Source of the DNA: a virus
Lineage: Duplodnaviria > Heunggongvirae > Uroviricota > Caudoviricetes
Length of the DNA stretch: 64,000 nucleotides
Reading direction: 5' to 3' (one strand)
Virus record (IMG/VR): IMGVR_UViG_3300037471_000830
In this document: piece by piece, positions 1 to 64,000 of the stretch
Position numbering within the stretch: the first letter of the stretch is position 1
Layout: each line of letters opens with the position of its first letter
Notes under the pieces: model-generated
Told to the model about the DNA's origin: nothing
Seen by the model: only the letters and a program-made list of their open reading frames with translations
Databases searched by the model: none
Program-made: the position numbers and the translations under genes

Positions 1-32
1 CGAAGCGCCGGCTCGCGCAGGGCCAACACCCG

Positions 33-257
33 ATGACCACTGGCCGCCCCAAGTGGCTCGCCGAGCACTTCTCGGCGCTCATCGAAGCCAACGGCCAGGT
101 GGAGCGCAGCACGTTGCGTCAAGCGATGGAGCAGCGCATGCAGTGGAACAAGCAGACCGCCGACCCGCACACCTCCATGTTCGTGGCGATCGGGGTGGGC
201 CTTCGGCTGGTGGACTTCGACGGCGCAACGATAACGATCCGAAAGGACCAGGCATGA
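33..257 (+). CDS. hypothetical protein (frame is open upstream to the window edge; true start may lie outside)
   Basis: ORF track 33..257; ATGA overlap with next ORF; GC-rich coding-like composition. Confidence 0.4.
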   Translation: MTTGRPKWLAEHFSALIEANGQVERSTLRQAMEQRMQWNKQTADPHTSMFVAIGVGLRLVDFDGATITIRKDQA

Positions 258-463
258 GTCAGCCGAAACGGCCCTGGCGCAATGTGATGGGGTACGTCCG
301 CATCCCTGCGCTCTCCGGCACAGACGCCCGCGCCTACAACACCCTGGAGTGCGGCCACCGCACCGGAACATTCGTCGGCAGCGCCGCCATCGACGCCAAG
401 CACGCCAAGCGTCGGCGCTGTCCCGCGTGCGGCACCCAATCCCAAGATCAAAAGGAAACGTGA
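254..463 (+). CDS. small zinc-ribbon-like protein (Cys/His pairs CGH...CPAC)
   Basis: In-frame ATG at 254 inside ORF 53..463; start-stop coupling on both sides (ATGA). Confidence 0.4.
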   Translation: MSQPKRPWRNVMGYVRIPALSGTDARAYNTLECGHRTGTFVGSAAIDAKHAKRRRCPACGTQSQDQKET

Positions 464-3400
464 TGGAAATCTCGACCGCGCTGTCCGTGCGCAGTGACTT
501 CTCCGTGGGAGAGTCCATGCTGCAAGTGGACAAGATGGTGAGCAAGGCGCAGGAGCTGGGCCTCAAGACCCTGGGCCTGGTGGACACCAACCTGGGCGCG
601 ATGGTGGACTTCTCCAACCGCTGCAAGAAGGCGGGCATTCGTCCTGTGATTGGCTTTCGCGTCCGCGTTGCGCACGATCCGACTTACCGAAAACCCTCCA
701 AGAGCAGCGGCATCAAGCCGGTGGACAACCCGACGTGGATCGCCAAGGTCTATCTGAAGTCGGCCGCTGCGCTGGAGTCCGTGATGGCTTTGCTGACCAA
801 GGCCAACAGCCCCGAATACTTCTACTTCCACCCGCGCATCGGGCTCGATGACCTGATGACACTCAAGGACGTGGTGATCACGACCGGCGACCAGAACAGC
901 CTGTTCGCGACCAAGGACCACATGCCGGCGCTGCACCGGCTCATGGCGACCTTTGCCAACGACGTGTTCGTGGAGCTGTCGCCGGTGAACACGCCACTGC
1001 ACGACCGCATCAACCTGCTGGCGGCGCAAGCCGCGCGCTCCACGGGCCTGAACACCCTGGTGGGCTTGCCCGTGATGTACGCCAGCCGCGAAGACGCGGA
1101 CAGCCGCGACGTGCTGGCGGCCGTGACCACGAACACCAAGATGGACGCGCCGTTCCGCAGCGTGCCCTACGTCCGCGACTTCTCGCTGGAGAGCGCCAAG
1201 AAGCTCACCACGGCCGTCAAGGAGACCGTGTTGCGCCTGGGCCGGCTGGACCGTACCAACGTCGCGAAGGAGTTCGTTGAAGGACTCGCCAACATTGAGC
1301 GCGTCGTGGCGCGATGCGGCTACACCTTCGAGCGCCAGGAGGTCTCGCTGCCCAAGATGGCCGAGAACGAGTTTGACGCCTTGCAGCGCCTGTGCGTGCA
1401 GGGTTGGAACACGCGCTTCAAGCAGCCTGTGCTGGGTCACGTGCCGAGCGACCTGGGGCCGTACAAGGAGCGGCTGAAGTACGAGCTGGGCGTCCTGAAG
1501 AAGATGAACTTCTCCGGCTACTTCCTGCTGGTGGCCGACCTCGTGAAGTGGAGCAAGGACAACGGCATCCTGGTCGGCCCGGGACGCGGCTCCGTGGGCG
1601 GCTCGCTGGTGGCCTACCTGTGCGGCATCACGGACGTGGACCCGCTCCGGTTCAACCTGTTCTTCGAGCGTTTCATCAATCCTGACCGGATCGACCTGCC
1701 TGACGCCGACCTGGACTTCATGTCCTCGCGCCGGCACGAGGTCCAGGACTACCTCGTCGCCCGGTACGGGAAGGATCGCGTGGCGGGTATTTCCAACTAC
1801 GCTGCCCTGGGTCCGGCTTCCGCCATGCGTGACACCGGACGGGTGTTCGGGCTGCGCGACAGCGACCTCATGGCGACCAAGCTGGTCCCGAAGGAGCACG
1901 GCATCTCCACGCCGCTGGCGGAAGCCATCAAGGTGGTGCCGGAAATCGAGAAGTTCAGCGAGGACCATCCTGGCGTGTGGAACCACGCGCTCAAGCTTGA
2001 AGGCTCCATGCGCGCGTTTGGACGCCACGCGGCCGGCATCATCGTGGCGGGTGAGCCTGTGGTGAAGCGCGCGGTGCTGGAGACCCGCGACAAGGACGAG
2101 TCCATCCCTGCGGTGATTTGGGACAAGCGCGTGGTCGAGGATTGGGGCCTGATCAAGATGGACCTGCTGGGTCTCTCGACCCTGGACATCCTTGACATCG
2201 CCAAGCGGTACATCAAGAAGCGCCACGGGAAGGTGATCGACTACCTGCGCGTGCCGCTGGACGATCCGAAGGTGCTCGACGCCTTCGGGCGTGGCGAGAC
2301 CACCGGCGTCTTCCAGTTCGAGAGCCCTGGCATGCGCAAGCTCCTGCGCGATCTGCGCAAGGGTGGACCGCTGACCTTCGACGACATCACGGCCGCCACC
2401 GCCTTGTACCGCCCGGGTCCGATGGACTCCGGGATGATGCAGGACTTCGTGAACATCAAGCAGGGGGTGGACTCGCCGTACTACGAGCACCCCAACATGG
2501 AGCCCGCGCTGCGCGACACCTATGGCGTGATCGTGTACCAGGAACAGGTGATGCAGATCGCCCGCGACATTGCCGGCTACTCCATGTCCGGCGCTGACGC
2601 CCTGCGCAAGATCATGGGCAAGAAGGACAAGGAGAAGATGTCTGCGGAGCGCGAGACCTGGGTCAAGGGCTGTATGTCCACGTCCGGGCTCTCCGAGAGC
2701 GTGGCGGGCAACCTGTTCGACAAGATCGCCGCCTTCGCCGGCTACGGCTTCAACAAGAGCCACGCTTGCGAATACTCCATCATCTCCGTCTGGACGATGT
2801 GGCTGCGGGTGAACTACGCCGCCGAATACTTCGCCGCCTGCATGAGCATCGTGAAGGAGGAGAAGCTGCCGGGTCTGGTTTCCGACGCGCGCGAGGCGGG
2901 GATCGAAGTCCTGCCGCCCGACATCAACCTTTCAGGGGTCGAGTTCTCCATCCCCGACAGTGAGCATATCGTCGCGCCCTTCAGCGCCATGAAAGGGTGC
3001 AGCACTGCGACCGCTGCCCGAATCGTGGAGCTGCGCGAGCGCAACCGCGACTGGAAGCTGGTGCGGGTGAAGAAGAAGCGCGACGGCTCCACCGAGGACG
3101 TGTACGGCATGGACCTGGACACGCCGGTCAAGGGCCGCTTCGACTCCTTCAACGAGTTCTTGTGGACCTCCGAGCAGCCCGGCTCCAAGGTCAACGCCAA
3201 GGTGGTCGATGCTCTGCGCAAGGTGGGCGCCTTCGCGGGCGTGGACAGGAGCGAGCTGCCGGCCCGTCACCCCGACCGCCGCAAGGACCAGATGGAACTG
3301 CTGCCTGGTCTGATCATCGACACCCTGAAGGCGGATCGCACCACGGATGCCTCCGAGCCCTTCCTGCGCAAGAAGATTGTGGAGATCGTCCGCGACTACC

Positions 3401-3912
3401 GTGAATGCGATGGCTGCTCCCTGGCCGGCAATCCGCATCCATCCGTGCGCGTGAAGTCCAAGGTCAAGTTCATGGTGGTCTCGGACTGCCCGAGCTGGCC
3501 CGAGGAGAAGGCGGACAAGCTGCTGGAGGGCGACGGTGGCACCTTCGTCAAGAACGCCATCAAGAACGCAGGCTTGGAAGTCGGCGATGGCTACTACACC
3601 ACGCTGGTCAAGGCGAAGAAGACGGACAAGTTCCTCACCAACGAGCAACTCAACGGGTGCAGGAAGTTCCTCGACCGCGAGCTGGAGCTGATCAAGCCGC
3701 CCGCCATCGTGGCCCTGGGCTCCGCGTCGATACGCCGACTGCTGCCGGACGTGAAGGGCGGCACCGAGGAGCTGGCCGGCAAGGCGGTGTATGTGCCCGC
3801 TCTCGACGCCACGGTCATCTGTGGCATCAATCCGGCGCAGATCATCTTCAACGAGTCCAAGGGCGCCGTCCTGGACGCCATCTTTGAAAAGCTCGCCGAA
3901 GTCGTGCTCTGA
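463..3912 (+). CDS. dnaE: DNA polymerase III alpha-like (C-family, DnaE-type) replicative polymerase with N-terminal PHP domain and C-terminal uracil-DNA-glycosylase-like (family 4-like) domain
   Basis: PHP-like N-terminus (MEISTALSVRSDFS...), DnaE fingers motif FNKSHA..YS, GIEVLPPDIN segment, HhH-like region; last ~200 aa resemble UDG fold (VKFMVVSDCPSWPE ... CGINPAQI); start at ATG 463 with AAGGAAA RBS. Confidence 0.8.
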   Translation: MEISTALSVRSDFSVGESMLQVDKMVSKAQELGLKTLGLVDTNLGAMVDFSNRCKKAGIRPVIGFRVRVAHDPTYRKPSKSSGIKPVDNPTWIAKVYLKSAAALESVMALLTKANSPEYFYFHPRIGLDDLMTLKDVVITTGDQNSLFATKDHMPALHRLMATFANDVFVELSPVNTPLHDRINLLAAQAARSTGLNTLVGLPVMYASREDADSRDVLAAVTTNTKMDAPFRSVPYVRDFSLESAKKLTTAVKETVLRLGRLDRTNVAKEFVEGLANIERVVARCGYTFERQEVSLPKMAENEFDALQRLCVQGWNTRFKQPVLGHVPSDLGPYKERLKYELGVLKKMNFSGYFLLVADLVKWSKDNGILVGPGRGSVGGSLVAYLCGITDVDPLRFNLFFERFINPDRIDLPDADLDFMSSRRHEVQDYLVARYGKDRVAGISNYAALGPASAMRDTGRVFGLRDSDLMATKLVPKEHGISTPLAEAIKVVPEIEKFSEDHPGVWNHALKLEGSMRAFGRHAAGIIVAGEPVVKRAVLETRDKDESIPAVIWDKRVVEDWGLIKMDLLGLSTLDILDIAKRYIKKRHGKVIDYLRVPLDDPKVLDAFGRGETTGVFQFESPGMRKLLRDLRKGGPLTFDDITAATALYRPGPMDSGMMQDFVNIKQGVDSPYYEHPNMEPALRDTYGVIVYQEQVMQIARDIAGYSMSGADALRKIMGKKDKEKMSAERETWVKGCMSTSGLSESVAGNLFDKIAAFAGYGFNKSHACEYSIISVWTMWLRVNYAAEYFAACMSIVKEEKLPGLVSDAREAGIEVLPPDINLSGVEFSIPDSEHIVAPFSAMKGCSTATAARIVELRERNRDWKLVRVKKKRDGSTEDVYGMDLDTPVKGRFDSFNEFLWTSEQPGSKVNAKVVDALRKVGAFAGVDRSELPARHPDRRKDQMELLPGLIIDTLKADRTTDASEPFLRKKIVEIVRDYRECDGCSLAGNPHPSVRVKSKVKFMVVSDCPSWPEEKADKLLEGDGGTFVKNAIKNAGLEVGDGYYTTLVKAKKTDKFLTNEQLNGCRKFLDRELELIKPPAIVALGSASIRRLLPDVKGGTEELAGKAVYVPALDATVICGINPAQIIFNESKGAVLDAIFEKLAEVVL

Positions 3913-3995
3913 GGCGACTTCGCAAAACCCGTTGCGACTCCTGACCGGGGTCGCAACACTGAAAACCTGCTCACTCACCACTGAAGGAGAAACAG

Positions 3996-5006
3996 ATGAG
4001 CGAACCCACCGCAAAGGAAATTGACGACCTGATGGCGGAGCTCGAAGCCGAGCTTGACGGCCTGGACGACGGCCCCAAGCCGACCGAGCCGCAGCCCGCA
4101 CCCTCGGACGAGCACTCCGACCTCGACGTTGATCCGCCCGGTCAGGGCGCTGCCACGCCCGAACTCAAGCCCGCACCTGCCCCCGCGCCCGTGGCGGCCC
4201 GTAGCGAGCCCGTAGCGAGCCCGCCTGTGGTTGCAGCAGCACCCGCAGCAAGTGAGCCCGACGCTGACGAGCTGGCGGCCCTGGAGGCGGAACTGCGCGA
4301 GACCGAGCCCGCACCCGCTCCGGCCCCCAAGCCCACGCCGGCCGCACCGACGCTCGCCGAGAGCGCCAAGAAGCTCGCCGAAGCCCAGGTGACGGTGATC
4401 GAGGCAGTGAAGGCGGCCGACAAGCCAAAGCCCGCGCCGATCCACGACTCCGGCTTCAGCGAGGCGGAAATCGCCGACCCGGTGGGCGCACCCAAGAAAG
4501 CCGCGCTCAACTACTACGTGGACGTGGAAGCCTTCAAGCGCGAAACCGCCGTGTCCGATACGAACCTGGACGACTGCATGATCAAGCAGTCGGGCCTGCG
4601 GGCGTACTACGGCGCCCAGGCGGCTCACGCCGAAGCGCAGCATGCCCGCCTCAAGGTCCGCTTCGATGTGCTCGAAGCCAAGCTCTATGACACGCACCGC
4701 AAGCGCCTGGCCGAGACCGGCGAGAAGGTGACGGAGAAGGCGGTGGAGAACGCGGTCAAGCTCGATCCGCAGTGGCTCAAGGCCAAGAACGCGGTCATCG
4801 AGGCGGAGACCATCGCCAACGTCAACCGCAGCCTGGTGGTGTCGCTGTCCGACCGCAAGGACATGCTGGTCCAGCTCGGCGCGGATCGGCGTGAGGAGTT
4901 CAAGGGCCAACTGCGCATGGCGGGCGGCAGCGATGAAGTCGCTACCCGCAAGGCGGAATCCCTTGCAGCGAAGGCTCTGGCGGCGGCCCAGCGCGCGCAG
5001 GTTTGA
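3996..5006 (+). CDS. hypothetical protein, Ala/Pro/Glu-rich low-complexity N-terminus plus structured C-terminal domain
   Basis: ORF track; RBS GAAGGAG 8 nt upstream; follows polymerase gene. Confidence 0.6.
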   Translation: MSEPTAKEIDDLMAELEAELDGLDDGPKPTEPQPAPSDEHSDLDVDPPGQGAATPELKPAPAPAPVAARSEPVASPPVVAAAPAASEPDADELAALEAELRETEPAPAPAPKPTPAAPTLAESAKKLAEAQVTVIEAVKAADKPKPAPIHDSGFSEAEIADPVGAPKKAALNYYVDVEAFKRETAVSDTNLDDCMIKQSGLRAYYGAQAAHAEAQHARLKVRFDVLEAKLYDTHRKRLAETGEKVTEKAVENAVKLDPQWLKAKNAVIEAETIANVNRSLVVSLSDRKDMLVQLGADRREEFKGQLRMAGGSDEVATRKAESLAAKALAAAQRAQV

Positions 5007-5149
5007 TCAAAACTGCCTCAAAATAATAAGTCGCCACTGAGCTACAATAAGCCCGTGACGATGACGAGCTAAACACTCAGATTCGTCACATCCTTAGTCA
5101 CTCACAACTGACTGCTTTCATCTTCACGACAGATAGACTGGAACTTCAA

Positions 5150-5965
5150 ATGGATTTCTCCAAGCTCAAGCAGACCGCCAAGCAACAAAAGGCCGCCCTC
5201 GCCAAGCGCGAGCGCAACCTGACCCTCAAGCCGGGCAGCCAGCGCATCGTCCTGATGCCCGGCTGGAGCCCCGAACAGCGCGAGGTCTTCTTCCACGCCT
5301 ACGGTGCCCACTACGTCAAGAACGCTGCTGGTGAAGTGCAGGCTTTCCTGCCCTGCCCGAACGCCTCGTTCGGCGAGCCGTGCCCGGTGTGCGATGCCGT
5401 TGCCACCGCGATCAAGAACTCGCCGAGCGACGAGATGACCGAGATGCTCAAGGAAGCCAAGTCCGGCAAGCGTTTCCTCATCAACGTGCTGGCCCTGGAC
5501 GGCGAGGAGCCCAACACGCCCAAGACCCTGGAAGTGCCGAAGGTGGTGTTCGAGAACATCGTCGGCCTGATGGAAGATTGGGGCGAGGCGATCTTCGATC
5601 CCGAAAACCCGACCATCATCTCCATCGAGAAGACCGGCAAGGGCCTGGGCACCCGCTACACCGTGCAGGTGTCGCCGAAGAAGCACAAGCTGCCGGCCGC
5701 CGCGCTGTCGCAGATTCCGAACCTGGAAGAAGCCGTTCGCGCCTACAGCGACGAGGACATCAAGCGCGCCCTGGGTGCGGTCCACGCCGCTGCGGGTCTG
5801 CTGCCGGCCGCTGATGTGCCTCGCACCGCGTCCACCGCTCCGCGCCTGGCTCACAGCCGGCCCGCCGATGTGGAAGACGCCAAGCCGGCTGTGAAGCCCG
5901 CTGCACCGTCGCTGGACGACGACCTGGACTCGCTGCTGGGCGACGACCTCGAACTGGCCGCCTGA
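5150..5965 (+). CDS. putative ssDNA-binding protein (T4 gp32-like architecture: Cys-rich metal site, acidic DDDLDSLLGDDLELAA C-terminal tail)
   Basis: CPNASFGEPCPVCD zinc-site-like motif, RFLINVL core, acidic tail typical of SSB partner-binding tails; sits in replication module. Confidence 0.5.
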   Translation: MDFSKLKQTAKQQKAALAKRERNLTLKPGSQRIVLMPGWSPEQREVFFHAYGAHYVKNAAGEVQAFLPCPNASFGEPCPVCDAVATAIKNSPSDEMTEMLKEAKSGKRFLINVLALDGEEPNTPKTLEVPKVVFENIVGLMEDWGEAIFDPENPTIISIEKTGKGLGTRYTVQVSPKKHKLPAAALSQIPNLEEAVRAYSDEDIKRALGAVHAAAGLLPAADVPRTASTAPRLAHSRPADVEDAKPAVKPAAPSLDDDLDSLLGDDLELAA

Positions 5966-5984
5966 TCGGTCTTCAAGGCACCTG

Positions 5985-6014
5985 AAAGGGCTGGCTTCGG
6001 TCAGCCCTTTTTCA
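5985..6014 (+). terminator. rho-independent terminator hairpin (AAGGGCTG-gcttcggt-CAGCCCTT + TTTTC)
   Basis: perfect 8-bp GC stem followed by T-run immediately after CDS 5150..5965. Confidence 0.6.
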
Positions 6015-6027
6015 TCCAGGAACTTGC

Positions 6028-6936
6028 ATGAGCAAACTCGGACTCATCGACGGTAATTCGGTGGGCTACGCCTCGAATTACGCCATGAAACTCACCAGTG
6101 GCGACCAGGAGACCCAGGCGGTATTCGGGTTCCTGCGCACACTGCGAGAAGTGGCTGTGACCTACCCGGACTACGGCCTGATAACGCTGTGGGATGGTCG
6201 CGCCACCTGGCGCTTCGATATTTATCCCGACTACAAGTCCAATCGGGAAGCCGACGCCAAGAAGGTCGCCTTCAAGGACTCCTACGTGTCGCAGCGTCCG
6301 TATATCCAGCGTTGCTTGCAGCACCTGGGCGTGCGCCAAATCACTGCGATGACGCATGAGGCGGACGACATGGGTGGACTGCTGGTGAGCAATCTGTCCA
6401 AGGTTCCGGGCTCGAAGATCACGGTCTTCACCGGCGACCAGGATTGGCTGCAATTCGTCAAGGAAAACGTGAGTTGGCGCGACCTGCGCGACGACAGCCG
6501 CCAGATCAACGCCAAGAACTTCCAGGAGAAAACGGGCTACGCCAACCCAATGGCATTCCTCGAAGGGAAATGCCTGATGGGCGACACGTCGGACGTGATC
6601 CCTGGCGTGGGCGGCGTGGGCGAAAAGCGCGCGAAGGAGCTGCTGGCGGAATTCGGGTCCGTGCGCACCTTCTGGAAGAAGGTCGAAGCCGGCGAGCACG
6701 TTCCGCGTCTTGCTTGGCAGAAAAACCTTGCGACCAAGGAAGCGAAGGCTGCGTTCCTGCGCAACCTGAAGCTCATGCAACTGATGAAGGTGCCCAAGCC
6801 AAACCGTGAGGATATTCGCGACATCCGTGGCGGCTTCGATAAAGAGGCGTTCGCGAATGTCTGCGAAGAACTCGCATTCACATCCATCCTCCGCACGCTC
6901 GACAAGTTTGTCGAACCCTTCCAACCGAAACACTAG
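6028..6936 (+). CDS. 5'-3' exonuclease / flap endonuclease (RNase H-like, PIN-5'nuclease family)
   Basis: conserved acidic clusters (IDGNS..., TGDQDWLQF, MGDTSDVIPGVGGVGEKRA HhH segment) typical of Pol I 5'-exo/T4 RNase H/T5 D15. Confidence 0.8.
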   Translation: MSKLGLIDGNSVGYASNYAMKLTSGDQETQAVFGFLRTLREVAVTYPDYGLITLWDGRATWRFDIYPDYKSNREADAKKVAFKDSYVSQRPYIQRCLQHLGVRQITAMTHEADDMGGLLVSNLSKVPGSKITVFTGDQDWLQFVKENVSWRDLRDDSRQINAKNFQEKTGYANPMAFLEGKCLMGDTSDVIPGVGGVGEKRAKELLAEFGSVRTFWKKVEAGEHVPRLAWQKNLATKEAKAAFLRNLKLMQLMKVPKPNREDIRDIRGGFDKEAFANVCEELAFTSILRTLDKFVEPFQPKH

Positions 6937-6947
6937 GATAAAACATC

Positions 6948-7955
6948 GTGAGTCTCGAATCCTTCCTCAAAGAGCTGGACGAAGCAGTTGGCGAAAATGC
7001 CGACAACCAAATGGTGACGCAGTGGATTAACACCGGGAATCCGCTGCTCAACAAGATTATTTCCGGCAAGCACGACGGCGGCCTGCCCTACGGTCGGCTG
7101 CTGGAGATGTTCGGTGAGTCCAGCACGGGCAAGACGGCTCTGGCAACGCAGTGGATGGTGGAGGCGCAGCGCATGGGCGGCGTCGCTGGCTTCATTGATT
7201 GGGAGCGCAGCTTCAACGTGGAAATGGCGCGCGGCTTCGGGCTGAACGACAAGCGTCCGCACTGGTTCTACTTCAAGCCGAAGACTTGGGAGGAGGGTAA
7301 CAAGATCGCAACCAAGGCATGTCAGGCAATCCGCAAGCACAAGGGCATCCCCGACGACGCGCCGATCCTGTTCGTGTTCGACTCCATCGCCGCCGCTCTG
7401 CCCAAGTCGATGGCGGAAAAGGAGATCGACGAATACTCCATGAATGACACCACGGCGCTGGCTCGCGTGACCTCCACCACGCTCAAGGCCCAAGCGCAAT
7501 GGGCGGAAGAATTCAACGCCACCTTCCTGTACCTGAACCAGATTCGCCTGAAGCCGGGCGTGGTGTACGGCGATCCGCGGACCACCCCGGGCGGCAAGGC
7601 AATGGAGTATTACGCTTCCGCCCGCCTGGCCCTGGGTCGCCAGAAGATCATGGAGACCAAGGACGGCGAGAAGGAATTTGTGGGGCAGCAGATTTCGGTC
7701 CAATGCACCAAGTCCAAGTTCACCAAGCCGTTCAAGGAAACCAACCTGCGCATGTCCTTCAATGACGACGGCGTGGCGAGTTTCGACATGGCAACGTCCC
7801 TGCTGGAGCACGCGATCGAGCACAAGCTCCTGACCTCGGGCGGCCCGCGCGTAACCTGGACGGACGGCAAGGCGTATTTCAAGAAGCAATTGGCGCAGAA
7901 GATCAACGATGAAGGACTGATGCCTGAATTGGTCGCCATCGTGAAAGCTGCATAA
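6948..7955 (+). CDS. uvsX: RecA-family recombinase (UvsX-like)
   Basis: Walker A GESSTGKT, RecA-like core, GTG start; located between FEN and Mre11/Rad50 genes. Confidence 0.8.
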   Translation: MSLESFLKELDEAVGENADNQMVTQWINTGNPLLNKIISGKHDGGLPYGRLLEMFGESSTGKTALATQWMVEAQRMGGVAGFIDWERSFNVEMARGFGLNDKRPHWFYFKPKTWEEGNKIATKACQAIRKHKGIPDDAPILFVFDSIAAALPKSMAEKEIDEYSMNDTTALARVTSTTLKAQAQWAEEFNATFLYLNQIRLKPGVVYGDPRTTPGGKAMEYYASARLALGRQKIMETKDGEKEFVGQQISVQCTKSKFTKPFKETNLRMSFNDDGVASFDMATSLLEHAIEHKLLTSGGPRVTWTDGKAYFKKQLAQKINDEGLMPELVAIVKAA

Positions 7956-8024
7956 GCCAAGCTCCCCAAGTGCCCTTTCTGGCTATATTGACTTCATAGT
8001 CAATGTGTCAGGAGGGCACGATTC

Positions 8025-8375
8025 ATGGAGAGATACGTCATTGGTTTTGTCCCGCCTATGATTGGGTTGGACGGCGAATTCAACACGATTCGCCTGGGGA
8101 TGACTTACGCCAAGAAGCTCAATGCGGGCGACTTGGTTTTCCTTCTCGATGAGAAGGAGCGCAAGGTTTTCGGGACCGCCGAAGTGGTCTCCGTAGAAAC
8201 CGACAAATTGGGCGAGATTTGCCTGAACCACGCTGCTAAAAATCACACTGAGCTTGCGAGCACTGACGGGCACGAAGCGGAACGCCTGTTCAAGTTGCTT
8301 CAGAAGATATATGGCCCTCACATCGCCACTCCTGAGAAGAAGGCGACTGTGATTTACCTCCGTAGAACGGAATAA
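8025..8375 (+). CDS. hypothetical protein
   Basis: ORF track; RBS GGAGGG upstream. Confidence 0.5.
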   Translation: MERYVIGFVPPMIGLDGEFNTIRLGMTYAKKLNAGDLVFLLDEKERKVFGTAEVVSVETDKLGEICLNHAAKNHTELASTDGHEAERLFKLLQKIYGPHIATPEKKATVIYLRRTE

Positions 8376-8384
8376 GGAGAGAAC

Positions 8385-8870
8385 GTGAAATTTCATGGCG
8401 TCAGCGATACCGTCCCATTTGGCAAGTACAAGGGCAAGACGGTTGGCGAAGTGATGAAGGAGAACCCGAGTTACCTCGCCTGGTGGCGCCATGCGCAGAT
8501 GACCGAGAACGGCAGGCCGGCGTCCGAAGTCATGGTGCCGGAGCTGCACGTGGCGATCAACGTCGCCATCGAGCTGGACCCCAAGCTCAAAAAGAAGTTT
8601 CCGGCCGTGCCCGTGCCATCCATCCCCAACGCCGCCGACATGACTGTGGGCGAAGTTGCTGCGATGGTCGCGGCCACCGAAGTCACGCCCCCGAAAAAGG
8701 GCAGCAAAGCGGCCACGTCGGGCATCGCAAAGGGAGCCGCAGCCGCAGCAATGGCAGCCCTCAAAAGCGAATCTGAGCCCGCGCCCTGGGAAGGCAGCAG
8801 CACTACGGTCATCGCCCCGACGCAGCCCACGACGCCCGCCGAACGCTATGCGGATTGGGGTGGCTTCTGA
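8385..8870 (+). CDS. hypothetical protein with DUF3820-like N-terminus (KYKGKTVGEV...YLAWW)
   Basis: GTG start with AAGGAGAG RBS; conserved-looking N-terminal motif. Confidence 0.5.
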   Translation: MKFHGVSDTVPFGKYKGKTVGEVMKENPSYLAWWRHAQMTENGRPASEVMVPELHVAINVAIELDPKLKKKFPAVPVPSIPNAADMTVGEVAAMVAATEVTPPKKGSKAATSGIAKGAAAAAMAALKSESEPAPWEGSSTTVIAPTQPTTPAERYADWGGF

Positions 8871-9232
8871 TGCGCGTCGTGCCCGTGATCCGCGACTCCA
8901 AACCTGCGGGCGCCTTCTACCACCTGGACGACGGCCGGGTGATCTACCTGGCCCGTCGCCAGCGTCGGCACCTGATCATTCCAGGCAACGCCTGGGCCTT
9001 CGACACCATGATGCTGCGGCGCTGCGAGGCCGAAGGCGTCAGCGCCATCGGCGTGTTCGTCAAGACCGGCCGCCTGTTCTGGCTCACCCCGCTCAAGGAC
9101 ATCCGCGAATCGCCGAAGGCGTTCCGGCCCTGGGTCAAAGGCGAGCGCCTGTACGCGCTGCCAGCGGAAGCATTTCGCGTTCGCCCCTCCAAGCGGTTCG
9201 AGAACATCGAAAAAGCCATGCGCATCCGATGA
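8870..9232 (+). CDS. hypothetical protein
   Basis: ATG 8870 overlapping previous stop; ORF track 8855..9232. Confidence 0.5.
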   Translation: MRVVPVIRDSKPAGAFYHLDDGRVIYLARRQRRHLIIPGNAWAFDTMMLRRCEAEGVSAIGVFVKTGRLFWLTPLKDIRESPKAFRPWVKGERLYALPAEAFRVRPSKRFENIEKAMRIR

Positions 9233-9507
9233 CCAATCCTGAACTCATGCTGCACAATTCAAATCAGTCATCACTGAGCAACAAAGACGCAATGATCTAT
9301 TCAAAGGACAAGTCCATCAACACCACGGTGCGATGCCTGCTACGCGCGGGTTGGAGTGTGAAGTCGCGCAAGCGCCATTTAACGATCACGGACGGTCGCT
9401 ACACCGTTTCCGTGCCGACCTCGCCGAGCGACCACCGCACCGCGCTCAACTGGCACTCGCAAATCCAGCGCACGACCGGCGTGAACTTAGCCGCTCTCGG
9501 ATGCTGA
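9229..9507 (+). CDS. small hypothetical protein with weak HicA/YcfA-like pattern (GW..KRH..TVSVP)
   Basis: ATGA overlap with upstream gene; in-frame within ORF 8656..9507; family call is weak. Confidence 0.35.
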   Translation: MTNPELMLHNSNQSSLSNKDAMIYSKDKSINTTVRCLLRAGWSVKSRKRHLTITDGRYTVSVPTSPSDHRTALNWHSQIQRTTGVNLAALGC

Positions 9508-9917
9508 TCGCCACCGCTACTTTGTGCCTGGCTGTCAACGTGTACCAGGAGGCCCGTGGGGAACCCATCCCGGGCCAGTACGCGGTGGCGTTCGTGACGA
9601 TGCAGCGAGCCAAGCAGGACCGCAAGAAGGTCTGCAAGGCGGTGTTCGAGCCCTGGCAGTTCTCATGGACCGTCAAGGGCGCAAGGAAAGAGGGCATCGG
9701 CTGGCGAGTCGATACGCCCAAAGAGAAGGATGCGTGGAAAACGGCGCAGATCGTCGCCGACCAAGTGCTTGCGGGCCGGATACCGAACTGGCTGGGTCCG
9801 ATGACGCACTACCACGCGAGGGAAGTCAAGCCACGGTGGCGGCTGGCGATGACGCGCATCAAGACCATTGGCCGCCACATCTTTTACCGATCGAATCAGT
9901 CAGGAGTGACATCATGA
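9501..9917 (+). CDS. SleB/Hydrolase_2-family cell wall hydrolase (candidate endolysin)
   Basis: motif NVYQEARGEP...AVA.V..QRAKQ...WQFSWT matches SleB-type amidase signature; ATG 9501 in frame of ORF 9333..9917. Confidence 0.7.
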   Translation: MLIATATLCLAVNVYQEARGEPIPGQYAVAFVTMQRAKQDRKKVCKAVFEPWQFSWTVKGARKEGIGWRVDTPKEKDAWKTAQIVADQVLAGRIPNWLGPMTHYHAREVKPRWRLAMTRIKTIGRHIFYRSNQSGVTS

Positions 9918-10975
9918 TTTTTGGGGCTCTTTCGGACTCGCACAACCATTCGTGGTCAGCGTTCGCGTCCACCAACAAGGAGGGCGTGAATACGCGCTTG
10001 CAGGAAATCCTCGACGAGACCCTGCGCTGCGCTCAGGAGGTCAAGGACAAGGGCGGCAGGCTCATCCTGCACACGGGCGACCTGTTTCATGTGCGCGGCT
10101 CCGTCGCGCCCTCGGTCCTCAACCCGACGCTGGGCGTGTACCGCCACATCGTCAAGGACATGAGCATGGAAGTGTTCATGCTCGCCGGCAATCACGACCT
10201 GGAGGGACGCGAAGCCGAGCGCGTGGGCAACGCCATGACGGCGCTGGAGGAGGTCGGCGTGCATGTGATCCACGAGCCCTGGGCGGTCGATGCCTACGGG
10301 CTCGCGTTCATCCCGTGGATGCCGTCCGTGGCGGAGCTCAAGAAGCAGATCGAGGCGACACCGCGCCGCAAGGACGAAACGATCCTGCTGCTGCACGCGC
10401 CCATCGACGGCGTGATTCCGGGACTGCCTGACCACGGGCTCGATCCGGCCTGGCTGGCGGGCCTGGGCTTCAAGGCGATCTTCTCCGGCCATTACCACAA
10501 CCACCGCCACATGGGCGGCAATGTCTACAGCGTTGGCGCGCTCACGCACCAGACCTGGAGCGACGTGGGCAGCAAGGCGGGCTTCCTGATCGTGGACAGC
10601 GGCGCCGCTGGCGTCGATGTGACCTGGCGCTGCACCCGCGCGCCGCAGTTCGTGGACATTGGTGCGGGCATGAGCGAAGCGGACATGATGGCTGTCGCGG
10701 ACGGCAACTACGTGCGCGCCCGCATGTCCACGGGCAACAAGTCCGAAATCGAAGGGATGCGCGAGTTCCTGCTGGGCGCCGGCGCCAAGGGCGTCACGAT
10801 CCTGGCCGAGCCGCCCAAGACGACCGTGGCGCGCAGCGAGAGTGCGGTGAAGGCCGGCGCCACGATGGAGGCGTCCGTTTCCGACTACATCGACCGCAGC
10901 GCCTTCGACAGCAAGGAGAAGGTCAAGGCGCTGTGCCAGGACATCCTTCGCGAAGCGCAAGAGGTTGAGGCGTGA
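9914..10975 (+). CDS. sbcD: Mre11/SbcD-family nuclease (T4 gp47-like)
   Basis: calcineurin-like phosphoesterase motifs (SDSHN, HTGDLFH, GNHD, GHYH); directly upstream of Rad50-like gene. Confidence 0.8.
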   Translation: MIFGALSDSHNHSWSAFASTNKEGVNTRLQEILDETLRCAQEVKDKGGRLILHTGDLFHVRGSVAPSVLNPTLGVYRHIVKDMSMEVFMLAGNHDLEGREAERVGNAMTALEEVGVHVIHEPWAVDAYGLAFIPWMPSVAELKKQIEATPRRKDETILLLHAPIDGVIPGLPDHGLDPAWLAGLGFKAIFSGHYHNHRHMGGNVYSVGALTHQTWSDVGSKAGFLIVDSGAAGVDVTWRCTRAPQFVDIGAGMSEADMMAVADGNYVRARMSTGNKSEIEGMREFLLGAGAKGVTILAEPPKTTVARSESAVKAGATMEASVSDYIDRSAFDSKEKVKALCQDILREAQEVEA

Positions 10976-11388
10976 GCGGCGTCATCTGCCCCTACTGCGA
11001 GAAGCCGGCCAAGCTGGTGACTGGCGCGCAGATGTACCCGTACCGCCCGGACCTCGCCGATCTTCGCTTTTGGGACTGCCGGCCCTGCGACGCCTATGTC
11101 GGCTGTCACAAGAACGGCAGCGGTTATGGCGACGGTACGCGCCCGCTGGGGCGGCTTGCCAACGCCGAACTGCGCGATGCCAAACAAATGGCGCACCGCT
11201 TCTTCGATCAACTCTGGAAGTCTGGTGGGATGAAGCGTGGCAGCGCCTACGCCTGGTTGGCGGACGAGCTTCGTATTCCCAAGCAGGACTGTCACATTGG
11301 CATGTTCGACGTGCAGCGGTGCAAGGATGTGGTCAAGGCAGTGCAGCGTCGGTACGCAGGCATTCGAGCCAAAGGAGAACAAGCATGA
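10972..11388 (+). CDS. zinc-finger protein (CPYC...CRPC) inserted between sbcD-like and sbcC-like genes
   Basis: GTG start overlapping previous stop; Cys pairs; ORF track. Confidence 0.5.
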   Translation: MSGVICPYCEKPAKLVTGAQMYPYRPDLADLRFWDCRPCDAYVGCHKNGSGYGDGTRPLGRLANAELRDAKQMAHRFFDQLWKSGGMKRGSAYAWLADELRIPKQDCHIGMFDVQRCKDVVKAVQRRYAGIRAKGEQA

Positions 11389-13319
11389 ATTTCGAGCTGG
11401 TCAAGATCAAGAACTTCCTCACGCTGGCGGACGCCGAGCTGGGTCTGGCGGATCGCGGGCTGGTGCTCATCCAGGGCGCCAACCAGGATGACCCCAGCGC
11501 CAAGTCCAACGGGGCGGGTAAGTCGTCCATGGTGGATGCGATCTGCTGGGCGCTCTATGGCGTCACGGCCCGAGGCGTCACCGGCGACGCGGTGATCAAC
11601 AAGGTGGCGGGCAAGGGCTGCTGGGTGGAGCTGACGCTGCGCGACGACAAGACCGTGATCATGATCCGTCGCCACCGCAAAGACCCGACGCACAAGAACG
11701 CCTTGATGCTGTGGGTGGACGAGAAGGACTGCACCAAGGGCACCGACAAGGAGACCCAGGACGCCATCCTCAAGCTGGTGGGGTGCAGCCAGGATGTCTT
11801 CATGGCGAGCGTGTACGCGGGCCAAGAGCGCATGCCCGACCTGCCAGGCATGACGGACAAGCAGTTGAAGCTGCTGATCGAGGAGGCGGCCGGCGTCGAG
11901 CGGCTGGAGGCGGCCTACACCATCGCCCGCAGCAAACTCACCGTCGCCAAGAACGACCTGACGCTCAAGCAGGGCCTGCGTGCGTCACAAGCCACCACGC
12001 TGGCAAGCGAGGAGGCGTCGTTGCTCACCGCGCAGTCGAACTTCGCCGGCTTCGAGGACTCGCGCAAGGGCTTGGCCGAGAGCTACACCGGCAGCGTCAA
12101 GACGATCGGCGCCGAAGCCCTGGAGCTGGGTCGCAAGATCAAGACAGCGGACAAGCCGGCGCTGCTCAAGCGCCAGGGCGAGCTGGACACGGCTCTTGAT
12201 GGACACAAGGAGCGGGAGTGCAAGCGCGAGGAGCTGCGCGCTGCGGTTGTGGCAGCTGAGCGCGAACATGACCGGCGCACGCGCGAGGAGGAGAACTTCC
12301 TGACTTCCGCGCGTCGTCTCAAGCACGCCTATGAGCATCCCGAGGAGGCTGTGAAGGGCAACTGCGAGGCGTGCGGCAAGCCGCACGATGCGTCGGACGT
12401 GGAGAGCTACCGCACGCACATCAAGGGCCTGCTGGTCGAGGCAGTGAAGCAGGCAAAGGAGGCGAAGGCTAAGACCGCCAACGCCTACGAGGCGCTGGTG
12501 ACGGCGCAGAAGCGGCTGGACGAGTATGTCGCGGCCATGCCGGACATGAGCGCGCTGCTGGTGGAGCAGGGCGGCATTCGCACCAAGCTGGGCGAGGTCG
12601 AAAGCCTGGAGCGCAACTTCGTCCTCAAGCGCAAGGACATGGAACGCGAGAAGGCGAAGGCCGACCAGGCGCTCACCGAGCCCAATCCGCACGCCGCCAC
12701 CGTGAAGCTGCTGACCGAGCGAGTGAGCAAGATCGGCGACGCCATCACGAAGCTCAACACCGAAATCATCGAGCAGGAAGCTGCGGTCCAAGTCCACGAG
12801 CTTGCGTCCAAGGTCTTCGGGCCGGCAGGGGTGCGGGCACACATTCTGGACACCGTGACGCCCTACCTGAACGAGCGGACCAAGGAATACCTGGGCGCGC
12901 TGTCGGACGGGAACATCCACGCCACGTGGTCCACGCTCACCAAGAGCGCCAAGGGCGAGGCGAAGGAGAAGTTCTCCATCGAGGTCATCAACGAGAAGGG
13001 CGCCGAGTCCTTCGATGGTCTCAGCGGCGGGGAGAAGCGCAAGGTGCGCCTGGCGTGCGCGCTGGCCCTGCAAGACTTGGTGGCGTCCCGTGCGGCCAAG
13101 CCGATTTCCCTGTTCGTCGGCGACGAGATTGACGACGCTCTGGACGAAGCCGGTCTGGAGCGGTTGATGGGCATCCTGGAGCGCAAGGCGCGCGACCGGG
13201 GGACCGTGCTCATCATCAGCCACAACTCGCTTGCGGATTGGGTGGACCAGATCATCACCGTAACCAAGAAGGGTGGCGTGTCCACCATCGACGGCGCAAC
13301 CGGCGTGGGAGCCTGGTAA
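11385..13319 (+). CDS. sbcC: Rad50/SbcC-family ATPase (T4 gp46-like)
   Basis: N-terminal Walker A GANQDDPSAKSNGAGKSS, long coiled-coil with CxxC zinc hook (CEACGKPHD), C-terminal signature LSGGEKRKV and Walker B; ATG 11385 chosen over longer ORF. Confidence 0.85.
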   Translation: MNFELVKIKNFLTLADAELGLADRGLVLIQGANQDDPSAKSNGAGKSSMVDAICWALYGVTARGVTGDAVINKVAGKGCWVELTLRDDKTVIMIRRHRKDPTHKNALMLWVDEKDCTKGTDKETQDAILKLVGCSQDVFMASVYAGQERMPDLPGMTDKQLKLLIEEAAGVERLEAAYTIARSKLTVAKNDLTLKQGLRASQATTLASEEASLLTAQSNFAGFEDSRKGLAESYTGSVKTIGAEALELGRKIKTADKPALLKRQGELDTALDGHKERECKREELRAAVVAAEREHDRRTREEENFLTSARRLKHAYEHPEEAVKGNCEACGKPHDASDVESYRTHIKGLLVEAVKQAKEAKAKTANAYEALVTAQKRLDEYVAAMPDMSALLVEQGGIRTKLGEVESLERNFVLKRKDMEREKAKADQALTEPNPHAATVKLLTERVSKIGDAITKLNTEIIEQEAAVQVHELASKVFGPAGVRAHILDTVTPYLNERTKEYLGALSDGNIHATWSTLTKSAKGEAKEKFSIEVINEKGAESFDGLSGGEKRKVRLACALALQDLVASRAAKPISLFVGDEIDDALDEAGLERLMGILERKARDRGTVLIISHNSLADWVDQIITVTKKGGVSTIDGATGVGAW

Positions 13320-14257
13320 TGAACAAGGACGACGAGAGGATGAAGGTCTTCTCGTCGCTTGCGGTCCTCAAACCGGAAGCGGCGGGAAAGATCATCCTGA
13401 CCTCCACACCAAGCGGCGCCTCTGACCGCTTGATTCACCGCATGATGAAGGCCAAGCCGTTCGAGTTCACGCTGGACAAGCGAATGAACGAAATCGCCAA
13501 GTCGAGAAATCCCGCCTCGGAAGTGCCCATGATCACCGGGAGAACGTTCGACAAGGTGTGGATGGACGAGGCCGCCTCCATAAAGGCGGAGGACTTTGCG
13601 AAATTGTTCCTGACATCGCCCGACCTTGGCGGTTCTACAATCTCAACATCAGTCAGCACTGAAGCATCAAAGTCCGTCAGTTACGAGGACTTGATCGACC
13701 TCTCCAAGAGCCTGGAGAAGACGACGGGCAGGCACTACACGGCCAGCTCCATCAAAGACGCCACATCTGCAATGGAGGCGTTCTTTGCGCCCAAGAACAA
13801 GGATGAACCCATGACCACGCGCACCCTGGAAGACTTGCCCTGGAAGATTCAGAAGGCCGTTGCCGAAGACCATATCGCCGAACTCGACGCCGCCATTGGC
13901 ATGGGCGAGAACATCGACGTGGCCCTGTCTGGCCCGCGCAAGCTCACCGTGAAGGAGGGCAGCGGCTACAAGGTCAAGGCGCATATCGGCGGCGAGGACT
14001 TCCGACTGGTCGGTGCCTACATCGGATCGCGCAAAGGCCCGATCCTCAAATTCAAGCCGCTGAGCCCCAGCGCCTACGCTCACGCTGAAGTCCCTATCGC
14101 CGAGTGCATGGAAGCCTTCGACGGCAACTTGATGCGCCGGCTGTCGGACCTCATCGACACGAACATGGACCTGCCCGAGCCGGAACCGGCCACCGGCACG
14201 CCCGTGAAGCTCGACGCCCGGCGCGTCGCCACCTACGAAGACTTTGGATCGTTCTGA
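13319..14257 (+). CDS. hypothetical protein
   Basis: ATG 13319 overlapping previous stop (TAATG); ORF track 13238..14257. Confidence 0.55.
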   Translation: MNKDDERMKVFSSLAVLKPEAAGKIILTSTPSGASDRLIHRMMKAKPFEFTLDKRMNEIAKSRNPASEVPMITGRTFDKVWMDEAASIKAEDFAKLFLTSPDLGGSTISTSVSTEASKSVSYEDLIDLSKSLEKTTGRHYTASSIKDATSAMEAFFAPKNKDEPMTTRTLEDLPWKIQKAVAEDHIAELDAAIGMGENIDVALSGPRKLTVKEGSGYKVKAHIGGEDFRLVGAYIGSRKGPILKFKPLSPSAYAHAEVPIAECMEAFDGNLMRRLSDLIDTNMDLPEPEPATGTPVKLDARRVATYEDFGSF

Positions 14258-14260
14258 GCC

Positions 14261-14833
14261 ATGAAAATCAAGCTGGTGGGCTTTGACCCCGCAGTCCGCA
14301 ACCTGGGTATCGCCTGGGCCACTTACAACACCGACACGGGCGAACTGGATGTAGAGAAGTTGCGCCTGGTGAAGACGGAAAACCAGGCCGGCAAGACTGT
14401 GCGCAAAAGCTCCGACGATATGCGACGCGGTAGGATTCTTCACGAAGCCATGACCGATTGCTGTCGCACCGCAGCCATCGCCATCGCAGAGATACCGGAA
14501 GGCACACAGTCGGCGCGCGGCGCCATGTCCAACGGCATCTGTATCGGTGTGCTGGTGGGTTGCCCCATTCCGTTGATCGAAGTGGCGCCCAACGACACAA
14601 AGTTGGCGGCGGTAGGCATCAAGACCGCTACCAAGGGCGAGATGATTGCCTGGGCTGTAGCGAAGTACCCAGACCTCAACTGGCTGCGCCAGAAGCGCAA
14701 GGGCGTCATGGAGCTGATCAATGACAACGAGCACCTGGCCGACGCCATTGGCGTGCTGCACGCCGGCGTGAAGACCGCTGAGTTCAAGGCGGCGGTGGGC
14801 TTTTTCCGTTCCGCAGCAGTCAGTCACTCATGA
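14261..14833 (+). CDS. RuvC-like Holliday junction resolvase
   Basis: KLVGFDPAVRNLGIAWA (RuvC GIDPG.R.TG-like) and C-terminal DA.GV motif; in recombination module. Confidence 0.65.
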   Translation: MKIKLVGFDPAVRNLGIAWATYNTDTGELDVEKLRLVKTENQAGKTVRKSSDDMRRGRILHEAMTDCCRTAAIAIAEIPEGTQSARGAMSNGICIGVLVGCPIPLIEVAPNDTKLAAVGIKTATKGEMIAWAVAKYPDLNWLRQKRKGVMELINDNEHLADAIGVLHAGVKTAEFKAAVGFFRSAAVSHS

Positions 14834-15336
14834 AGAATCTCAAGGAGATAGGCGGCTGTGTCGCCGAAAAGATCGTGTCCTTCGATCTTCTGGTGGGCTC
14901 CCGGGGCGTCGAGCGTCGAGAGACCATCTTTAGGCAGGCCCAGGAAGCAGCCGCGCATCAGCTTCGGCACGACTACCTGAGCAAGCACGACGGCGACAAG
15001 GATTGTCTGGAGTGCGCTCACTGCAAGACCCGCATGGAGCAGCACGATCCCATGAGCTTTGAAGGCCCCAAGGCCCGCGCCTACATGCGGTGCGAGACTC
15101 GTGGCCCTTGCGTCAAGGAAATTCCAAGGGAAGTCTTCAGCTACCGGGACATGAAGATGACCACAACCACGGCGCCCCTGGTGGCGGACGTGCCTGACCA
15201 CGCCCTTGACGCGACCAAGTACGCCTTCGACGCCATGAAGGACAAGCTTGTCCCAGCCAAGGGCGGCTATGGTGGTCTGCCGCCACAGCCCGTAGTCAAC
15301 CGCGACTTGCCCGCGACCAGCGTGGACGCTTGGTAA
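14830..15336 (+). CDS. hypothetical Cys-rich protein
   Basis: ORF track; overlapping start-stop. Confidence 0.5.
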   Translation: MKNLKEIGGCVAEKIVSFDLLVGSRGVERRETIFRQAQEAAAHQLRHDYLSKHDGDKDCLECAHCKTRMEQHDPMSFEGPKARAYMRCETRGPCVKEIPREVFSYRDMKMTTTTAPLVADVPDHALDATKYAFDAMKDKLVPAKGGYGGLPPQPVVNRDLPATSVDAW

Positions 15337-15430
15337 GCGCAAATTTCATCTTCCGCACATAGTCAGTCACGACTGAGCTAAATTAGAATCTCGCCCCCGA
15401 TCAACCCGCAACACACTCAAGGAAGTACCT

Positions 15431-17704
15431 GTGCAAGTTTTCAAGCGCGATGGCTCTGTGGAGCCCTTCGACATGGAGAAGATCGAACGTCTGACCGAAT
15501 TCGCCACCCGCGAACTGAAAGTCGATGTCTCCAAGCTCAAGCGCGAAACCAAGCTCCTGATCTTCGACGGCATGAAGACGGAGGACATCTTCAAGGCGCA
15601 AGTCAGCGCCGCTGCTGGTCTGATTTCACAGGCTGAGCCGGACTTCACCTACGTGGCGGCCCGCTACCTCCTGTGCGACCTCTACAAGCGCGTCACGGGC
15701 AAGCCTGGCTACCACCACATCGCCACCGTGATCGACGCCGGCGTGAAGGACGGCCGCTACAGCAAGCGCATGGCGACCACCTTCGACCTGGACGCGATCA
15801 ACGCCGTCATCAAGCCCGAGCGCGACTTCCAGTTCCAATACTTCGGTCTCCAGAACGTCGTGGACCGCTACCTGATGCGGCTGACCACCGGCAAGATCAT
15901 CGAACTGCCGCAGCAGTTCCTGATGCGCGTGGCGATGGGCCTGGCGCTCAACGAAGCGGACGCGACCGGCAAGGCCATCGAGTTCTACGAACTGCTGTCC
16001 AGCTTCGACGGCATGGACTCCACGCCCACGCTGTTCAACTCCGGCACGGTGCGCAGCCAGCTCTCGTCCTGCTACCTCAACATCGTCGCCGACCAGATCA
16101 GCGCCGAAATCGAAGAAGGCGAGAACCGCTGGGCCTCCATCTACGGGACCATCGAGGAGTCGGCCCGCCTGTCCAAGTACGCGGGCGGCATCGGAACCTC
16201 GTGGAACCGCGTGCGCGGCGCGGGCTCGCTGATCAAAGGCACCAACGGCAAGTCCAGCGGCGTCATCCCGTACATCAAGGTGTGGAACGACACGGCGGTG
16301 GCGGTGAACCAGGGCGGCAAGCGCAAGGGCTCCTTTGCTCCGTACCTGGAGCCCTGGCACCCCGACTTCTGGAACTTCTGCGAGCTGAAGAAGGAGTTCG
16401 GCGACGACCGGCTGCGCGCCCATGACGTGTACCCCGCCTCCTGGCTGCCGGACCTGTTCATGCGCCGCGTGGAAGCTGGCGGCATGTGGTCCACCTTCGA
16501 CCCGCATGCTCACCCGGAGCTCCACGAGCTGTATGGCGAGGAGTTCGAGGAGCGGTACATCGAGCTGGAGAGCGAAGGCAAGTTCATGTCGCAGCGGCCG
16601 GCGATGGAGGTCTGGAAGCACATCCTGACCAACCTGTTCGAGACCGGCCATCCGTGGATCACGTTCAAGGACGAGTGCAACCGCCGCAACCCGCAGTCGC
16701 ACGCCGGCGTGGTGCATAGCTCCAACCTCTGCACGGAAATCACGCTCAACACGTCCGACGACGAAACGGCGGTGTGCAACCTGGGCAGCGTCAACCTCGC
16801 CAACCACGTCAAGGACGGCGAGATGGACTACGACAAGCTGCGCAGGACCGTCCGCACCATGGTTCGGATGCTGGACAACGTGATCGACCTCAACTACTAC
16901 CCGAGCGACCGCGCCAAGCACGCCAACCTGCGTCACCGCGCCATCGGCCTGGGCGTCATGGGCTACACCGAGGCGATGGTGGCTTGTGGCATTGATTGGG
17001 AGTCCACCGAGCACCTGGATTGGGCCGACGAACTGTTCGAGCGTTGGAGCTACTACGCCATCGAGGCGTCGTGCGACCTGGCCGCCGAGCGCGGCTCCTA
17101 CCAGACCTTCGAGGGCTCGAAGTGGAGCGAAGGCATCCTGCCTATCGACACTGCTCGCGAGCAGGACCAGACGATGCCCTGGCATGTCCTGCGCGACAAG
17201 GTGCAGCGCGTCGGGATGCGCAACTCCAACGTGATGGCCCTGGCCCCGACCGCGACCATCTCCATCATCGTCGGCACCACGCCTTGCATCGAGGCGCCGT
17301 TTGAGCTGGAGAGCATCGAGGGCAACATTTCCGGCACCTTCAAGGTCATCGACCCGTGCCTGCGCTACGGCCGTCCTGAACTGGTCAAGACCGTGTGGCA
17401 GATCGCGCCGGTGTGGGTGATCGAGGCTGCGGCGGTGCGTCAGAAGTGGATCGACCAGTCGCAGTCCGTGAACGTCTTCGCCAAGTGGGGCACCAAGGGC
17501 CGTGAGCTGGCGGAGATTTACATCCGAGCCTGGAAGCGCGGCCTGAAGACCACCTACTACCTGCGCACGCAGAGCAAGGAAGTCCAGGACTCCAAGCTCA
17601 AGGCGGTGGAGCAGCGCACCCAGCAGACCGCAGCCCCGGATGCGCTGGACCAGGCCGTCAACCTGTGCAGCATCGACAACCCTGGCTGCGAGAGCTGCCA
17701 ATAA
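15431..17704 (+). CDS. nrdA: ribonucleotide reductase class I large subunit
   Basis: N-terminal ATP cone (VFKRDGSVEPFDMEKI), catalytic motifs (SNLCTEI, CNLGS), C-terminal CESCQ tail; GTG start with AAGGAAG RBS. Confidence 0.9.
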   Translation: MQVFKRDGSVEPFDMEKIERLTEFATRELKVDVSKLKRETKLLIFDGMKTEDIFKAQVSAAAGLISQAEPDFTYVAARYLLCDLYKRVTGKPGYHHIATVIDAGVKDGRYSKRMATTFDLDAINAVIKPERDFQFQYFGLQNVVDRYLMRLTTGKIIELPQQFLMRVAMGLALNEADATGKAIEFYELLSSFDGMDSTPTLFNSGTVRSQLSSCYLNIVADQISAEIEEGENRWASIYGTIEESARLSKYAGGIGTSWNRVRGAGSLIKGTNGKSSGVIPYIKVWNDTAVAVNQGGKRKGSFAPYLEPWHPDFWNFCELKKEFGDDRLRAHDVYPASWLPDLFMRRVEAGGMWSTFDPHAHPELHELYGEEFEERYIELESEGKFMSQRPAMEVWKHILTNLFETGHPWITFKDECNRRNPQSHAGVVHSSNLCTEITLNTSDDETAVCNLGSVNLANHVKDGEMDYDKLRRTVRTMVRMLDNVIDLNYYPSDRAKHANLRHRAIGLGVMGYTEAMVACGIDWESTEHLDWADELFERWSYYAIEASCDLAAERGSYQTFEGSKWSEGILPIDTAREQDQTMPWHVLRDKVQRVGMRNSNVMALAPTATISIIVGTTPCIEAPFELESIEGNISGTFKVIDPCLRYGRPELVKTVWQIAPVWVIEAAAVRQKWIDQSQSVNVFAKWGTKGRELAEIYIRAWKRGLKTTYYLRTQSKEVQDSKLKAVEQRTQQTAAPDALDQAVNLCSIDNPGCESCQ

Positions 17705-17727
17705 TCATCAGTCACTACTGAGAAATG

Positions 17728-17752
17728 CAAAGGCCCTTCGGGGCCTTTCTCA
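17728..17752 (+). terminator. rho-independent terminator (GGCCC-TTCG-GGGCC + TTTCT)
   Basis: perfect GC hairpin with TTCG tetraloop and T-run 25 nt after nrdA stop. Confidence 0.65.
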
Positions 17753-17766
17753 ACGGAGAAGCAAGC

Positions 17767-18117
17767 ATGGCTGTGAAAACAACCGGAGTCGAGTGGAAGC
17801 GGTTCTACAACGACCAGGAGTATTGGCCCAAGGGGCGCTATCACGACGAGGAGGTCATCTATATCGACGGCGTAATGCCAGAAGAAGTCGATCTGGACAA
17901 CATCCCCGACGCCGCCGTCATGAAGATCGAAGGCGGCTATGTGGCCGACGACACGGTGGGCCAAATCAAGGACACCACCATCAACTCCCTGGAGGGCCAC
18001 TTCAAGAAGTGGCGCAAGAAGCAATCCACGGAGTCCATCGTCATCGAAGTGGACAAGTCCAAGGTCGAAGAACTCAAAGCGGCGCTCAAGAGCCTGGGCG
18101 CCAAGATCGTGAAGTAG
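17767..18117 (+). CDS. hypothetical protein (alternative upstream start at 17725 would read through the terminator hairpin)
   Basis: ATG 17767 with GGAGAAG RBS downstream of terminator; ORF track 17725..18117. Confidence 0.5.
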   Translation: MAVKTTGVEWKRFYNDQEYWPKGRYHDEEVIYIDGVMPEEVDLDNIPDAAVMKIEGGYVADDTVGQIKDTTINSLEGHFKKWRKKQSTESIVIEVDKSKVEELKAALKSLGAKIVK

Positions 18118-18131
18118 GAACGAGAGCAATC

Positions 18132-19136
18132 ATGGAATACCGCGAAATCATCAACGCCCGCCGCATCGCTTTTGGCGAGCCTGATCGCCTCATGAGCATG
18201 GCAGCCATCAAGTACAAGTGGGCGGAGGACATCTATGACGCGATGGAGAACAACACTTGGTTTCCCAAGTCCATCGCCCTGGGTGACGACAAGACCCTCT
18301 ACCGCAGCGGCGGCCTGTCCGAGCGCGAGAAGAACGCCTACGACAAGGCCCTGGCCTTCCTGTCCAACCTGGACGGCATCCAGTTCAACAACCTGATCAC
18401 CAATATCGGCCTGCACATCACGGCGCCGGAAGTCAGCCTGTGCATCGCACGTCAGGCGGCCGAGGAGGGCGTTCACGTCCGCTCGTATCAGTTCCTGGTG
18501 GAAGCGGTGTCGCTGGACCCGGAAGCCATCTACATGATGTTCCAGAAGGACGGGATGCTGGCGAAGAAGAACGCCTACATCATGCTTCAGTCCGACGTGC
18601 TGCGCGACGATCCGACGCCGGCCAACTTCGCCCGCGCCGTGGTGGGCAACATCCTGCTCGAAGGGGTCCACTTCTACGCGGGCTTCCTGGTGTTCTATGC
18701 CCTCGCGAAAGCAGGCAAGATGATCGCCAGTGCAGACATGATCAAGTACATCAACCGCGACGAGGGTGGCACTCACCTTGAGCTGTTTGCGCACATTCAC
18801 GACACCTTCCGAGCCGAGAATCCCGGGCTGTACGACCGACAGTTCTACTTGGATGCGGAGCGCATGTTCCGCGATGCGGTGGAGCTCGAAGTCGCTTGGG
18901 GCAAGTACATCATCCAAGGCGGCTTTCTGGCCCTGACCGATCAGGTCATGGAAGACCGGATCAAGTTCCTCGGCAACGAGCGGTGGAAGCTGGTGGCGCC
19001 ACATCTGCCTGCGCTGTACCCCGGCGTGAAGAATCCGTGCGCCTGGGTGGACGACTTCGCCAAGGTCAACGGCGGTCGCCAGAACTTTTTCGAGCGCAAG
19101 CCCACGGATTACGCCGTTGGCGGTCTTGACTGGTAA
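18132..19136 (+). CDS. nrdB: ribonucleotide reductase class I small subunit
   Basis: ferritin-like di-iron motifs (EEGVHVRSY, E..H), Tyr radical region, follows nrdA. Confidence 0.85.
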   Translation: MEYREIINARRIAFGEPDRLMSMAAIKYKWAEDIYDAMENNTWFPKSIALGDDKTLYRSGGLSEREKNAYDKALAFLSNLDGIQFNNLITNIGLHITAPEVSLCIARQAAEEGVHVRSYQFLVEAVSLDPEAIYMMFQKDGMLAKKNAYIMLQSDVLRDDPTPANFARAVVGNILLEGVHFYAGFLVFYALAKAGKMIASADMIKYINRDEGGTHLELFAHIHDTFRAENPGLYDRQFYLDAERMFRDAVELEVAWGKYIIQGGFLALTDQVMEDRIKFLGNERWKLVAPHLPALYPGVKNPCAWVDDFAKVNGGRQNFFERKPTDYAVGGLDW

Positions 19137-19191
19137 GTTTCCACAAAAGATCACTCATTGCTGATCTACAATAAGGGCATGCGGCTCAACA

Positions 19192-19407
19192 ATGAGCCCC
19201 GCGCCCTTAGAAGACCGCAGGGCACGTCGCCTTGCGGTTCACCTGGAGAACAACGTGCTCATCGAAATCAGTCCGCTGATCATCCTCACGATCGCGATCG
19301 TGTGCTTCCTGGCGGGACTTTTCGCTGGCTTCGTCTTTCGACTGCCCTTCATCGCCTGCGACAAGCTCCGCGCGAGCCTCCGCAAATCGCCCCAAACCGC
19401 CTCCTGA
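19192..19407 (+). CDS. small putative membrane protein
   Basis: one strong hydrophobic helix (ISPLIILTIAIVCFLAGLFAGFVF); directly upstream of SPFH gene. Confidence 0.35.
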   Translation: MSPAPLEDRRARRLAVHLENNVLIEISPLIILTIAIVCFLAGLFAGFVFRLPFIACDKLRASLRKSPQTAS

Positions 19408-19479
19408 ACTGCGGTTCTAAAGTTCAGTCATCGCTGAAGCGATAAGCGTTCAAATTTCACACACAAGGAGAAAGCGTTC

Positions 19480-20295
19480 ATGCAACTGAGCCCCAAAACC
19501 ATCGTCCGCAGCGCCATCGGTGGCGCTGCCGCCATCGTCGCGCTCAACCTCGCGATGGGCTCCTGGTTCATCACGCCGCCTGGTTATGTGTCCATCGTGA
19601 CCAACGCCGGCTCCGTGCAGTCCACGATCTACGAGGAGGGCTTGCACTTCAAGATGCCCTTCGTGGCGAAGGCTCACGACATCAACATCCAGGCGCTGAC
19701 CTACCAAAGCGCCGACGTGGATGCTGGTACGAAGGACTTGCAAGCGGTCAAGGCCAAGCTGGCGGTGCGCTACGTGGTGGACAAGCCCGACGCGCAGGAC
19801 GTGTACCGCAACTATCGCGACACGGAAACGCTGGTGTACCGCGTCCTGGGTCCGGCCGTCGAGGAGTCGTTCAAGGCCGTCGCCAGCAACTACAGCGCGG
19901 AGGAGCTGATCACCAAGCGCCAGGCCATGCGTGACGCCTTCATCGCCGCGCTGCGCACCAAGCTCAAGGACGGCTACATCAACGTGCAAGACGTGGCGGT
20001 CACGGACTTCGCGTTCGCCAAGGGCTACCAGGATGCGGTGGAAGCGAAGGTGACGGCCGAGCAGACCGCCAAGAAGGCCGAGCACGACCTCAACCGCATC
20101 CGTATCCAGGGCGAGCAGCGCGTGGCCCAGGCCGAAGCCGAAGCGAAGGCGATCAAGGCCCAGGCCGAAGCCATCACCAAGCAGGGCGGCGCGGAGTACG
20201 TCCAGCTCAAGTGGATCGAGAAGTGGAACGGCCAGCTTCCGCAGACCCAGCTCGGCGCCAACTCCAACATGCTGGTGAGCGTCGGCGCCAAGTAG
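19480..20295 (+). CDS. SPFH/band-7 (prohibitin/HflK-C-like) membrane protein
   Basis: N-terminal TM, SPFH core, long Ala/Glu/Lys coiled coil (AQAEAEAKAIKAQAEA) typical of band-7 proteins. Confidence 0.7.
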   Translation: MQLSPKTIVRSAIGGAAAIVALNLAMGSWFITPPGYVSIVTNAGSVQSTIYEEGLHFKMPFVAKAHDINIQALTYQSADVDAGTKDLQAVKAKLAVRYVVDKPDAQDVYRNYRDTETLVYRVLGPAVEESFKAVASNYSAEELITKRQAMRDAFIAALRTKLKDGYINVQDVAVTDFAFAKGYQDAVEAKVTAEQTAKKAEHDLNRIRIQGEQRVAQAEAEAKAIKAQAEAITKQGGAEYVQLKWIEKWNGQLPQTQLGANSNMLVSVGAK

Positions 20296-20411
20296 TAAGT
20301 CACGACTGAGAGCTAGGGCTTCGGCCCCGACTTTATCACGCAAGTCACAGTCCAACGACCGAGACTTCATGACGAAACCCTTTTCCAACCACAACAGAGG
20401 ATCACTCGCAA

Positions 20412-20846
20412 ATGGCTGACTTCAAGAAGATCACTGGCTTCCAGACCCCCGATGGCGTTGTCCACGACACCGAGAAGCAGGCGACGGAGCACGTCAAGAA
20501 CATCAAGATCAAGGCGGCTCTGAAGGACTTCGCCGAGACCGCCGATCTGCCCGGCGTCGAGGGTCACGATGCGGTTCACAGCGCCGACCTGGCCGAGTTC
20601 CTGTTCGCCAACAAGGACGCCATCGCCGCTGCCTTCAACCCCGAAATCCGCACGCGCGCGCCGCGCAAGGACAAGGGCGCCAAGCGCACGAAGAAGGACA
20701 CGCCGACGACCACGGACGTGACCGAAACCGCCACGCCGGAAGTGCCCACCGAGCCCGTGCCCACCGAGACCACGGCGCCGGCCGCCACCGAGGTCGATGA
20801 GCTGGACGCCCTGGCCGCCGAACTCGACAGCGCCATCGCCGGCTAG
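20412..20846 (+). CDS. hypothetical acidic protein
   Basis: ORF track; motif palindrome upstream. Confidence 0.5.
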   Translation: MADFKKITGFQTPDGVVHDTEKQATEHVKNIKIKAALKDFAETADLPGVEGHDAVHSADLAEFLFANKDAIAAAFNPEIRTRAPRKDKGAKRTKKDTPTTTDVTETATPEVPTEPVPTETTAPAATEVDELDALAAELDSAIAG

Positions 20847-20910
20847 TCCCTTCCGTCAACCGTCAAGGGCGCCGAGATGGCGCCCCTTCAAGTAGCTCCT
20901 GGAGAGAGTT

Positions 20911-21174
20911 TTGGAATACGCCAACCTGCAAGCCCGCGTCCTGACCTCGGACGAGAACGATCCTGAAATCAAGCTCACGGATCGCGGGTTGCAACAAGTC
21001 GCCATCACGGGCGGCTCCGAAGGAAACATCCACCTGCACCTGGACACCATCGCCATCGAGGGCGTGAAGTTCAACGCCACGCTCCAGATCAACGTGCTGG
21101 AGCTGATGGGTGTGCTGCTGGACGTGAAGAACATGAGCGGCGTCAAGGCGCTGCTGGAGGAAGACAAGCAATGA
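20911..21174 (+). CDS. hypothetical protein
   Basis: ORF track; ATGA coupling to thyX. Confidence 0.45.
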   Translation: MEYANLQARVLTSDENDPEIKLTDRGLQQVAITGGSEGNIHLHLDTIAIEGVKFNATLQINVLELMGVLLDVKNMSGVKALLEEDKQ

Positions 21175-22010
21175 GCGGCTTCCAAGCCATCGTCATCGAG
21201 GACAGCGTGAGCGAGCAGGGCGCTCGTCTGACCACGCTGCAACTGCGGTATCCCCGCTTCATCCATGCGGAGTTCATGACGCATCGGGTCTTTTCCCGAA
21301 ACGCCAGCTCCAGCCGCGCCATCCCGGTCGCCAAGATGATCGAGCAAGTGCGCAACGAGCCCGCCATGCCGGTGCATTGGGGCAAGAACATGCCCGGGAT
21401 GCAGGCGAAGGAGGAGCTGGACGGTCTGCCATTGGCGCTGGTCAAGGACGCCTGGTTCGCTGCTGCGCAAAACGCGGCGAACGCGGCCGAGTTCCTGATG
21501 AACCGAGGCGCTCACAAGCAGATCGCCAACCGGCTGCTGGAAAGTTTTCAGTGGATCAGCGTGGTCGTGACGGCGACGGAGTGGGCCAACTTCTTCGAGC
21601 TCCGAGACCACCCCGACGCGCAGCCGGAAATCCAGCACCTTGCCAAGCTCATGCGCGCGGCGATGGACGGCAGCAAGCCCGCTCTGCGCAAGCGTGACCG
21701 GCTCAACGCCTTCGCTTGGCACCTGCCCTACGTGTCACTGGAGGAGCGCATCGCCTTCATGGAGAAGCCGCCGCTGCTCGCCAAAGCCAGTGCCGCGCGC
21801 TCTGCCCGCGTGTCCTACCTGAAGCACGACGGCACCAATCCGAGCATCGAGGACGACCTGAAGCTCTACGAGCGCCTGGTTGGCAGCCGTCCGCTGCACG
21901 CCAGCCCGGTCGAGCACCAGGGCTATCCGCTGCCGCTGGCGAACCAGTGGGACAAGAACTTCAAGGGCTGGCGTCAGCACCGCAGCCTGGTTGAACAGGA
22001 GATTTTCTGA
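21171..22010 (+). CDS. thyX: flavin-dependent thymidylate synthase
   Basis: ThyX signature RHR....S.SSR (MTHRVFSRNASSSRAIP) and overall ThyX-like length. Confidence 0.8.
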   Translation: MSGFQAIVIEDSVSEQGARLTTLQLRYPRFIHAEFMTHRVFSRNASSSRAIPVAKMIEQVRNEPAMPVHWGKNMPGMQAKEELDGLPLALVKDAWFAAAQNAANAAEFLMNRGAHKQIANRLLESFQWISVVVTATEWANFFELRDHPDAQPEIQHLAKLMRAAMDGSKPALRKRDRLNAFAWHLPYVSLEERIAFMEKPPLLAKASAARSARVSYLKHDGTNPSIEDDLKLYERLVGSRPLHASPVEHQGYPLPLANQWDKNFKGWRQHRSLVEQEIF

Positions 22011-22195
22011 TGCCTAAGCTCCGCGTCACCATCACCGCCGTCGTCGAGTACGACGCAGATGCCAAGAATTACCCGGGCTGCGTCACGCCCGAGGAAATGC
22101 TGGCTGCGGACCTGAAGAACGCCGACGAGGACACCTTCACCTTTCTGGGAGGCGCGACCGAGTGGAAGATCGCCGGCGAGGTCGTGAAGGACTGA
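22010..22195 (+). CDS. hypothetical small protein
   Basis: ORF track; ATGA coupling both sides. Confidence 0.45.
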   Translation: MPKLRVTITAVVEYDADAKNYPGCVTPEEMLAADLKNADEDTFTFLGGATEWKIAGEVVKD

Positions 22196-22455
22196 TGAGC
22201 ATGGACCTGCTTCTCCAGATCAACACCTTCGTCACGCTGGCGATCACGGGCATGTGGATCGTCTTCCTGGTGCTCAACAACGACAGCATCGAGGACCGCG
22301 CCGTGGCTTGGCTGCTGTTCCTGTGCGTCATGCCGGTGGTCAACGCCTTCTTCCTGGCGGGCACGCTCGCCCTCCTGGGCTGGGGCATTTGGCACGAAGC
22401 CAGCCACAAGCTGCGCCTGTGGCATCTGCGGCGCAAGCAGCGCAAAGCCGCCTGA
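22195..22455 (+). CDS. small membrane protein (2-3 TM helices)
   Basis: hydrophobic helices; ATG 22195 overlapping previous stop. Confidence 0.5.
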   Translation: MSMDLLLQINTFVTLAITGMWIVFLVLNNDSIEDRAVAWLLFLCVMPVVNAFFLAGTLALLGWGIWHEASHKLRLWHLRRKQRKAA

Positions 22456-22531
22456 TTTCTTTCCTGAGTAGGTCAGTCAATGCTGACCTACTCTTAAACC
22501 ATCGCAACCAATAGCCGAGAGGACACAAACC

Positions 22532-23227
22532 ATGAACTTCAACGACTTCCAGCCGCTCGCGCTGAAGACCGAATCCAAGCCCGAGACCATCAAGGCCGCG
22601 CCGGCGACGCTGCTGACGCTGCTGGGCGTGGCGGTGTCCGCCGCCAACATGCTTGACCTCGCCAAGAAGGCGATCTTCTACGGCAAGCCCTTCAAGGCGG
22701 AGGAGTTCGGCGCACACGTCCTGGGCTCGGCCAACGCCCTGTACTTCCTGGCCGACATCGCCAACAAGGCGACCAGCGAGGAAGCTATGGGCGACTTCCT
22801 CACCGACCGCCAGTTCGAGGACGCGCTGCTCGCGGACATGAAGGGTAAGGAGGGCCACAACCAGCAGGGCATCGCGTTTCTTCAGACCCTGGACCCCTCC
22901 AAGCTCAATGTGCGGCTGCTGCATGCAGCCATCGGCAAGGTCACGGAGTCCGGCGAGTTCCTGGACGCGATCATGAAGGCGTGGATTCAGGGCGTGGAGC
23001 CGGATCGCGTCAACCTGGGCGAAGAAATCGCCGATGGGTCCTGGTACGACGCCATCGCCTGCGACGAACTGAAGCTGGACATGGGCACGCTGCTGGACAC
23101 CGTGATCGCCAAGCTCAAGGCCCGCTACGGCGACAAGTTCGACTCCGACAAGTCGGAACAGCGCAACCTGGACGCCGAGCGCGCGGTGCTGGAAGCCGGC
23201 ATCGAGGCAAAGGCGGAGGTTCTGTGA
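22532..23227 (+). CDS. mazG: MazG-like nucleoside triphosphate pyrophosphohydrolase
   Basis: all-alpha NTP-PPase motif EEIADGSWYDAIAC..L..V..KL..RY; typical phage auxiliary gene. Confidence 0.6.
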   Translation: MNFNDFQPLALKTESKPETIKAAPATLLTLLGVAVSAANMLDLAKKAIFYGKPFKAEEFGAHVLGSANALYFLADIANKATSEEAMGDFLTDRQFEDALLADMKGKEGHNQQGIAFLQTLDPSKLNVRLLHAAIGKVTESGEFLDAIMKAWIQGVEPDRVNLGEEIADGSWYDAIACDELKLDMGTLLDTVIAKLKARYGDKFDSDKSEQRNLDAERAVLEAGIEAKAEVL

Positions 23228-23484
23228 TGTTTGCCGACCCCACCTTTACCGTCGCCTGTGTCCTGGCGCTGATCGCGCTGGTCCTGCACACCATCGCCAT
23301 GAGCAGTTATCGCCGGCGCATCAAGCACTGGAGCGAGCGATTGGACCGTGCCCACCGGATGCTGGACGAGTCCCGTGCCCGCGAGGGCGTCTGGAAAGGC
23401 ATCTGCAAGGACGCGCTGGCTATCCTGCGCGAGTCCAACGACAACCTGGCTGCACTGGCCGCTGGCAAGGGGAAGCAGCAATGA
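23227..23484 (+). CDS. small membrane-anchored protein
   Basis: N-terminal TM (FTVACVLALIALVLHTIAM); start-stop coupling. Confidence 0.45.
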   Translation: MFADPTFTVACVLALIALVLHTIAMSSYRRRIKHWSERLDRAHRMLDESRAREGVWKGICKDALAILRESNDNLAALAAGKGKQQ

Positions 23485-24110
23485 TGGTCGCCCTGGCAGG
23501 CGCGCACCGCACGGGCAAGACCACACTGGCCCGTGAGTACGCAGCCAAGCACGGGGCGAGGTTCATGGAGACCCCGGTCTCCTTGATCTTCAAGGAGCTT
23601 GGCTACGACCCAGCGCAGAAGTTCGACTTCCCGACCCGCCTGATGATCCAGGAGGAAATCCTCAAGCGCCTGGACGCCATGTACCGCGATGTGGACCCGC
23701 GCGTGCTGACGATCACTGACCGCTCGCCACTCGACATGCTCGCGTACACCCTGGGCGAGTGCAGTGGCGCTGCTGTGGGCGATTCTGAGCAGTCCCGACT
23801 GCGGTCCTACATCGACCGCTGCTTCGAGGTCTGCAACATGCGCTTCTCCACGGTGGTTGTGGTGCAGCCTGGTATCGAGCTGGTGGAGCAGGAGGGCAAG
23901 GCCGTCGCCAACCCCGCCTACATCGAGCAGTTGAACACGCTCATCCTCGGTCTGACGGTGGGTGGTCGCCTGAAGGTCGCCCACTACTACGTTCCACGGC
24001 GCGTCACGTCGCTGGCGGATCGCATCAAGACCCTGGACTACGCCATCGGCAAGACCCGGTTCGACGCCCAGCAGGCGATGCTTTGCGACCGCGAGGTCGT
24101 CATCCAGTAA
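23481..24110 (+). CDS. P-loop nucleoside/nucleotide kinase-like protein (putative dNMP kinase)
   Basis: Walker A AGAHRTGKTTLA, DRSPLD motif reminiscent of dNK/dNMP kinase family; in nucleotide metabolism block. Confidence 0.5.
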   Translation: MMVALAGAHRTGKTTLAREYAAKHGARFMETPVSLIFKELGYDPAQKFDFPTRLMIQEEILKRLDAMYRDVDPRVLTITDRSPLDMLAYTLGECSGAAVGDSEQSRLRSYIDRCFEVCNMRFSTVVVVQPGIELVEQEGKAVANPAYIEQLNTLILGLTVGGRLKVAHYYVPRRVTSLADRIKTLDYAIGKTRFDAQQAMLCDREVVIQ

Positions 24111-24212
24111 GTCTGGAAAGGGGGTCAGGCAACCAGTTCGGAGCGACTGGTTTGTCCTGATCCCGGTGCTGACAATTCATGTCAGCGGGCAGGTCGCCCA
24201 CATGGAGAACAC

Positions 24213-24617
24213 ATGCCGGATTTTCCGAGTCTGCGGGAAGAACTGGACCGCAAGTCGTCCGAAGCGATGGAATGGCTGATCGGTTCCTGCGAGAAGGGAT
24301 TGATTTCTGAGGCGCAGTTTTCGACCGGCGTCGATGTGCTTTGGCTGGCCCTGGCGGGGCTGGTCAAAAAGGAATTTGTGGAGCTTGTCACCCAGGCAAC
24401 GGAATTGGCCCTGGACGCAGACAAGCGAGTATCCAAGACCCTGGTCAACGCAACGGGCAGCACGCTTCTGGTCGTTCGCTGGACGCCCGGTCAGGCGAAC
24501 GTGGAAATCATCACCGCAGACAAGTCCAAGACCGTGACTGCGGACCCCCATCAAGTTTTGGCAACGGTGAAGGGCCTGCTGGACCGCTTCACCGCTGCTG
24601 GCTACAAGGAAGTCTAG
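24213..24617 (+). CDS. hypothetical protein
   Basis: ORF track. Confidence 0.5.
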   Translation: MPDFPSLREELDRKSSEAMEWLIGSCEKGLISEAQFSTGVDVLWLALAGLVKKEFVELVTQATELALDADKRVSKTLVNATGSTLLVVRWTPGQANVEIITADKSKTVTADPHQVLATVKGLLDRFTAAGYKEV

Positions 24618-24655
24618 GAACTTCCGAAACATCACTCACTACTGAAGGAAAGAGA

Positions 24656-25492
24656 ATGAGCAAAGTCCAATGCCCCGTGGTTCGCGTGACCGCCGAGCGC
24701 GCCCGCTATCCCGGCTGGGCGACCGTGGAGGTTGGCGCCCTGGGCAAAGCCTTTGAAGCAGTCACTGGCACGTTCAAGGTCGGCGACCTGGCGGTGTACG
24801 TCCCCAGCGGCCAGGCAATCGGGCTGGGCAAGGGCGTGAGCCGCGAAATCATCGGCACCCAGGGTACGGCGACGGATCGCTTCTTGGTGCCGGGCCTGAC
24901 CACCGAGGGCGGGCTGATCCTGTCCAAGATGATCCAGATCGCGCCTGACTTCTCGGCGGGCTCGCTGGCCCACTTCGCGGAAGGCGACGACGCCGGCGAG
25001 TTCCTGGGCATCGCGACGAAGGAGCGGTTCACCGAGAAGGCGGTCAAGGCCGCGGTCCAGGCCACCGCCGACTGGCCGTTCCCGACCGACCGCAAGACCA
25101 AGGCTGACACGCCCAAGCCGCCCGCGAACGAGGACGCCAACAAGGTCGCCGCCATGCCGCTGGCTCAGGAGCTCAAGGAGATTGCGGCCAAAGCCGATCG
25201 CGAGAAAGAGGAGCTGATCAACAAGAACTGGAAGGTGACGGTCGAGAAGCTTGCCGACATCCTGCGCATGGCCGCTCAGCGCCAGCAGAGCCTGGTGTCG
25301 GTGGATGTCGCCGGCGCGCGTGTTCTCAGCCGCCTCAGCGATTGGGCCAAGAGCCAGGGCTTGATGACCTCCACGTCCGCAAGCAGCGTCTGGAAAGGTG
25401 GTGCGCTGGTGTGCCTGACGTGGAACATCGGCGGCATTCTCGGCACGCCGGCCACTTCGATTCGCATCACCGAAGAAGGTCGCCTGATCTGA
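24656..25492 (+). CDS. hypothetical protein
   Basis: ATG 24656 following CACTCACTACTGAAGGA motif plus RBS; ORF track 24341..25492. Confidence 0.55.
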   Translation: MSKVQCPVVRVTAERARYPGWATVEVGALGKAFEAVTGTFKVGDLAVYVPSGQAIGLGKGVSREIIGTQGTATDRFLVPGLTTEGGLILSKMIQIAPDFSAGSLAHFAEGDDAGEFLGIATKERFTEKAVKAAVQATADWPFPTDRKTKADTPKPPANEDANKVAAMPLAQELKEIAAKADREKEELINKNWKVTVEKLADILRMAAQRQQSLVSVDVAGARVLSRLSDWAKSQGLMTSTSASSVWKGGALVCLTWNIGGILGTPATSIRITEEGRLI

Positions 25493-25555
25493 CCCTTGCA
25501 TATCCTATCGTCAGTGCTGACAATCAGTCAGTGCTGACGATCTATAAGGAGCATC

Positions 25556-26092
25556 ATGAAAATCGCAGGGCTCGACCTGGAAACCACCGGGTTCGACGCA
25601 TCCACCGGGGACCGCATCGTCGAAGTGGCACTGGTCACTTGCACGATGGACGAGCATGGCCGCCTTACGCCGGTCGATGAGTACGTCCGGCGCGTGAACC
25701 CCGAGCGTCCCATTCCCGCCGAAGCCACCAACGTCCACGGGATCACCTACGAGCAGGTTGCCGCCTGTCCGAAGTGGATCGCGGTAGCGCCCGAGGTCCA
25801 GCGCCGGCTGCGGGGCCTCGACAAGATCATCATCCACAACGAGGACTTCGACGCCCCGTTCCTGGCGCATGAGCTGTTGCGGATGGAACTGGAGCTGCCC
25901 GAGGTCCAGACCTACTGCACGATGAAGAACGCCAGGTGGGCCACCTACGATGGCAAGTTCCCCAACCTTGGTGAGCTGGCTTTCGCCCTGGGCGTGGAGT
26001 TCGACCCGAGCAAGGCGCACGGTGCGGAGTACGACGTTCTGAAAATGCTGGAGTGCTACGCAGAAGGGCGGCGGAGGGGCTTCTATGAATGA
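25556..26092 (+). CDS. dnaQ: DnaQ-like 3'-5' proofreading exonuclease (DEDDh)
   Basis: Exo I LDLETTG, Exo II HNEDFDAPFL, Exo III HGAEYD motifs. Confidence 0.8.
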   Translation: MKIAGLDLETTGFDASTGDRIVEVALVTCTMDEHGRLTPVDEYVRRVNPERPIPAEATNVHGITYEQVAACPKWIAVAPEVQRRLRGLDKIIIHNEDFDAPFLAHELLRMELELPEVQTYCTMKNARWATYDGKFPNLGELAFALGVEFDPSKAHGAEYDVLKMLECYAEGRRRGFYE

Positions 26093-26444
26093 GAACCAGG
26101 CGCCGATTACGGTGGAGCTCGAACTGAAGCGGGCGTGGTTTCCGCACGAAGGCGGCATGGTCCTGGAGAAGACCTTCGTCAATCCCAATCGCCTGCATTC
26201 GCTGTGGCTGGGCCTGACCTTCCCGATCATCCATCTGCCGTTCGCGTTGTGGCACATGCTCTTGGTGCCGCTGTTCTTCCTGGTCCTGAACCTGCTGCTG
26301 TGGATGCCGAACTTCTGGCTCTATGGACTGGCGGGTTGGGCGCATGGTTGGAAGAACCCGGACGGCATCAACCTGAACGACCCGCAGTCCATCGCTGAGT
26401 GGGCGCAGAAAAAGGCGGCAGAGAAGCAAGGCGACGCTTCCTAA
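26085..26444 (+). CDS. hypothetical membrane protein
   Basis: hydrophobic helices; ATGA overlap with dnaQ-like gene. Confidence 0.5.
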   Translation: MNENQAPITVELELKRAWFPHEGGMVLEKTFVNPNRLHSLWLGLTFPIIHLPFALWHMLLVPLFFLVLNLLLWMPNFWLYGLAGWAHGWKNPDGINLNDPQSIAEWAQKKAAEKQGDAS

Positions 26445-26514
26445 ACTCAGTCAATAGTGAGATACTTGCATGGCGGTCAGGATGGTCGCCATGCCTCAAA
26501 ACAGGAGATGAACC

Positions 26515-26727
26515 ATGCCTAAGTACGAAGCCTGGAAGACAAGCGGTGGCCGTGAAGGCGTTCAGCGCACGCTGGATTCCAGTGACGCCGCAGACCGCGC
26601 CTTTCTTGAGAGTATGTCCGAAGCCGCCGCAATGTTTGGCGGCGAGCCTGTGTCGGCAGAGAAGGCCAACCGCATTGGAATTCGTCGCGTGATCAGCTCT
26701 AAGAACATTTGCGTGGAGCGCGAGTGA
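26515..26727 (+). CDS. hypothetical small protein
   Basis: ORF track; RBS AGGAGATG. Confidence 0.4.
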   Translation: MPKYEAWKTSGGREGVQRTLDSSDAADRAFLESMSEAAAMFGGEPVSAEKANRIGIRRVISSKNICVERE

Positions 26728-26975
26728 TGTTTTGGCCGTTCAGGAGCAAGCCGAAACAGACGTTCGAGGAAATGATCGCCGACAAGCCTGAGCCTGCTTG
26801 CGGAAAGAAAGTGTTCCATTACGAGTGGACAGAGTTGCAAGGCATGAGTTGCCCGATCTGCCACGCTCGTAAGGAAAAGGAACGCAAGGACCGCGAGCGA
26901 GAAGTCCTGGCAGAAACAATCGCCAGCGCTGTTATTCGCAAGCTCCAGGAAAAGAACCAGGATTTGCGACCGTAA
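26727..26975 (+). CDS. hypothetical small protein with CxxC...CxxC
   Basis: ATG 26727 coupled to previous stop; ORF 26709..26975. Confidence 0.4.
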   Translation: MFWPFRSKPKQTFEEMIADKPEPACGKKVFHYEWTELQGMSCPICHARKEKERKDREREVLAETIASAVIRKLQEKNQDLRP

Positions 26976-27038
26976 ACTAAGTCACTCCTGAGTTCTGGTG
27001 TGACCATTCAAGGGTTGAATCTGCTTTGAGAGGAGATT

Positions 27039-27227
27039 GTGAGCGAAGCCCCCGTCCTGACATTGCAACAGGAGCGCGAAATGCGCTACCACGAGGCGGC
27101 AATTGCCGTTGAGGAAGCAAGAAAAGCTTTGGATGAGGCCAAAGACTCATCCGTAGAAAAGAACAACGCGGCCCGAGAAGCCTATTTGAAGGCTGTGACC
27201 GCATATCACCGCACCAGGATTTACTAG
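27039..27227 (+). CDS. hypothetical small protein
   Basis: ORF track; GTG start. Confidence 0.35.
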   Translation: MSEAPVLTLQQEREMRYHEAAIAVEEARKALDEAKDSSVEKNNAAREAYLKAVTAYHRTRIY

Positions 27228-27241
27228 AGAAGGAGAAACGC

Positions 27242-27487
27242 ATGGAAGTGTTCAAGAAAGCCTATTCGCGTGCCCGCGCCCATATCCGTCGCGCCGAGTG
27301 GATTCAGCGCAATTTCAAGGCGCTCATTTGGCACGTCGGCACGGTGGCTGCGCTGCTGATGATGATCGTGGCGCTCAAGAACAAGGAATGGGAACTGGCG
27401 GGCGCCTACGGCTGGGCGATGACGCTGGAATATATCTGGACCGAATCGCGCCGTCCGAAGTCCGTCATCAAGGTCGTGGAGGTCTGA
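27242..27487 (+). CDS. small membrane protein
   Basis: ORF track; RBS GGAGAAACGCATG. Confidence 0.45.
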   Translation: MEVFKKAYSRARAHIRRAEWIQRNFKALIWHVGTVAALLMMIVALKNKEWELAGAYGWAMTLEYIWTESRRPKSVIKVVEV

Positions 27488-27488
27488 C

Positions 27489-28220
27489 GTGGCTGGTCCG
27501 AAACCCATCCCGCCGACCGTGACCGAGGAAGTCGGCTATGGCGGCACGACGCGCCAGGAGCTGAATCATCCCGCCTTCGGCAACATCATGGTCACGAAGC
27601 CGCAGGGCAACATTGGTGTGCTGCACGGCAGCGAGCTGAGGCACAGCTCCTGCGTGAAGATCACCATCTCCAACGCCAAGCTGGTGCGCGACCTGAGCAC
27701 CGACTGGCACCACTCGACGGACACGATCGTGGAAGTGGAGATGTCCGAAGCGCAGTGGGCAACCTTCATTTCCTCTATGGGCTATGGCGGTGGCGTGCCC
27801 TGCACGTTGGTCCACAAGCCGGAGGATGGCTTCAAGCTCCAGTGGGTGCCGTCCATCGAGCGCGTGGAGACCAGCCACGAGAAGTTCAGCCGCGAGATGC
27901 GCCGTGCCGTCCATGAGCGCCAGCAGGCCGTCAAGGACGGCGTGAAGCGCCTGCGCACGCTGCTGGAGACCGGCAAGCCCTCCATCAAGGAGCTGCGCGA
28001 AATCCTCAAGGCCCTGGAGAACAACCTGGACGGGATGCCGGGCACAGCGGCGTTCGTCATGGACTGCTTCCAGGAGGTCGTCGAGAAGGAGACCGAAGCG
28101 GCCAAGGTCGAGATTGAGGCGTTCGTCACCAACATGGCAATGCGTACCGGCATCAAGGCGCTGGCTGACGGGCACATGAACCTGCTGCCTGGCCCTGCGA
28201 AGAAGGAAGGTGAGAAATGA
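27489..28220 (+). CDS. hypothetical protein
   Basis: ORF track; GTG start 2 nt after previous stop. Confidence 0.55.
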   Translation: MAGPKPIPPTVTEEVGYGGTTRQELNHPAFGNIMVTKPQGNIGVLHGSELRHSSCVKITISNAKLVRDLSTDWHHSTDTIVEVEMSEAQWATFISSMGYGGGVPCTLVHKPEDGFKLQWVPSIERVETSHEKFSREMRRAVHERQQAVKDGVKRLRTLLETGKPSIKELREILKALENNLDGMPGTAAFVMDCFQEVVEKETEAAKVEIEAFVTNMAMRTGIKALADGHMNLLPGPAKKEGEK

Positions 28221-28567
28221 TCGAGAGCTTCATGGACGTGAAGGAGGGCGACGTTCTCGCTGAGGATCGTGGCCCTGGTCTTGGCGCCGCCCGGTGGGTG
28301 GAAGTCAGGGTAGTGAAAGTCACCGCCACGCAGATCAACTGCGGCCCGTATTCCAAGTTCCGTCGCAAGGACGGTTGGCAGCTTGGCGGTGGCTTGAATC
28401 CGCGCCGCCTGGCGCGGATCACCCCCGAGATTCGCCAGGCGCTCGATGACGAAAAGCTGCGCCTTTGGGGCAAGTACGGCGCGCAGCGTGACCTGGAGAA
28501 GCTGTCGCTGGAAGGGCTGAGAAAGGTCCGCGCCTTCGTGGAAGAACTGATCAAGGAGGAATCATGA
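28217..28567 (+). CDS. hypothetical protein
   Basis: ORF track; ATGA coupling. Confidence 0.5.
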   Translation: MIESFMDVKEGDVLAEDRGPGLGAARWVEVRVVKVTATQINCGPYSKFRRKDGWQLGGGLNPRRLARITPEIRQALDDEKLRLWGKYGAQRDLEKLSLEGLRKVRAFVEELIKEES

Positions 28568-28803
28568 AACGTCCTATTCACAAGGCGGGTGACACCGTTG
28601 TCCTCAACGACAAGGGCTTGGAGAACATCTTCGGCTCCAGCGTTGGCAAGAGCCATATGAAGACGCTGGAAATGAAGTTGACCTTCGTCGATCCAACTTC
28701 CATGACTGCCCCGGAGCCTTCGCATGTCGTGGAAGTGGACAACGAGGAAATCAACCAGTTCCTGCTCCATCACTGGTGTTTCGACGTGGTGAGGTCCGCA
28801 TGA
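28564..28803 (+). CDS. hypothetical protein
   Basis: ORF track; ATGA coupling. Confidence 0.45.
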   Translation: MKRPIHKAGDTVVLNDKGLENIFGSSVGKSHMKTLEMKLTFVDPTSMTAPEPSHVVEVDNEEINQFLLHHWCFDVVRSA

Positions 28804-29303
28804 GCCAGCTCTGGAGCATCACCGCTGTCCGGCCGCTCAAGAATCGCGAGCGCGTGCATACGACGGTCCACCTTGTTGCCCTGGGCGACACCGCAGACGA
28901 AGCCCTGGCGCGCGTCAAAGAGCACGACGACGGGCGTTCCTGCTGGTTCAGCAAGCCGTCACCGTGCGGCCCGGTGCAGACCACGGTCTATGGCACCTGG
29001 ACGCCGGCGCAGCTTGCGCAGGCCCGTGGCGAGCCGCTGCCCGAAGCCAAGCCCAAGAAGGAGCCCAAGCTCAGCACCAGGCCCCTTGGCGCTGCGCAGC
29101 GCGGCGTTCTGGAAGCCCTCAAGCGCAACGGCGGCAAGTGGCCCGCTGGCTGGGTATGGGATACCGAGTCCGGCACCTGCCGAGTCCTTGAGGGCTTGGC
29201 GCAGCGTTGCCTGGTGGACCGCGTGGACCGTGGCCCGAATGTTTGGCCGCTGTTCACCATCAACGCCAACGGCCTGGCCGAGCTGGAGAAGGGCAATGCC
29301 TGA
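28800..29303 (+). CDS. hypothetical protein
   Basis: ATG 28800 coupled to previous stop; ORF 28776..29303. Confidence 0.5.
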   Translation: MSQLWSITAVRPLKNRERVHTTVHLVALGDTADEALARVKEHDDGRSCWFSKPSPCGPVQTTVYGTWTPAQLAQARGEPLPEAKPKKEPKLSTRPLGAAQRGVLEALKRNGGKWPAGWVWDTESGTCRVLEGLAQRCLVDRVDRGPNVWPLFTINANGLAELEKGNA

Positions 29304-29478
29304 AGGCTGGCGGTTTCGCAGTGGCTTTAGCGGCACGCTGGTTCTTCAATGCGCCGACAGAAACACCTACGAGCCAACGATGGACGAGTGGCCGTGGATC
29401 AACTGGCATGACGCCAAGGTGGAAGACATGCATCGCTTTTTCGAGGCGTGTCAGGCGCTCAAAGGAGAAAAGTCATGA
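29296..29478 (+). CDS. hypothetical small protein
   Basis: in-frame ATG 29296 in ORF 28873..29478. Confidence 0.35.
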   Translation: MPEGWRFRSGFSGTLVLQCADRNTYEPTMDEWPWINWHDAKVEDMHRFFEACQALKGEKS

Positions 29479-29663
29479 ATCTGCATTTCGACGCCTGGTT
29501 CGGCTTCTGGATTTTCATGGCGGTGTTCATCGCTTGTGAATCCTGGCTCTACAGCAAGGGCCATGAGACCTTCTTTCACAAGCACAAGACGCCTGAAGAA
29601 AAGGAAATTCAGCGCGCATTGATCGAGCGCCTGAAAACTCGCCGAACCGAATCCGAAACCTGA
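29475..29663 (+). CDS. small membrane protein
   Basis: ATG 29475 with AAAGGAGAAAAG RBS; hydrophobic helix. Confidence 0.45.
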   Translation: MNLHFDAWFGFWIFMAVFIACESWLYSKGHETFFHKHKTPEEKEIQRALIERLKTRRTESET

Positions 29664-29725
29664 TCGCAACAATTCAACCCGTGCCCTGAGAAGCACATTG
29701 CAAACCTGAAACTCAGAGGATCAAT

Positions 29726-30811
29726 ATGACCACTGCCATTGTCTCCGCTCAAACTGTTTTCTTCCAAAAGGGCACCACCTTCACGCTGGGCGACGCCTCC
29801 GCCATGAACGCGAAGGAGAAGCTGCCGGGCGGCGTCTACACCGTGGACTTCAATCCGCTGCTGGGCGGCTACCACCTCCAGCAAGGCGAGAGCTTCATCC
29901 TGCCGTCCAAGCTGTACGGCGACACCACCAAGCATGCCGCGCGCATCTTCGACACCTTCGAGGATCGTCCGTTCGGGACCGGCGTGCTGCTCGCGGGCCT
30001 GGCTGGCAGTGGCAAGACGATGCTGTCCAAGAAGCTCGGCATGATGGCGGTCGAGAACCACATGCCTGTCCTGCTGGTCAACAACGCCTACTGCGACGAC
30101 GCCTTCTTCCGCTTCATCCAGTCCATCGCACAGCCGAAGGTCGTGTTCTTCGACGAGTTCGAGAAGGTCTACGACGCCGATGACCAGTCCAAGATGCTGA
30201 CGCTGCTGGACGGCAACTACCCGTCCAAGACGCTGTATCTGCTGACCTGCAACGACAAGTGGCGCATCAACTCCTACATGCGCAACCGTCCTGGCCGGCT
30301 GTACTACTGCCTGGACTTCTCGGGTCTGGATCAGGCGTTCGTCACGGAATACTGTCTGGACAACCTCAAGAACAAGCTCCACATCGACAGCGTGTGTCGC
30401 GTGGCCGCCGCCTTCGCGGAGTTCAACTTCGACATGCTCAAGGCGATCGTCGAGGAAATGAACCGCTACGGCGAAACCGCGCAGGAAGTGCTCAAGATGC
30501 TGAACGTCAAGCCGGCCTATGAGGACGACTCCAACTTCGACGTGGCGGTGTTCAAGAACGGCAAGCCGTATGGCGACAAGCTGTCGCCCTCCGTCGTCAA
30601 CAAGAACCCGCTGATGGACCCGAGCCAGCATGTCGCCGTGTACTTCAAGCACAAGGAGACCGGCCGCATGCACGACTGCCAGGAGCTCAGCTTCGAGCAG
30701 GAGCACATGCTGCCCCTGGACCCGAAGGCTGGCGAGTTCCGCTACAAGATGGGCGACGTGGAGCTGGTTCTGACGCGCGCCAAGTCAAAGATGCTGGATT
30801 TCGCCTTCTAA
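29726..30811 (+). CDS. AAA+ ATPase (classical AAA clade: Walker A GLAGSGKT, Walker B VVFFDEFE, second region of homology NRPGRL)
   Basis: motifs read directly from translation. Confidence 0.7.
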   Translation: MTTAIVSAQTVFFQKGTTFTLGDASAMNAKEKLPGGVYTVDFNPLLGGYHLQQGESFILPSKLYGDTTKHAARIFDTFEDRPFGTGVLLAGLAGSGKTMLSKKLGMMAVENHMPVLLVNNAYCDDAFFRFIQSIAQPKVVFFDEFEKVYDADDQSKMLTLLDGNYPSKTLYLLTCNDKWRINSYMRNRPGRLYYCLDFSGLDQAFVTEYCLDNLKNKLHIDSVCRVAAAFAEFNFDMLKAIVEEMNRYGETAQEVLKMLNVKPAYEDDSNFDVAVFKNGKPYGDKLSPSVVNKNPLMDPSQHVAVYFKHKETGRMHDCQELSFEQEHMLPLDPKAGEFRYKMGDVELVLTRAKSKMLDFAF

Positions 30812-30932
30812 CAGAAGTAAGTCAGAGCTGACATCCTGTGAGCTTGCCTGGGTCAGAACCGCAAAGTCCTGACCTGGGCTTTCATCATTTGCTCTATAGC
30901 AAGCCCACCACTCACAAGAAAGGAGATTTGGC

Positions 30933-31490
30933 ATGAGCCCGAAATTCTTTGACCCGCTCGGACGGGAATGCAGTTTTGAAGCTTGGCGCGAATGGAAGGA
31001 ACGCTCGGACCTGAAGATCGTGCGCGAGTTCACCGGCGAGCCGATGATCGCCGAAGGTCTTGGCACCGGCTACCGCGTGCGACTGCTTTGGAACGACGAG
31101 CCCCATCAGGTGTTCGCCGAGCCCAAGGTGTTCATGCTGGAGGTCTGTCGCCAGGACGCGGCCGGCAACATGAACATCGACGCGGTGGAGTCCAGCAAGG
31201 GCTGGAAGCGCCTGTCCGACGCCATCGACGGCTACCAGGACACGCTGGTCAGCCTGGGTCTCGCAGAGCGGCGCGTGGACGGCACGCTGGACGAGTCCAG
31301 CAACCAGTCCGAGCCCACCACGCACGAGCTGGAGTTCACCGTCATCGACGCTGAGGAAGCTGAGGAAGAAACCGGTGTGGACTTCGACATGCCGGCGCTC
31401 ACCGCCGCAGTGAAGGAGGAGATGGCCCTGCACACCGACAAGGTGGGCGTGGACTTCAAGAACATGCCGGACGGCAACGATGCCTGGTGA
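30933..31490 (+). CDS. hypothetical acidic protein
   Basis: ORF track; RBS AAAGGAGA. Confidence 0.5.
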   Translation: MSPKFFDPLGRECSFEAWREWKERSDLKIVREFTGEPMIAEGLGTGYRVRLLWNDEPHQVFAEPKVFMLEVCRQDAAGNMNIDAVESSKGWKRLSDAIDGYQDTLVSLGLAERRVDGTLDESSNQSEPTTHELEFTVIDAEEAEEETGVDFDMPALTAAVKEEMALHTDKVGVDFKNMPDGNDAW

Positions 31491-31758
31491 AAGCTCCTGC
31501 CCCGACTGTGAGCGATCCAATCAGGTCGCTCGCGCGCAGACCGCCAAGCTGATGGCGATGTTGGACAAGCCCGGCGCTCTGGAGCATCTGAGCGACGTGC
31601 TGACCGCCGCTCACAAAATGAGTCCTCCTGTGGGCTGGATGATCAAGCGCGGCGATGTGATTTTGGACATGGTTTGGAATAAGAAGCTTGCCGAAACCAT
31701 CAAGTCGCACCACCAAAATAACTACATCGTGGAGTTACACGAAGGCAAGCGCCTTTAA
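31480..31758 (+). CDS. hypothetical protein
   Basis: ORF track. Confidence 0.45.
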   Translation: MPGESSCPDCERSNQVARAQTAKLMAMLDKPGALEHLSDVLTAAHKMSPPVGWMIKRGDVILDMVWNKKLAETIKSHHQNNYIVELHEGKRL

Positions 31759-31785
31759 GTACGGCGCCAATCCTGGATTGATTCG

Positions 31786-31814
31786 GAAGCCGCCCGTGGG
31801 CGGCTTTCTTTTGG
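31786..31814 (+). terminator. rho-independent terminator (AAGCCGCCC-gtg-GGCGGCTT + TCTTTTG)
   Basis: 9-bp GC stem plus T-run after CDS 31480..31758. Confidence 0.6.
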
Positions 31815-31822
31815 AGAAAGAC

Positions 31823-32023
31823 ATGGACAAATTCCAATACGAGGCTGAGGCAAAGGATGCCCGGACTCTGGACGAGAAGCGCCAATATGGCGACAAACTG
31901 GAGCGCCTTGGAGTATGGACGGATGGACTGTCCATATCCAGTGAATATGAGCCTGGCTGGGCGCCTGCTTTCCGATTCAAGAAAGGTGAGAAATACAGGA
32001 TTACCATCGAGAAAGTGAAGTAG
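31823..32023 (+). CDS. hypothetical small protein
   Basis: ATG 31823 just after terminator with GGAGAAAG RBS. Confidence 0.4.
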   Translation: MDKFQYEAEAKDARTLDEKRQYGDKLERLGVWTDGLSISSEYEPGWAPAFRFKKGEKYRITIEKVK

Positions 32024-32104
32024 CCAACGAATCGCCTGCTCCCGGTTGTGATTATTCGTCTGTCGCGAATTGATCGTGACACCGATTCAACCCGTGGAGC
32101 TTGC

Positions 32105-32506
32105 ATGAAAGCCGTTATTCGCATCCAAAAGTCTCGTCGCCCGCAGTCTGGTGAAATCAAGGGTTTGCGCCTGCAAGCCTGCGTTCCCAACAAGCAAGGT
32201 CGCAAGTCCAAAGCGAATTTCAACGCGCTTGGAGAAGTGAATAACTTCTACGTCACGAACGAGGAGATTCCTTCTTTCAAGAAGCCCTACCTGATTTTGG
32301 AAACGGGCGACCTGTACGAAGTGGACAAGTTCTATTTCCAGCGATTCGTCCAGAACCTCAAGTGGGAGGGCTACACGGAGCTGGAGTTCTACGGTGAGGA
32401 GTGGGAGGACGTGGACTTCGACCTCACGCCCTGGGGTGGTCCTGTCACCGAAGCCGCCCTGATCGCCATGCAGCCCTCGATCCAAGCCGCGCGCATCGCG
32501 GGCTGA
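32105..32506 (+). CDS. hypothetical protein
   Basis: in-frame ATG in ORF 32048..32506. Confidence 0.45.
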   Translation: MKAVIRIQKSRRPQSGEIKGLRLQACVPNKQGRKSKANFNALGEVNNFYVTNEEIPSFKKPYLILETGDLYEVDKFYFQRFVQNLKWEGYTELEFYGEEWEDVDFDLTPWGGPVTEAALIAMQPSIQAARIAG

Positions 32507-32674
32507 CAGGAGGCGCGCGATGGACACCGGCCTGATCTTTCGCGCGCTGGAAATCTACCGCTCCCTGGGCACCAGGCGGGCGGCGGGTTTCCTGCGCAAC
32601 CGAGGCGTGCCCGTGGAGGCCGCGGTTCGACTACTGGCCGTTCGGCCGCACAAGGAATGCAGGAGGAAGGCGGC

Positions 32675-33193
32675 ATGAGCGCCAAAGCGAACTGGAACTA
32701 CTTCAGGCGGCCCAAGGTGGTGGACCGCTGCGTGCGTGCGGTGATCCAGGCCCGTGACGAGGCGCTGCTGCATCAGGACGTTGGCGACGCGCCCATGACG
32801 GCCGCAGCCGCCTATGACCTGGGTCGCGAGGGTGGCGCCTACGAGATGCGGCGCGTGCGGCGCTGGCTTCAGGCGGCGCCCACCAATCCGGCCCTGCCCA
32901 CCGACTGCATCCGTGCCTACGACGCCGGCCTGGCCCTGGACGAGAAGGACAGGGAGGAAGACAGGCGGCGCGACGAGTGGGACGACTGGAGCGAGCGCCA
33001 GTGGGAAATCGAGCATGGCGACCCTTTGCGCTACCCGCAGGCGACCCACGCCAGCGTGGAGTGGGAGCAGATGCTTCAAGAGGAGAGCCAGCGCAACGCC
33101 GCCTGGCAGCGGCACGAGGAAGGCTTCGAGGAGCCGCCCCTATTCATGATCCGCGTCGGCAAGGAGTACGGCGCGGACTTCGCGTCCTGGTGA
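32675..33193 (+). CDS. hypothetical protein (Trp/Arg-rich)
   Basis: ATG 32675 with AGGAGGAAGG RBS; ORF 32657..33193. Confidence 0.5.
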   Translation: MSAKANWNYFRRPKVVDRCVRAVIQARDEALLHQDVGDAPMTAAAAYDLGREGGAYEMRRVRRWLQAAPTNPALPTDCIRAYDAGLALDEKDREEDRRRDEWDDWSERQWEIEHGDPLRYPQATHASVEWEQMLQEESQRNAAWQRHEEGFEEPPLFMIRVGKEYGADFASW

Positions 33194-33224
33194 CGCGCAA
33201 CCAAGAAAGGCAAAAGGTAATCCA

Positions 33225-33404
33225 GTGACCATCAAGCACGACCTGACCATCACCGAGGACGAGATGGCGACGCTTGTCAGTGCGCTTTCTCAGGCCGCGA
33301 ATCAGCTTCAGCATGTCCCATTTTTGGCGGACGAGTACGCTAAGGTGGTCGCCTTGCTCAACAAGCTGGAGAAGGAGCAAGCCAACGGGTACGACGCGCC
33401 ATGA
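33225..33404 (+). CDS. hypothetical small protein
   Basis: GTG 33225, 59 codons, ATGA-type coupling to next ORF. Confidence 0.3.
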   Translation: MTIKHDLTITEDEMATLVSALSQAANQLQHVPFLADEYAKVVALLNKLEKEQANGYDAP

Positions 33405-33655
33405 TCCACCACACCGTAGGCGTCTATCCGAACGACGAGCACGGATGCGGACGCAAGCACAACGGCGTCACCTCCGAGAACCTGGCTCGCCACATCAAGT
33501 ACAACCTGGACTTCCGACCTGGCCGCAGCTTGTTCGTCGATGGCTGGTGCATCTACACCGGCATTGGCCGCACCCGGGAGCGGGACGAGGCGGTCGAGAA
33601 GGAACTTCAGGCGAACCCCAGGACGATGGAGCGCGACACCGCGCCATACCAATGA
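33401..33655 (+). CDS. hypothetical protein
   Basis: ORF track; followed by terminator. Confidence 0.45.
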   Translation: MIHHTVGVYPNDEHGCGRKHNGVTSENLARHIKYNLDFRPGRSLFVDGWCIYTGIGRTRERDEAVEKELQANPRTMERDTAPYQ

Positions 33656-33658
33656 TCC

Positions 33659-33682
33659 AGGAGCCTACGGGCTCCTTTTCTT
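33659..33682 (+). terminator. rho-independent terminator (GGAGCC-tacg-GGCTCC + TTTTCTT)
   Basis: perfect hairpin plus T-run. Confidence 0.6.
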
Positions 33683-33711
33683 CGACCACCACACCATCCT
33701 AGGAACACATC

Positions 33712-34089
33712 ATGAAGATCAAGACCGCCGAACTGACTGGCGTTGCGCTGGACTTTGCAGTGGCTCAGTGCGAGGGCTCGCTGCCTGCGAGCTTTGACGA
33801 TTGGAAGCAGACCTGGCCCCGCTACTCCGCCAACTGGAGCCAAGGCGGCCCGATCATCGAACAGCAAAGCCTGTGGGTGCGTGAGTCGGCAGTTGCCTCA
33901 CCTGCGGTTGCGCACCTTGTCACTCCAGACAAGAAGTGGTTCGCTTACGCGCAACGCAGCCACGATGGAACTGCGGCCAAGTGCTATTACGGCGCGACCT
34001 TCCTCATCGCCGCCATGCGCTGCTATGTCGCCAGCCGCCTCGGCGATGAAGTGAAAGTTCCTGACGAGCTTGCCAACTACGTCGCCTGA
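33712..34089 (+). CDS. hypothetical protein
   Basis: ORF track; RBS-like AGGAACACATCATG. Confidence 0.5.
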   Translation: MKIKTAELTGVALDFAVAQCEGSLPASFDDWKQTWPRYSANWSQGGPIIEQQSLWVRESAVASPAVAHLVTPDKKWFAYAQRSHDGTAAKCYYGATFLIAAMRCYVASRLGDEVKVPDELANYVA

Positions 34090-34288
34090 CCAAGCCCTTG
34101 TGGGCCTACCGAACTACGCTATAGTTCAGTCATCGCTGAGCGACACAAGACGAACAGCGCCGACGCCAAGCAGAGTGAAGATAGCCAAGCAAGACGCTTG
34201 CGAGTCCGAAGGTCGGTTGCGATAGTTCAGTCATCGCTGAAGCGATACCCGCAAACTGGAACGCGCAATGTTGCGCAAGGAGAAAGCA

Positions 34289-35161
34289 ATGAGCGAAGCC
34301 CAATCCACCGTCATCGAGTCCATCGACCCCGCGATCATCACCACTGTGCCTGCGTCCGACGTGAGCGCCGACGTGCTGGCCCTGGACGCGATGCTGGGCG
34401 ACGAGCTGGACCTGGACAGCGCCCTGAGCATGGATGTGCTGGGTGGCGAGGGCGAAATCCTCGAAGCGCCGGTCGATGACCTGGACGCCGCCCTGGGCGA
34501 AGTGACCATCGCCGAAGCGAAGATGGAGCTCTACCAGCAGCAAAGCGAGGAGCTGGAGAAGCGCGACGCCGAAGAAGCCGCGAAGGATGCGCCCAAGACC
34601 GACGCCGACGCGGTGGTCGTCGAAGGCGAAGCCAAGCCCAAGAAGGAGCGCAAGTCCGCTGCGCCGAAAGAGAAGAAGGAGCCGCGTCCGACCTTCGTGA
34701 CGCACGACAAGTCGGAAATCCTCCTGCACCGCGTCGGCGAGAAGCGCGAACTGCTCAACCTGGAACTCACCGACTTCGCCTTGCCTCCTGAAGAACAGCT
34801 CGCCAAGCAGAAGGCGCTGCTGGAGGACATCGACAAGAACACCGCCAAGAAGGTCGCGGAGAAGGCGCTCATGGTGTTCGCTGGCAAGTCGTCCACGCAG
34901 ACCGTGATCAAGATCGCCTTCGAGACCCTGGCCCGCGATGGCTACCTCACGTCCGGCAATGAGGGCAACTTGCACAAGGCGCTGCTTGCCAAGCCCTTCT
35001 CGCAGGGCACCGCAGCAAGCCAGGGGAACCAGATTTTCTGCCTGTTCCCGCTGCTGAAGATCGCGCACAAGTCCAAGGGTCGGCTCGATCCGAACCCCAA
35101 CAGCACGATCCTGGCGCAGACCCTGACGGAAATGGGCCTGACCCTCAAGACCGCCGAGTAA
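34289..35161 (+). CDS. hypothetical protein, acidic N-terminal half
   Basis: ATG 34289 with AAGGAGAAAG RBS; two upstream TTCAGTCATCGCTGA motif copies. Confidence 0.55.
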   Translation: MSEAQSTVIESIDPAIITTVPASDVSADVLALDAMLGDELDLDSALSMDVLGGEGEILEAPVDDLDAALGEVTIAEAKMELYQQQSEELEKRDAEEAAKDAPKTDADAVVVEGEAKPKKERKSAAPKEKKEPRPTFVTHDKSEILLHRVGEKRELLNLELTDFALPPEEQLAKQKALLEDIDKNTAKKVAEKALMVFAGKSSTQTVIKIAFETLARDGYLTSGNEGNLHKALLAKPFSQGTAASQGNQIFCLFPLLKIAHKSKGRLDPNPNSTILAQTLTEMGLTLKTAE

Positions 35162-35216
35162 CACGGTTTGGGCGGCTTCGTCCGCCCTGAACGATCATTC
35201 ACTACTGAGGAACCAA

Positions 35217-35651
35217 ATGAGCTTGGATACCTGGAAGCAGGAGTTCTACCCGGTGGCGGCCGTTGAATGCCCGGGAAACGTCGTCGATGCCATTGCCCAC
35301 TCCATCAGGAAGTGGACGGGGTTGACGAAGGAAAACTTGGAGCGGCACGGACTGAGAAAGGTCAGTGCCGACGGTATCGGCGAGGGCGATGAGCCATCTG
35401 TTAGCGATGGCACCAAGTTCTATACCTGCTCTTTCTCCTGCGCCCTCTGCGTGCATTTCTCCTGCGCCGCTTGCCCTTTGGCGCAGGCTCGCGGAGGCGA
35501 TGGTGATGGGCGCGGTCACGTGCCTTGCGACTCTCCAAGAAGCGACGAGAGCCTGATTCTGACGCCCTGGAGGTCGTGGACCGATAAGGCCGACCCACAA
35601 CCCATGCTGACCTGGCTGCGCAAGGCCGCTGACGCTAATACCCCTATCTGA
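35217..35651 (+). CDS. hypothetical Cys-rich protein
   Basis: ORF track; motif plus GAGGAACCAAATG upstream. Confidence 0.5.
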   Translation: MSLDTWKQEFYPVAAVECPGNVVDAIAHSIRKWTGLTKENLERHGLRKVSADGIGEGDEPSVSDGTKFYTCSFSCALCVHFSCAACPLAQARGGDGDGRGHVPCDSPRSDESLILTPWRSWTDKADPQPMLTWLRKAADANTPI

Positions 35652-35668
35652 TCCGACAAGGAAAACAA

Positions 35669-36103
35669 ATGCCCTGGAACAACGAGCTGGCGATCGCCTA
35701 CGAAATTCTGAGCGGGATTCCCGAGAACCGCTTCAACTTGGACCGCATCGTCCAAGTCAGCAGCTATCGCTCCAAGACGCCGAATCCCGCTTCGTGCGGA
35801 ACCATTGGCTGTGGTATTGGTTGGCTGCTTATGCACCCGCGATACAAGGCGCGTGGCTTCAAACTGACCGAAACGGCTGAAGAAACCTTGATGAAGTCGC
35901 CGAGTCGGCGGGCGCAAATGAGCCCGGGAGAATATCGTTTCATAGGCGCCGATATGTTCAATATCGACGTTGATGTGGCGCAGGATTTGTTCGCCAGCCG
36001 CGACTCTGGCAATCGCCGTTTCGACCCGCCTCGCAAGGAGTATGACCAGATGTCCGACAAGCAAATCCTCCTGCATCGGATCAAGACCTGTCTGTACCAG
36101 TAG
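35669..36103 (+). CDS. hypothetical protein
   Basis: ORF track. Confidence 0.5.
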   Translation: MPWNNELAIAYEILSGIPENRFNLDRIVQVSSYRSKTPNPASCGTIGCGIGWLLMHPRYKARGFKLTETAEETLMKSPSRRAQMSPGEYRFIGADMFNIDVDVAQDLFASRDSGNRRFDPPRKEYDQMSDKQILLHRIKTCLYQ

Positions 36104-36201
36104 GCGTGAATGACGCGGGCATTTCGCCCGCGTCCAAACCATAGCGGCCAGGAATAGGCCAGGCCGCTGCGTTTTGGATTCAACCGAAGGAGTAAGCCGA
36201 A

Positions 36202-36684
36202 ATGGCGAAAATTGGATACGACGACGTGAAGGACATGGATGTGGCGGACCTGTACGCCCTCAACAAGTCCATCGTGGAGCTCATCAAGGTCAAGAATCGC
36301 GAGCGCGAACTCCGCGCCGGCGCCGACTTCAGCACGGGCGACGTTGCCAAGTTCGATTCTGCGAAGGCGGGCCGCACGGTCTATATCGTCGTGGACACGG
36401 TGCTGCCGAAGTCGTTGCACGGCTTGGAGCTGCTGGCGGACGGAAGCAAAGGCACGCTCAAGTGGCGCGTGTCGCCCTCCATCTGCGTCAAGACCACGAA
36501 GGCGGACGCGATGGACGCGATGAAGCCCAAGGTCGTCACGCCACCGCCTTCTGTCCTCTCCACCGCGCCCTACATGGAGGAGGACGAGGAGGAAGAAAAG
36601 CCGGTCGCCAAGCCGGCCGTGCCGGAACCTGTGGCGGAGCCTGGTAGCGATCGTCCTTCGACCGACTACGGCAGCGACTGGTGA
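36202..36684 (+). CDS. hypothetical protein
   Basis: ORF track; RBS GAAGGAGTAAG. Confidence 0.5.
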   Translation: MAKIGYDDVKDMDVADLYALNKSIVELIKVKNRERELRAGADFSTGDVAKFDSAKAGRTVYIVVDTVLPKSLHGLELLADGSKGTLKWRVSPSICVKTTKADAMDAMKPKVVTPPPSVLSTAPYMEEDEEEEKPVAKPAVPEPVAEPGSDRPSTDYGSDW

Positions 36685-36712
36685 GCGCCTGAAACAGAAC
36701 TATTGCGGGATT

Positions 36713-36738
36713 GGCGGGGCTCCGGCCCCGTCCTTTTA
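36713..36738 (+). terminator. rho-independent terminator (GGCGGGGC-tcc-GGCCCCG + TCCTTTTA)
   Basis: GC hairpin plus T-run after CDS 36202..36684. Confidence 0.5.
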
Positions 36739-37017
36739 GGCCACAGTCAGTCCTAGGCAAGACCGATTTAAAGGGCTTGGCCTATGGGTTTGAATTTCTA
36801 GGTGTGCAGGTATCTGCCCACTTAGGCAAACCCCGTGTAGCGGGTTTTAGACCGTAGGCCAGGGTTGGCATATCTGCGGGCTGGTGAGGTATTTTGAGAT
36901 TGCAGGATGCGGTCCCTTGGTCCTAGGCAGTGTTCTAGGAAAATTGATTTCCAATGTGCGCTTCCTGAATTCGGTCGCGACACTGTATTTGTCGCAACTG
37001 ACAAGGGTATTTAAATC

Positions 37018-37218
37018 GTGTCCAGTCCTAAGTTTCTGAACGATCCCGAGGACGTACAGTGGCTGTTCGCCACGCACCTGAAGGACAAGAGCAATCCTGG
37101 TGTTCAGTCATTTCTGATCTATGGGAACGAGGACGCGCCGGAGCGGGTGATCGGCTTCGCGTCCAACGATCCCCTCCTGAGCGACGTGCCCGTCCTTGAC
37201 GTGGTGCTCGCCGCGTAA
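37018..37218 (+). CDS. hypothetical small protein
   Basis: GTG start preceded by TATTTAAAT; ORF track. Confidence 0.35.
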   Translation: MSSPKFLNDPEDVQWLFATHLKDKSNPGVQSFLIYGNEDAPERVIGFASNDPLLSDVPVLDVVLAA

Positions 37219-37315
37219 TCCGCCACACGGTCTTTCGGAGACCCACAGCTATGATCGTGAAGTTCACTCAGTACCGCCTGCGTTTGTAGGCATCTAAACA
37301 TTCGAGGGAGTCCCT

Positions 37316-37591
37316 ATGAAGTCCATCGCCATCGCTTTCGTATCCGCAGTCGTTCTGGCTGCCTGTGCTCCGATGCCGCCGCAGCCAAGGATCATGGCCG
37401 GCGAGCCCGTGGTGGACCTCAAAGGTGACTTCAAGCGCCGCAACCAGGAGCAACTGGACGCGGACCTGATGGAATGTCGTGATCTGGCTGCCCAGGTGGC
37501 GGCCAAGAATCAAGGGATTCCAGGCATCAACACCGAAGGCTTTGCCTTGAGGCAATGCCTGGCAGGGCGGGGCTGGAAAGTCCTTGGATGA
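37316..37591 (+). CDS. small lipoprotein (signal peptide plus lipobox VLAAC)
   Basis: MKSIAIAFVSAVVLAAC N-terminus; RBS GAGGGAG. Confidence 0.55.
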   Translation: MKSIAIAFVSAVVLAACAPMPPQPRIMAGEPVVDLKGDFKRRNQEQLDADLMECRDLAAQVAAKNQGIPGINTEGFALRQCLAGRGWKVLG

Positions 37592-37796
37592 GAAAATGCT
37601 GAAGGTTCTTCAGAACATCGAGCGCCAATTGCTTGAGTTGGCAAAGAGGCTCAACGACCCGGAGAATGAGGTCGCATTTGTAGGCGTGATGGACATTCAC
37701 GCCTATGTGGAGAAGGAGATTGTTCTGCTTCAAAACGAACAAGCGACCGGCTCCACTGTTGACGAAGCCTTGGAGAATTTGAAGCGCGTTGGCTGA
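37584..37796 (+). CDS. hypothetical small protein
   Basis: ORF track. Confidence 0.4.
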   Translation: MDEKMLKVLQNIERQLLELAKRLNDPENEVAFVGVMDIHAYVEKEIVLLQNEQATGSTVDEALENLKRVG

Positions 37797-37881
37797 GATA
37801 TTGGCGCGCTGAGATTCCTAGCCACGTTGTCTGATTCCTAAAATCACAATTCTCTCTGTCGCAACATGACAGGGACGAATT

Positions 37882-38262
37882 GTGAAGAACGAGGATTTTG
37901 TGCTGGTCTATCGGATCGAAAACAAAAATGGCTATGGCGCTTATCAAGTGGGCGCCAACTGGAGTTGGTCCGGCATGGTTGGCCCATACGACAACGCCCA
38001 ACACCCTCAGCCTGAAACCGATTCGGCGCTCGCCCCCTTTTGGAAAGAGCTGACCAATCGGATCGACTGGTATTTTGGCTTCGCTTCCAAAGAGCAAATG
38101 CGCGCCTGGTTTTACGCAGACGAATGGCTCCAGGCTCTGAAGGACGCCGGTGCCAGGTTGTCCATTTATAAAGTCCACAAAGCCCGATTCCATGCGGGCC
38201 ACACCCAGGCAATCTTCAAAAAGGGCCAAGCTGAATTGGTCGAAGTCGCCGATTTAATTTGA
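37882..38262 (+). CDS. hypothetical protein
   Basis: GTG start; ORF track. Confidence 0.45.
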   Translation: MKNEDFVLVYRIENKNGYGAYQVGANWSWSGMVGPYDNAQHPQPETDSALAPFWKELTNRIDWYFGFASKEQMRAWFYADEWLQALKDAGARLSIYKVHKARFHAGHTQAIFKKGQAELVEVADLI

Positions 38263-38320
38263 CTCAATCCTAAGTCAGCACTGAATAATCAATTCATCGC
38301 AACGAAGCGAGAACCCGCAA

Positions 38321-38728
38321 ATGGAAACCAACGTGATCAGCCTGCACACGCAGGGCAAGTTCCTCAAGCAATTCAGCGTCGGTGAGCACGCCTTCGCGGT
38401 CGTGTCCGACCCTGACATGCCCAGCACCCATTGGATCGAATGCACGGTCGGCAACGAGCCGGGCGCGGTCATCCTGCAATTCGAGAACGTGGGCCGGATG
38501 TGTGCGGTGCGCAAGATTTCCACCGCATCCAACCCGCGCGTGGGCTACCTGGAGGAACAGGCGCGCACTTGGATCGCTATCGAGCATCCGATTGTGACGC
38601 GCGTGGACTTGGGGCCGGACCTCGACTGCATCGACGCAGAGATCGCCTACGCCAAGAAGTTCATCGACGGCTTCGGCTTCCTGTCCAGCCGCTACGCGCT
38701 GGCGGACGAAGGCAATAGCGCGGACTGA
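38321..38728 (+). CDS. hypothetical protein
   Basis: ORF track. Confidence 0.5.
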   Translation: METNVISLHTQGKFLKQFSVGEHAFAVVSDPDMPSTHWIECTVGNEPGAVILQFENVGRMCAVRKISTASNPRVGYLEEQARTWIAIEHPIVTRVDLGPDLDCIDAEIAYAKKFIDGFGFLSSRYALADEGNSAD

Positions 38729-38732
38729 AGCC

Positions 38733-38957
38733 ATGCCGACCGTCATCAACGCCAACAGGCAGGTTTCGGTCGTCCTGACCGAGACCGGCGCCAACGCCAT
38801 GAACGCGATCTACGCCGAGTACGGACTCGCTCGGCGCTGGAGCGCGGGCGACGTACTCAAGGACCAACTGTGGAGCGTCATGCAGACGCTCGGCTCGGCT
38901 TTCGTGATGGGTGGCGAGCCGCCCGTCAAGGACTGCGAAATCACTTTGGAGGATTGA
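38733..38957 (+). CDS. hypothetical small protein
   Basis: ORF track. Confidence 0.45.
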   Translation: MPTVINANRQVSVVLTETGANAMNAIYAEYGLARRWSAGDVLKDQLWSVMQTLGSAFVMGGEPPVKDCEITLED

Positions 38958-38959
38958 AC

Positions 38960-39355
38960 ATGGACAAGATCAAGATCAAGCGGATCACGTTGATCCGTGC
39001 CGAGGGTCCGACCTACCAGTGCGGTCAGGTCCACGCGGTCGAAAACTGGACGCAAGCCAACTCGCTGCTGCTGGGCTGGAGCGACACGGCGCCCAAGGGT
39101 GGCGCGGCCGACAAGGTGGACTACCGCATCCGCTTCGCGGACGGCTTTGAATGCCCTGGCACCTACGCGCTCAGGCATTGGGAGGACGAGCGTCCCGACC
39201 TCCAGGGCCGGCTGCGCTCCATCGCCGACTTCTACATGGGCAAGCGATGCCCCGAAGGCTGGAGCATGGACCGCTTCAGACAGCATCTGGAGCAGCCCTA
39301 CACCCGGCGCCTGGCTGAAGCATACGGCGAGCTGCTGCACGCCTACGACATCTGA
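38960..39355 (+). CDS. hypothetical protein
   Basis: ATG 38960 in ORF 38870..39355. Confidence 0.5.
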   Translation: MDKIKIKRITLIRAEGPTYQCGQVHAVENWTQANSLLLGWSDTAPKGGAADKVDYRIRFADGFECPGTYALRHWEDERPDLQGRLRSIADFYMGKRCPEGWSMDRFRQHLEQPYTRRLAEAYGELLHAYDI

Positions 39356-39366
39356 GGAGGACTGCC

Positions 39367-39645
39367 ATGATCACCAGAACCGTGGAAGAAGTGCGCGAGC
39401 GCATGGCGCAGCTCCAGGTGCAAATCCAGACCAGCCAGGACTACACCCGGCAACTGGAGCAGGAGCAGCAAGAGCTCCAAAAGCTCATGGAGCCGGGCGA
39501 GGTCCGCGACGCAACCGACGAGGAAATTGACCTGGCCCGACAAGCCATCGTCTGCGACGAAATCCAGGTGGACAACTTCGCCAAAGCCTTCGACGACGGC
39601 TGCGTGTGGGTCTCGGCGTGGATTCGCATCAAGAAGGAGGACTGA
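39367..39645 (+). CDS. hypothetical protein
   Basis: ORF track; RBS GAGGAGGACTGCCATG. Confidence 0.5.
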   Translation: MITRTVEEVRERMAQLQVQIQTSQDYTRQLEQEQQELQKLMEPGEVRDATDEEIDLARQAIVCDEIQVDNFAKAFDDGCVWVSAWIRIKKED

Positions 39646-39647
39646 CG

Positions 39648-39830
39648 ATGCTCACGTCTAAGCAGATCAAGGCCCTGAAGTGGGCCGTCAAGGAGGCCGA
39701 AGCCTGGCGCGGCTCCCTCACCGGCGGCTTTGAGGGCGATCTCAGGAACTTCGACAAGAACGTCGCGGACGCCAAAGAGGCGCTGAAGGAAGTCCAGGCG
39801 ATGAACAAGCGGGAGAAGCAAGGTGCCTAA
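39648..39830 (+). CDS. hypothetical small protein
   Basis: ATG 39648 with AAGGAGGACTGACG upstream. Confidence 0.4.
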   Translation: MLTSKQIKALKWAVKEAEAWRGSLTGGFEGDLRNFDKNVADAKEALKEVQAMNKREKQGA

Positions 39831-40248
39831 GCTCACCCACGAATTCATGGCGACGGCCAAGCTGCCGTTGCTCGCCTACGAGACCACCTACACCTGGAGC
39901 AGCTCCGACATCAGCGATGCCCGCCTGGTGGGCGGTCAGGTTCGCTCGGTCCTGATCACGCGCTACGGCATTTCTCCGGGATGCAGCGCCCCGTCCATCG
40001 ACTTCAAGGACAGCGATCGGCGCCTGGCTCGCGGCTCGGCGGAAATGTTCTACCAGGACGAGGCGTCGGCCCAGGCGGAAATCGACGAGGCGATGAAGAA
40101 CGCAAAGGAGAACCCGCCCTACAAGGACTTGAAGGCGGAGCGCGATACCTACCGTGAGGCGCTGGAGCTGCTCGCCAACGGCCCGAACGGCTACATCCAC
40201 ATCAGTCTGCGCAAGATCGCCAGCGAAGCCCTGGAGAAGTTCAAGTGA
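39823..40248 (+). CDS. hypothetical protein
   Basis: ORF track. Confidence 0.5.
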   Translation: MPKLTHEFMATAKLPLLAYETTYTWSSSDISDARLVGGQVRSVLITRYGISPGCSAPSIDFKDSDRRLARGSAEMFYQDEASAQAEIDEAMKNAKENPPYKDLKAERDTYREALELLANGPNGYIHISLRKIASEALEKFK

Positions 40249-40436
40249 GCGCCGGCCAGCTCTACCAACTGGCGTCCAAGCGCCAGCTCCAGAAAGGCGA
40301 CTACGTGGCGGTGAACGGACCCTGGGACCGCTTCGGCGTGGTCTGGAAGTCCGAGCCGCAGCCCGATGGCGGCTTCCTCAACCTGATCCGTGGTGTGGCT
40401 GCGCGCCGCTTCACAAAGCCCGTGATGGAGTTCTGA
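40245..40436 (+). CDS. hypothetical small protein
   Basis: ORF track; start-stop coupling. Confidence 0.4.
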   Translation: MSAGQLYQLASKRQLQKGDYVAVNGPWDRFGVVWKSEPQPDGGFLNLIRGVAARRFTKPVMEF

Positions 40437-40664
40437 ATGAGCTTGCTCGCCATCGCCCTGGGCGGATACCCGCCAGGCTCCGTGATCACGCCGGCGATGC
40501 AGCAGGACATGCACGCGCGCCAGGAGGAAAACGGCTACCGGCCAATCTCCCACGCCGAGCAAGTCGCCAAGGTCCGGCCGGCGCGCTCCTGCACCAGCCA
40601 CGACTACTTCCTGGTCCAAGAAGGAATGCAGTGCGCCAACTGCCTGTGGGTGGAGCGGCGATGA
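40437..40664 (+). CDS. hypothetical small protein
   Basis: ORF track. Confidence 0.4.
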   Translation: MSLLAIALGGYPPGSVITPAMQQDMHARQEENGYRPISHAEQVAKVRPARSCTSHDYFLVQEGMQCANCLWVERR

Positions 40665-40954
40665 CCACACCCACCCAGGAAGCAGCCATCCAGGCGATGT
40701 ACGCCGCTGTGGACGAAGAAATCCGCGAGGACTTGGGCGCGGCGCTTGATTGGGCCAGGACCACGTTGACCAACCACGAAGGCGCCGGCCACATCTTCAA
40801 CGTCCTGCCCTACCTGACACTGAATCGGAAGTTCAAAGGACTGAGCTGCGAGTTTTCCAAGCCCGAGTGGTCAGGTTCGCACGCCAGCCGCCCGATGGCG
40901 ACCGCCTCTGAGGCTATGGTCATGGCGGTGTGCGAATACCTCAACGGAGCCTGA
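40661..40954 (+). CDS. hypothetical protein
   Basis: ATG 40661 overlapping previous stop in ORF 40154..40954. Confidence 0.45.
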   Translation: MTTPTQEAAIQAMYAAVDEEIREDLGAALDWARTTLTNHEGAGHIFNVLPYLTLNRKFKGLSCEFSKPEWSGSHASRPMATASEAMVMAVCEYLNGA

Positions 40955-40955
40955 A

Positions 40956-41162
40956 ATGGCTATGAGACCCAACATTCAACTGGACGAAAGCCACTTCCTG
41001 ACCGACAGCGGAATAGGCGACTACGAGCTGGTTTGCCGAGTCGCTGGACAACGCTATTTCGTGCCTCGCGTGGGAGAAAAGGCGTTCATCAGAAAGGAGC
41101 GCAGTTGTCCGCTGTGTTATCGGCGATTCCAACCTGAAAGCTCCGGCAAGGACAGCCCATGA
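40956..41162 (+). CDS. hypothetical small protein
   Basis: ORF track. Confidence 0.4.
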   Translation: MAMRPNIQLDESHFLTDSGIGDYELVCRVAGQRYFVPRVGEKAFIRKERSCPLCYRRFQPESSGKDSP

Positions 41163-41476
41163 CCACCTACGAGAACGCCAAGGCCAAGATCATCCACCGT
41201 CACGCCACAACCAAGGCGGACACCAGGAACGAGTTCTTCGGCTCCGTGCGCGAGGCGGTCTTGGCCGCCATCGCCATCACGGACAAGCCGGACAGGGAGC
41301 TGCGCACTGTGGCCCTGGAGCCGTTCGAGGACGACAAGGTGTCGCTCGGCAAGGGCGCCTTGTGGGACTACAAGTTCGACGACACGGAAAGTCTGTTCAA
41401 GCTCCTGGACAAGTTCGACGACATGCCGCCACCGCCGACCAACCCGGACAACTACAGCGCCTGGGGAGAGTTCTGA
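41159..41476 (+). CDS. hypothetical protein, paralog 1 of WGEF-tail family
   Basis: C-terminus ...NYSAWGEF; ATGA coupling. Confidence 0.55.
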   Translation: MTTYENAKAKIIHRHATTKADTRNEFFGSVREAVLAAIAITDKPDRELRTVALEPFEDDKVSLGKGALWDYKFDDTESLFKLLDKFDDMPPPPTNPDNYSAWGEF

Positions 41477-41784
41477 TGGTCGCCAAGGTCATGGTCCGCA
41501 ACCACGATTGGGGCGGCAAGGTCGAGTGGATCGAGCGCAACGACCCGAAGGACGCCATCCAGGCGGCTATCGGAATGCTGGATGCCTTCCGCACCACCAA
41601 CGGCAAGGTCGAGCCGATCCGGGTGTTCCTGAACTGGAACAGGGAGCAAACCAACTATGCGGATTGGGCTGAGGACGTGGACGGTCGAGACAAGCTGATC
41701 GAGCTGCTCGTGGAGCGCGGTGGTGAGTTCGTTCCATCGCCTAAGCAGCCGGCGCCCACCTATCCATCCTGGGGAGAGTTCTGA
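41476..41784 (+). CDS. hypothetical protein, paralog 2 of WGEF-tail family
   Basis: C-terminus ...YPSWGEF; ATG 41476 coupled to previous stop. Confidence 0.55.
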   Translation: MVAKVMVRNHDWGGKVEWIERNDPKDAIQAAIGMLDAFRTTNGKVEPIRVFLNWNREQTNYADWAEDVDGRDKLIELLVERGGEFVPSPKQPAPTYPSWGEF

Positions 41785-42050
41785 TGCCGACGCTGATCGT
41801 CCACGACCGGGTGTCATGCAAGATTCGTGAGTTCGCCTACAAGGACAAACGCACGGTCTTGGAGGCGGCGCTCGCCCTCATGGACAAGCCCGAGCCCCGG
41901 CTGGAGCCCAGGGCTATCTTCCTCACCAAAGGCGGTGGCAGAGATTGGGTCGCCGACATCGAGGGCAGGGAAGGGCTGCTGAGGATGCTGGCGGAACTGG
42001 ATAAGCCCCCGCAGCAGGCTACGAACTACGAAGCCTGGGGAGAATTCTGA
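41784..42050 (+). CDS. hypothetical protein, paralog 3 of WGEF-tail family
   Basis: C-terminus ...NYEAWGEF. Confidence 0.55.
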   Translation: MPTLIVHDRVSCKIREFAYKDKRTVLEAALALMDKPEPRLEPRAIFLTKGGGRDWVADIEGREGLLRMLAELDKPPQQATNYEAWGEF

Positions 42051-42071
42051 TTTCGTCCAACGTGACAGGAG

Positions 42072-42407
42072 ATGCCAATGCGATCCAAGAAGCAAGACGA
42101 CCCTGCGGCTAAATCCGTGGACCTCATTCGCGTCACGGTCGCGGAAATGCCCGACGAAGATATTTCTGCACAGGTGACGATTTGGCCCGCCGCCTTGGCC
42201 GTCAAGCGCAGTGATGGCAAGGTGGAGATGCACGAGTGGGGCGTCGTGATGGCAGACATCGTGCGCTATCTCGCCAACGGCGCGCAGCAGGAGCTCGGCA
42301 AGCCCGAAGCGGAGACCATCAACGAGGTCGTGGAGACCATGCTGCGCGAGCTTCGCGCCCCTGCGACGGACGCCGCAATGCATGTGATGGGCGATCCGAT
42401 GCACTGA
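42072..42407 (+). CDS. hypothetical protein
   Basis: ORF track. Confidence 0.45.
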   Translation: MPMRSKKQDDPAAKSVDLIRVTVAEMPDEDISAQVTIWPAALAVKRSDGKVEMHEWGVVMADIVRYLANGAQQELGKPEAETINEVVETMLRELRAPATDAAMHVMGDPMH

Positions 42408-42454
42408 CCTAGATCGCCGAACCAGCGCCTGAGACCCGTTCGCACAATGCTCTT

Positions 42455-42736
42455 GTGCAGATCGAATACGACCCCGCCAAACGCCAAGCGACCTTGACTC
42501 ACCGTCAGTTGGACTTCAACGACGCGCCCAAGGTCTTCTCCAGTGCCGCTACCGTGGAATTGGAGGACGACCGCATGGATTACGGAGAGCGGCGCATCAT
42601 CACGTATGGACCGCTGAACGGGCGTCTGGTCATGATCGTCTGGACCCAACGCGGCGCCTTTCGCCGCATCATCTCAATGAGGTACGCCAATGATCGAGAA
42701 GTTGCCAGATACCGCACCCGCCTGGGTGGACCCTGA
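42455..42736 (+). CDS. brnT: BrnT-family (DUF497) ribonuclease toxin
   Basis: IEYDPAKRQATL..HRQLDF..APKVF and RRIITYG...GRLVMIVWTQRG...RRIISMRYAN..E match the DUF497/BrnT pattern (feWD.aK...N..KHGvsFeeA..vF ... RIISARkA). Confidence 0.7.
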   Translation: MQIEYDPAKRQATLTHRQLDFNDAPKVFSSAATVELEDDRMDYGERRIITYGPLNGRLVMIVWTQRGAFRRIISMRYANDREVARYRTRLGGP

Positions 42737-42926
42737 CGAGGCCCCGGAACTCACCGAGGAGGCGCTGGACGAGCTGTTCAAGAACGGCGTCTGGAGAGTC
42801 GAAGGACGCATCGTGAGCAAGGAGGAGGGGATAGCCGCCATGCGTCAGGCTCTTGCGAAAGACCCCTCCAGCCGGCCGCAGGACTTCGCCAAGCCGACGA
42901 ACTTCTCCAAGAAATACCGCCTCTGA
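42690..42926 (+). CDS. brnA: BrnA-like (DUF4415) antitoxin
   Basis: immediately downstream of and overlapping BrnT gene; DEAPELTEEALDE resembles DUF4415 N-terminal motif; alternative GTG start at 42726. Confidence 0.5.
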   Translation: MIEKLPDTAPAWVDPDEAPELTEEALDELFKNGVWRVEGRIVSKEEGIAAMRQALAKDPSSRPQDFAKPTNFSKKYRL

Positions 42927-42941
42927 GGGCGCCACAAAGCA

Positions 42942-42971
42942 AGGGCCAGGATCACCACCTGGCCCTTTTCT
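42942..42971 (+). terminator. rho-independent terminator (AGGGCCAGG-atcaccac-CTGGCCCT + TTTCT)
   Basis: 9-bp stem and T-run directly after brnA-like stop. Confidence 0.6.
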
Positions 42972-43856
42972 ATTGCACAAGCGGAATTGCATAAGCCCAC
43001 CCACCAGGCCAAGGACAAATTCCAAGTCCTGACAGCCACTTAGAGCAATCCGCATCCAGAATTCTGCTCAAAACCGCAGTTCTGAATCAGACCAGAACCC
43101 GCAGCGAAGCCCTCAGAAAATCACACCCCAGCAAAGCCCATAGAACCGGGCTACAAGCGCGCCAAAACGCCCGGGAGTACCACGACAGCACCGAACCCGG
43201 CAAATCGCGCATAGAGCGTTTAAAGGGCTCGTCTCCAAAAGCCCAGGCGGGACCGAACTTCCCGCGATCTTCTTCCACCAAGGAAAGCTTCAAAGCCAAG
43301 GCTGCTTCCCCAAGCCGTCGCCGTAAAGATCAAAAGCTCTTACCTTCTTCTCTATATCTATATCTTTACGCTGAGGGGTGGATTCCCCAAGTCCCAAACT
43401 TCCACGCCAAGAAGGAAGACCTCACCGGAATCAGGAACCAACGCCTCAGCTGGATCGGCCAGGAAAACCGTAAGCGAGAAGACCTCGGCGGAATCCAACA
43501 CGGAGAAGGACACGGAGAGAAGACTGGACAGGCATGGAGAGAAGATCACCGGAGAGAAGGATCAACCCATAGGCTCAATGTAGGGAGAGAAGGCTGGATA
43601 GATCAGGAAGCCCATGTGTTCGGCTGTAGAGCTGGATATGCCTAGGAATGCGCCTGACCGTTCTCTTTGGCTTTTCGCCTCTCTGCCCTGTTCACCCGTT
43701 TTCCACCTCTCCGCCCTGTTTTCCATCCCTTCACCCGTTTTCCATTGGGTTGCCTATCCTGAAAAACCTCACATCGCCGCCAATCCTTGCACAGCCTCAC
43801 CCCGCGCCAAGGAAAGCCAAGGACTGCCTACACTCAGCAGCCAGAGGGAGAAAGCC

Positions 43857-44141
43857 ATGAACAATCCAAAGCCCGCCACATTCGTCCTGGTGATGCTCCG
43901 GGAGCTTGGCCGCGCCGAGATGTTCCTGACCACCGCCGAGGACGAACTTGCCCGCCACCAGATCATCTATGCCTTCTCTCCAAGGACGGAAGGCACCGGC
44001 TTTCAGATTCGCATCCGGCGTGAGTTCCTGGAGCCGGCCAACCTCATGGATGAGGAAAGCCTAGGCGCGGTGGAGCGCGCCATCGAGGCGGAGCTTCTGA
44101 CGCTGTTGACGCTCCACAGGGCCAAAGCCAAGGCTGCCTGA
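43857..44141 (+). CDS. hypothetical protein
   Basis: ATG 43857 with AGGGAGAAAGCC RBS inside ORF 43614..44141. Confidence 0.45.
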   Translation: MNNPKPATFVLVMLRELGRAEMFLTTAEDELARHQIIYAFSPRTEGTGFQIRIRREFLEPANLMDEESLGAVERAIEAELLTLLTLHRAKAKAA

Positions 44142-44275
44142 TTCATTCCTTCTTCTCTCCTGGGCCAAGGAAAGCCTAGGCGGGGTTGCAGGCGACGCAG
44201 CTCTCCTGTCTCTATCTCCTGAGTGCGGTCGGTGAAATACACCCATCGACAACAACGACACGGAGAGAAGAAGGA

Positions 44276-44578
44276 ATGCCCAAGATCATCCAAATCAAAG
44301 GTTTCTACGAAGGCGATCACATCGAGCACATCTTGGGCGAGCAGGCTGCGGAGCCAAGGGAGGACTGGAAGCGCATCCAGCGCGTTCCGCTCGTCGAGGG
44401 CCAGCCCTGGTTCAACGCCTACCCGATGACGGGTGGCGCGGTGATCGTCCAGCAGCACCGGATCGTGGAAGTGCGTGAGGCGACGCTGGACGACTTGGAG
44501 AAGGTCAAGCTGTGCATGCCCTTCAATCCTGCGTACCAGCGCGTCCTGGCGCTGTTCCAGGCTGAGGCGCCGGCATAG
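44276..44578 (+). CDS. hypothetical protein
   Basis: ATG 44276 with GGAGAGAAGAAGGA RBS; followed by terminator. Confidence 0.5.
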   Translation: MPKIIQIKGFYEGDHIEHILGEQAAEPREDWKRIQRVPLVEGQPWFNAYPMTGGAVIVQQHRIVEVREATLDDLEKVKLCMPFNPAYQRVLALFQAEAPA

Positions 44579-44602
44579 TCCTGGATGTGACCGGAGAGAA
44601 GG

Positions 44603-44622
44603 AGAGGGCTTCGGCCCTTTCA
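44603..44622 (+). terminator. terminator hairpin (AGGGC-TTCG-GCCCT + TTC)
   Basis: same GGGC-TTCG-GCCC core as other terminators in window. Confidence 0.5.
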
Positions 44623-44906
44623 TGAGCACGTCAGGGCCTAGGCATACGGCGGCGAGGCTGAAAATCCTTGGCTTCGAGGCCGGAAGCCGCCGTAGAGCTG
44701 CCGGAGTCCATGGAAAGCCTAGGCGCGGTTTTCCTATAAGACACTAGATGTAGTGTCCAGTCATGCCAAAAACTCGGGTTTTATGACTCCGTGGACACTA
44801 GATGTAGTGTTTGGCTGGTTCACAGGCGGCGTGCAGCGCCAGCGTGGCCTGCCTGGGGCTGACGGGCGTAATGAGGGCTCCCGAAACACGACCTGAGCCC
44901 GATTCC

Positions 44907-45152
44907 ATGAACATCCAGTTCGCGATCAATTCCACCCTGCATGCCGCTGCCTGTGGTCTCGATATGTCCGACTGCTGCGCAATAGGCATCCACGACAGCG
45001 AGGGCTGCATCCTGGCCCATGACGTGCTCCACCCCGAGACCCTGGAACGGCTGGTCTCGGCGGGCGTTCGCATCCTGCGCGGTCACGTCGCCATCCTGAG
45101 CTTGTGCGGTGTGGACTACGTGACGGTCAAGGCAGAGGTCACGGAGCTGTAA
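44907..45152 (+). CDS. hypothetical Cys-rich small protein
   Basis: in-frame ATG in ORF 44811..45152; followed by terminator. Confidence 0.4.
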   Translation: MNIQFAINSTLHAAACGLDMSDCCAIGIHDSEGCILAHDVLHPETLERLVSAGVRILRGHVAILSLCGVDYVTVKAEVTEL

Positions 45153-45155
45153 TCC

Positions 45156-45177
45156 GAGGGCTTCGGCCCTTTTGGGA
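45156..45177 (+). terminator. terminator hairpin (GAGGGC-TTCG-GCCCTT + TTGG)
   Basis: GC stem with TTCG loop and T-run. Confidence 0.5.
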
Positions 45178-45243
45178 ATCGACGCCATGGAAAGCCTAGG
45201 CGTGATGGTGTGCAAAAGAAAAGGAGCCGAAGCTCCTGGTCCT

Positions 45244-45468
45244 TCAGCCCGCCATTTCGGCGTGATACCGGGCGTCTGCCTGACGCTCGCGGTATATGGA
45301 AGCGTACTGTCCGATTTTCTTGATGGCGCCTTCCTTGGTTCGGCACTTCAGAATCACCTCCTCAATCTCCTTGTCCTCCCACGCTTCGACGATCACGTCC
45401 CAGCCTTCCTCGTAATGAGCGTTGGCGTGATCGCGGACGGCTTGGATCATTTCGTGCATCGGAACCAT
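45244..45468 (-). CDS. hypothetical small acidic protein (only minus-strand ORF in repeat region)
   Basis: ORF track; amino-acid composition more protein-like than overlapping + strand ORF 45172..45612. Confidence 0.45.
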   Translation of the reverse strand: MVPMHEMIQAVRDHANAHYEEGWDVIVEAWEDKEIEEVILKCRTKEGAIKKIGQYASIYRERQADARYHAEMAG

Positions 45469-45738
45469 GATGAATTTCGGTGTCGGTTGTTTCGGGAGCC
45501 CTCAGTATCTGAAGTGGGCGCAGGATCGTGGCGCTCCAAATTCAGGTTGCCTCAGAGGTCGCCGATGCCGGCAAGAAAGCCTAGGCATCTAAGCCCCAGC
45601 GCCAGGCTCTAAGCCGCTGTCCTAGGCTTTCCATGGCGCGCTTGCATGCCTGCGCAGCTTGCCTGGGGTCCGCCTGAAGCGGGCTTGCATAGTTCAGTCA
45701 TCGCTGAACTACAGCACAAACCAGACCGAGGAGTGATC

Positions 45739-45912
45739 CATGCAAGCCCTGAAGCCTTCCATCCTGCCCGCGCTGCCCATTGACGCCGACGCCCACGACG
45801 ACGAGCACTACGCCTACGAGCTGATGCAGGAGGAGCTGGAGATTCAGGAGCTGCGCAGCAAGCGCCAGCGCATCGCCCGTCCGCACTTTGCTGCCGGCAT
45901 GGAGCGCCACTG
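45739..45912 (+). CDS. hypothetical small acidic protein (57 aa)
   Basis: ATG 45739 preceded by GAGGAGTGATCC and the AGTTCAGTCATCGCTGAACT palindrome; translation read manually. Confidence 0.3.
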
Positions 45913-45914
45913 AA

Positions 45915-46130
45915 ATGCCGCGCTACTGGATTTTCAACGCCGACTACAAGCGCATCGCCGAAACCGACAGCCTGGCCGAAGCGCGCTTCTTCGCCGGCTT
46001 GGTGAGCTTCCACCCTGGCACGTCTATGGAGCGTCGCGTGTACGAGGCGGTGGACATGAAGACCACGCGCTGCATCCAGGCCCAGCCGCTGCTGCCTTTG
46101 GTGATGGCGGAGATGCTGGACAAGCAGTGA
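45915..46130 (+). CDS. hypothetical small protein
   Basis: ATG 45915 in ORF 45888..46130; followed by terminator. Confidence 0.4.
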   Translation: MPRYWIFNADYKRIAETDSLAEARFFAGLVSFHPGTSMERRVYEAVDMKTTRCIQAQPLLPLVMAEMLDKQ

Positions 46131-46140
46131 TCGCGCGACG

Positions 46141-46162
46141 GGAGCCTGTGGGCTCCTTCTCT
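46141..46162 (+). terminator. rho-independent terminator (GGAGCC-tgtg-GGCTCC + TTCTCT)
   Basis: perfect 6-bp GC stem plus T-rich tail. Confidence 0.55.
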
Positions 46163-46799
46163 ATGGGCCAGAGAACGCCTAGGACCGTCTGCCAGCGCCT
46201 TGGAGCGCGGCGGCATGGCTGGATTCCTTTGGCTTTGGAGAGCGCGGCGGCGCTGTAGAGGGCTCTGGAGAGGCTGCTGGTGCCTTGGAAAGCCGGCAAT
46301 GCCATGGAAAGCCTAGGCGTTGCTGGAGATGGATTTGGAGCTCTGGATTTCGGAGTACGGCGGACTGGCTGGAAATCCTTGGATTTTTGTGTACGGCGGC
46401 GAGGCTGGAAACGTTAGGAGTAATATCGCGCGGCGGGGCAGGGCGGTCGCTCAAAACCGCAGGTCGCCTTTTCGAGCGCGAGCGGCCGAATCCACGACAG
46501 AAGCCAAAATCCGCGTCAGAAGTCATTTCCACTGGAAATGCGAAAAACCGCAGGAGTCGCGGTTTTCACCGGAAAAGCGAATATGCGCAGGAGTCGCAGT
46601 TATTGCGACTGACGCGGGTTCCATGGGTTTTACGGGTCCACCAGTCTTTACGCTTTTTGGGTTTATTCCAGAAAGTTCGTTCCGCGTTGAATGGGGGCAT
46701 GCATAAGTCAGCAGTGAGTGCATAATGGGCACCAGTTCGCAGCACGGTGCAGCGAACGAAGCAGAGCAAAGTTGCTCAGTCACTAGTGAAAGGTTTCAC

Positions 46800-47703
46800 C
46801 ATGAACGCTCAAGCCGCAAAGCCCGCCCGCAAGACTGCTTCCCGCAAGACCGCAGCGCGCAAGCAAGAGCAAGCCGCAGTTGCTCCCTCGTTCGCCCTTG
46901 TCGTTGCGGGCGAACTGGTGCAGCACGTTAACGGTGATGACGTGTACGCAGCAAAGCAAGCCCTCGCACTGCCCGCACCGCAACCCTTGATTATTGACGG
47001 TGCAGACCTTGTGCGGGAAGTTGCAGACACGTTGCAAGCCGCTGAGATTGAATCGCCCGCTGACTTCACGACTACCGAAACCATCGCCCCCGCTACCGTT
47101 GAAACCACTACCGAAGCCGCACCTATGAGCACTGAAAACACTTTCACCGCGCGCATGCTGCACGCCCTTGCTGCACGCCCGCAAGCAAGCAAAGATATTG
47201 ATCTCACTGTCAGCGCAATCAAAAAGGGCGAGCGCGCGCTAAATATGCTCGCTGCTCGCCCTGAGTGGTCAGATGTCTGTGAATCGCTTGTGAAGCGCGC
47301 AAGCGTTGCAGACAAGGGCAATAGCGGCTTTGTCGCGGTGAAAGCATGGGTAAAGATCATTCACGCAATGACGGGCATAAGCGCGGGCATCAAGGGCTAT
47401 TTTGACCCGTATTCCCGCACCATCATTGCGAACCTTGCAGCGGGCGTGAATCTCACGAACAAGGGCGCGCTGGTCTCGCTGAGTAAGTCAATTGAATTCA
47501 CTGCGCTTGACACTGAGCAAGCCCTTAAAGCCCGCTATAACTGCGGTGCGAGCACTGCAACCACTCAAGCAAGCAGCACGCGCATGATGCTGCAAGCCCT
47601 GGGTTTGTACGCGGTGCAAAAGGGCAAGGTCGGTGACGTTATCACCCCGCTTGAGAATGCGCGCACTGCGGCTTTGGTTGCAATGTTCAAAACGGGCGAG
47701 TAA
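46800..47703 (+). CDS. hypothetical protein in lower-GC island
   Basis: ATG 46800 in ORF 46747..47703; local GC visibly lower than genome average. Confidence 0.5.
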
Positions 47704-47774
47704 ATAATAAGTCAGTGGTGACTGTTTCACGTGAAACGGTCACCCCGCAAGTAAATCAGCAAAGCACTCAGATC

Positions 47775-48032
47775 ATGAACCACAGCACTCCCGAAACCCG
47801 CGCGCTGCGCGCTTTCTACTCCCTGCGTCACAGTGCAAAGCGCGTGCGTAAAGCGCATGGGTCTAAGCATCTTGCTTATCGTTTGCTGCTTGCGCATCAA
47901 GGGCATGCTGCTTATCACGCGCTGCCCACCTGTGAAGCCCGCGCGGTGCAAGGTATTGGGCGATACATCATGAACCCGCTTCACTCCCTTGCAATGCGCA
48001 CCATGCGCGCCCATTTTCCCGCTGGGTACTGA
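47775..48032 (+). CDS. hypothetical His/Arg-rich small protein
   Basis: in-frame ATG in ORF 47715..48032; weak. Confidence 0.25.
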   Translation: MNHSTPETRALRAFYSLRHSAKRVRKAHGSKHLAYRLLLAHQGHAAYHALPTCEARAVQGIGRYIMNPLHSLAMRTMRAHFPAGY

Positions 48033-48307
48033 CCGCCCGGGTCTGTCAAGCGAAACCCGAAGTCTTAGCGGGTTTCGTGCCGCTTGGCTCCCTTGCCTTC
48101 CTCATTCCAGGTCAAAACCCACCCTCCTTATACAGCCTGGCCAGGCACCGAATATCCGGTCCTTATAGAGCCAATCCCGGGCTGTCCAATATCCCATCCT
48201 TACAGAGCCAGGACTCCACAGTCCAATTTCCCAGGCTCCAATTTCCCAAAGTCCACTCTCCAACAGCCGAAACTCCAGGCTGGGATAATTCAGGCGTGAA
48301 TGTTCAC

Positions 48308-48637
48308 ATGCCCAAAGGAGATACGACGTTGTTCCAACACAAGCTCACGCGCGAGGAACAAGGCTGGGAGAAACCCACCGCCCCTGCGAGCAAGGAGTCG
48401 ATGCGTGCCCGCATCGCAGAGTTGAAAGCCGAGCTGGAGCCGCTGGAGCGCCAACTGGCCGAAGTCGAGGATCAGGAGCGCCTGGAGGCGATCGTCAGAA
48501 TCAGAAACCTCATGCGTGGCTTCGAGCTGTCCTGGGCTGACATCCTCCCGAAGAAAAAGCGCCGTGGACGCCCCAGGAAGGTCGAGAGCGCCGCCAACGA
48601 CGCTGTGATGGGTGACGCGAGCACGTCCGAGGCGTGA
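48308..48637 (+). CDS. coiled-coil plus AT-hook (KKKRRGRPRK) DNA-binding protein, H-NS/xenogeneic-silencer-like architecture
   Basis: N-terminal coiled coil (RARIAELKAELEPLERQLAEVED), C-terminal RGRP AT-hook; ATG 48308 with AAAGGAGATACGACG. Confidence 0.45.
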   Translation: MPKGDTTLFQHKLTREEQGWEKPTAPASKESMRARIAELKAELEPLERQLAEVEDQERLEAIVRIRNLMRGFELSWADILPKKKRRGRPRKVESAANDAVMGDASTSEA

Positions 48638-48671
48638 GTTCGGCGGCGCTTGATGCGCCACTGAGAGGTGG

Positions 48672-48851
48672 TCAGGTGCTCTTGCTCTGCCACGCCTTGC
48701 GCAGCAGTTCTTCCAGCTCAGCCAGCTTGCGCTTGCCAAGGTCGGCCCCGGAGTTGGTCTCCCACCAGCCGCCTTCGGGCTCGTCCATCTCCGTGCGGTC
48801 GATGCCGTCGAGCGTCTCCCTGACGCTGGCGATGAGCGTGTCGATGTCCAT
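48672..48851 (-). CDS. hypothetical small protein (last gene of minus-strand operon)
   Basis: ATG at 48851 overlapping upstream stop; part of ORF 48672..49106(-). Confidence 0.4.
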   Translation of the reverse strand: MDIDTLIASVRETLDGIDRTEMDEPEGGWWETNSGADLGKRKLAELEELLRKAWQSKST

Positions 48852-49180
48852 CACCGGCGAGCCTTGCGGCCCTTGACCTTGAGAATGGCCTCCACGAAGG
48901 CGAAGTCCGCTTCGTCCATGCCGGCGAACTGATTCAGCGCCTTCTTCTGCGCCCGCTCGATGACCTTCTTCCTGCGCGTCTCCTCGATCGCGGCTTGCAG
49001 GGCCTTCTCGTCCTTCGTGGCGAGCTGCATGAGGGCATCCAGCACGTCGGCGATGCTCAGGTTGTTCTCGCGGCACCAGCGCACGATGCGGTAGTAGTGC
49101 CGCCACTTGGCCTCGATGGTGGTGCGGACGAGTTCGTCCGAGTCGGCCATCTTGGGGTCGAGGGTCATGCGGCGGGGCAT
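48851..49180 (-). CDS. hypothetical protein
   Basis: ORF track minus strand; 2 nt after helicase stop. Confidence 0.5.
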   Translation of the reverse strand: MPRRMTLDPKMADSDELVRTTIEAKWRHYYRIVRWCRENNLSIADVLDALMQLATKDEKALQAAIEETRRKKVIERAQKKALNQFAGMDEADFAFVEAILKVKGRKARR

Positions 49181-49182
49181 GG

Positions 49183-50796
49183 TCAGGCCGCCTTCTTCAG
49201 GTCGGGGAAGCCTTCGGCGTCGTAATCGAAGTCCGCGCCGCCCAACAGGATGCCTTCGGCAAAGCCTGGGGTGTTGGACACGATCTCTCGGCGCTGCTTG
49301 GCGTGCTTCATCAGGTTCTCGTTGAAGCGGTCCTCGAAGTCCACGATGAAGCAGGTGTTCGGCCCCGCCTTCTTCGCCCGCAGGCCGCGACCGACACGCT
49401 GACGCAGCGCGACCTCGGCCTTGCCGCCACCGGCCAGGATCACCATCCCCACAGCCGGCACGTCCACACCCACATCCAGGATGGTCGTGCCAATGAGCAC
49501 GTCGAGCTTGCCGCTGCTCAGGGCTTGCAGCGCCCGCTTGCGCCCGACCTGATCGTCCTCACCCTGGATAAAGCTCGCCCGCAGACCCCGAGCCTCCAGC
49601 AGCTCCATCAGCCGCTCGCCGTGCTTCTTGTGCTGAACCAGCGCCATGACGGTGAGGCCACGGCCGACCGCGCGGTGAGCCTCGAAGGCAATCGCCTGGT
49701 TGCGCTCCTCGTTCTGCACGATGCCCAGCCGGTAAGCCGCCTGCCAGGCGGTGTTGCGCATCAGGTGCTCGGGCTTGGTGTGGAGCTGCACGAACTTGAA
49801 GATCGGGCGGGCCAGGATGCCGCGCTCGATGAGGGTCTGCTCCGAGACACGGATGGCGATCGGGCCGGAGGACGCCATCAGCCGCATGTTGGCTTCTTCG
49901 TCGCTGCGCATGAACGGCGTGGCGGTCAGCGCCAGCCGGTAGTGCGCGTTGATGCAGTGGCGCAGGATGTCGTAGTACGAGTTGCCGCCCGCCTCGTGGG
50001 CTTCCTCCAGGATCACGAACTCGAACTTGGACAGCAGGTTGATGGTCTGCTCGCGCAGCAGGGCTTGCTGACGCTGCTTTTCCGGCGTGTCCTTCGGGTC
50101 AGGCTCTGCCAGGCGAGCCACCAGGGTCTGCACCATGCCCACGGACATTTTCTTGATCGCGCTGCGCTCACGGCCATCGGCACCGACGATGGTGTGACCA
50201 AACTGGCCGTCGCCGAGCACGGACACCGACTGCTTCAAGTCCTTCTCGAACGTGTCCTTCATTTGGTACATGAGGACCGAGCGCGTGGTCAGGAACAGGG
50301 TGGGGCGGTTGATGCGGGCGAATGCCAGGCGGGCGATGCGTGATTTGCCGCCACCCGTGGCGACCTGGGCAATGATTTGGCCGTGCTTCACCAGCCGGCG
50401 CACAACTTCGGGCTGATAGTCGTAGCGCGGGTCTTCCGGGAACTCATCGACCACGGGATTCTCGGGACCAAGTGGCGCGGGCATGGGCTTTCTGACAAGC
50501 CGCACTTCGTAGCCATCGCGCTTCAGGTGCGCAGTGACGAAATGCACGAACCCGGCAGGGAAGGTGCCCTTTTTGAAATCGAGAAAACTGGATTTGCCAT
50601 CCCAGCGGCCGGTCTTAAACAGCATCGTGTTTTCGTGACCGGCCACGGTGTACGAAAGCGCGGTCTGGACCAGCAATTTGGCGTCGCGGTCGGGCTCGTG
50701 CAACTTGGCCGTGACGGCATTGGCAAGAATGGTGATCGTCTTCATTTTGGCTGTGGCTTGACCGCGCTCCATAAGGACATTATTATAAGTCATCAC
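49183..50796 (-). CDS. SF2 DEAD/DEAH-box DNA helicase (UvsW-like)
   Basis: motif I ATGGGKS, motif II ILEEAH, motif III LTATP, motif VI QRVGRGLR; alternative start at 50745 (MKTITIL). Confidence 0.8.
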   Translation of the reverse strand: MMTYNNVLMERGQATAKMKTITILANAVTAKLHEPDRDAKLLVQTALSYTVAGHENTMLFKTGRWDGKSSFLDFKKGTFPAGFVHFVTAHLKRDGYEVRLVRKPMPAPLGPENPVVDEFPEDPRYDYQPEVVRRLVKHGQIIAQVATGGGKSRIARLAFARINRPTLFLTTRSVLMYQMKDTFEKDLKQSVSVLGDGQFGHTIVGADGRERSAIKKMSVGMVQTLVARLAEPDPKDTPEKQRQQALLREQTINLLSKFEFVILEEAHEAGGNSYYDILRHCINAHYRLALTATPFMRSDEEANMRLMASSGPIAIRVSEQTLIERGILARPIFKFVQLHTKPEHLMRNTAWQAAYRLGIVQNEERNQAIAFEAHRAVGRGLTVMALVQHKKHGERLMELLEARGLRASFIQGEDDQVGRKRALQALSSGKLDVLIGTTILDVGVDVPAVGMVILAGGGKAEVALRQRVGRGLRAKKAGPNTCFIVDFEDRFNENLMKHAKQRREIVSNTPGFAEGILLGGADFDYDAEGFPDLKKAA

Positions 50797-50810
50797 TGAC
50801 TTCTATAAGC

Positions 50811-51470
50811 ATGTCCAGACTCAAGATCGAATATGGGCCGCCGACGCGGCTCGTGGCGAACGACTACAACGTCAATGTCGTCAGCCCGGAGAACCAGGCG
50901 AAGATCGACGCTTCCGTGTCGAGGTTTGGTTTCTTCAAGCCGATCCTCTGTCGGGAACTGCCTGACGGTCGGCTTGAAATCATCGGCGGCGAACACCGAT
51001 GGCAGGCCGCGCAACGCCTGGGCATTGCCGAGGTTCCCTTCATCAATCTCGGACCCCTGAGCGACGCGAAGGCCAAGGAAATTGGCATCGTGGACAACGG
51101 CCGCTATGGCGCCGACGACACGCTGCGCATGGCGGAATTGCTGGAGAGCATTGGTCTGGATGCCGATGAACTCGCCTCCTTCATGCCGTATTCCGAGAGC
51201 GACTTCAACGCGATCTTCTCGTCAGTCACTATAGAACTCGACGAGTTGGATCTTGACGAGGACGAGGCGAAGAAGCCCGAGTCGCCTCGCGAAAAGCCTG
51301 CCCAAACCGCCCAGGTGCTGCGTTTCAAGGTCGGCTTGGAAGACGCCGACTGGATTTCCAAGCTTGTGACCCGAACCATGAAGACGCAGGGCTTCAAGGA
51401 GGCCGACGAGCTGACCAACGCCGGCGACGCGCTGGTTCATCTGCTGCGAGGGATCAAGGATGCCGCGTGA
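50811..51470 (+). CDS. ParB N-terminal-domain (ParB/Srx) nuclease-like protein
   Basis: IIGGEHRWQAAQRLG matches ParB GxxRxxA box. Confidence 0.6.
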   Translation: MSRLKIEYGPPTRLVANDYNVNVVSPENQAKIDASVSRFGFFKPILCRELPDGRLEIIGGEHRWQAAQRLGIAEVPFINLGPLSDAKAKEIGIVDNGRYGADDTLRMAELLESIGLDADELASFMPYSESDFNAIFSSVTIELDELDLDEDEAKKPESPREKPAQTAQVLRFKVGLEDADWISKLVTRTMKTQGFKEADELTNAGDALVHLLRGIKDAA

Positions 51471-51651
51471 GAAAGCCCATGGCCCGCGCGGCTTCGCCGA
51501 GTGCCGCCGCTGCATGAACGCCGAGTACGACCCCTTCGCCTGCAATGGCTGCGCGAACGGGTCGGCCTTTGAAGCCTACGAGGAGGAGCAAGACGCCGAG
51601 GACTTCTCGCTGTCCGAGTTCATCTCCACCTACCGCGAGGAGCTGTCGTGA
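51460..51651 (+). CDS. hypothetical small Cys-containing protein
   Basis: ORF track. Confidence 0.4.
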   Translation: MPREKAHGPRGFAECRRCMNAEYDPFACNGCANGSAFEAYEEEQDAEDFSLSEFISTYREELS

Positions 51652-51803
51652 AGCTGGTTGTCCGCATGAACGACGGCAGCGTCCAGAAATTCGAGGACGA
51701 GCTGCTGGATCAGGTCTTCGAGGAGTCTGGTCCTGCCTCCGCCATCGGCCTGATCAAGCGCGAGCTGATCGACGCCGCCACCGTGCTCCTGCGCATCAAG
51801 TAA
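51648..51803 (+). CDS. hypothetical small protein (51 aa)
   Basis: GTG 51648 overlapping previous stop; manual translation. Confidence 0.25.
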   Translation: MKLVVRMNDGSVQKFEDELLDQVFEESGPASAIGLIKRELIDAATVLLRIK

Positions 51804-51810
51804 GAAGCCC

Positions 51811-52017
51811 ATGGCTACCACGACCATCAAGTATTTCTCCTACGCCCATTTGCCGCCGTTCTTGCAAATGGTGAGCAAGCCCTTTCACGAGTTGGCGCAC
51901 CAGCTCGAAGCCATGCTTCCTGACGGCCCGGAAAAGAGCGCCGGCCTGCGCAAGCTGCTGGAAGCCAAGGACTGCATGGTGCGCGCCACCCTCGACGCCA
52001 TGGAGACCAAGAAGTGA
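51811..52017 (+). CDS. hypothetical small protein
   Basis: ORF track. Confidence 0.45.
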   Translation: MATTTIKYFSYAHLPPFLQMVSKPFHELAHQLEAMLPDGPEKSAGLRKLLEAKDCMVRATLDAMETKK

Positions 52018-52406
52018 GACTTCCCCGACTGTTCCTGATGACCGCCGCGCTGGCGGCTTCCCTGAGCCTGACCGCCTGCCAGCCTGAAGTGGTGGCCGCC
52101 GCGCCGGCTGCTTCCGCGCCCCAGGTGGTTCCCGTACCCCAGGCGGCCGACAGCTTCGACACCGGCGACGCGGCCCTGGGTGCCGTGGCCGGCGCTGCGG
52201 CGGGCTACATGCTGGGCAAGGCCGCCTCGCCGAGCTACGCCCACCCGCCCCAACCGCAGACCGTGGTGGTGCATCAGCCGCCCCCGCAGAGCGCCTACTA
52301 CGGCCAGCGCAACGCCTACACGACCACGACGACCACCGTGCGCCGCAGCGGCTTCGGCGGCAAGACCGTGACCACCACGCGCACCGTGACGAGGGGCCGG
52401 CGATGA
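52014..52406 (+). CDS. lipoprotein with glycine-zipper (lipobox SLTAC; GAVAGAAAGYMLG) and Thr-rich C-terminus
   Basis: signal peptide plus LTAC lipobox read from translation. Confidence 0.55.
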   Translation: MRLPRLFLMTAALAASLSLTACQPEVVAAAPAASAPQVVPVPQAADSFDTGDAALGAVAGAAAGYMLGKAASPSYAHPPQPQTVVVHQPPPQSAYYGQRNAYTTTTTTVRRSGFGGKTVTTTRTVTRGRR

Positions 52407-53044
52407 AACCCAACATCCAAGTCTGGTCCGTCGAGGACGTGAAGCCCTACGAGGCCAACGCCAAGAAGCACCCACCCGAGCAGATTCGTCGCATCGCCAA
52501 GTCGATCAAGGAGTTCGGCTGGACGCAGGCCATCTCCGTGGACAAGGACGGCGTGATCATCGCCGGCCACGGCCGCCGCCTGGCTGCGATGGAGCTGGGG
52601 CTGAAGCAAGTGCCGGTGTGGGTGCGTGACGACCTCACGCCGGAGCAGGTCCGCGCCGCGCGGCTGGCCGACAACCGCGTGGCCGAGTCCGAGATCGACA
52701 CCAACCTCCTGCAAGCCGAGCTTCGCGCGTTGGACTTCGACCTCTCTGGCATCTTCGACGACAAGGAGCTGGCCTTCCTGGATGCCGACTTGGCCGAGCT
52801 CAACGCCGACGCCTTCGTCGCTGATCTGGACGCCGAAGTGGAGCGCCAGGCCGAGGAGACCCGCGCCAAGATCAAGGAAGTGGACGAGCGCACGATCCGG
52901 CTGGACCAGGCGTTCGGCTTCAAGAGCATCAAGGGCGCCGATGAGCGGGCGATTGCCATGTTCATGGCGCAGATCGAGAGCGAGACCGGCAAGGAGGGCG
53001 CCGAGGCCCTGGTCGAGCACGTCAAAACCTACCGCGGAAAGTAA
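52403..53044 (+). CDS. ParB N-terminal-domain nuclease-like protein (second copy)
   Basis: VIIAGHGRRLAAMELG ParB box. Confidence 0.6.
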   Translation: MKPNIQVWSVEDVKPYEANAKKHPPEQIRRIAKSIKEFGWTQAISVDKDGVIIAGHGRRLAAMELGLKQVPVWVRDDLTPEQVRAARLADNRVAESEIDTNLLQAELRALDFDLSGIFDDKELAFLDADLAELNADAFVADLDAEVERQAEETRAKIKEVDERTIRLDQAFGFKSIKGADERAIAMFMAQIESETGKEGAEALVEHVKTYRGK

Positions 53045-53051
53045 GTCATAA

Positions 53052-53459
53052 ATGACTGCCAAAAAAGTTGCCGCCAAGACCGAGGCCGTTGCCGCTACGA
53101 CGCGCGGCCTCATTACCGACGAGCAGGTTTATGCCGCCATGCCGCGCGTCGTGAAGGTCGGCTGCTATGACTTCACCATCGAGGTCATGGACGAAATCGA
53201 GGGCAACGCCAGCGATGCCTTTGGCTACTGCTATCCCGGCAAGCAGACGATTCGTCTCCTGTCTGGACTCAAGCGCCAAAAGCTCGCCAACGTCTTCCTG
53301 CACGAAGTCCTGCACGGCATCCACTGGTTTCACGGCCTGGGTGACGAGAACAACGAGGAGGACTTCACCCTGCTGGGCGCCAACGGCATGTGCGCCTTCT
53401 TCCAGGACAACCCGGACGCCGCGGCCTGGTTCATGGCGGCCAACAAGGGGGCGCGATGA
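53052..53459 (+). CDS. small HExxH zinc metallopeptidase-like protein (SprT-like)
   Basis: FLHEVLHGIHW motif with upstream GY.YPG..IRL pattern reminiscent of SprT/WLM family. Confidence 0.45.
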   Translation: MTAKKVAAKTEAVAATTRGLITDEQVYAAMPRVVKVGCYDFTIEVMDEIEGNASDAFGYCYPGKQTIRLLSGLKRQKLANVFLHEVLHGIHWFHGLGDENNEEDFTLLGANGMCAFFQDNPDAAAWFMAANKGAR

Positions 53460-53587
53460 CCATCGCCTTTGCCCTGCCCGAGTGGCTGGTGTGGCTGCTG
53501 CTGGGCTGGAGCCTGGTCTGCGGCGTGGGCGTCCTGTGGTTCGGCTACCAGCTCTACCGGATGTTCTGGAAGGGGGACCGCGCGTGA
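53456..53587 (+). CDS. very small membrane protein (43 aa)
   Basis: ATG 53456 overlapping previous stop; single TM helix. Confidence 0.3.
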   Translation: MTIAFALPEWLVWLLLGWSLVCGVGVLWFGYQLYRMFWKGDRA

Positions 53588-54258
53588 CCACCTACGTCAT
53601 CAACAAGCGGTTCTCCACCCACGTCCAGCGCAGCGACCGCGTGCTGGAGATCGCCGAGGCGTTCGGGCTGGGCCTGGACGACAAGGAGTTCGTCGTTTAC
53701 GACAACCTGGCGCTGGAGGTTCGCCGAGGCGACGTGGTTTACATCACGGGCCAGAGCGGCAGCGGCAAGTCCACGATCCTGCGTGAGCTGATCGGCGCCA
53801 TGAAGGCCGAGGGCCTGCTGGTGGCCGACATCGACCGCGTGGAGCTGCGTGAAGTGCCGCTGATCGACCAGATCGGCGACACCACCCAGCGCGGCCTGGA
53901 ACTGCTGTCCATCGCCGGCATGAACGACGCCAACCTGTTCGTGCGCAAGCCCAGTGAGCTTTCGGACGGCCAGCGGTATCGCTTCCGGCTTGCCAAGGTC
54001 ATCGAGTCCGGCGCCCAGGTGTGGGCGGCCGACGAGTTCATGGCCGTGCTGGACCGCGACACCGCCAAGGTCATCGCCTACGCCATCCAGAAGTGCGCCC
54101 GAAAGATGGGCGCAACGCTCATGGTCGCCACCACGCACACCGACATGGTGGCCGACCTGGCGCCCTCCATCACCATCACCAAGAAGTACCGCGAGAAGGT
54201 CCACATCGAGAGCGTGTGGGTCAAGGAACACAACGAAGAAAGCAAGGAAGCGCAATGA
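53584..54258 (+). CDS. minimal ABC-type ATPase (nucleotide-binding domain only, 224 aa)
   Basis: Walker A GQSGSGKST, Q-loop, signature LSDGQRYR, Walker B VWAADEFMAVLD, H-loop ATTH; GTG start overlapping previous stop. Confidence 0.7.
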   Translation: MTTYVINKRFSTHVQRSDRVLEIAEAFGLGLDDKEFVVYDNLALEVRRGDVVYITGQSGSGKSTILRELIGAMKAEGLLVADIDRVELREVPLIDQIGDTTQRGLELLSIAGMNDANLFVRKPSELSDGQRYRFRLAKVIESGAQVWAADEFMAVLDRDTAKVIAYAIQKCARKMGATLMVATTHTDMVADLAPSITITKKYREKVHIESVWVKEHNEESKEAQ

Positions 54259-54716
54259 CGCACCGCTACATCGGAACGAAAGAAATCATGGCCTGGCCGA
54301 CCGAAAAAGACGGCAAGCCAGGCTACAGCGTCAAGTACGCAGATGGCTACATAAGCTGGAGTCCGGCTTCCGCGTTCGAGCCGGCCTACCGTCGCGCTGA
54401 AGGCGGAGACCAGCGCCTGACCTTTGGCGATGCGCTGCACTTCCTGAAGCTGGGGCGACGCGTCGCCCGCGCTGGCTGGAATGGCAAGGGCATGTGGTTG
54501 GCCTATACGCCTGGCAGCCATATCGGGCGCGAATGCGTCAAGCCCGGCCACGCATTGAGCCAGGTTGCGGTCGATCTGCCTGAGCGCGACCTGTTCCGCA
54601 TTGAAGCGCACATCGACATGCGGACCTCTGACGGCTCGCTGATGGTCGGCTGGACGCCAAACACACTGGACGTGCTGGCCGAGGACTGGATGGTCATCGC
54701 GGAGGGCGCGCAATGA
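54255..54716 (+). CDS. DUF2829-family protein (Thoeris anti-defense Tad2-like fold) with N-terminal extension
   Basis: FGDAL.FLK.GRRVARAGWNGKGMWL and HIDMRTSDGSLM.GW..N..D.LAEDWMVI resemble the DUF2829 signature. Confidence 0.55.
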   Translation: MTHRYIGTKEIMAWPTEKDGKPGYSVKYADGYISWSPASAFEPAYRRAEGGDQRLTFGDALHFLKLGRRVARAGWNGKGMWLAYTPGSHIGRECVKPGHALSQVAVDLPERDLFRIEAHIDMRTSDGSLMVGWTPNTLDVLAEDWMVIAEGAQ

Positions 54717-55048
54717 TCGAAGTCACCTCCACCCGCCAATTCACCGAGCAAGCCATCACGGCTTCGCACCATGCCGCTGTGGTCGTGCTGTTCGGTGCGC
54801 CCTGGTGCGGCCCGTGCAAGAGCTACAAGCCGCTGCTTGCGCGCCTTTGCGACGAGCGCGGGGTCAAGCTGTACTACGTCGATGCGGACGCGCTGCGCGA
54901 GCTTGCCGGGCTGTACGGCGTGCGCGCGGTGCCCACCACCGTCGTCCTCAAGGGCGGTGGCGAGCTGGGCCGGCAGTCGGGCGGCCTGGCCGAAGCCGCC
55001 GTGAAGCACCTGTTCGCCAAGCACGGCGTTCCGATGCTGGAGTTCTGA
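54713..55048 (+). CDS. thioredoxin
   Basis: active site WCGPC in VVLFGAPWCGPCKSY context. Confidence 0.85.
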   Translation: MIEVTSTRQFTEQAITASHHAAVVVLFGAPWCGPCKSYKPLLARLCDERGVKLYYVDADALRELAGLYGVRAVPTTVVLKGGGELGRQSGGLAEAAVKHLFAKHGVPMLEF

Positions 55049-55050
55049 GC

Positions 55051-55248
55051 GTGCCGACGATCATCGAACGCGGCGAACTGCCGGAAGCAAAGGTCCACGA
55101 GGCCCGCTGCACCCGCTGCAAGACGCTGTTCAGCTTCAAGACGGCCGAGGCGCGGGCGAGCAATGACCCGCGCGATGGCGCGCTGCTGGTGATCCGCTGC
55201 CCGCTGCCTGGCTGCAACAACGAGGTTTGGCACGATGCGCGCCGCTGA
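55051..55248 (+). CDS. small zinc-ribbon protein (CTRC...CPLPGC)
   Basis: GTG start 2 nt after trx stop; ORF 54805..55248 frame. Confidence 0.4.
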   Translation: MPTIIERGELPEAKVHEARCTRCKTLFSFKTAEARASNDPRDGALLVIRCPLPGCNNEVWHDARR

Positions 55249-56170
55249 AGTCCTGCTGGACAACGAGGAGCTGCGCGTCGAGCGCCGGGAGGTTCCCAAG
55301 GACCACCGGCTCTCGCTGCTGTCGCGCTGCTACATCGAGGCGGGCACCAAGGACGATTGGAACCTGCTGCACGAGCTCCACTACAAGGCGGAGCGGCTGG
55401 GCATCGGCCCGCGCTACTGGCGCTGCGTCATGGACGGGCAGACCATCGGCGTGGGCGTCATGACCGTGCCCAAGATGCTCCTGTCCGGGCGCAACAAGGC
55501 GTTCAAGCACCTGAAGCCCAACCAGGGTGGCGGGCGCGACACCAAGCTCATGAACCGCCACCGCGCCGTGTGGATGAACGAGGTCATCTGCACCAACTCG
55601 CGCCTGGTCCTGGACACCATGTATCGCGGCGCCGGCCTGGCGTACCGGATGCAGAACCTGATGATGCGCATGACGGGCTGCCAGAGCATCGAGTTCCAGT
55701 CCTCGATGTCCAAGTTCAACCCGTTTGCAGAACGGGCTGGCATGCGCTTCACCAAGCCGTCGCGCGCTCAACACTACGAGCGGGGCCTGAAATGGTTCCG
55801 CCGCTGGTTCGAGTGCAACCCGTCCGACTTCGTGGGCCTGATGGACGAGCTGCAAGCCATGCCGGAGCGAGCCAGAGACAAGTGCGTCGCCGAGATGCGC
55901 CATCTTTATTACGCATGCTCTGCCATGGAGAAGTCCGGCGACAACCGCATGAACGGCACTTCGCGGGTGGATGGCATGTCCGTGCCTTACCTGATCAAGT
56001 CCTTGCAGCAGTTGATCCTCGCCAGCCCGCTTTATGGCGTGTACCTCAACCCTGATTTCGGCCGCGAGCTGCCTGATCGCATTCCTGTGCTCGCCTTTGA
56101 TCTCCAGGCCGTCGATCAACCGCTGAACCTTGAGGGCGTAAATCGCCTGAGCGCCGAAATAAATCAGTGA
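55235..56170 (+). CDS. hypothetical protein with GNAT-like motif A (LDTMYRGAGLAYRM)
   Basis: ORF track; GNAT call is weak, single-motif based. Confidence 0.5.
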   Translation: MRAAEVLLDNEELRVERREVPKDHRLSLLSRCYIEAGTKDDWNLLHELHYKAERLGIGPRYWRCVMDGQTIGVGVMTVPKMLLSGRNKAFKHLKPNQGGGRDTKLMNRHRAVWMNEVICTNSRLVLDTMYRGAGLAYRMQNLMMRMTGCQSIEFQSSMSKFNPFAERAGMRFTKPSRAQHYERGLKWFRRWFECNPSDFVGLMDELQAMPERARDKCVAEMRHLYYACSAMEKSGDNRMNGTSRVDGMSVPYLIKSLQQLILASPLYGVYLNPDFGRELPDRIPVLAFDLQAVDQPLNLEGVNRLSAEINQ

Positions 56171-56535
56171 CCGCCGTGACTAGCTCCGCAGACCTCTACC
56201 TGACCACCAAGCAGATTCAGCTTATCTCCGTGGTGGGCCAGCGTAATGACGATGGTTCCGCCATCGACCTTGACGAGTTGCTCGAAAGGCTGCCGTACCA
56301 GCCCTCCAAGCAGAGCGTGCAGTTCAGCCTCAGAGCCCTGGTCAAGCGCGGACTGCTCGCCAAGTCCGAGGCCACGGAGCTGCGGCGCGGCCGCAAACGC
56401 CGGCTCCTGGAGCTGACCGAGGCCGGCAAGACCTTCCTTGGAAGCCGCGCCCGCTCCCATTCCGCGACTTCCTTCATGGTTGCGGCTGACGAAGACGAGG
56501 GCTTGGAAGCCCTTGAGGCGCTGAAAATTGGTTGA
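56167..56535 (+). CDS. winged-helix (PadR/MarR-like) DNA-binding protein
   Basis: QFSLRALVKRGLLAKSE...RRGRKRRLLELTEAGK helix-wing pattern. Confidence 0.45.
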   Translation: MTAVTSSADLYLTTKQIQLISVVGQRNDDGSAIDLDELLERLPYQPSKQSVQFSLRALVKRGLLAKSEATELRRGRKRRLLELTEAGKTFLGSRARSHSATSFMVAADEDEGLEALEALKIG

Positions 56536-56822
56536 CTTCGACAACTTGTTTTTTTACCCCCTCAGCGTAAATATATATAGATAAGAAGAAGAACAGAGAA
56601 AGCTAAAACGTTTACGCTGAGCGAGGCGAAAAACAAGTCCAAGCTAAGTCAACGCTGACAGGGCGGAACGGAAAACGCAGCCCCAAAGAAGCCGCCAACA
56701 TGACCCGAAGCTACCCACGCCGCCCCTCACCGGATTGGCGGTCTCCCAAGCCCCTCAAAACGCGCCGGAACGTGACCGCGCTCGCGGTGCTCGCCCCGGT
56801 CTTCTCGTTGCATCAAAGATCA

Positions 56823-56863
56823 GTCAGCACTGACTTGACAAACGCCAAGGCATCGGTTATCTT
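56823..56863 (+). promoter_or_regulatory. sigma70-like promoter (TTGACA - 17 nt - TATCTT) overlapped by GTCAGCACTGAC palindrome, upstream of terS
   Basis: TTGACA 56835..56840; -10-like 56858..56863. Confidence 0.4.
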
Positions 56864-56932
56864 TGGCGCTCCTTTCAAAGTCATATCCCAGGGCGCCTTC
56901 TCCAGCGCCCATTTTTTTGCCCATTCGAGCCC

Positions 56933-57565
56933 ATGAGCGAAACGCCCGCCAAGAAGCCGCTGACGCCGCGCCTCAAGGCGATTGCGGAAGCCCTGTGGAA
57001 GACCGGCGAGTTCAAGAGCCGCCGCGAGCTGGCAAAGCACCTGGAGGTCAGCGAGAGCGCCCTGGCCGCCTTCATCAAGATCGAGGACAAGGGCAAGGCC
57101 GTCGAGAAGGTCAAGGAGGCGGTCGAGGAGGCTGCGGTCGAGGCTGCGGTCGAGGAGCTGACGCTGCACCAGCGCCGCGTCCAGGACACCAAGGAGCAGC
57201 ACTACAAGATGGCCGAGCACATCGCCGGCTTCGTGTGGAAGGAGCTGCTCAAGGCCAAGTCCGAAGGCATCCCGTTCGGCGTGGTTGCGCCCAACATCAA
57301 GGCGCTGCACGAGGCGATGGCCGTGCTCAACAAGGCACGTGTCGAACGCTACGCGACCTTGGGCATCTCCGAGGACGACGTGGGCGAGGAGGAAGTGCCG
57401 GAGCTGTTCATCTCCGAGCTGACCCAGGAGCAGGTCGAGGAAATGCGCCTGGCTCAAGAAGATGACGACTCGGTAGGCGAAATGCCCGATCCCGAGGAAG
57501 ACCCTGGCAAGGGCGTCGTGGACACCACCGACGACGAGGACGACGGCGTGGAGGAGCTGTCCTGA
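56933..57565 (+). CDS. terS: terminase small subunit (putative)
   Basis: N-terminal HTH-like segment, highly acidic C-terminus, immediately upstream of and coupled to terL (ATGA). Confidence 0.55.
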   Translation: MSETPAKKPLTPRLKAIAEALWKTGEFKSRRELAKHLEVSESALAAFIKIEDKGKAVEKVKEAVEEAAVEAAVEELTLHQRRVQDTKEQHYKMAEHIAGFVWKELLKAKSEGIPFGVVAPNIKALHEAMAVLNKARVERYATLGISEDDVGEEEVPELFISELTQEQVEEMRLAQEDDDSVGEMPDPEEDPGKGVVDTTDDEDDGVEELS

Positions 57566-58839
57566 TGGCTGTCATGCGTCGTCGCTTCGACCTGCGTCTG
57601 CACGCCAAGCAGATGGAGGTCTTCCGTTGCAAGGCGCGCTTTCGGGTTGTGGTCGCCGGCCGACGCTGGGGCAAGACGGCCCTGTCGCGCGTGCTCATGA
57701 TCAAGGCCGCGCAGAAGCCGCGCCAGAAAATCTGGTACATCGCGCCGACCTACCGGATGGCAAAGCAGATCATGTGGACCGATCTGCTGGAAGCCATCCC
57801 GAAGAAGTGGATCGCCAAGGTCAACGAGACCACGCTGATGATCCGCCTGATCAACGGGTCGCGGATCGAGCTCAAGGGCGCCGACAAGTCCGACACGCTG
57901 CGCGGCGTGGGCATTCACTTCCTCGTGCTCGACGAGTTCCAGGACATGACGCCCGACACCTGGACCAAGGTGCTGCGCCCGACCCTGGCCGACACCCAGG
58001 GCGACGCCATCTTCATCGGCACCCCCAAGGCGTACAACTACCTCTACGAGCTTTACAAGCTCGGCCAGCGCGGCGACTTCTACACGGACAACAAGGGCAA
58101 GGTCCGCAAGAACCACTGGATGAGCTGGCAGTTCATGACTGCCACGAGCCCCTTCATTCCGCTGTCGGAGCTGGAGGCGGCCAAGCGCGACATGGACGAG
58201 AAGTCCTACAAGCAGGAGTTCGAGGCGTCCTTCGAGACCATGAGCGGCCGGGTGTACTACCCGTTCGACCGCAACGTCCACGTCGGCAGCTACGCCTTCA
58301 ACCCCAAGCTGCCGATTTGGGTGGGCATGGACTTCAACATCGACCCCATGTCGGCCGTGATCCTGCAAAAGCAGCCGGACGGCGCACTGTGGGCGGTGGA
58401 TGAGGTTGTGCTGGGCAGCTCCAACACCGAGGAGGTCTGCGAGGAGCTGGAGAAGCGGTACTGGCGCCACCAGGACCACACCGTCATCTACCCCGACCCC
58501 GCAGGCGGCCAGCGCCAGCACGCGCGAGGCGAGACCGACATCGACATCCTGCGCGAGAAAGGCTTTCGCAAGGTCAAGTACCGCCGCAAGCACCCCGCCG
58601 TCGCCGATCGCGTCAACGCCGTCAACCGCATGCTGCGCGCTGCGGACGGCTCCGTGCGCATGTTCGTCAACGAGAAGTGCAAGCACTTCATCGGCGCGCT
58701 GGAGCAGACCATCTACAAGAAGGGCTCCCGCGACGTGGACAAGGACGCCGGCGTGGAACACGCAGCGGACGCGGCCGGCTACTGCATCGAGCTGGAATTC
58801 CCGCTGCGCAAGATCGCTATCGCTGGCCTTTCGCGCTGA
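57565..58839 (+). CDS. terL: terminase large subunit
   Basis: Walker A VVVAGRRWGKT, Walker B/DE (FLVLDEFQDM), C-terminal RNaseH-like nuclease acidic residues; size 424 aa. Confidence 0.85.
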   Translation: MAVMRRRFDLRLHAKQMEVFRCKARFRVVVAGRRWGKTALSRVLMIKAAQKPRQKIWYIAPTYRMAKQIMWTDLLEAIPKKWIAKVNETTLMIRLINGSRIELKGADKSDTLRGVGIHFLVLDEFQDMTPDTWTKVLRPTLADTQGDAIFIGTPKAYNYLYELYKLGQRGDFYTDNKGKVRKNHWMSWQFMTATSPFIPLSELEAAKRDMDEKSYKQEFEASFETMSGRVYYPFDRNVHVGSYAFNPKLPIWVGMDFNIDPMSAVILQKQPDGALWAVDEVVLGSSNTEEVCEELEKRYWRHQDHTVIYPDPAGGQRQHARGETDIDILREKGFRKVKYRRKHPAVADRVNAVNRMLRAADGSVRMFVNEKCKHFIGALEQTIYKKGSRDVDKDAGVEHAADAAGYCIELEFPLRKIAIAGLSR

Positions 58840-58870
58840 CGCCTTTGTAAGTCATCACTGAGCTACAATC

Positions 58871-60520
58871 ATGGACGTGAAGAATCTCAAGCCCGGCGAA
58901 AGCGTCGTCGTCGATCTGACCAAGCTCTCTGCGGAGCAGGAACGCCTGCTCACCGGCGAGCAAAAGCGCCTGCGCCGGCTGATCGAGCGTCGCCACCCCG
59001 AGTACAAAAACAGCCTGTCGCACTGGCGCTTCCTTGAAGCCACCTATGAGGGCGGCCGAGACTGGTTCGACCGCAACGTCTTCAAGTTCTACAAGGAAGG
59101 CAAGGACGAGTTCGGCGATCGTGTTGCGCGGGCCTACCGCTTCAATCACACGAAGGAGGTTGTGGACTTGCTGAACAAGTACCTGTTCAAGCAGGCCATC
59201 GACCGAAACGACACTGCCCCGGAGAGTCTTCGGGCGTTCTGGAAGCGCGCCACGCGCAAGGGCCTGTCGATGACGGAGCTCGCGCGCCAAGTGAGCAAGC
59301 TCACGTCCATCGGCGGGCGCGTGGGCATCGTCGTGGACCGACCCAACACGTCCGCGCTGTCCGTGGCCGAGGCCAAGAAGGTCGAGAACCAGCCCTACGC
59401 CTATGTGGTCACGCAGCAGCAGTTGCTGGACTACTCGTTCGCCGAGGACGGCAAGCTCAATTGGGTGCTGATCCTGGAGTGCAAGCGCGACGACGAAGAC
59501 CCGATGGAGTCCGGTGGCGACGTGAAGGAGCGGTATCGCCTTTGGACCCGCAGTGGCTGGGAACTCTACGAGGAGCGCACCGAGGGCCGCAGGAAGAAGG
59601 TGGTCCTGATCGACAGCGGCGATCACAGCCTGGGCGAAGTGCCCGTCATCCTGGCCGACCACATCATCGGCGATGACGACTACGAGGCCCCGTCCCTGAT
59701 CGACGACATCGCCTACCTGGACCGCGCGGTCGCCAACTACCTCAGCAACCTGGACGCGATCATCCAGGACCAGACCTTCAGCCAGCTCGCCATGCCGGCG
59801 CAGAACCTGCTGCCTGGCGAGGAGGCGGCCAACAAGGTGATGGAGATGTCCACCAAGCGAGTCTTCCTCTACGACGGCGAGAACGGCGGCAAGCCCGAGT
59901 ACCTGTCGCCCGATCCGAAGCAGGCCGAGCTGATCCTGGCGGTGATCAACAAGATCATCTCCGAGATTTACCACACGGTCGGCCTCGCCGGCGAGCGCAC
60001 CAAGCAGGACAACGCCGTGGGCATCGACAACTCCAGCGGCGTGGCGAAGGCGTTCGACTTCGAGCGCGTGAACGCGCTGCTGGCGTCCAAGGCCGACGCG
60101 CTGGAGCTGGTGGAGAACCAGATCGCGCGCCTGGTGTGCCTGTGGAACGGCGAGAAGTACGAGGAAGACCTCGTGTCCTACGCCGACAACTTCGACACCC
60201 GCGATCTGTACGACGAATTCGACATCGCCAGCCGCCTGGTGCTCGTGGAGGCCCCGGACGCCGTGCGCCGCGTGCAGATGGCGACCCTGGTGGACAAGCT
60301 GTTCCCGCAGCTCAAGGCCGACATTCGCAAGGAGTTCGAGAAGGAGCTCAAGGACTGGCCGGCTGACCCCATGGAGGAAGCCATGAAGCTGGCCCAGGCC
60401 GCAGGCAAGGCTCCTACGGGCAGCATCAGCGCCAGCAAGGGCGGTGACAGTGCCAAGCCTGCGGCCGGATCGCCCAAGACCCCGACCCGCCAGGGTCAGG
60501 TCACGAAGGACACCAAGTAA
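58871..60520 (+). CDS. portal protein (putative)
   Basis: 549-aa protein immediately after terL and before scaffold/MCP; synteny-based. Confidence 0.6.
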   Translation: MDVKNLKPGESVVVDLTKLSAEQERLLTGEQKRLRRLIERRHPEYKNSLSHWRFLEATYEGGRDWFDRNVFKFYKEGKDEFGDRVARAYRFNHTKEVVDLLNKYLFKQAIDRNDTAPESLRAFWKRATRKGLSMTELARQVSKLTSIGGRVGIVVDRPNTSALSVAEAKKVENQPYAYVVTQQQLLDYSFAEDGKLNWVLILECKRDDEDPMESGGDVKERYRLWTRSGWELYEERTEGRRKKVVLIDSGDHSLGEVPVILADHIIGDDDYEAPSLIDDIAYLDRAVANYLSNLDAIIQDQTFSQLAMPAQNLLPGEEAANKVMEMSTKRVFLYDGENGGKPEYLSPDPKQAELILAVINKIISEIYHTVGLAGERTKQDNAVGIDNSSGVAKAFDFERVNALLASKADALELVENQIARLVCLWNGEKYEEDLVSYADNFDTRDLYDEFDIASRLVLVEAPDAVRRVQMATLVDKLFPQLKADIRKEFEKELKDWPADPMEEAMKLAQAAGKAPTGSISASKGGDSAKPAAGSPKTPTRQGQVTKDTK

Positions 60521-60589
60521 TCAATACCCGGCCGAGAGAGCGGCCGGTCTTCAACCCCCAACGACCGAGAGAAAGGTCAAGGAGTAAAC

Positions 60590-61426
60590 ATGCCTCTGTG
60601 GAAACAAGCCCTTCTGGCTCGCCTGAAGATGAACAAGGCCGACGACGGCCTGGGTGGCGGTGGTGGCGGTGGCGGCACCGACGACAAGGGCGGCGCTGAC
60701 AAGACCCCGCCCGAAGACAAGGGCGGCGACAAGAAGCCCACGGACGAGGAGGCCAAGCTGATCAAGGAGGTCATGAAGCGCAAGGAGGAAGCCCAGGCGC
60801 TCAAGGCCCAGCTCGACCAGGCCAATGGTCTCAAGGCTCAGCTCGACGCCCTGGGCGGCCTGGAGGCGCTGCAAGCACTGGTCAAGGAGCGCCAGGATGC
60901 CGAGACCAAGGCCCTGGAAGCCAAGGGCGACTACGAGCGCCTGAAGGGCAAGATGGCCGAGGCTCACGCCAAGGAAATCGACACCCTCAAGGCTCAGGTT
61001 GCCGAAGCCGGCAAGGCCGTCGAGGGTCTGAAGGCGCAGCTCATGGAAGCCACCGTGGGCAGCGAGTTCGGTCAGTCCTCGTTCATCAAGGACGAGCTGC
61101 TGCTGACGCCCTCCAAGACGCGCGCCCTGTACGGCTCGCATTTCGACTTCGTGGACGGCAAGGTGGTGGGCTATGACAAGCCGCGTGGTGCCGCCAGTCG
61201 CACGCCGCTGGTCGATGGTGCGGGCGTGCCCGTGAGTTTCGACGCCGCGATGAAGGCGATCATCGAAGCCGATCCCGAAAAGGATCACGTGCTCAAGAGC
61301 AAGGCCAAGCCTGGCGCCGGTAGCGATTCCAATCGCGGCGGCTCAACGCCGAAGAAGCCGGAATACTCCAGCGGCCTGGATCGTATTTCTGCAGGCCTGG
61401 CCCAATTGACCAAGGGCCAGAAGTAA
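60590..61426 (+). CDS. scaffolding protein (putative)
   Basis: Gly-run then long Ala/Lys/Glu coiled coil, located between portal and MCP. Confidence 0.55.
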   Translation: MPLWKQALLARLKMNKADDGLGGGGGGGGTDDKGGADKTPPEDKGGDKKPTDEEAKLIKEVMKRKEEAQALKAQLDQANGLKAQLDALGGLEALQALVKERQDAETKALEAKGDYERLKGKMAEAHAKEIDTLKAQVAEAGKAVEGLKAQLMEATVGSEFGQSSFIKDELLLTPSKTRALYGSHFDFVDGKVVGYDKPRGAASRTPLVDGAGVPVSFDAAMKAIIEADPEKDHVLKSKAKPGAGSDSNRGGSTPKKPEYSSGLDRISAGLAQLTKGQK

Positions 61427-61458
61427 TTCTGATCGCTGCCTTAATAAGTCACTGATGA

Positions 61459-61488
61459 CTTGACAATTTGGCATTGTCCATGTTATAT
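61459..61488 (+). promoter_or_regulatory. sigma70-like promoter (TTGACA - 17 nt - TTATAT) flanked by two copies of the AAGTCA-N4-TGACTT palindrome
   Basis: -35 TTGACA 61459..61464, -10 TTATAT 61482..61487; palindrome 61445..61460 overlaps -35, second palindrome 61491..61507. Confidence 0.55.
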
Positions 61489-61561
61489 TGTCAGTCATCG
61501 GTGACTAAGAGCGACGTTAGCCTCCGAAGCAATCCACCCCAATCTGTAGAAGGACACTGAG

Positions 61562-62479
61562 ATGCCTTTGCTTCGTGCTGTGGCTGACAAGCTCAGCGAG
61601 AACGATCTGGTTGCTGGCGTGATCACCGAGATCATCGACCGCGACGAACTGTTTGCCCTGGTGCCGTTCACCAAGACCAGCGGCAAGGCTTACGTTTACA
61701 ACCGTGAGCACCCCGACAACCTGGCGAACGAGATGTCCGGCTTCATCGCTTCCGGCGATGAGATCCAGGAGTCGAGCGCCGACTTCAACACCGTCACGAG
61801 CCTGCTCAAGATTCTGGCTGGCGACGTGGACGTGGACAAGTTCTCGATGGAAGTCGAGAGCGACGTGAACGACCAACTGGCGATCCAGATCGCCCTGAAG
61901 GCCAAGTACGTCGCCCGCAAGTTCCGCGAGAAGCTGATCAACGGCGACAGCGCGGTGAACCCGCTGGAGTTCGACGGCCTGAAGAAGTACGTGTCGCAGA
62001 CCGGCCGCGAGTTCGCTGCCGGTGCCAACGGCGCGGCTCTGAGCCTGGGCATGCTGGACGAGCTGGTGGACATGGTGCCGGCTGGCGTCGATGCGCTGAT
62101 GATGAACGGCCGCACGATCCGCAAGTACCGCGCCCTGCTGCGCGCCACGGGCGGCAACGACGCGGCGATGATGGAAATCCCCAACTTCGGCGTGCCGGTG
62201 CTGGGCTTCAACGGCATTCCCATCATCCGCAACGACTTCATCGCCACCAACGAGGCCCAGGGCACCGCGAACGACGCCACGTCGATCTACGCGCTGCGCC
62301 TGAACGAGCTGGACGGCTTCCATGCCCTGTTCGGCGGCGACGCTGCCGGCCTGCGCATCGAGTCGATCGGCACGGTGCAGAACAAGGACGCGCTGCGCAC
62401 CCGCGTGAAGTGGTACTGCGGCACCGCGCTGAAGTCCACGCTGAGCCTGGCCCGCCTGAAGGGCGTGACCGCTGCCTGA
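61562..62479 (+). CDS. major capsid protein (HK97-fold, putative)
   Basis: 305 aa, follows scaffold, strong promoter and RBS (GAAGGACACTGAGATG), strong terminator downstream; HK97-like composition. Confidence 0.65.
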   Translation: MPLLRAVADKLSENDLVAGVITEIIDRDELFALVPFTKTSGKAYVYNREHPDNLANEMSGFIASGDEIQESSADFNTVTSLLKILAGDVDVDKFSMEVESDVNDQLAIQIALKAKYVARKFREKLINGDSAVNPLEFDGLKKYVSQTGREFAAGANGAALSLGMLDELVDMVPAGVDALMMNGRTIRKYRALLRATGGNDAAMMEIPNFGVPVLGFNGIPIIRNDFIATNEAQGTANDATSIYALRLNELDGFHALFGGDAAGLRIESIGTVQNKDALRTRVKWYCGTALKSTLSLARLKGVTAA

Positions 62480-62505
62480 TAATAAGTCAGCACTGACGTA
62501 AAATA

Positions 62506-62533
62506 GGGCGTGAGGCAACTCACGCCCTTTTTC
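62506..62533 (+). terminator. rho-independent terminator (GGGCGTGAG-gcaac-CTCACGCCC + TTTTTC)
   Basis: perfect 9-bp stem plus T-run right after capsid gene. Confidence 0.7.
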
Positions 62534-62547
62534 ATGGAGCATACGAA

Positions 62548-63033
62548 ATGAAGCTGCGAGTCCCTGGCAACTACACCGGCGAATACGGCACGGTTCCCTT
62601 TGAAAACGGCGTGAGCACGCGCCTGGTGAGCCCGCGCGAGGCCAACCTGCTGCGCGCCATCATGACCGGCGTGGAGGTGCTGCAAGACGACGGCGAGACC
62701 GTGGACGAAGTGCTCAACGCCATGTTCCCGATCCTGCCGCTGGGCAACTACCTGGACGCCGGCACGGAGCCGCCCAGCCCCTATCTGACGCAGTGGGACG
62801 GCACCTATCCGCCCAAGCCTGACGCCGAAGCCATCGAGGCTGTCGTGCAGGCCGCGCCCGAAGCGCAGAAGCAGGTCGTGGCAGCCGGCGCCTGGACCCG
62901 CGAAGCCCTGGAGGCTGTGGCGGACGAGAAGGGCATCAACGGTTTGCGCGCCATTGGCGAGCCAGTGGGCGTCAAGGGTCGCTCCATCCCGGACCTGATC
63001 ACCGCGATCCTGGAAGCGCAGGCGAAGGGCTGA
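62548..63033 (+). CDS. hypothetical structural-module protein
   Basis: ORF track; RBS GGAGCATACGAAATG. Confidence 0.5.
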   Translation: MKLRVPGNYTGEYGTVPFENGVSTRLVSPREANLLRAIMTGVEVLQDDGETVDEVLNAMFPILPLGNYLDAGTEPPSPYLTQWDGTYPPKPDAEAIEAVVQAAPEAQKQVVAAGAWTREALEAVADEKGINGLRAIGEPVGVKGRSIPDLITAILEAQAKG

Positions 63034-63037
63034 TGCC

Positions 63038-63826
63038 ATGAACGTGATCCTTGCAGGAACCCCGTGCGAAGTCGCCAAGTCGTTCGAGGACAGCGCGGGG
63101 AACACGTTCAGCGTCCAGGCCGTGCGCTGGAGTGTGGTCAACGAGGAAGGTGTCGCGCTGACTGCCGTGACCGCGCTGGGCAGCTTCGTGGCGGGGTCGG
63201 CGGACGTGACGGTGACGGTGCCGGCAGAGGTCAATGCCCTGGCGGCGGGTGTCCCCAAGGGCTTGCGCGTGGTGCGCTTCGAGTGCCAGCTTGACAGTGG
63301 CGAGTGGGTCACGTTCGAGGAGGGCTATGTCGTCCAGGCCGCGCAGGCGCTCATCGTGGGGGTGAACTCGTTCCAGACCTACGCGCACGCGCAGATGACG
63401 GCGCTGGACCTGTCCCGCCTCAAGATGTGGGAGGGCGCCACCGAGGCACAGCGCGTAGCGGCCTTGAGCGAAGCCTTCCGCCGCCTGCGTCAGTACCGCT
63501 ACTACGTGGAGGTCGGACCCGCGCAAAACCGCCTGGCCGATACCTTCCAGGGCATGCTCGACGAGCTACTGCCAAGCGAATACCAAGCCCTGCCGGAAGT
63601 CTTCAAGCGCGCCCTGCGGCTGGCACAGGTGGCTGAAGCCGATGCAATCCTGGCCGGTCCAGACGAGACCGAGGAAAAGCGCGACGCCGGCATGACGATG
63701 GATTCCATCGACACCGTGAAGCAGATGTTCCGCTCCACGGTCAAGGTGCGGACCTATGTCTCCAAGGCTGCGCTGATGTGCGTGGGCCGCTACATCGACT
63801 ACTCCGTGAGGACTACCCGAGGATGA
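63038..63826 (+). CDS. hypothetical structural-module protein (head completion/connector candidate)
   Basis: ORF track. Confidence 0.5.
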   Translation: MNVILAGTPCEVAKSFEDSAGNTFSVQAVRWSVVNEEGVALTAVTALGSFVAGSADVTVTVPAEVNALAAGVPKGLRVVRFECQLDSGEWVTFEEGYVVQAAQALIVGVNSFQTYAHAQMTALDLSRLKMWEGATEAQRVAALSEAFRRLRQYRYYVEVGPAQNRLADTFQGMLDELLPSEYQALPEVFKRALRLAQVAEADAILAGPDETEEKRDAGMTMDSIDTVKQMFRSTVKVRTYVSKAALMCVGRYIDYSVRTTRG

Positions 63827-64000
63827 GCCCGCACCGTCAAGCCGCCATGGCGGCCCTTGCCACCTATCGGATGTTCCTCAGCGGGCTGCACGGCCGCGTG
63901 TTGGCACACCTGCCCAACGGCCAGGTCACGATGGCGGGGCTGCGCCAGCTCAACGCCGAGGCCATCGCCATGACGGGCACCTTGGTTCACGGGCTGACAG
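63823..64000 (+). CDS. hypothetical protein, 3' truncated by window end
   Basis: ATG 63823 overlapping previous stop (GGATGA); open to window end. Confidence 0.4.
   Translation, partial: MSPHRQAAMAALATYRMFLSGLHGRVLAHLPNGQVTMAGLRQLNAEAIAMTGTLVHGLT

Follow-up and report, generated by a model that had tools for sequence, protein, structure and literature searches.

Attachment of a UDG fold to a viral replicative polymerase is best described in phages with A-family enzymes (PolA), whose N-terminal UDG domains are active in SPO1-like and SP15-like phages and inactive in N4-like and T5-like phages (Czernecki 2023, PMC10201439; Missoury 2025, bioRxiv 10.1101/2025.03.26.645540; Kazlauskas & Venclovas 2011, PMC3201878). 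The SPO1-like and SP15-like domains read template dU ahead of the fork, and those of SP15-like enzymes excise it (PMC10201439; 10.1101/2025.03.26.645540). A role in processivity was proposed for polymerase-attached UDG domains in 2011 (PMC3201878). In the poxvirus holoenzyme, which comprises a B-family polymerase, A20/A22 and the UDG D4/E4, a UDG fold is likewise a structural component of the replicase, although there it is a separate, family-1-type and catalytically active subunit. For C-family polymerases, a 'DnaEX' variant carrying a UDG in place of the OB and C-terminal domains was reported from Yersinia and Salmonella by Timinskas et al. (NAR 2014, PMC3919608), in one sentence on domain content and without analysis of UDG motifs, clamp motif or function. 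The Yersinia and Salmonella variants belong to SSU5-type phage-plasmids, and no functional study of the architecture was found in the literature.

A polymerase of this kind is encoded in the window, the 64-kb stretch of phage DNA analysed here (Table 1). The initial annotation had called it a PHP-DnaE rather than a B-family polymerase, and both Pfam and NCBIfam agree: all four polymerase Pfam domains score above cutoff, and TIGR00594 gives 700 bits (cutoff 434). The gene lies within an uninterrupted ORF (349..3912, plus strand), a single reading frame with neither an intein nor a homing-endonuclease split. Its true start is ATG 463, as shown by an AAGGA Shine-Dalgarno sequence 6 nt upstream, by the overlap of the ATG with the stop codon of the preceding ORF (TGATG), and by alignment of the N-terminus with E. 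coli DnaE and relatives from residue 1 onwards. The domain order is PHP, Pol3 core, fingers, (HhH)2 and then the family-4 UDG fold, and PHROG 405 matches aa 6-1148 (profile positions 46-1172 of 1190, 1032 bits).

Table 1. Features of the polymerase gene and its neighbourhood, in window coordinates.
Feature	Coordinates	Strand	Details
DnaE-type (C-family) DNA polymerase CDS with C-terminal UDG-like domain	463..3912	+	1149 aa plus stop
PHP domain	484..882	+	Pfam PF02811, aa 8-140, E 9e-14
Pol III alpha catalytic core (DNA_pol3_alpha)	1378..2172	+	Pfam PF07733, aa 306-570, E 1.5e-74
Fingers domain	2179..2676	+	Pfam PF17657, aa 573-738, E 1.2e-56
(HhH)2 / beta-binding-domain equivalent	2899..3252	+	aa 813 to ~930; Pfam HHH_6 aa 813-865
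Lys-rich beta-hairpin insertion in HhH domain	3052..3111	+	WKLVRVKKKRDGSTEDVYG, aa 864-883
Conserved linker motif, candidate beta-sliding-clamp-binding motif	3277..3312	+	RRKDQMELLPGL, aa 939-950, Q943-MELL within
Family-4 UDG-fold domain, remodelled pocket	3385..3909	+	aa ~975-1149
gp32-like SSB	5150..5965
FEN	5986..6936
RecA/UvsX-like	6942..7955
Mre11-like and Rad50-like	~9491..13319
RuvC-like	14258..14833
RNR large subunit	15377..17704
DnaQ-type DEDDh 3'-5' exonuclease, candidate proofreader	25556..26092	+	178 aa; Pfam RNase_T E 2.9e-26
SF2 helicase	49183..50802	-	weak UvsW_N match

From aa 1 to ~950 the PHP, palm, thumb, fingers and (HhH)2 domains align to E. coli Pol III alpha (DnaE1). 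The catalytic Asp triad is intact, with D414, D416 and D567 pairing with E. coli D401, D403 and D555 in the segments PDADLDF and KMDLLGL (PDFDVDF and KFDFLGL in E. coli). The N-terminal H-x-H metal motif of the PHP domain is degenerate (ALSVRSDFS aligned to HLRVHSDYS in E. coli), and we infer a non-catalytic PHP domain that could dock a separate proofreader. The C-terminal end of the fingers (~aa 738-741) is where the gene of relatives is split by an HNH homing endonuclease or interrupted by an intein, the latter in P0159. The (HhH)2 region aligns to E. coli alpha ~808-905 and is matched by Foldseek to the Pol III alpha structures 2hpi, 4iqj and 5fkv. Its Lys-rich hairpin insertion, which AF2 places as strands at model residues 134-141 and 147-153 in a block of pLDDT 95-97, is clade-specific, being found only in the window's clade and in P0073.

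Beyond ~aa 950 no homology to E. coli DnaE was found, and the loss follows the position equivalent to the E. coli clamp motif QADMF. Every NCBIfam DnaE model ends its alignment at ~aa 865, and the polymerase falls outside the DnaE1 equivalog, with NF004226 scoring 755 bits (cutoff 1002) and stopping at profile position 852 of 1146. In E. coli, the OB and tau-binding domains mediate replisome coupling. Unlike E. coli Pol III alpha, the phage enzyme has neither an OB fold nor a tau-binding domain detectable with the NCBIfam DnaE models or in the E. coli DnaE alignment, no OB-like beta-barrel is present in the AF2 model, and no clamp loader or tau was found in the window. The suggestion that the canonical OB/tau tail has been replaced is thus upheld by the alignment and the DnaE profiles, the C-terminus not aligning to OB/tau domains.

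Instead, the C-terminal ~175-200 aa correspond to a family-4 UDG fold, as had been proposed, by Pfam, NCBIfam, PDB phmmer and Foldseek alike. Pfam UDG (PF03167) matches aa 1001-1144 at 30.0 bits (cutoff 24.3), and the NCBIfam models for family-4 UDG align over aa 974-1147 with E values of 1e-11 to 1e-12, under the curated cutoffs for functional family-4 enzymes (TIGR00758, 43.6 versus 125.3 bits; NF040953, 46.6 versus 250). A phmmer search of the PDB with the C-terminal 286 aa recovered the family-4 UDGs 4zbx (E 6.5e-9), 1vk2, 1l9g and 1ui0. The AF2 model (pLDDT 90.4) agrees with the UDG superfamily, whose fold is alpha/beta/alpha with a four-stranded parallel sheet. In Foldseek it matches 1l9g, 1vk2, 4zby and 1ui0 with target-normalised TM of 0.81-0.84 and rmsd of 1.9-2.4 A (best E 3e-12; TM 0.83-0.84 to 1l9g, 1vk2 and 1ui1), and UdgX entries with TM of 0.72-0.82 and rmsd of 2.1-3.3 A; the phiLo PolA-UDG structure 9qhs is also recovered. 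With family-4 UDGs and UdgX (1l9g/1vk2, 4zbx, 1ui0, 6ajo) the domain shares the alpha/beta fold, the CxxC, the fourth Cys and a detectable sequence kinship.

The pocket itself has been remodelled, and the degenerate motifs quoted in the initial annotation, SDCPS at GEAPG and NPAQ at HPSP, were recovered in the alignments. Motif A reads S-D1008-C-P-S-W where family-4 enzymes have GE(A/G)PG, leaving just the Pro and the acid, now an Asp; the stacking Phe is L1021; and the uracil-reading Asn of the TN(A)V segment is T1047, with Asn in 0/75 close homologs. Motif B, HPS(S/A)(L/V)(L/V)R, has become NPAQIIF, in which NPAQ aligns to HPAA/HPSP, the His is N1123 (His in 1/75 close homologs) and the Arg is F1129. 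What this Asn, His and Arg do in family-4 UDGs and in UdgX has been described (PMC10359453). Nor is the set of four Cys ligands of the [4Fe-4S] cluster complete, the third ('VKC') being A1051 (Cys in 0/75 close homologs), while C982, C985 and C1066 are retained together with H992, which co-occurs with the three Cys in 71 of 75. Lost from the domain, according to the alignments, are the residues that read and stabilise uracil, namely the stacking Phe, the GE(A/G)PG loop, the Asn, and both the His and the Arg of motif B.

This loss is not peculiar to the window. The same canonical residues are missing from SSU5, nickie, RHph_X66 and ANB28, and from nearly all fused or split representatives in a 1.84-billion-protein library, whereas standalone UDGs from the same library search keep the canonical CC.(D/E)FNCCH signature. 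Motif A varies by lineage (SDCPSW, LDNANG, LDGPSY, SDAPGN or TDAATK), as does the Asn equivalent (T, G, S or A); several lineages have also lost the Fe-S cysteines. The positions equivalent to Phe, Asn and His show entropies of 1.2-1.9 across balanced lineages, against a domain median of 1.79, so that the pocket is only weakly conserved, no better than the median. Invariant across these lineages are D1008, K1050, K1053 and K1098, along with Q943 and L946 of the linker, and K1056 is kept in 10/11. The invariant residues are for the most part lysines of the loop replacing the family-4 'CRPPxNR' segment, which we take to be a DNA-contacting loop. Two DnaE-UDG fusions remain near-canonical, namely P0190 (four Cys and the His; 73 bits to PF03167) and P0203 (Glu and Asn kept).

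The linker preceding the UDG fold carries a candidate clamp-binding motif. Clamp-binding sequences follow a Q-L-[SD]-L-F-like pentapeptide consensus. Such a pentapeptide, QMELL, is present here, and in the alignment it falls exactly on the internal beta-clamp motif of E. coli alpha, QADMF (920-924), which also served as the reference motif of Kazlauskas 2011 (PMC3201878). Among homologs, Q943 is conserved in 67/68, L946 in 67/69 and L/M947 in 72/72; Q943 and L946 are invariant in 11/11 sequences, including SSU5, nickie, RHph_X66 and ANB28. The pattern Q..[LMFI][LMF] occurs in 63 of 93 representatives, with close variants in most others, and the QxELL segment is missing from P0079, P0190 and P0203. 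QxELL is part of a 20-residue conserved block, partly helical in the AF2 model, and this exceeds the needs of a typical clamp peptide, which counts against reading it as a plain clamp peptide. No clamp, whether gp45-type or beta-type, and no clamp loader turned up when the 64-kb window and 43-kb stretches of SSU5 and nickie were searched with Pfam, PHROG and phmmer.

The same architecture recurs in many phages. The closest described counterpart is the SSU5-type 'DNA polymerase III alpha subunit' (SSU5_052, PHROG 405), which is homologous over its full length with the same PHP-Pol3-(HhH)2-UDG (PF03167) order, and which shares the gene neighbourhood, the QxEL(L/M) motif and the lost UDG pocket residues. 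The tblastn alignment to SSU5 spans aa 6-1148 with 36% identity, and identity rises to 41-43% for phages of Rhizobium, Pseudomonas and Stenotrophomonas; among the matches listed, alignments to SSU5 and 29 other phage records extend to residue 1147-1148. No phage in the August 2025 collection exceeds 43% identity, and a 419-aa split C-part that comes from a metagenome fragment shares 82% identity with the C-terminal 284 aa. The window enzyme represents a divergent lineage of this type, distinguished by the hairpin insertion and, unlike the SSU5, Rhizobium phage and Stenotrophomonas phage enzymes, by its retained Cys-Cys-His-Cys set. In all, ~128 clusters at 50% identity (E <= 1e-10) carry DnaE-UDG, fused or homing-endonuclease-split, with hosts spanning Enterobacteria to Rhizobium. 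The architecture is therefore real, widespread in phages and in print since 2014; the novelty implied for the fusion was overstated, since Timinskas et al. (PMC3919608) had already reported it, and it defines a large phage family.

The phage itself groups with the ~110-kb SSU5, nickie and RHEph10-type phages. Its description as having a 'T4-like replisome' holds in part: the recombination and nucleotide-metabolism genes resemble those of T4, but neither a gp45-/beta-type clamp nor a clamp loader was found, and the phage is of the SSU5/nickie/RHEph10 type. The separate DnaQ-type exonuclease noted earlier was confirmed by its RNase_T match and has intact motifs (DLETTG, HNEDFD and HGAEYD). ThyX-like, MazG-like and thymidylate-kinase-like proteins are also encoded in the phage; a base-modification pathway was not among the functions recognised in the window. 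Many proteins of the phage share an acidic-aromatic C-terminal tail, which resembles a docking peptide recognised by a hub.

We favour, with a probability of roughly 0.6, the reading that this is the replicative C-family polymerase of a ~110-kb tailed phage, with a non-catalytic DNA-binding or architectural UDG fold, docking on the host clamp and proofreading in trans. The UDG-like domain would no longer be a uracil glycosylase and, by analogy, would act where an OB domain normally meets the template strand, keeping the invariant Asp and the invariant lysines of the loop replacing 'CRPPxNR'. Processivity may come from docking of QxELL on the host beta clamp, which is proposed because no phage clamp was found in the 64 kb; proofreading would be supplied in trans by the DnaQ-like exonuclease, a presumed partner of the DnaE that is invoked because the PHP metal site is degenerate. 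Precedents for such a role are the N4-like PolA, whose UDG has likewise lost its catalytic residues, the SPO1-/SP15-like PolA and the poxvirus UDG with PolB, although in the PolA enzymes the polymerase is of family A rather than C and the family-4-type UDG fold is N-terminal rather than C-terminal, and although the SP15-like domain is active on dU, whereas here the uracil pocket is gone. Of the two roles suggested in the initial annotation, 'structural or uracil-sensing', the structural one is favoured and uracil-sensing disfavoured, because all uracil-contacting residues are replaced and their positions are weakly conserved.

A related but distinctly unlikely reading is that the domain serves mainly as a protein-protein platform in place of the tau-binding CTD, coupling the polymerase to the phage's DnaB-type helicase, SSB, the DnaQ-like exonuclease or others, much as the poxvirus UDG bridges its polymerase to A20 and the helicase-primase. 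The domain does occupy the place of E. coli's replisome couplers, no tau or clamp-loader gene was found in the window, the poxvirus UDG is a structural subunit of the polymerase holoenzyme, and the shared C-terminal tails look like docking peptides. However, the partners named are candidates only, the concentration of invariant lysines in the 'CRPPxNR'-replacing loop suggests contacts with nucleic acid over protein, and a platform role is compatible with a DNA-binding one. That the domain has no function and is simply what decay has left of an ancestral active fusion, as the lost catalytic residues and Fe-S cysteines might imply, is extremely improbable given that it is kept at full length in the ~128 clusters, both fused and split, from Enterobacteria to Rhizobium hosts, has many invariant positions and a high-confidence predicted fold, and is never truncated in complete genes.

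Another alternative to a non-catalytic DNA-binding module, likewise unlikely, is that the domain is still an enzyme or specific base sensor but one of altered specificity, its target being not canonical uracil but, for instance, a modified pyrimidine or deaminated purine. Tethered near the template entry, it would either flip such a base out and excise it or stall there, with D1008 as the catalytic acid and a pocket enlarged by Asn to Thr/Ser/Gly, Phe to Leu/Met/Gly and His to Asn/Ser changes, in co-replicative scanning like that of SP15-like PolA-UDG. The invariance of D1008 at the motif-A acid position in all lineages would fit retained catalysis, the UDG fold is fully kept in the model (rmsd ~2 A), and the pocket substitutions go to smaller residues. 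The near-canonical P0190 and P0203 indicate that the ancestral fusion was probably active, and activity may persist in altered form; family-2 UDGs (Mug/TDG: GINPG, MPSSSAR) work without the canonical His, and since some glycosylases lack the canonical His or Asp, missing motifs are no proof of inactivity. Active UDG domains in SP15-like and SPO1-like PolA read dU ahead of the fork, and the ThyX-like, MazG-like and thymidylate-kinase-like genes point to investment in pyrimidine pool control. Against this, the pocket positions differ between lineages although the specificity pocket is normally the best-conserved part of an enzyme, the DNA-contacting motif-B Arg is replaced by Phe, the family-4 NCBIfam score is far under cutoff (43.6 versus 125.3 bits), and the window yielded no base-modification pathway. 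In its fullest form, which we regard as quite improbable, the remodelled fold would be a working base-scanning module tethered directly behind the candidate clamp-binding motif, at the point where, by analogy, the OB domain of a cellular DnaE contacts single-stranded template. With D1008, the enlarged pocket and a Cys3-His metal site it would recognise a base that is not uracil, or cut it out, ahead of the replicase. If that were true, template read-ahead by an attached UDG fold would be convergent in A-, B- and C-family viral replicases.

The polymerase gene lies in an uninterrupted plus-strand open reading frame (ORF), and its translation probably starts at ATG 463, giving a product of 1149 aa. 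This ATG has an AAGGA Shine-Dalgarno sequence 6 nt upstream and overlaps the stop codon of a small preceding ORF as TGATG, and the N-terminus read from it aligns from residue 1 onward with E. coli DnaE and with the phage relatives. The coordinates in the initial annotation are borne out by the ORF, this start context and the N-terminal alignment, and its domain call agrees with Pfam and NCBIfam profiles. D414 and D416 (in PDADLDF) and D567 (in KMDLLGL) align with the established catalytic residues D401, D403 and D555 of E. coli. In the E. coli alignment, the N-terminal H-x-H of metal-binding PHP domains is replaced by A-L-S-V-R; because of this replacement and the presence of a separate DnaQ-like gene, proofreading in trans, as in E. 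coli, is suggested. The preceding ORF encodes 69 aa with a zinc-ribbon-like C-x-H...C-P-A-C pattern and is coupled translationally on both sides, by the TGATG and by an ATGA shared with the ORF before it; it had no Pfam match and no obvious conservation upstream of dnaE in relatives.

All NCBIfam DnaE profiles end at about residue 865, near position 850 of profiles some 1146 positions long, and homology to E. coli alpha stops just past residue 950. A residual OB/tau tail was rejected, as the profiles end early and the E. coli pairwise alignment shows none, in line with the earlier claim that this tail is missing. Family-4 UDG NCBIfam profiles match aa 974-1147 (E ~1e-12) at scores far under their curated cutoffs. 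When the PDB was searched by phmmer with the C-terminal 286 aa, the best family-4 UDG was S. tokodaii 4zbx (E 6.5e-9), along with T. maritima 1vk2 and 1l9g and T. thermophilus 1ui0, with UdgX weaker. An AlphaFold2 model of aa 731-1149, built from a 54-sequence alignment, had a mean pLDDT of 90.4 and contained no OB-like barrel. Foldseek against the PDB placed its last ~185 residues on 1l9g, 1vk2, 4zby and 1ui0 (target-normalised TM 0.81-0.84, rmsd 1.9-2.4 Å), followed by UdgX entries (TM 0.72-0.82), and matched the front of the model to the Pol III alpha structures 2hpi, 4iqj and 5fkv; the matches also included 9qhs, the family-A polymerase of phiLo, through its UDG domain. The architecture is almost certainly that of a replicative DnaE with a UDG fold in place of the OB and tau-binding domains.

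Positions of the polymerase domains, of other features of the window and of interrupted dnaE genes in relatives (nt unless marked aa)
Feature	Position	Strand	Remark
ORF preceding dnaE	254-463	+	69 aa
Uninterrupted ORF containing dnaE	349..3912	+
dnaE	463..3912	+	1149 aa
PHP	aa 8-140		Pfam
DNA_pol3_alpha	aa 306-570		Pfam
Fingers	aa 573-738		Pfam
Point equivalent to split in relatives	aa ~738-741 (nt ~2674-2685)
HHH_6	aa 813-865		Pfam
Conserved linker block	aa 939-959
Cys3-His residues	~3406-3660
UDG PF03167	aa 1001-1144		Pfam, 30.0 bits vs gathering score 24.3 bits
phrog_4969 ORF	3996-5006	+
gp32-like SSB	5150-5965	+
ThyX-, MazG- and thymidylate-kinase-like cluster	20967-24110	+
AAA+ match	29690..30811
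SF2/UvsW-like helicase	49183-50802	-
ParB-like proteins	50775-51470; 52088-53044	+
ABC-type ATPase	53155-54258
Terminase	57466..58839
Portal	58862..60520
Capsid protein	61550..62479
ORFs with acidic-aromatic tails	8376-8870; 10851-13319; 13133-14257; 14782-15336; 17547-19136; 30900-31490; 32507-33193; 36196-36684; 41017-41784; 41138-41476; 41745-42050	+
Split dnaE loci of relatives	L001 691-2636; L002 5084-9272; L003 333-2122; L009 289-4544
Intein in P0159	aa 726-1133		LAGLIDADG domain
Intein in P0190	aa ~367-763		in palm

In family-4 UDGs and UdgX, motif A reads GE(A/G)PG, uracil is hydrogen-bonded by the Asn of a conserved TN(A)V segment and by the motif-B His, and the DNA backbone is contacted by the Arg of motif B, HPS(S/A)(L/V)(L/V)R (PMC10359453). 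The motif substitutions quoted in the initial annotation proved correct in alignments to family-4 UDGs. Across 75 sequences (the window protein and 74 close homologs), the motif A Glu is replaced by Asp (D1008; Asp in 74/74) and the Ala/Gly at its third position mostly by Cys (C1009; 64/75). The stacking Phe has given way to Leu (L1021; 51) or Met (16), and the motif-B Arg to Phe (F1129; 69). The motif-B His is Asn in 69 sequences (N1123), with Ser in 3, Thr in 1 and His in 1. The uracil-reading Asn is never found (T1047; Thr 64, Ala 6, Ser 4, Gly 1), and neither is the third Fe-S Cys of 'VKC' (A1051). These losses recur in the homologs from SSU5, from nickie, from Rhizobium phage RHph_X66 and from Stenotrophomonas phage ANB28. 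In an exhaustive search of 1.84 billion representatives, essentially all DnaE-attached UDG copies, fused or split, lack the Phe, Asn, third Cys and His; the weakest matches of that search include standalone UDGs of ~180-220 aa, and these show the canonical 'CC.(D/E)FNCCH' pattern.

Over eleven balanced lineages, entropy at the Phe, Asn and His equivalents is 1.2-1.9 bits versus a domain median of 1.79, and these pocket positions are not specially constrained. All eleven share D1008, K1050, K1053, K1098 and core structural residues, and all but one keep K1056, with motif A reading SDCPSW, LDNANG, LDGPSY, SDAPGN or TDAATK according to lineage. This conservation pattern is the one expected if the fold and its surface, not a uracil-specific pocket, are what is kept. 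We favor, at a probability of about 0.6, a domain that no longer recognizes uracil and has a DNA-binding or architectural role: in this reading the replicative DnaE has retained its clamp-binding position, and the UDG fold for which it swapped its OB and tau-binding domains works as such a module. A catalytic reading, in which the domain would be an altered-specificity glycosylase or a sensor, is kept alive mainly by the invariant Asp, D1008; we consider it unlikely. A protein-interaction hub seems less probable still, and a vestigial remnant would be a very improbable description of this domain.

Of 75 close homologs, 71 carry C982, C985, H992 and C1066 together; the other four are each missing between two and four of these residues, always including C982. 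The set is present in nickie and absent from SSU5, RHph_X66 and ANB28. An attractive suggestion is that these Cys3-His ligands form a metal or cluster site in place of the classical Cys4. Because whole lineages lack the set, the shared function cannot depend on it.

The clamp-binding position of the favored module reading corresponds to a strongly conserved block, RRKDQMELLPGLIIDxxKADR, which links the HhH domain to the UDG fold and contains the candidate clamp-binding peptide RRKDQMELLPGL. Q943 is kept in 67/68 close homologs, L946 in 67/69 and L/M947 in 72/72, and both Q943 and L946 are unchanged in SSU5, nickie, RHph_X66 and ANB28. In pairwise alignment, Q943-MELL falls exactly over Q920-ADMF, which is the internal beta-binding motif of E. 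coli alpha, and the same reference motif was applied to a phage DnaE by Kazlauskas and Venclovas in 2011 (PMC3201878). Among library representatives having sufficient upstream sequence, 63/93 carry Q..[LMFI][LMF] and the remainder mostly near variants (e.g. QIEFIPGL); the motif is absent in three representatives, P0079, P0190 and P0203. The conserved block exceeds the length required of a clamp peptide and is partly helical in the AlphaFold2 model. No clamp or clamp loader was found by Pfam and PHROG in ~45 scanned ORFs of the window, which holds only part of the phage genome, nor in the annotated stretches (43 kb) of SSU5 and nickie. A phmmer search with E. coli DnaN likewise detected none among all ORFs of the window, of the relative L002 and of the SSU5 and nickie stretches (best E 0.94). 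The sole AAA+ match hits a generic ATPase PHROG and scores weakly as a clamp loader (E 5e-7), and no clamp-type motifs were found at the C-termini of the other replication proteins. Since no clamp or clamp loader was detected and the motif sits at the QADMF position, the polymerase may dock on the host beta clamp, a proposal to which we give even odds.

The window is a phage genome, with terminase, portal and capsid genes. Downstream of dnaE lie a conserved phrog_4969 ORF and genes for a gp32-like SSB, a FEN, a RecA/UvsX-like recombinase and an ExoX-like_C protein, and further on for Mre11-like and Rad50-like proteins, a RuvC-like resolvase, the RNR large subunit, an SPFH protein, ThyX-like, MazG-like and thymidylate-kinase-like proteins, and a DnaQ-type exonuclease with intact DEDDh motifs. 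Gene order is identical in a 110-kb metagenomic contig (69% identity), and SSU5 and nickie share the gene set largely, in partly different order. Upstream of dnaE these two phages carry a DnaB-type helicase, DnaG primase, ligase and CobS/CobT-like ATPases; the window counterpart of this region lies ahead of position 1. The label 'T4-like' given earlier to the module suits its recombination and nucleotide genes but not the phage, which belongs to the SSU5/nickie/RHEph10-type group.

The phrog_4969 ORF, directly 3' of dnaE, has an Ala/Pro/Glu-rich N-terminal half and a C-terminal half predicted to be helical; a 311-aa ORF occupies the same position in L002, and the product could have an accessory role in the replisome or in recombination. 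At its C-terminus the gp32-like SSB has a long acidic tail (...DDDLDSLLGDDLELAA), the usual partner-recruiting feature in phage SSBs. The cluster of ThyX-like (partial Thy1 match), MazG-like pyrophosphatase and thymidylate-kinase-like P-loop proteins indicates control of the pyrimidine pool. Among the window ORFs scanned there was no dUTPase, no Ugi and no canonical UDG standing alone. Two ParB-like proteins (ParB N-terminal domain), encoded near an ABC-type ATPase, may mean that the phage persists as a plasmid-like prophage, as SSU5 does, or may have nuclease or modification functions. Across window positions 1-64000 there were no tRNA genes and no Rfam families at the gathering threshold, and almost all coding is on the plus strand, with the SF2/UvsW-like helicase as the exception. 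Related acidic-aromatic C-terminal tails are found on at least 10 coding-like ORFs, all on the plus strand (...RYADWGGF, ...TYEDFGSF, ...SVDAW, ...GNDAW, ...GADFASW, ...DYGSDW, ...NYSAWGEF, ...NYEAWGEF). The pattern, defined post hoc, fits 8/89 coding-like versus 2/809 other ORFs, and homologs of these ORFs end alike (...SWGEW in L002, ...TWATW twice in SSU5). The tails look like a shared docking peptide for a hub, reminiscent of SSB C-terminal tails.

The window dnaE allele is uninterrupted. In most close relatives and in the SSU5-like Klebsiella phage vB_KpnS_p4727 (L009), a free-standing HNH homing-endonuclease gene (NUMOD4 + HNH_3), inserted at the fingers/HhH junction, divides dnaE into two ORFs. 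The N-terminal part gains a ~47-aa tail (LEDGTIMVVHRATKFDCVDGVERTIEEAI...) and the C-terminal part a ~14-aa head (MKIKSVKVLD...). Because both added peptides are conserved as protein between distant lineages, the interrupted genes are true two-polypeptide splits. A group I intron was rejected, with no Rfam match in L002 or L009, as was a split intein, with only 47 + 14 extra residues and no Cys1, His-Asn or +1 nucleophile. The tail and head may serve to reassemble the two parts and move together with the endonuclease cassette. The fingers/HhH junction is a hotspot for selfish elements: the P0159 intein interrupts the same junction as the HNH split. The P0190 intein lies elsewhere, in the palm.

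Two long library representatives, both true DnaE fusions, retain near-canonical UDG residues. P0190 (1840 aa, with inteins; PF03167 73 bits) has four Cys and the motif-B His, and P0203 (1131 aa) keeps the Glu, Asn and four Cys; these residues suggest initial capture of an active family-4 UDG and later remodelling. Kazlauskas and Venclovas noted in 2011 that the viral C-family C-terminal region is unlike that of E. coli and 'may include different structural domains', and proposed UDG domains as intrinsic processivity factors for SPO1 and T5 PolA (PMC3201878). A PF03167-bearing DnaE variant from Yersinia and Salmonella received one sentence in Timinskas 2014 (PMC3919608); the genes concerned come from SSU5-type phage-plasmids, and their homology spans the full length of the window gene. 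Given that description, PHROG 405, which spans the DnaE-UDG fusion end to end, the at least 30 listed phage records that align through residue 1147-1148, and the 128 clusters at 50% identity (E <= 1e-10) from a search with the UDG domain only, the fusion architecture is known and common, and the window gene adds a divergent member to it. No functional or structural study of the fusion was found in the literature, and UDG goes unmentioned in a 2026 survey of bacterial polymerases. The closest functional analogues are the PolA-UDG fusions, inactive in N4-like and active in SPO1-like and SP15-like phages, and the poxvirus UDG, a subunit of the B-family holoenzyme. The active SPO1-like and SP15-like enzymes read template dU ahead of the fork.

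Viral replicases of all three major families are now known to have attached UDG folds: the A family in SPO1, SP15 and N4, the B family in poxviruses and the C family in the DnaE-UDG group, the only one of the three for which no study of function or structure was found. Its carriers are a large set of phages that includes SSU5-type phage-plasmids, which clinical Salmonella, Klebsiella, E. coli and Yersinia commonly carry. To the one-line published description we add the hypotheses that uracil recognition has been lost yet the domain is strongly constrained, that a clamp-binding-type motif is kept directly upstream of it, and that a Cys3-His set replaces the Cys4 cluster. If the domain is a processivity or template-handling element of a DnaE replisome without a clamp loader, it would show how a phage pares down a bacterial-type replicase.

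Follow-up and report, generated by a model that had tools for sequence, protein, structure and literature searches.

Results and discussion

Distribution of the intergenic box

The DNA analyzed here, one strand of a Caudoviricetes virus (IMG/VR record IMGVR_UViG_3300037471_000830; 64,000 nucleotides, hereafter the window), carries a short imperfect palindrome in front of many of its genes, which raises the question of what recognizes this element and whether it works in DNA or in RNA. An initial annotation had described it as a pervasive intergenic motif, and the counts bear this out. The consensus, T[C/A]AGTCA-nnR-CTGA, is half-palindromic, spans 14 bases and occurs about 36 times between genes; AGTCANNNSTGA has 30 matches, far above shuffled sequence (0.90 +/- 0.95 expected from dinucleotide shuffles, none of 100 reaching 30). 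Motif discovery, suggested earlier as a check, led to the same element, with AGTCAnnnCTGA as the top motif in a de novo gapped k-mer count of intergenic DNA (18 observed vs 0.03 expected). A 14-column weight matrix, trained on the box sites themselves, found 35 + strand sites in the window and 0.5 matches in block-shuffled sequence. The core was fully intergenic in 30 of these 35 sites, non-coding DNA being 13% of the window (binomial p = 4e-22). No independent - strand sites appeared in the matrix scan, where the eight - strand matches were all near-palindromic + strand sites. Ten box positions are at least 90% conserved and the central nnR is unconstrained; two conserved half-sites, AGTCA and TGA(C/G), are thus set 4 bp apart around a free spacer, an arrangement that suggests the site of a dimeric regulator. 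The sites are:

3971-3984 (+): box TCACTCACCACTGA, left half weak; AGGAG next, 11 nt to ATG 3996
5027-5040 (+): box TAAGTCGCCACTGA, then GC and TACAAT
5098-5111 (+): weak box TCACTCACAACTGA, 38 nt upstream of the gp32-like gene (5150)
9264-9277 (+): box TCAGTCATCACTGA
9896-9909 (+): box TCAGTCAGGAGTGA, within the end of the upstream ORF; ATG 9914 4 nt on
13649-13662 (+): box TCAGTCAGCACTGA, intragenic (ORF 13319-14257)
14820-14833 (+): box-like TCAGTCACTCATGA, spanning an ATGA stop/start junction
15363-15376 (+): box TCAGTCACGACTGA, then GC and TAAATT; precedes a 757-aa gene, RNR-like by homology to RHph_Y2_11
17708-17721 (+): box TCAGTCACTACTGA, stop codon 3 nt before, hairpin AAAGGCCC-TTCG-GGGCCTTT after
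19151-19164 (+): box TCACTCATTGCTGA, then TC, TACAAT, 6 nt and ATG 19192
19424-19437 (+): box TCAGTCATCGCTGA
20296-20309 (+): box TAAGTCACGACTGA, stop TAG immediately before, hairpin after
22473-22486 (+): box TCAGTCAATGCTGA within a palindrome with 11-bp arms, then CC and TACTCT
24632-24645 (+): box TCACTCACTACTGA, left half weak; ATG 24656 10 nt on
25507-25520 (+): box ATCGTCAGTGCTGA, first member of a tandem pair
25524-25537 (+): box TCAGTCAGTGCTGA, second member, then TATAAGGAG and ATG 25556 (RNase T-like exonuclease)
26447-26460 (+): box TCAGTCAATAGTGA, stop codon 2 nt before, hairpin after
26978-26991 (+): box TAAGTCACTCCTGA, stop codon 2 nt before
30818-30831 (+): box TAAGTCAGAGCTGA, stop codon 6 nt before
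34126-34139 (+): box TCAGTCATCGCTGA, first twin; flank ATAGTTCAGTCATCGCTGA common to both twins
34227-34240 (+): box TCAGTCATCGCTGA, second twin
35195-35208 (+): weak box TCATTCACTACTGA; ATG 35217 8 nt on
37104-37117 (+): box TCAGTCATTTCTGA within ORF 37018-37218 (weakly coding)
38271-38284 (+): box TAAGTCAGCACTGA, the final one ahead of a box-free block
45694-45707 (+): box TCAGTCATCGCTGA, third copy with the ATAGTTCAGTCATCGCTGA flank
46704-46717 (+): box TAAGTCAGCAGTGA between ATGCA and TGCAT, with extended arms, then CATAAT
46776-46789 (+): box TCAGTCACTAGTGA; ATG 46801 11 nt on
47708-47721 (+): near-palindromic box TAAGTCAGTGGTGA(CT), parS-like 16-mer directly after
50786-50799 (+): symmetric box TAAGTCATCACTGA(CTT) in a divergent region; TATAAG 4 nt downstream (+ strand), TATAAT directly abutting (- strand)
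53042-53055 (+): box TAAGTCATAAATGA(CT), including the upstream stop TAA and ATG 53052
56645-56658 (+): box TAAGTCAACGCTGA, lying between the winged-helix gene and terS (spacer of 397 nt)
56820-56833 (+): palindromic box TCAGTCAGCACTGA(CT), its TGACT abutting TTGACA of the terS-leader promoter; centre near -41.5
58848-58861 (+): box TAAGTCATCACTGA, then GC and TACAAT; portal gene starts ATG 1 nt and GTG 7 nt downstream, without Shine-Dalgarno
61445-61458 (+): palindromic box TAAGTCACTGATGA(CT), abutting TTGACA of the capsid-gene promoter
61491-61504 (+): box-like TCAGTCATCGGTGA(CT), at about +1 of the capsid promoter
62483-62496 (+): box TAAGTCAGCACTGA, capsid-gene stop 3 nt before; then CG, TAAAAT, 1 nt and a strong terminator hairpin

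All the sites listed by the initial annotation exist, a few of them displaced by 2-13 nt (19140 becomes 19151, 38275 becomes 38271, 46711 becomes 46704 and 50795 becomes 50786), and its tandem copies near 25517 (25507/25524), twin copies (34126/34227) and long arms at 22470 (GAGTAGGTCAG/CTGACCTACTC) were all recovered. It had also placed the motif end 1-5 nt from the start codon in several cases; this holds for 9896, 14820 and 53042, the other start-proximal cases lying at 8-11 nt. The median distance to the start codon is 48 nt, and at six boxes only 0-11 nt separate them, which leaves no room for a promoter. Boxes are the sole recurrent signal in the late region of the window, and are lacking from a 7.4-kb block (38.3-45.7 kb).

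A different repeated motif is present in the 43.8-46.3 kb part of the box-free block, and the early/maintenance regions hold a separate motif class (GGAAAGCCTAGGC in the window, AAACAARTTRKTT in SSU5).

Promoter elements associated with the boxes

The window has three sigma70-consensus promoters, and a box touches each of them, either at the -35 or at the start site:

50758-50786 (+): TTGACC-N17-TATTAT (10/12), ParB_N...winged-helix operon; the last base of its -10 is the first base of box 50786
56835-56863 (+): TTGACA-N17-TATCTT (10/12), upstream of terS; leader of about 48 nt, then terminator 56891-56917
61460-61489 (+): TTGACA-N18-TATATT (11/12, TG-extended), upstream of the major capsid gene

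The contact with -35 elements reported previously is confirmed, with boxes abutting TTGACA at 56835 and 61460. The box-like sequence at 61491 is conserved in the relatives L001 and L018 only in its right half (GGTGACTAGAG...), so it may be a 5'UTR element.

Elsewhere the boxes precede putative -10 hexamers. TACAAT lies exactly 2 nt past CTGA at five sites (5027, 19151, 58848, and 6831 and 12321 in the relative L004), and TAAAAT or TAAATT follows the box at two further ones. Comparable juxtapositions are found in RHph (TGATT-TACCAT), L001 and L013 (TGAC-TATCAT) and SSU5 (ACTTAC-CAT/TAT), and they are conserved in the SSU5, Cyrano and pJN2-26 alignments. No -35 hexamer was found 17 nt upstream of the box-coupled hexamers. 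A Shine-Dalgarno sequence is missing from three genes that begin 7-8 nt past the hexamer (portal GTG 58877, aligned with the start in L001; L004 12349; and L001 10001), and this fits leaderless transcripts. On the other hand, a credible -10-like hexamer is missing at about half of the boxes in the window, several orthologous sites have a "hexamer" with a final A (TATTAA, TATCTA, TATCCA) that is ill-suited to sigma70, and a paired comparison of -10 scores in the downstream and the mirrored upstream flank (12 vs 7 sites scoring at least 5) was not significant (Wilcoxon p = 0.66), partly because the flanks are themselves palindromic.

Conservation in related phage-plasmids

The window falls within the SSU5/pHCM2 supergroup, phage-plasmids of about 110 kb. 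Eleven relatives have palindromes scattered between their genes that share the half-site AGT(C/A)A; the box-bearing relatives (L001, nine loci from bacterial assemblies, the Rhizobium phage RHph_Y2_11 and SSU5) show terL identities of 57-77%, and bacterial assemblies, among them those of Massilia, Magnetospirillum and Paracoccus, contain relatives as entire contigs of about 112 kb. Their site is a full palindrome, aTAGTCA-N4-TGACTAt, and these symmetric sites have no strand preference, while RHph_Y2_11 has asymmetric variants on both strands that match the strand of the downstream gene. Orthologous sites are located upstream of terS, between terL and portal, and on both sides of the capsid and the tail-tube genes, and the box at the -35 or start site of consensus promoters is kept in L001, L012, L013 and L018. 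No box was found in Nickievirus ZY21. Since relatives in many bacteria keep their own versions of the box in the same places, it is most likely a docking site for a phage-encoded regulator. In the divergent region at 50.78 kb there is no gene upstream of the symmetric box in either direction; judging from this site, the strand-following variants of RHph_Y2_11 and the median distance to start codons, the box is a 5' element.

A proposed regulator site marking phage promoters

Taken from sequence comparison, our tentative but preferred interpretation is that the box, bound as DNA by a phage-encoded dimeric regulator, identifies the phage's own promoters. This agrees with the phage-specific transcriptional signal (operator or activator box) proposed in the initial annotation, given the conserved half-sites and free spacer, the dyad in relatives, the conserved positions and the association with promoter elements; the box could plausibly denote a temporal or regulatory class. 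In the most frequent arrangement, with the box directly upstream of a -10-like hexamer (TGA, 2 nt, TAcAAT) and no -35, a protein bound near -20 could replace -35 recognition and recruit the host RNA polymerase, whereas the three consensus promoters, being of the host type, would be modulated and probably damped by the same protein. The box could thus switch transcription across the genome from a few host-type promoters to about 60 of the box type. There is a parallel in P1, whose 11 late promoters consist of a -10 and a 9-bp inverted repeat (the "-22 box") bound by Lpa, encoded directly upstream of pacA/pacB, and late genes of well-studied phages are positively controlled. A search for an Lpa homologue found none. 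Against activation, a protein centred at -20 or +3 would occupy a classical repressor position, and the consensus promoters before the capsid and terS genes need no activator.

The initial annotation had also considered an RNA stem-loop or processing site. The idea that the box works in RNA, whether by forming a stem-loop, being cut by a processing endonuclease or binding a translational regulator in polycistronic transcripts, draws on the position of every box on the coding strand between genes, sometimes near Shine-Dalgarno sequences and start codons, and on a few copies with extended arms (22473, 46704). However, arm changes are never compensated in either possible helix, the C2-G13 and G4-C11 pairs are each broken in 13 of 34 distinct sites, many copies allow at most 3-4 pairs, and the paired percentage does not exceed that of column shuffles, of which 500/500 and 334/500 reach the observed value for the two helices. 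As an Rfam search also gave no family, the RNA hairpin was rejected, and together with the divergent-region box, which is upstream of both transcription units, and the symmetric relatives' sites without strand preference, this makes an RNA-level function the least probable of the explanations considered.

The main rival, possible although we consider it doubtful, is a global repressor operator or stoperator-like roadblock: a prophage repressor on roughly 60 boxes would silence the lytic genes, occluding promoters (box within the spacer, across the -35 or at +1) and blocking elongation at intergenic boxes, by analogy with the dispersed operators of P1 C1 and the stoperators of the mycobacteriophage L5 repressor. 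Such a repressor would be expected from a family of plasmid prophages, to which the SSU5/pHCM2 affiliation and the whole-contig relatives point, and it would account for the conserved contact of boxes with all three consensus promoters. L5 stoperators are described as having one orientation and lying near or overlapping stop or start codons, and many boxes here, also in one orientation, lack a -10 and sit just past stop codons or overlap stop/start (14820, 20296, 53042). In contrast, most box-associated hexamers have no -35, so there would be little to repress; box-to-hexamer spacing is fixed across clades, which a pure roadblock does not need; and orientation-dependent blocking is not general, because the relatives' sites are symmetric. 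A C1 homologue was searched for and not found, the annotated repressor-like proteins of SSU5 have no homologue in the window or the other loci, and the early/maintenance motif could be the repressor operator instead.

It is improbable, in turn, that the box is a promoter part read by RNA polymerase with the phage's own Sigma70_r2 factor and no separate regulator. A 215-aa Sigma70_r2 protein is encoded on the source contig about 0.75 kb upstream of the window, between a CobS-like gene and DNA polymerase III alpha, a box lies 8 nt before its gene, RHph_Y2_11 encodes a sigma factor in the equivalent place, and boxes follow gene orientation and are coupled to a -10-like hexamer. But the conserved blocks form a dyad 3-4 nt apart, unlike the -35/-10 geometry of the sigma70 family, the relatives' boxes are fully symmetric, and SSU5 carries boxes but no sigma gene is annotated in it or present at the syntenic position. 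Somewhat more improbable still is binding by a host factor or a ParB_N-domain protein (50811-51470 or 52403-53044) in partition, condensation or global silencing, comparable to KorB of IncP plasmids, which binds 12 dispersed palindromes on RK2. Two ParB_N genes directly follow the divergent box, as is conserved in L001 and RHph_Y2_11, and box 47708 adjoins a parS-like site; yet that canonical parS is the more natural ParB target, and ZY21 and SSU5 both retain two ParB-like genes, ZY21 without the box. A host factor is at odds with box variants that differ among phage clades whose hosts overlap in class.

Returning to a phage regulator that defines promoters, the following protein, already suggested for binding tests in the initial annotation, would be the best candidate to bind the box:

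56167-56535 (+): winged-helix protein, 122 aa; weak PadR/HTH_27 matches, MarR-like model

It is named "PadR family regulator" by JGI and is encoded immediately upstream of the terS promoter region, with a homologue directly upstream of terS in 12/12 relatives examined; the one in SSU5, SSU5_130, has a helix TKQSMQFSIRAL similar to SKQSVQFSLRAL of the window protein. From the predicted MarR-like fold and this position it is reasonable to regard it as the leading candidate. MarR-type proteins are mostly repressors, and the same fold, together with the box at +1 of the sigma70-type promoter of the winged-helix operon, a negative-autoregulation layout, would also suit the repressor alternative. 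Nickievirus ZY21 keeps the gene although the box is absent, and in the Acinetobacter locus L014 a recognition helix like that of ZY21 nevertheless occurs together with AGTAAG boxes.

A dispersed intergenic box and its placement

A repeated palindromic motif in front of many genes, reported in the initial annotation, was real at the places listed there, a few coordinates being 2-13 nt off. Its frequency was far above shuffled expectation (AGTCANNNSTGA, 30 occurrences against 0.90 in dinucleotide shuffles of the window), and in motif discovery by gapped k-mer counting in intergenic DNA AGTCAnnnCTGA ranked first, with 18 observed and 0.03 expected. Alignment of 35 sites gave the consensus T[C/A]AGTCA-nnR-CTGA (the box, with individual copies named by their start coordinate), in which columns T5, C6, T12, G13 and A14 never vary, and T1, A3 and A7 are conserved in at least 90% of the sites. 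The box is an incomplete dyad made of AGTCA and TGA(C/G)(T/c), 4 bp apart; its left half is strong, its right half weak.

A weight matrix run on the window returned 35 sites on the + strand, 30 of them with a fully intergenic core, in a stretch that is 13% non-coding (p = 4e-22). Matches on the - strand always coincided with near-palindromic + strand sites, so that the number of independent - strand sites was zero; 99 of the 106 genes called in the window, by a heuristic procedure within this analysis, lie on the + strand. At least one box was present in about 25 of the 51 intergenic gaps of 20 nt or more. The median distance was 18 nt from the upstream stop codon and 48 nt to the next start codon, and for ten boxes a stop codon was no more than 10 nt away. 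A gene junction falls inside three boxes (9896, 14820 and 53042), and three are intragenic or within doubtful ORFs (9896, 13649 and 37104). The analysis as a whole covered the window and 10 kb on either side, all but about 32 kb of the ~112-kb genome. Everted half-sites, ATTGACT-TCAT-AGTCAAT, were also observed at 7983-8002, in the 69-nt spacer before ORF 8025.

Genomic context and relatives of the phage

Nucleotide similarity of the window to known phages was marginal. The portal protein was 54-55% identical to those of Salmonella phage SSU5 and of Klebsiella and E. coli phage-plasmids, 54% to those of Rhizobium phages RHEph10 and RHph_*, and ~50% to those of Pseudomonas Nickievirus, and gene order agreed with RHph_Y2_11 and SSU5. 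The phage shares with the SSU5/pHCM2 supergroup, one of the recognised phage-plasmid types, the syntenic terS-terL-portal-capsid-tail module, ParB-like genes, DNA polymerase III alpha, CobS/CobT and size (~105-120 kb). Its source contig, of 223.7 kb (223,709 bp), is about twice as long as the 112-114-kb relatives and probably represents a circular or terminally redundant genome that was assembled head to tail. Upstream of the window this contig encodes CobT, a CobS-like ATPase and, ~0.75 kb away, a Sigma70_r2 protein (L006, from this contig, 4614-5261) whose gene is preceded by a box.

Bacterial genome assemblies, scanned with terL at one genome per species, yielded nine relatives. Contigs of 112.5-114.1 kb account for four of them (Massilia sp. 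TN1-12, Magnetospirillum molischianum DSM 120, Ancylobacter and Paracoccus), and the ~112-kb contigs are consistent with plasmid prophages. The others are in a Paraburkholderia MAG (449.9 kb), a Betaproteobacteria MAG (130.6 kb), Chelativorans (70.5 kb), Acinetobacter (47.3 kb) and a Qipengyuania MAG (11.5 kb). The nearest relatives are betaproteobacterial (73-76% terL identity), which hints at the host of the window phage.

Also observed in the window were:
47723-47738, TGTTTCACGTGAAACG, identical at 15 of 16 positions to the canonical chromosomal parS TGTTTCACGTGAAACA; it lies 1 nt past the box at 47708-47721, where a 625-nt non-coding stretch begins
50811-51470 and 52403-53044, two genes for ParB_N-domain proteins
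The parS-like site may serve in partition of the plasmid prophage.

Conservation of the box

A dispersed intergenic palindrome built on the half-site AGT(C/A)A was present in 11 of the 12 relatives examined, the exception being Pseudomonas phage ZY21 (Nickievirus).

Variants of the box in relatives of the window phage
aTAGTCA-N4-TGACTAt: IMG/VR relative L001, 9 matches against 0.31 expected
AAGTCA-N4-TGACTT: Massilia, Magnetospirillum
AGTCAAAACTGACT: Paraburkholderia, 8 copies
mixed TAGT(C/A)AG sites: betaproteobacterial MAG
AGTAAG-NN-CTTACT: Paracoccus, Acinetobacter
AAGTAA-N4-TTACTT: Qipengyuania
GTAAGT-N4-ACTTAC: Chelativorans, Ancylobacter
ATAAGTA-N4-TACTTAt: SSU5
TCAGT(A/C)AAT·ATTGA(T/C)TGA (18 bp): RHph_Y2_11, ~35 sites on both strands, orientation following the genes

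In L001 and three further relatives (L012, L013, L015), 36 of 39 AGTCA-N4-TGA sites were intergenic. Boxes also occupy orthologous positions: before terS, in the terL-portal gap, twice before the capsid gene and again after it, and on both sides of the tail-tube gene. The order capsid stop, box, TAnnAT hexamer, 0-4 nt and intrinsic terminator is particularly conserved, being found in the window (62483), L001, L012, L013 and RHph_Y2_11, and in weaker form in SSU5. Alignments of SSU5, Cyrano and pJN2-26 showed conservation of the box and the adjoining TAC(C/T)AT, along with compensatory substitutions in the hairpin that follows. In every clade the post-capsid hexamer was seen 0-4 nt upstream of the terminator hairpin:
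window, 62483-62532
locus L002, 28672-28720
L001, 13666-13710
L012, 14973-15020
L013, 14985-15030
SSU5 (L010), 5470-5530

A transcript starting 7 nt past this hexamer would begin in the 5' arm of the hairpin and would thus escape the terminator at which transcripts coming from upstream are stopped. After the capsid gene of ZY21 there is no box, and TATAAA plus a terminator are retained. In this phage, -10-like hexamers were observed within short GC-rich palindromes, GCGCGTATACTCGCGC, GACGTGCATAATCGCGTC and GCGCTTGTAAAATGCAAGCGC, for example in the intergenic regions at 40393-40476, 42695-42785 and 46135-46217 of its genome.

Association of the box with promoter elements

The sequence TACAAT was found exactly 2 nt 3' of CTGA at 5027, 19151 and 58848 in the window and at two sites in the 10 kb downstream of it (L004 6831 and 12321); other -10-like hexamers after a box were TAAAAT at 62483 and TAAATT at 15363. 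No -35-like hexamer was present 17 nt upstream of these box-associated hexamers. The dyad AGTCA-N4-TGA(CT) ends 0-5 nt 5' of the hexamer, which places its centre near -20 to -23. A TANNNT a few bp 3' of the box was clear at ~12 of 41 sites and missing at about half of them, and a paired test on 58 sites showed no significant difference in -10 score between the downstream and the mirrored upstream flank. Three genes that have no Shine-Dalgarno sequence start 7-8 nt past the hexamer: the portal gene (GTG at 58877, which coincides with the alignment start of the L001 portal protein), L004 12349 and L001 10001. Two further 'leaderless' cases, 25524 and 19151, were downgraded, TATAAGGAG and AAGGG being possible Shine-Dalgarno sequences.

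All three sigma70-consensus promoters of the window are in contact with a box:
50758, TTGACC-N17-TATTAT, with a box starting at the last base of the -10
56835, TTGACA-N17-TATCTT, with TGACT of the box abutting the -35, so that the dyad centre falls near -41.5
61460, TTGACA-N18-TATATT, where the -35 carries one box and +1 a box-like sequence
The contact of boxes with consensus -35 elements noted in the initial annotation was confirmed at 56835 and 61460, the box abutting TTGACA. The divergent region at 50.78 kb contains a symmetric box with TATAAG on the + side and, directly abutting it, TATAAT on the - side. In neither direction is there a gene upstream of this box, which identifies it as a 5' rather than a 3' element. 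In the late gene block no recurrent signal other than the boxes was found.

Possible roles of the box

Taken together, the sequence data support the box being a DNA site for a dimeric protein, tied to promoters. The initial annotation had also considered an RNA-level stem-loop or a processing site, and this did not hold: neither of the two possible helices (TCAGT/ACTGA and AGTCA/TGACT) is compensated on the 35 aligned sites, with changes on both sides in no pair of one and a single pair of the other, no pairing measure above column shuffles in either, and frequent C2-to-A and G4-to-C/T variants left uncompensated. A gathering-threshold Rfam scan, which found no RNA family, and a tRNA scan were both empty. 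A -35/-10 pair for a sigma70-family factor was rejected because the conserved blocks are 3-4 bp apart and not ~16-18 bp; nothing is conserved 17 bp to either side of them, and SSU5 carries boxes and has no annotated sigma factor. A hammerhead, a promoter for a T7-like single-subunit polymerase and a tRNA D-arm were dropped by eye, given that the middle of the box varies freely and each resemblance holds for a subset of sites only.

As for the effect of the bound protein, an activator for which the box defines the promoter has, in our estimate, nearly even chances. It would account for the phasing between box and hexamer, which is fixed and conserved across clades, for the lack of a -35 at box-associated hexamers, and for the three genes without a Shine-Dalgarno that begin 7-8 nt past the hexamer. 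It is also favoured by the boxes being the sole recurrent signal of the late block, late genes of well-studied phages being positively controlled, and by the closely parallel architecture of P1 late promoters. A global repressor with the boxes as its operators, which we consider rather unlikely, would fit the placement of boxes over the -35 or start site at the three consensus promoters, the many boxes that lack a hexamer or are set against a start or stop codon, the use of spacer and +1 positions that are classical for repressors, the plasmid-prophage lifestyle of the phage family and the MarR-like fold of the candidate protein described below. A dual role would reconcile activation with repression, a few host-type promoters being damped and many -35-less promoters activated; dual action of this kind is known for phi29 p4 and T4 AsiA/MotA.

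A candidate regulator upstream of terS

The candidate for box binding is encoded at 56167-56535 (+ strand), a 122-aa ORF with PadR/HTH_27 matches below the Pfam gathering score, whose product is named 'PadR family regulator' by JGI. Its structural model has a pLDDT of 70 overall and of 75-90 across residues 11-90. The best matches to solved structures in Foldseek were MarR-family dimers (E = 0.01-0.08), and the fold of the MotA N-terminal domain was also weakly matched (E = 0.075). The family comprises 385 representative clusters. Proteins of this family are encoded just before the terS intergenic region in the window and in 11 of the 12 relatives; in the twelfth, L015, the same position gave only a partial tblastn match. 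Family members are of 107-122 aa or 80-94 aa, with the common pattern KQxE(I/L)...SY...SIRxL..G. The helix TKAS(L/I)QFSIRAL is common to phages with AGTCA-type boxes, and the corresponding sequences are TKQSMQFSIRAL in the SSU5 counterpart, SSU5_130, and SKQSVQFSLRAL in the window. The divergent helix of the Acinetobacter relative (L014) nevertheless goes with AGTAAG boxes, and ZY21 has the winged-helix gene and no box. A split of subtypes A (107-122 aa) and B (80-94 aa) along the C/A variant of the half-site was not clean, L014 and SSU5 being of type A with AGTAAG boxes. The case for this protein as the putative box binder is thus circumstantial.

Other candidates were considered. The ParB_N proteins are disfavoured because ZY21 keeps such proteins and has no boxes. 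P1 Lpa gave no tblastn match below E = 4.8 in the window and all loci, and BLASTP against the winged-helix protein gave E = 0.93. No homologue of P1 C1, nor of the proteins annotated in SSU5 as repressor, repressor-like, Xis-regulator or Ant, was present in the window or any relative, and Pfam scans of 30 further window proteins, from the box-free block and from after double boxes, revealed no regulator.

Comparison with known systems

The P1 late promoter, made of a -10 and a 9-bp inverted repeat bound by Lpa, is, as judged by analogy, the closest functional analogue of the box. In both cases the element belongs to a plasmid prophage and is a palindrome that lies, here at a subset of sites, a few bp upstream of a -10 or -10-like hexamer with no -35, repeated before morphogenesis, lysis and other genes. 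At P1 late promoters transcription requires the phage activator and host SspA, a dependence that the boxes may share. The regulator gene, here that of the candidate, sits directly upstream of the packaging genes (lpa-pacA-pacB in P1, winged helix-terS-terL here), and the arms are alike (LPhot AAGT-T-ACTT, family boxes AAGTCA...TGACTT and AAGTAA...TTACTT). The box differs in being 14-18 bp and not 9 bp long, in its gap to the hexamer (0-5 nt, against 4-9 nt in two P1 examples), in its number (~36 in 64 kb, compared with 11 in the 95 kb of P1), in extending beyond late genes and in the lack of any sequence similarity to Lpa.

P1 C1 operators, L5 stoperators, T4 MotA boxes and KorB sites are, on the same kind of comparison, more distant analogues. 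With the C1 operators the box shares the scheme of one phage regulator and many promoter-overlapping sites over a ~100-kb plasmid-prophage genome, but these are 17-bp asymmetric sequences on -35/-10 promoters, while the box is a dyad mostly lacking a -35, with only three copies in contact with full sigma70-type promoters, and no C1 homologue was found. Cluster A stoperators, bound by L5 gp71, number ~30 per genome. They occupy short gaps between genes, often in contact with a stop or start codon, all point the same way with respect to transcription and include one copy on an early promoter. The many copies, short intergenic regions and single orientation of the box are similar, but a stoperator is strictly asymmetric and binds a monomer, whereas the sites in relatives of the window phage are perfect palindromes (L001, L012, L013, L015) and many boxes are in phase with -10-like hexamers; there is also no relation in host phylum or phage family. 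The proposed logic resembles that of T4 middle promoters (MotA box plus sigma70 -10, with AsiA), where a phage protein on the box takes over from -35 recognition at dozens of promoters and those promoters that depend on a -35 are turned off. The MotA box, however, is 9 bp, non-palindromic, centred at -30 and read by a monomer, and no relationship to MotA or AsiA was found apart from the weak fold match. MarR-family winged-helix dimers bind pseudo-palindromes of 14-20 bp, as would suit a candidate whose model matches such dimers, although a typical MarR represses a single operon locally until a ligand releases it, and is not a protein with ~60 sites.

Membership of the box in any of these families thus fails on protein homology or site geometry. 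No prior description of it was found in the literature on RHEph10, SSU5, pHCM2 and P1, subscription literature being outside the full-text coverage. It is taken to be a phage-specific promoter or operator set that is probably defined by a regulator. Regulation in SSU5/pHCM2-type phage-plasmids is essentially uncharted. Such elements occur widely, and among them are Klebsiella and E. coli plasmids with OXA-48 and KPC labels in their record names. With one conserved box in members from Alpha-, Beta- and Gammaproteobacteria, the lytic programme becomes directly accessible to experiment: the box predicts a promoter set, suggests one candidate regulator gene, can be studied with SSU5 in Salmonella or E. 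coli, and would aid the annotation of transcription units in the ~110-kb phages of this family. Its value would lie in unifying a large, clinically relevant phage-plasmid group around one testable regulatory element. A wider proposal, which we regard as doubtful, is that across the supergroup the MarR-like winged-helix protein encoded beside terS is a master lytic switch. It would bind ~60 AGT(C/A)A palindromes near -20 and substitute for -35 recognition by the host RNA polymerase, in convergence with the unrelated P1 Lpa, many of the promoters being embedded in the upstream arm of intrinsic terminators, so that box-initiated transcripts would get through and those from upstream would end there. 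The proposal would take in clinically relevant Salmonella, Klebsiella and E. coli phage-plasmids as well as elements of Alpha- and Betaproteobacteria, and the terminator-embedded layout, if true, would be a compact insulation design.

Additional motifs and leader elements

A second dispersed motif, GGAAAGCCTAGGC (often CATGGAAAGCCTAGGCG), was observed at 43811-46323 of the window, with five exact and four near copies where 1.7 would be expected. They are confined to a gene-poor, box-free stretch with other local repeats, GGAGAGAAG and CACCCGTTTTCCA, the latter three times near 43.65 kb; these sequences could be iterons, an origin or sites of a second regulator. SSU5 also has a second oriented motif, AAACAARTTRKTT, with five copies against 0.02 expected, which is a regulatory class separate from the AAGTAAGT boxes of this phage. 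Its copies are upstream of terS (two), a ParA-like gene, dnaB and cobT:
SSU5 (L010), 56-68, 81-93, 30449-30461, 34385-34397 and 42729-42741

Upstream of terS, a consensus sigma70-type promoter is followed by a ~48-nt leader and a strong intrinsic terminator, a layout kept in distant relatives, the box-less Nickievirus included:
window, 56835-56917
L001, 7929-8010
L018, a further relative, ~9197-9290
ZY21 (L009), ~7190-7260
This set-up resembles antitermination of the lambda PR'-tR' kind, or it may encode a small RNA.

In the 5' untranslated region of the capsid gene the sequence GGTGACTA(A)GAG(C/A)GAC(G)TTAGNCC is conserved where intergenic DNA is otherwise unalignable:
window, 61497-61530
L001, 12655-12690
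L018, ~13915-13950

In the tail-tube gene leader, a conserved hairpin sequesters or presents the Shine-Dalgarno sequence (CCTCTTTGCAAAGGAG; GGAAAAAGGAGTTTTCC in enterobacterial members):
L004, region of 5946
L001, 16950-16985
L012, 18245-18275
L013, 18275-18305
SSU5 (L010), 9100-9137

Follow-up and report, generated by a model that had tools for sequence, protein, structure and literature searches.

The closest described relatives of the locus analyzed here are the BrnTA toxin-antitoxin modules. In the canonical system, described in 2012 and located on a bacterial chromosome, the gene for the toxin (PF04365) comes first and overlaps that for the antitoxin BrnA (PF14384). Canonical BrnA has a C-terminal ribbon-helix-helix (RHH) domain, through which it dimerizes, contacts the brnTA operator and acts as a transcriptional repressor; BrnTA is known as an autoregulated 2:2 complex. 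Both DNA binding and autoregulation by BrnA have been assigned to this domain (PMC11980606; PMC10714953). Accessory, phage-borne BrnT genes occur in temperate phages with genomes of 35-45 kb, in particular Burkholderia phages phiE202 and phi52237, Acidovorax phage Acica and Bordetella phages; two of them, phiE202 and Acica, belong to the P2-like family Peduoviridae. Phages also carry single components of such modules: Dmd of phage T4 is an orphan antitoxin that acts against RnlA and LsoA. DarG-like orphan antitoxins are encoded by T4-like and nucleus-forming phages (PMC11825919; PMC13309987).

The locus described here lies in a 64-kb stretch of DNA (hereafter, the window) that encodes a DnaE-type polymerase, SbcCD, ribonucleotide reductase, a large terminase and a portal protein, in line with a preliminary description of the locus as phage-encoded. 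It comprises the following features.

42455..42736, + strand: brnT toxin gene, encoding a BrnT-family (DUF497, PF04365) ribonuclease toxin of 93 aa, GTG start (Pfam, PHROG, AlphaFold2)
42679..42683, + strand: Shine-Dalgarno-like GAGGT within brnT, 6 nt 5' of the antitoxin ATG, putative in function (read from sequence)
42690..42926, + strand: shortened BrnA-like antitoxin gene, 78 aa, ATG start, no RHH, 47-nt overlap with brnT (alignments, HMMs)
42690..42866, + strand: conserved BrnA N-terminal module (WVDPDEAPELT..LDELFKNGVWRVEGRIVSKEEGIAAMRQAL), the presumed toxin-binding part (alignments to BrnA proteins)
42867..42926, + strand: non-conserved 19-residue tail and stop codon, in place of RHH (alignment, AlphaFold2)
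42941..42975, + strand: intrinsic-terminator-like hairpin with a 10-bp stem (7 G-C pairs) and a 7-nt loop, then UUUUCUAUU (stem search, folding)

Like canonical BrnTA, the window pair combines a toxin of the same family, with most activity-linked residues kept, and a second, overlapping gene whose product begins with the homologous antitoxin motif. It differs from the canonical system in that the antitoxin lacks the RHH domain and the module resides on a large phage. The accessory, phage-borne state of the toxin gene is shared with the temperate phages, and the window BrnT is 59% identical to that of phiE202, the partner gene of which overlaps its toxin gene by 41 nt. Unlike the window ORF, however, the phiE202 and Acica partners (90 and 98 aa, respectively) are full BrnAs that match PF14384. 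With the Dmd- and DarG-like counter-defense genes, the locus shares the presence in a phage of a neutralizing toxin-antitoxin component for which autoregulatory DNA binding would be superfluous. Those genes are free-standing, whereas here an intact cognate brnT lies immediately upstream of the 78-aa ORF and overlaps it; a free-standing orphan antitoxin of either kind can accordingly be set aside.

The BrnT toxin and its phage

The 93-aa protein matches the Pfam model BrnT_toxin (PF04365) from end to end (residues 5-82 to positions 1-77 of 77; E 8.6e-22, 77.7 bits, with a curated cut-off of 34.5 bits), and phrog_4399 ('ribonuclease toxin of AT system') agrees (E 1.4e-28), which bears out the original assignment of this ORF to the DUF497/BrnT family. 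An HMM search across six frames of the window recovers it as the sole BrnT (135.6 bits). All 16 residues that are invariant in the subfamily are retained (D6, K9, R17, L19, D20, R40, E45, R47, G52, R71, I72, I73, S74, M75, R76 and E82). With respect to activity, according to two reports on BrnT of B. abortus, RNase activity or toxicity depends on D6, E7, K9, K16, H17, R41, R72 and E78 (PMC5086665; PMC13284704). Among the residues so named, D6, K9, R41 (here R47), R72 (R76) and E78 (E82) have equivalents in the window protein, and at the other positions E7 is replaced by Pro, K16 by His and H17 by Arg. Pro7 (82%) and Arg17 (99%) belong to the subfamily consensus (n = 118 homologues); the Arg at position 17, which is His in canonical BrnT, characterizes the whole subfamily. 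Position 16 varies (22 of the 118 homologues have His there), and position 18, usually Gly, is Gln.

The AlphaFold2 model of the toxin (pLDDT 92, pTM 0.83; element order E-H-H-E-E-E-E-H) has a RelE-like fold, with an antiparallel beta-sheet on short helices. Its closest PDB match in a Foldseek search is 7VD7_A (TM 0.77, probability 1.0), the toxin of a Salmonella toxin-antitoxin complex and a solved BrnT-family toxin; a literature search retrieved no paper citing 7VD7. Together, the sequence and the model indicate that the window BrnT is a full-length and probably intact toxin, with predicted RNase activity.

The phage itself is related to the ~115-kb RHEph10/nickie group, a different setting from that of the smaller temperate genomes in which BrnTA has been found; the contig that contains the window is probably 223.7 kb in length. 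BrnT is absent from its relatives RHEph10, RHph_N1_10 and nickie, and therefore the module appears to be an acquired accessory gene. A megablast comparison of the 41.0-44.5 kb segment with INPHARED phages produced no match.

The antitoxin-like partner and the missing RHH domain

The 78-aa ORF had been described as BrnA/DUF4415-like, and this holds for its start. In alignments, BrnA homology is limited to residues 1-~59, that is, the N-terminal module and linker. By BLASTP, a canonical BrnA (L014) is 66% identical to the ORF over residues 12-46 (E 2e-14), and the ORF scores 45.7 bits (E 2.5e-13) with an HMM built in-house for the N-terminal module of BrnA. The BrnA invariants W12, D14, D16, A18, P19, E20 and T22, among others, are present (W.DPDDAPELT motif), and the module is intact at all its conserved positions. 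The toxin-then-antitoxin order noted at the outset is confirmed and is the norm of the family: the ORF starts inside the 3' end of brnT with a 47-nt overlap, and in most of the 142 surveyed loci the overlap falls between 41 and 56 nt. A shorter call of the same protein, begun at a downstream GTG (66 aa, P0001), is also on record, with the same stop codon on 3 contigs. Modeled alone by AlphaFold2, it yields a low-confidence structure (pLDDT 52) in which helices span residues 23-32 and 44-57 and a hairpin between them spans 34-42. Judged by these similarities, the downstream ORF derives from BrnA, and, given that type II antitoxins are generally modular, its N-terminal module is presumably the part that binds and neutralizes the toxin. 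Sequence and profile searches of the PDB recognized no structure of BrnA or of a BrnTA complex. The natural BrnT-BrnA fusions P0118 and P0240 were considered as stand-ins for modeling the complex and dropped, as BrnT is truncated in both.

The remainder of the ORF did not bear out the BrnA assignment. Beyond residue ~59 the sequence is unrelated to BrnA, residues 60-78 are predicted to be disordered (pLDDT <50), and the protein ends ~20-30 residues before its canonical relatives. In place of the RGRP motif found before the RHH domain, the ORF has AKDP. A match to PF14384 had been singled out as the decisive check of the antitoxin; none was obtained even at E<=10, and two phage BrnAs scanned alongside scored 90.0 and 70.7 bits. 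The test fails because the C-terminal RHH domain, the DNA-binding and dimerization domain that defines BrnA, is missing, and with it falls the proposal of a canonical pair. The ORF has no match in Pfam, NCBIfam, PHROGs or PADLOC. An HMM of the RHH domain (consensus RGRP..v.iRlD.dvl..fka.G.GWQtRiN..L..wl) found nothing in the three frames downstream of BrnT, where direct translation likewise showed no remnant, and nothing across six frames of the whole window (top score 6.3 bits, E 0.48). Restoration of the domain by frameshift or readthrough was dropped given the absence of an RHH signal in every frame, and so was an RHH domain encoded by another gene of the window, none being found by the HMM. 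Because the RHH domain is absent, repression of the brnTA promoter is predicted to be lost; neither operator binding nor autoregulation nor an RHH-mediated 2:2 tetramer is expected, and the autoregulated 2:2 complex cannot be assumed for this pair.

The claim that a terminator follows the pair is upheld by a hairpin that begins 15 nt past the antitoxin stop codon, has a minimum free energy of -21.8 kcal/mol (z = -2.0 vs shuffles) and is the longest stem of four terminator-like sites in the 40.5-45 kb region. A sigma-70 promoter scan of the same region returned zero sites, and no credible Rfam match came from 40-47 kb.

Rarity and recurrence of RHH-less partners

In the locus survey, members of this BrnT subfamily are mostly partnered by full BrnA. 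Across the survey, the N-module and the RHH domain share one frame in 122 of the 142 BrnT loci, including every viral BrnA checked. RHH-less partners account for ~3% of the surveyed loci, with an apparent frameshift in at least one (L093). When 1.84 billion representative proteins were searched with the 78-aa ORF, the top matches were short and lacked the RHH domain. These relatives, from metagenomes and MAGs (P0242, P0243, P0244, P0245, P0251, P0260 and P0269), share a common core, WVDPDDAPELT...GVW.IG.R.VS.EEG.AA.RQA, that is followed by a variable tail and an early end. They are 45-53% identical to the window ORF over the whole alignment and 48-62% over matched stretches, and P0242-P0245 share with it a 4-residue insertion, a derived feature. 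The tails of the RHH-less relatives cannot be aligned with one another. Long repeat proteins (P0246 and the TPR protein P0252) also matched the ORF and were judged to be compositional or helical coincidences. A tblastn search of phages with the ORF gave no match.

With respect to genomic context, three of these top matches lie directly after BrnT with the same overlap (L144, L145 and L159); the proteins whose genes overlap brnT as the window ORF does are P0242, P0243 and P0251. Several others are orphans or lie behind other toxin-antitoxin pairs, namely HigB-HigA (L160 and L161), a complete BrnTA (L016) and, as identified by reading the sequence, a HicB-like gene (L162). None of these metagenome or MAG relatives is in a recognizable phage context, whereas the window ORF is phage-borne.

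For L144 and L145, the single pair compared, the N-module has a dN/dS of ~0.14, and the tails have diverged beyond alignment. Thus, the RHH-less state recurs and, as far as these sequences indicate, looks maintained. The similarities among the toxins do not support a single co-inherited clade of BrnT and RHH-less BrnA: the window and L145 BrnTs rank only ~55th of 121 to each other and are not close relatives, so the loss of RHH may be recurrent decay rather than one maintained lineage.

Origin and role of the module

We propose, with a probability of about 0.58, that the locus is a BrnT/BrnA-derived type II module that was acquired horizontally by a large tailed phage and in which the antitoxin was reduced to a neutralizer without autoregulation. 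Under this proposal, the phage would have gained the module from Pseudomonadota, the RelE-like toxin encoded at 42455-42736 would be an active ribonuclease, and the N-module and linker of the 78-aa protein may wrap the toxin and block it by direct protein-protein binding. With the C-terminal RHH domain of BrnA lost, the pair would neutralize without autoregulating. Transcription probably occurs by read-through from co-oriented upstream genes and would end at the hairpin at 42941; translation of the antitoxin is probably coupled, via the start inside brnT. The antitoxin may well be labile. Several observations weigh against the proposal: no BrnT-BrnA complex was recognized in the PDB, the 78-aa protein modeled alone has low confidence, the dN/dS comes from one pair of sequences, the BrnTs of the window and L145 are not closely related, and the toxin has Arg at position 17 (His in B. 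abortus) and Gln at position 18 (usually Gly).

The alternative that retains the most weight, although we consider it unlikely, is that the module is decaying, BrnA being a deletion-truncated relic and BrnT either acting alone as a phage RNase or itself being lost. A lone BrnT could be tolerable to a virulent phage because the host dies anyway. The rarity of RHH-less partners, the frameshifted appearance of L093, the unconserved and apparently disordered tail and the replacement of RGRP by AKDP are all consistent with decay, as is the status of the ORF as a singleton: a word-indexed search of 5.8 billion proteins retrieved only the ORF itself. Against decay, the ORF keeps both an N-module intact at its conserved positions and the family-typical start within brnT, and its nearest relatives are also RHH-less, share a derived insertion and show a low N-module dN/dS. 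Moreover, an unneutralized RNase expressed from phage transcripts would cut phage mRNA too.

Conceivably, RHH-less BrnA N-modules constitute a distinct neutralizer-only family that mobile elements deploy against BrnT-type toxins, whether beside BrnT, behind other toxin-antitoxin pairs or alone. Here, such a protein would disarm BrnTA-type abortive-infection systems of the host, with the linked toxin supplying an RNase, timed or competitive, that targets the host or co-infecting phages; we regard this extended scenario as improbable.

A further possibility, to which we give little credence, invokes the mechanism of the neutralizer proposal in a plasmid-prophage or carrier state, where the module would kill cells that lose the episomal phage genome, as does the phd-doc addiction module of P1. 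The portal of the window phage is 54.7% identical to the portals of ~84-110 kb Klebsiella phage records, which we take to be phage-plasmids. In addition, the window encodes two ParB_N proteins, the annotation of Rhizobium phage RHph_N1_10, a relative, lists one ParA-like and two ParB-like proteins, and BrnTA of other phages is found in temperate P2-like genomes. Yet no integrase, repressor or ParA was found within the 64 kb, and the extensive replication module (DnaE, gp32-like protein, RecA-like protein, SbcCD, ribonucleotide reductase, ThyX and UvsW) is typical of lytic phages; ParB_N proteins encoded beside the terminase are frequent in virulent phages. Furthermore, the BrnAs of temperate phages that were examined (phiE202, Acica and IMG/VR BrnAs) have the RHH domain that is missing here.

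Finally, a complete canonical pair, with a DUF4415 antitoxin capable of DNA binding and autoregulation, is scarcely credible: order, overlap and N-terminal motif all fit BrnA, but, at the level of sequence, the domain tests, the length of the ORF and its unrelated C-terminal part have already refuted this reading.

Returning to the neutralizer-only module, the roles suggested for it in the preliminary description, namely anti-defense decoy, host takeover and inter-phage competition, are plausible. The likeliest single role, though short of even odds, is in phage-host or phage-phage conflict, where the module might act as a decoy neutralizer of host BrnT-type abortive-infection toxins, exclude competing phages, or both. 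Selfish or addiction-type persistence is possible if somewhat unlikely, and much the same applies to the lack of any current function; that the module supplies a timed RNase, freed once early transcription stops, seems doubtful.

Rather than a new type of system, the window holds an uncommon form of a familiar toxin-antitoxin pair. As its partner lacks a match in Pfam, NCBIfam, PHROGs and PADLOC, domain-based pipelines will label the window BrnT an orphan toxin. If the 78-aa protein neutralizes BrnT, the toxin-binding determinant of BrnA would be mapped to ~50 residues, and BrnTA would be seen to work without the autoregulatory DNA-binding domain. A toxin and a neutralizer-only antitoxin in a phage would thus offer a compact model of how toxin-antitoxin systems are repurposed under viral transcription control, whether the phage uses the module as a decoy against host toxin-antitoxin-based defense or as a weapon, or carries it as a selfish passenger.

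The BrnT gene and its partner

The BrnT/BrnA toxin-antitoxin pair proposed in the preliminary description (42455-42926) is upheld in its toxin half. The 93-aa product matches the Pfam BrnT_toxin model PF04365 end to end, scoring 77.7 bits where 34.5 bits is the cut-off (E 8.6e-22), as well as phrog_4399 in PHROGs, 'ribonuclease toxin of AT system' (E 1.4e-28). Of the two HMM matches proposed as a decisive check, that of the toxin is obtained and that of the antitoxin is not.

Features of the locus
42072-42407, + strand: DUF5076 gene (PF16826, E 9e-9), 48 nt 5' of brnT
42455-42736, + strand: BrnT ORF, GTG start, 93 aa
42690-42926, + strand: BrnA-like ORF, ATG start, 78 aa, 47-nt overlap with brnT
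42941-42967 plus U-tract, + strand: terminator-like hairpin, -21.8 kcal/mol, 15 nt past the stop codon

When compared with 118 homologues from the protein search, the window BrnT has all the invariant or near-invariant positions (D6, K9, R17, D20, D38, R40, Y43, E45, R47, G52, W63, R71, S74, M75, R76, E82). It deviates from the consensus of at least 80% solely by G18Q (also in 6 homologues), G30S (in 5) and a one-residue insertion. Alignment mapping places counterparts of D6, K9, R41, R72 and E78 of B. abortus BrnT, reported to be important for RNase activity or toxicity (review PMC5086665; PMC13284704), in the window protein, and His17 is replaced by Arg, a trait of the entire subfamily, whose members mostly have complete BrnA partners in our locus survey. 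The AlphaFold2 model (26 sequences; pLDDT 92, pTM 0.83) has the expected beta-sheet and helices, and its sole significant PDB match, 7VD7_A (TM 0.77), the toxin chain of a Salmonella TA complex, is also the top sequence match. Judged by sequence and model, the window BrnT appears intact. Its closest homologues are bacterial (~61-65% identity; among them Halomonas/Vreelandella, Azohydromonas, Methylocystis and many MAGs).

Behind the toxin gene, these bacteria carry a PF14384 BrnA gene that encodes 88-93 aa and, in two surveyed loci (L010, L012), starts 50 nt before the toxin stop. BrnTA itself is well known and has already been annotated in temperate phages; in Burkholderia phage phiE202 the two genes are arranged likewise and overlap by 41 nt. 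The proposed toxin-then-antitoxin order is borne out. With respect to the antitoxin, to which a BrnA-like start had been ascribed, the N-terminal part of the claim holds, whereas the C-terminal ribbon-helix-helix (RHH) domain is absent. The ORF, with GAGGT 6 nt 5' of its ATG, has no match in Pfam (PF14384 included, even at E<=10), NCBIfam, PHROGs or PADLOC. It shares M1, W12, D14, D16, A18, P19, E20, T22, D27 and F30 with canonical BrnAs, and BLASTP aligns it with the BrnAs of phiE202 (45% identity, E 2e-7) and locus L014 (66% over residues 12-46, E 2e-14). Of the separate HMMs that we built for the N-terminal module and the RHH from 77 distinct canonical partners, the former scores 45.7 bits (E 2.5e-13) on the ORF, and the latter finds nothing in six frames of the whole 64-kb window (best 6.3 bits, E 0.48); no RHH remnant lies downstream in the other two frames. 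Metagenome relatives extend the homology into the linker ('VSKEEGIAAMRQALAKDP' in the window corresponds to 'VSSKEGKALAKAALRGRP' in locus L017). Past the linker, canonical BrnAs continue into the RHH (RGRP..vsIRlD.dvl..FKa.G.GWQTRiN..L..wL), and the window ORF into 19 unrelated residues and a stop codon. This stop is unlikely to be an assembly error because the identical protein, recorded from a later GTG start (P0001), is present in three contigs. On sequence grounds, the 78-aa ORF encodes a BrnA from which the DNA-binding domain has been lost. Modeled alone by AlphaFold2, the protein is of low confidence (pLDDT 52), with a helix (23-32), a beta-hairpin (34-42), a second helix (44-57) and a predicted disordered N-terminus and tail (residues 60-78). 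Such a model would suit an antitoxin segment that becomes folded upon binding, but it proves nothing.

RHH-less partners among BrnT loci and in the protein database

To gauge the frequency of such partners, we scanned three frames 3' of each toxin in 142 BrnT loci, drawn from the window itself, from 80 bacterial genomes, from about 45 IMG/VR viral contigs and from other sources.

Partner domains found 3' of BrnT
N-module and RHH in one frame: 122 loci
N-module and RHH in one frame, contig ending soon after: 2 loci
RHH alone with a different N-terminus: 6 loci
N-module alone: 5 loci (window, L021, L052, L062, L123)
N-module and RHH in different frames: 1 locus (L093)
Neither: 4 loci

Given that L021 keeps a degenerate RHH-like tail and that the RHH of L123 is located outside the scanned range, the truly RHH-less loci number three, and a frameshifted appearance is confined to L093. 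The IMG/VR BrnAs found starting from the antitoxin side all have the RHH. The other two RHH-less loci are a Methylococcaceae pair of MAGs (L052 1727-2020; L062 1733-2026), whose 97-aa partners retain the BrnA-like N-terminus; the place of the RHH is taken by a different, Q/R/M-rich helical C-terminus, an arrangement conserved in both genomes, and they are a second kind of non-RHH BrnA.

When 1.84 billion representative proteins are searched exhaustively by phmmer with the 78-aa ORF, a different picture emerges, with RHH-less proteins ranking top: after the query itself, the best matches are P0242 (81 aa), P0243 (79 aa), P0244 (60 aa) and P0245 (73 aa). All four have the same 4-residue insertion as the window ORF (ELTDE-LLDR-MMEKGVW against canonical ELTDEFFENGVW) and stop soon past 'EEG.AA.RQA.', with mutually unalignable tails.

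Genomic contexts of the short relatives
P0243, L145: 41-nt overlap with BrnT
P0242, L144: behind a BrnT C-terminus
P0251, L159: behind a BrnT C-terminus
P0244, L146: orphan, without BrnT
P0245, L143: orphan, without BrnT
P0269 (80 aa), L160 2278-2520 and L161 874-1116: third gene after HigB-HigA
P0260, L162: after a gene read as HicB-like
82-aa ORF, L016 625-873: after a complete BrnTA

All stop codons of the relatives checked in context lie inside their contigs, and no RHH belongs to their N-modules in any frame; the sole RHH matches at these loci fall in complete BrnA genes that L016 and L145 carry separately. L145 (1-2400 of a 2.6-kb metagenome contig) carries two BrnT-family modules, one with a type-2 RHH BrnA and the other with P0243, which flank three paralogous CCDC90-like (PF07798) membrane-anchored proteins. 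The RHH-less N-module P0269 overlaps the HTH_3 (HigA) gene of its HigB-like operon by 8 nt, an arrangement present on three bacterial contigs. Another match, P0259 (561 aa), carries about seven tandem 'ELSERAMNEIMQKGVFVPGVWGDEVSR' repeats, whose resemblance to the N-module core (ELTEEALDELFKNGVWRVEGRIVSK) could be due to chance or could reflect a repeated toxin-binding-like unit.

Between L144 and L145, the N-modules (56 codons) differ with dN 0.092 and dS 0.66 (dN/dS 0.14, from this single pair), and the tails are identical only at the random level; thus, at least in this lineage, the RHH-less N-module is under purifying selection. The window and L145 BrnTs are not near relatives (rank about 55 of 121), so that the RHH could have been lost either once or several times. 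We favor the view that the window pair is a functional, non-autoregulated toxin and neutralizer, with a probability of about 0.58. The main competing explanation, that the locus is a decaying relic, would fit the unrelated tail and is set against an N-module with its conserved positions in place and the selection on related N-modules; it is a minority possibility.

Transcription signals and phage context

The hairpin at 42941 is the strongest terminator-like hairpin of the region and, lying right behind the stop codon, supports the proposal of a self-contained unit at the 3' end; an own promoter is not supported, no sigma-70-like promoter having been found within 40.5-45 kb. The 0.9 kb or so 3' of the hairpin (42927-43850) is without a convincing gene or Rfam match and has lower G+C and a negative GC skew (values for 42001-44000). 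It contains three copies of the direct repeat CCYGTTTTCCAY (43695-43745, ~20-nt spacing), two of TTCACCCGTTTTCCA, and GGAGAGAAG-type repeats (43511-43601), and could be a regulatory or origin-like region.

The pair lies in a stretch (about 36-48 kb) of consecutive small genes that lack known homologues. Among these, three tandem paralogous ORFs (41159-42050, + strand; 105, 102 and 88 aa; 24-34% identity), with no Pfam or PHROG match, end in a common Y-x-[SA]-W-G-E-F, preceded by a proline-rich linker, that resembles a short motif for docking to a protein partner. The window (about 62% G+C, coding mostly on the + strand, no tRNA genes) encodes a DnaE-type polymerase, SbcCD, class I ribonucleotide reductase, large terminase, portal, gp32-like protein, FEN-type exonuclease, RecA-like protein, ThyX, a UvsW-like helicase (- strand), two ParB_N proteins and an ABC-type ATPase; an SPFH/Band_7 (prohibitin/flotillin-like) gene (19480-20295, + strand; PF01145, E 4e-29) is situated between those for ribonucleotide reductase and ThyX.

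The nearest cultured relatives (108-122 kb) are Rhizobium phages (RHph_N1_10, RHEph10 and others), Pseudomonas phage nickie and Stenotrophomonas phages, with identities of about 51-55% in the portal and 41-43% in DnaE; the window and RHph_N1_10 are syntenic over UvsW(-)/ParB/ParB/ATPase/TerL/portal. None of the relatives has BrnT, which makes the module a lineage-specific acquisition. A JGI contig of 223,709 bp is recorded with the same two proteins; as the relatives measure 108-122 kb and are syntenic around the packaging genes, this 'jumbo' contig could be a concatemer of two units of about 112 kb rather than a true jumbo genome.

With regard to lifestyle, no integrase or repressor was found in the window, yet it has ParB-type genes, and a ParA-like gene is annotated in the relatives. 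An episome-addiction role is improbable.

A putative toxin and neutralizer without autoregulation

At the family level, the BrnT RNase causes growth arrest, and BrnA both neutralizes it by forming a complex and acts as a repressor of the promoter. The domain of BrnA that controls brnTA transcription is the C-terminal RHH, and the promoter is bound by BrnA alone or by the 2:2 BrnTA complex (PMC11980606; PMC10714953). The locus itself presents an intact BrnT gene, an N-module gene in the family-typical overlap, no RHH and a terminator-like hairpin. A canonical pair, despite this overlap, is highly improbable, considering the empty PF14384 and RHH searches. For the functional, non-autoregulated pair that we favor, the N-module would be the part that blocks BrnT, given that type II antitoxins are generally modular, that this module adjoins the toxin, that purifying selection retains it in the absence of the RHH, and that it has a disordered, fold-on-binding character. 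With the RHH missing, there would be neither autoregulation nor an RHH-mediated dimer, and expression would therefore track the phage transcription programme. The role in the phage would be some conflict or persistence function.

We found no literature description of an RHH-less BrnA, the consulted papers that discuss BrnA giving only RHH or HTH forms, nor of one next to an intact BrnT in a large lytic-type phage. By itself the RHH-less pair does not open a long-standing question; it would be mildly surprising to specialists in TA systems or phage defense, and it is easily tested.
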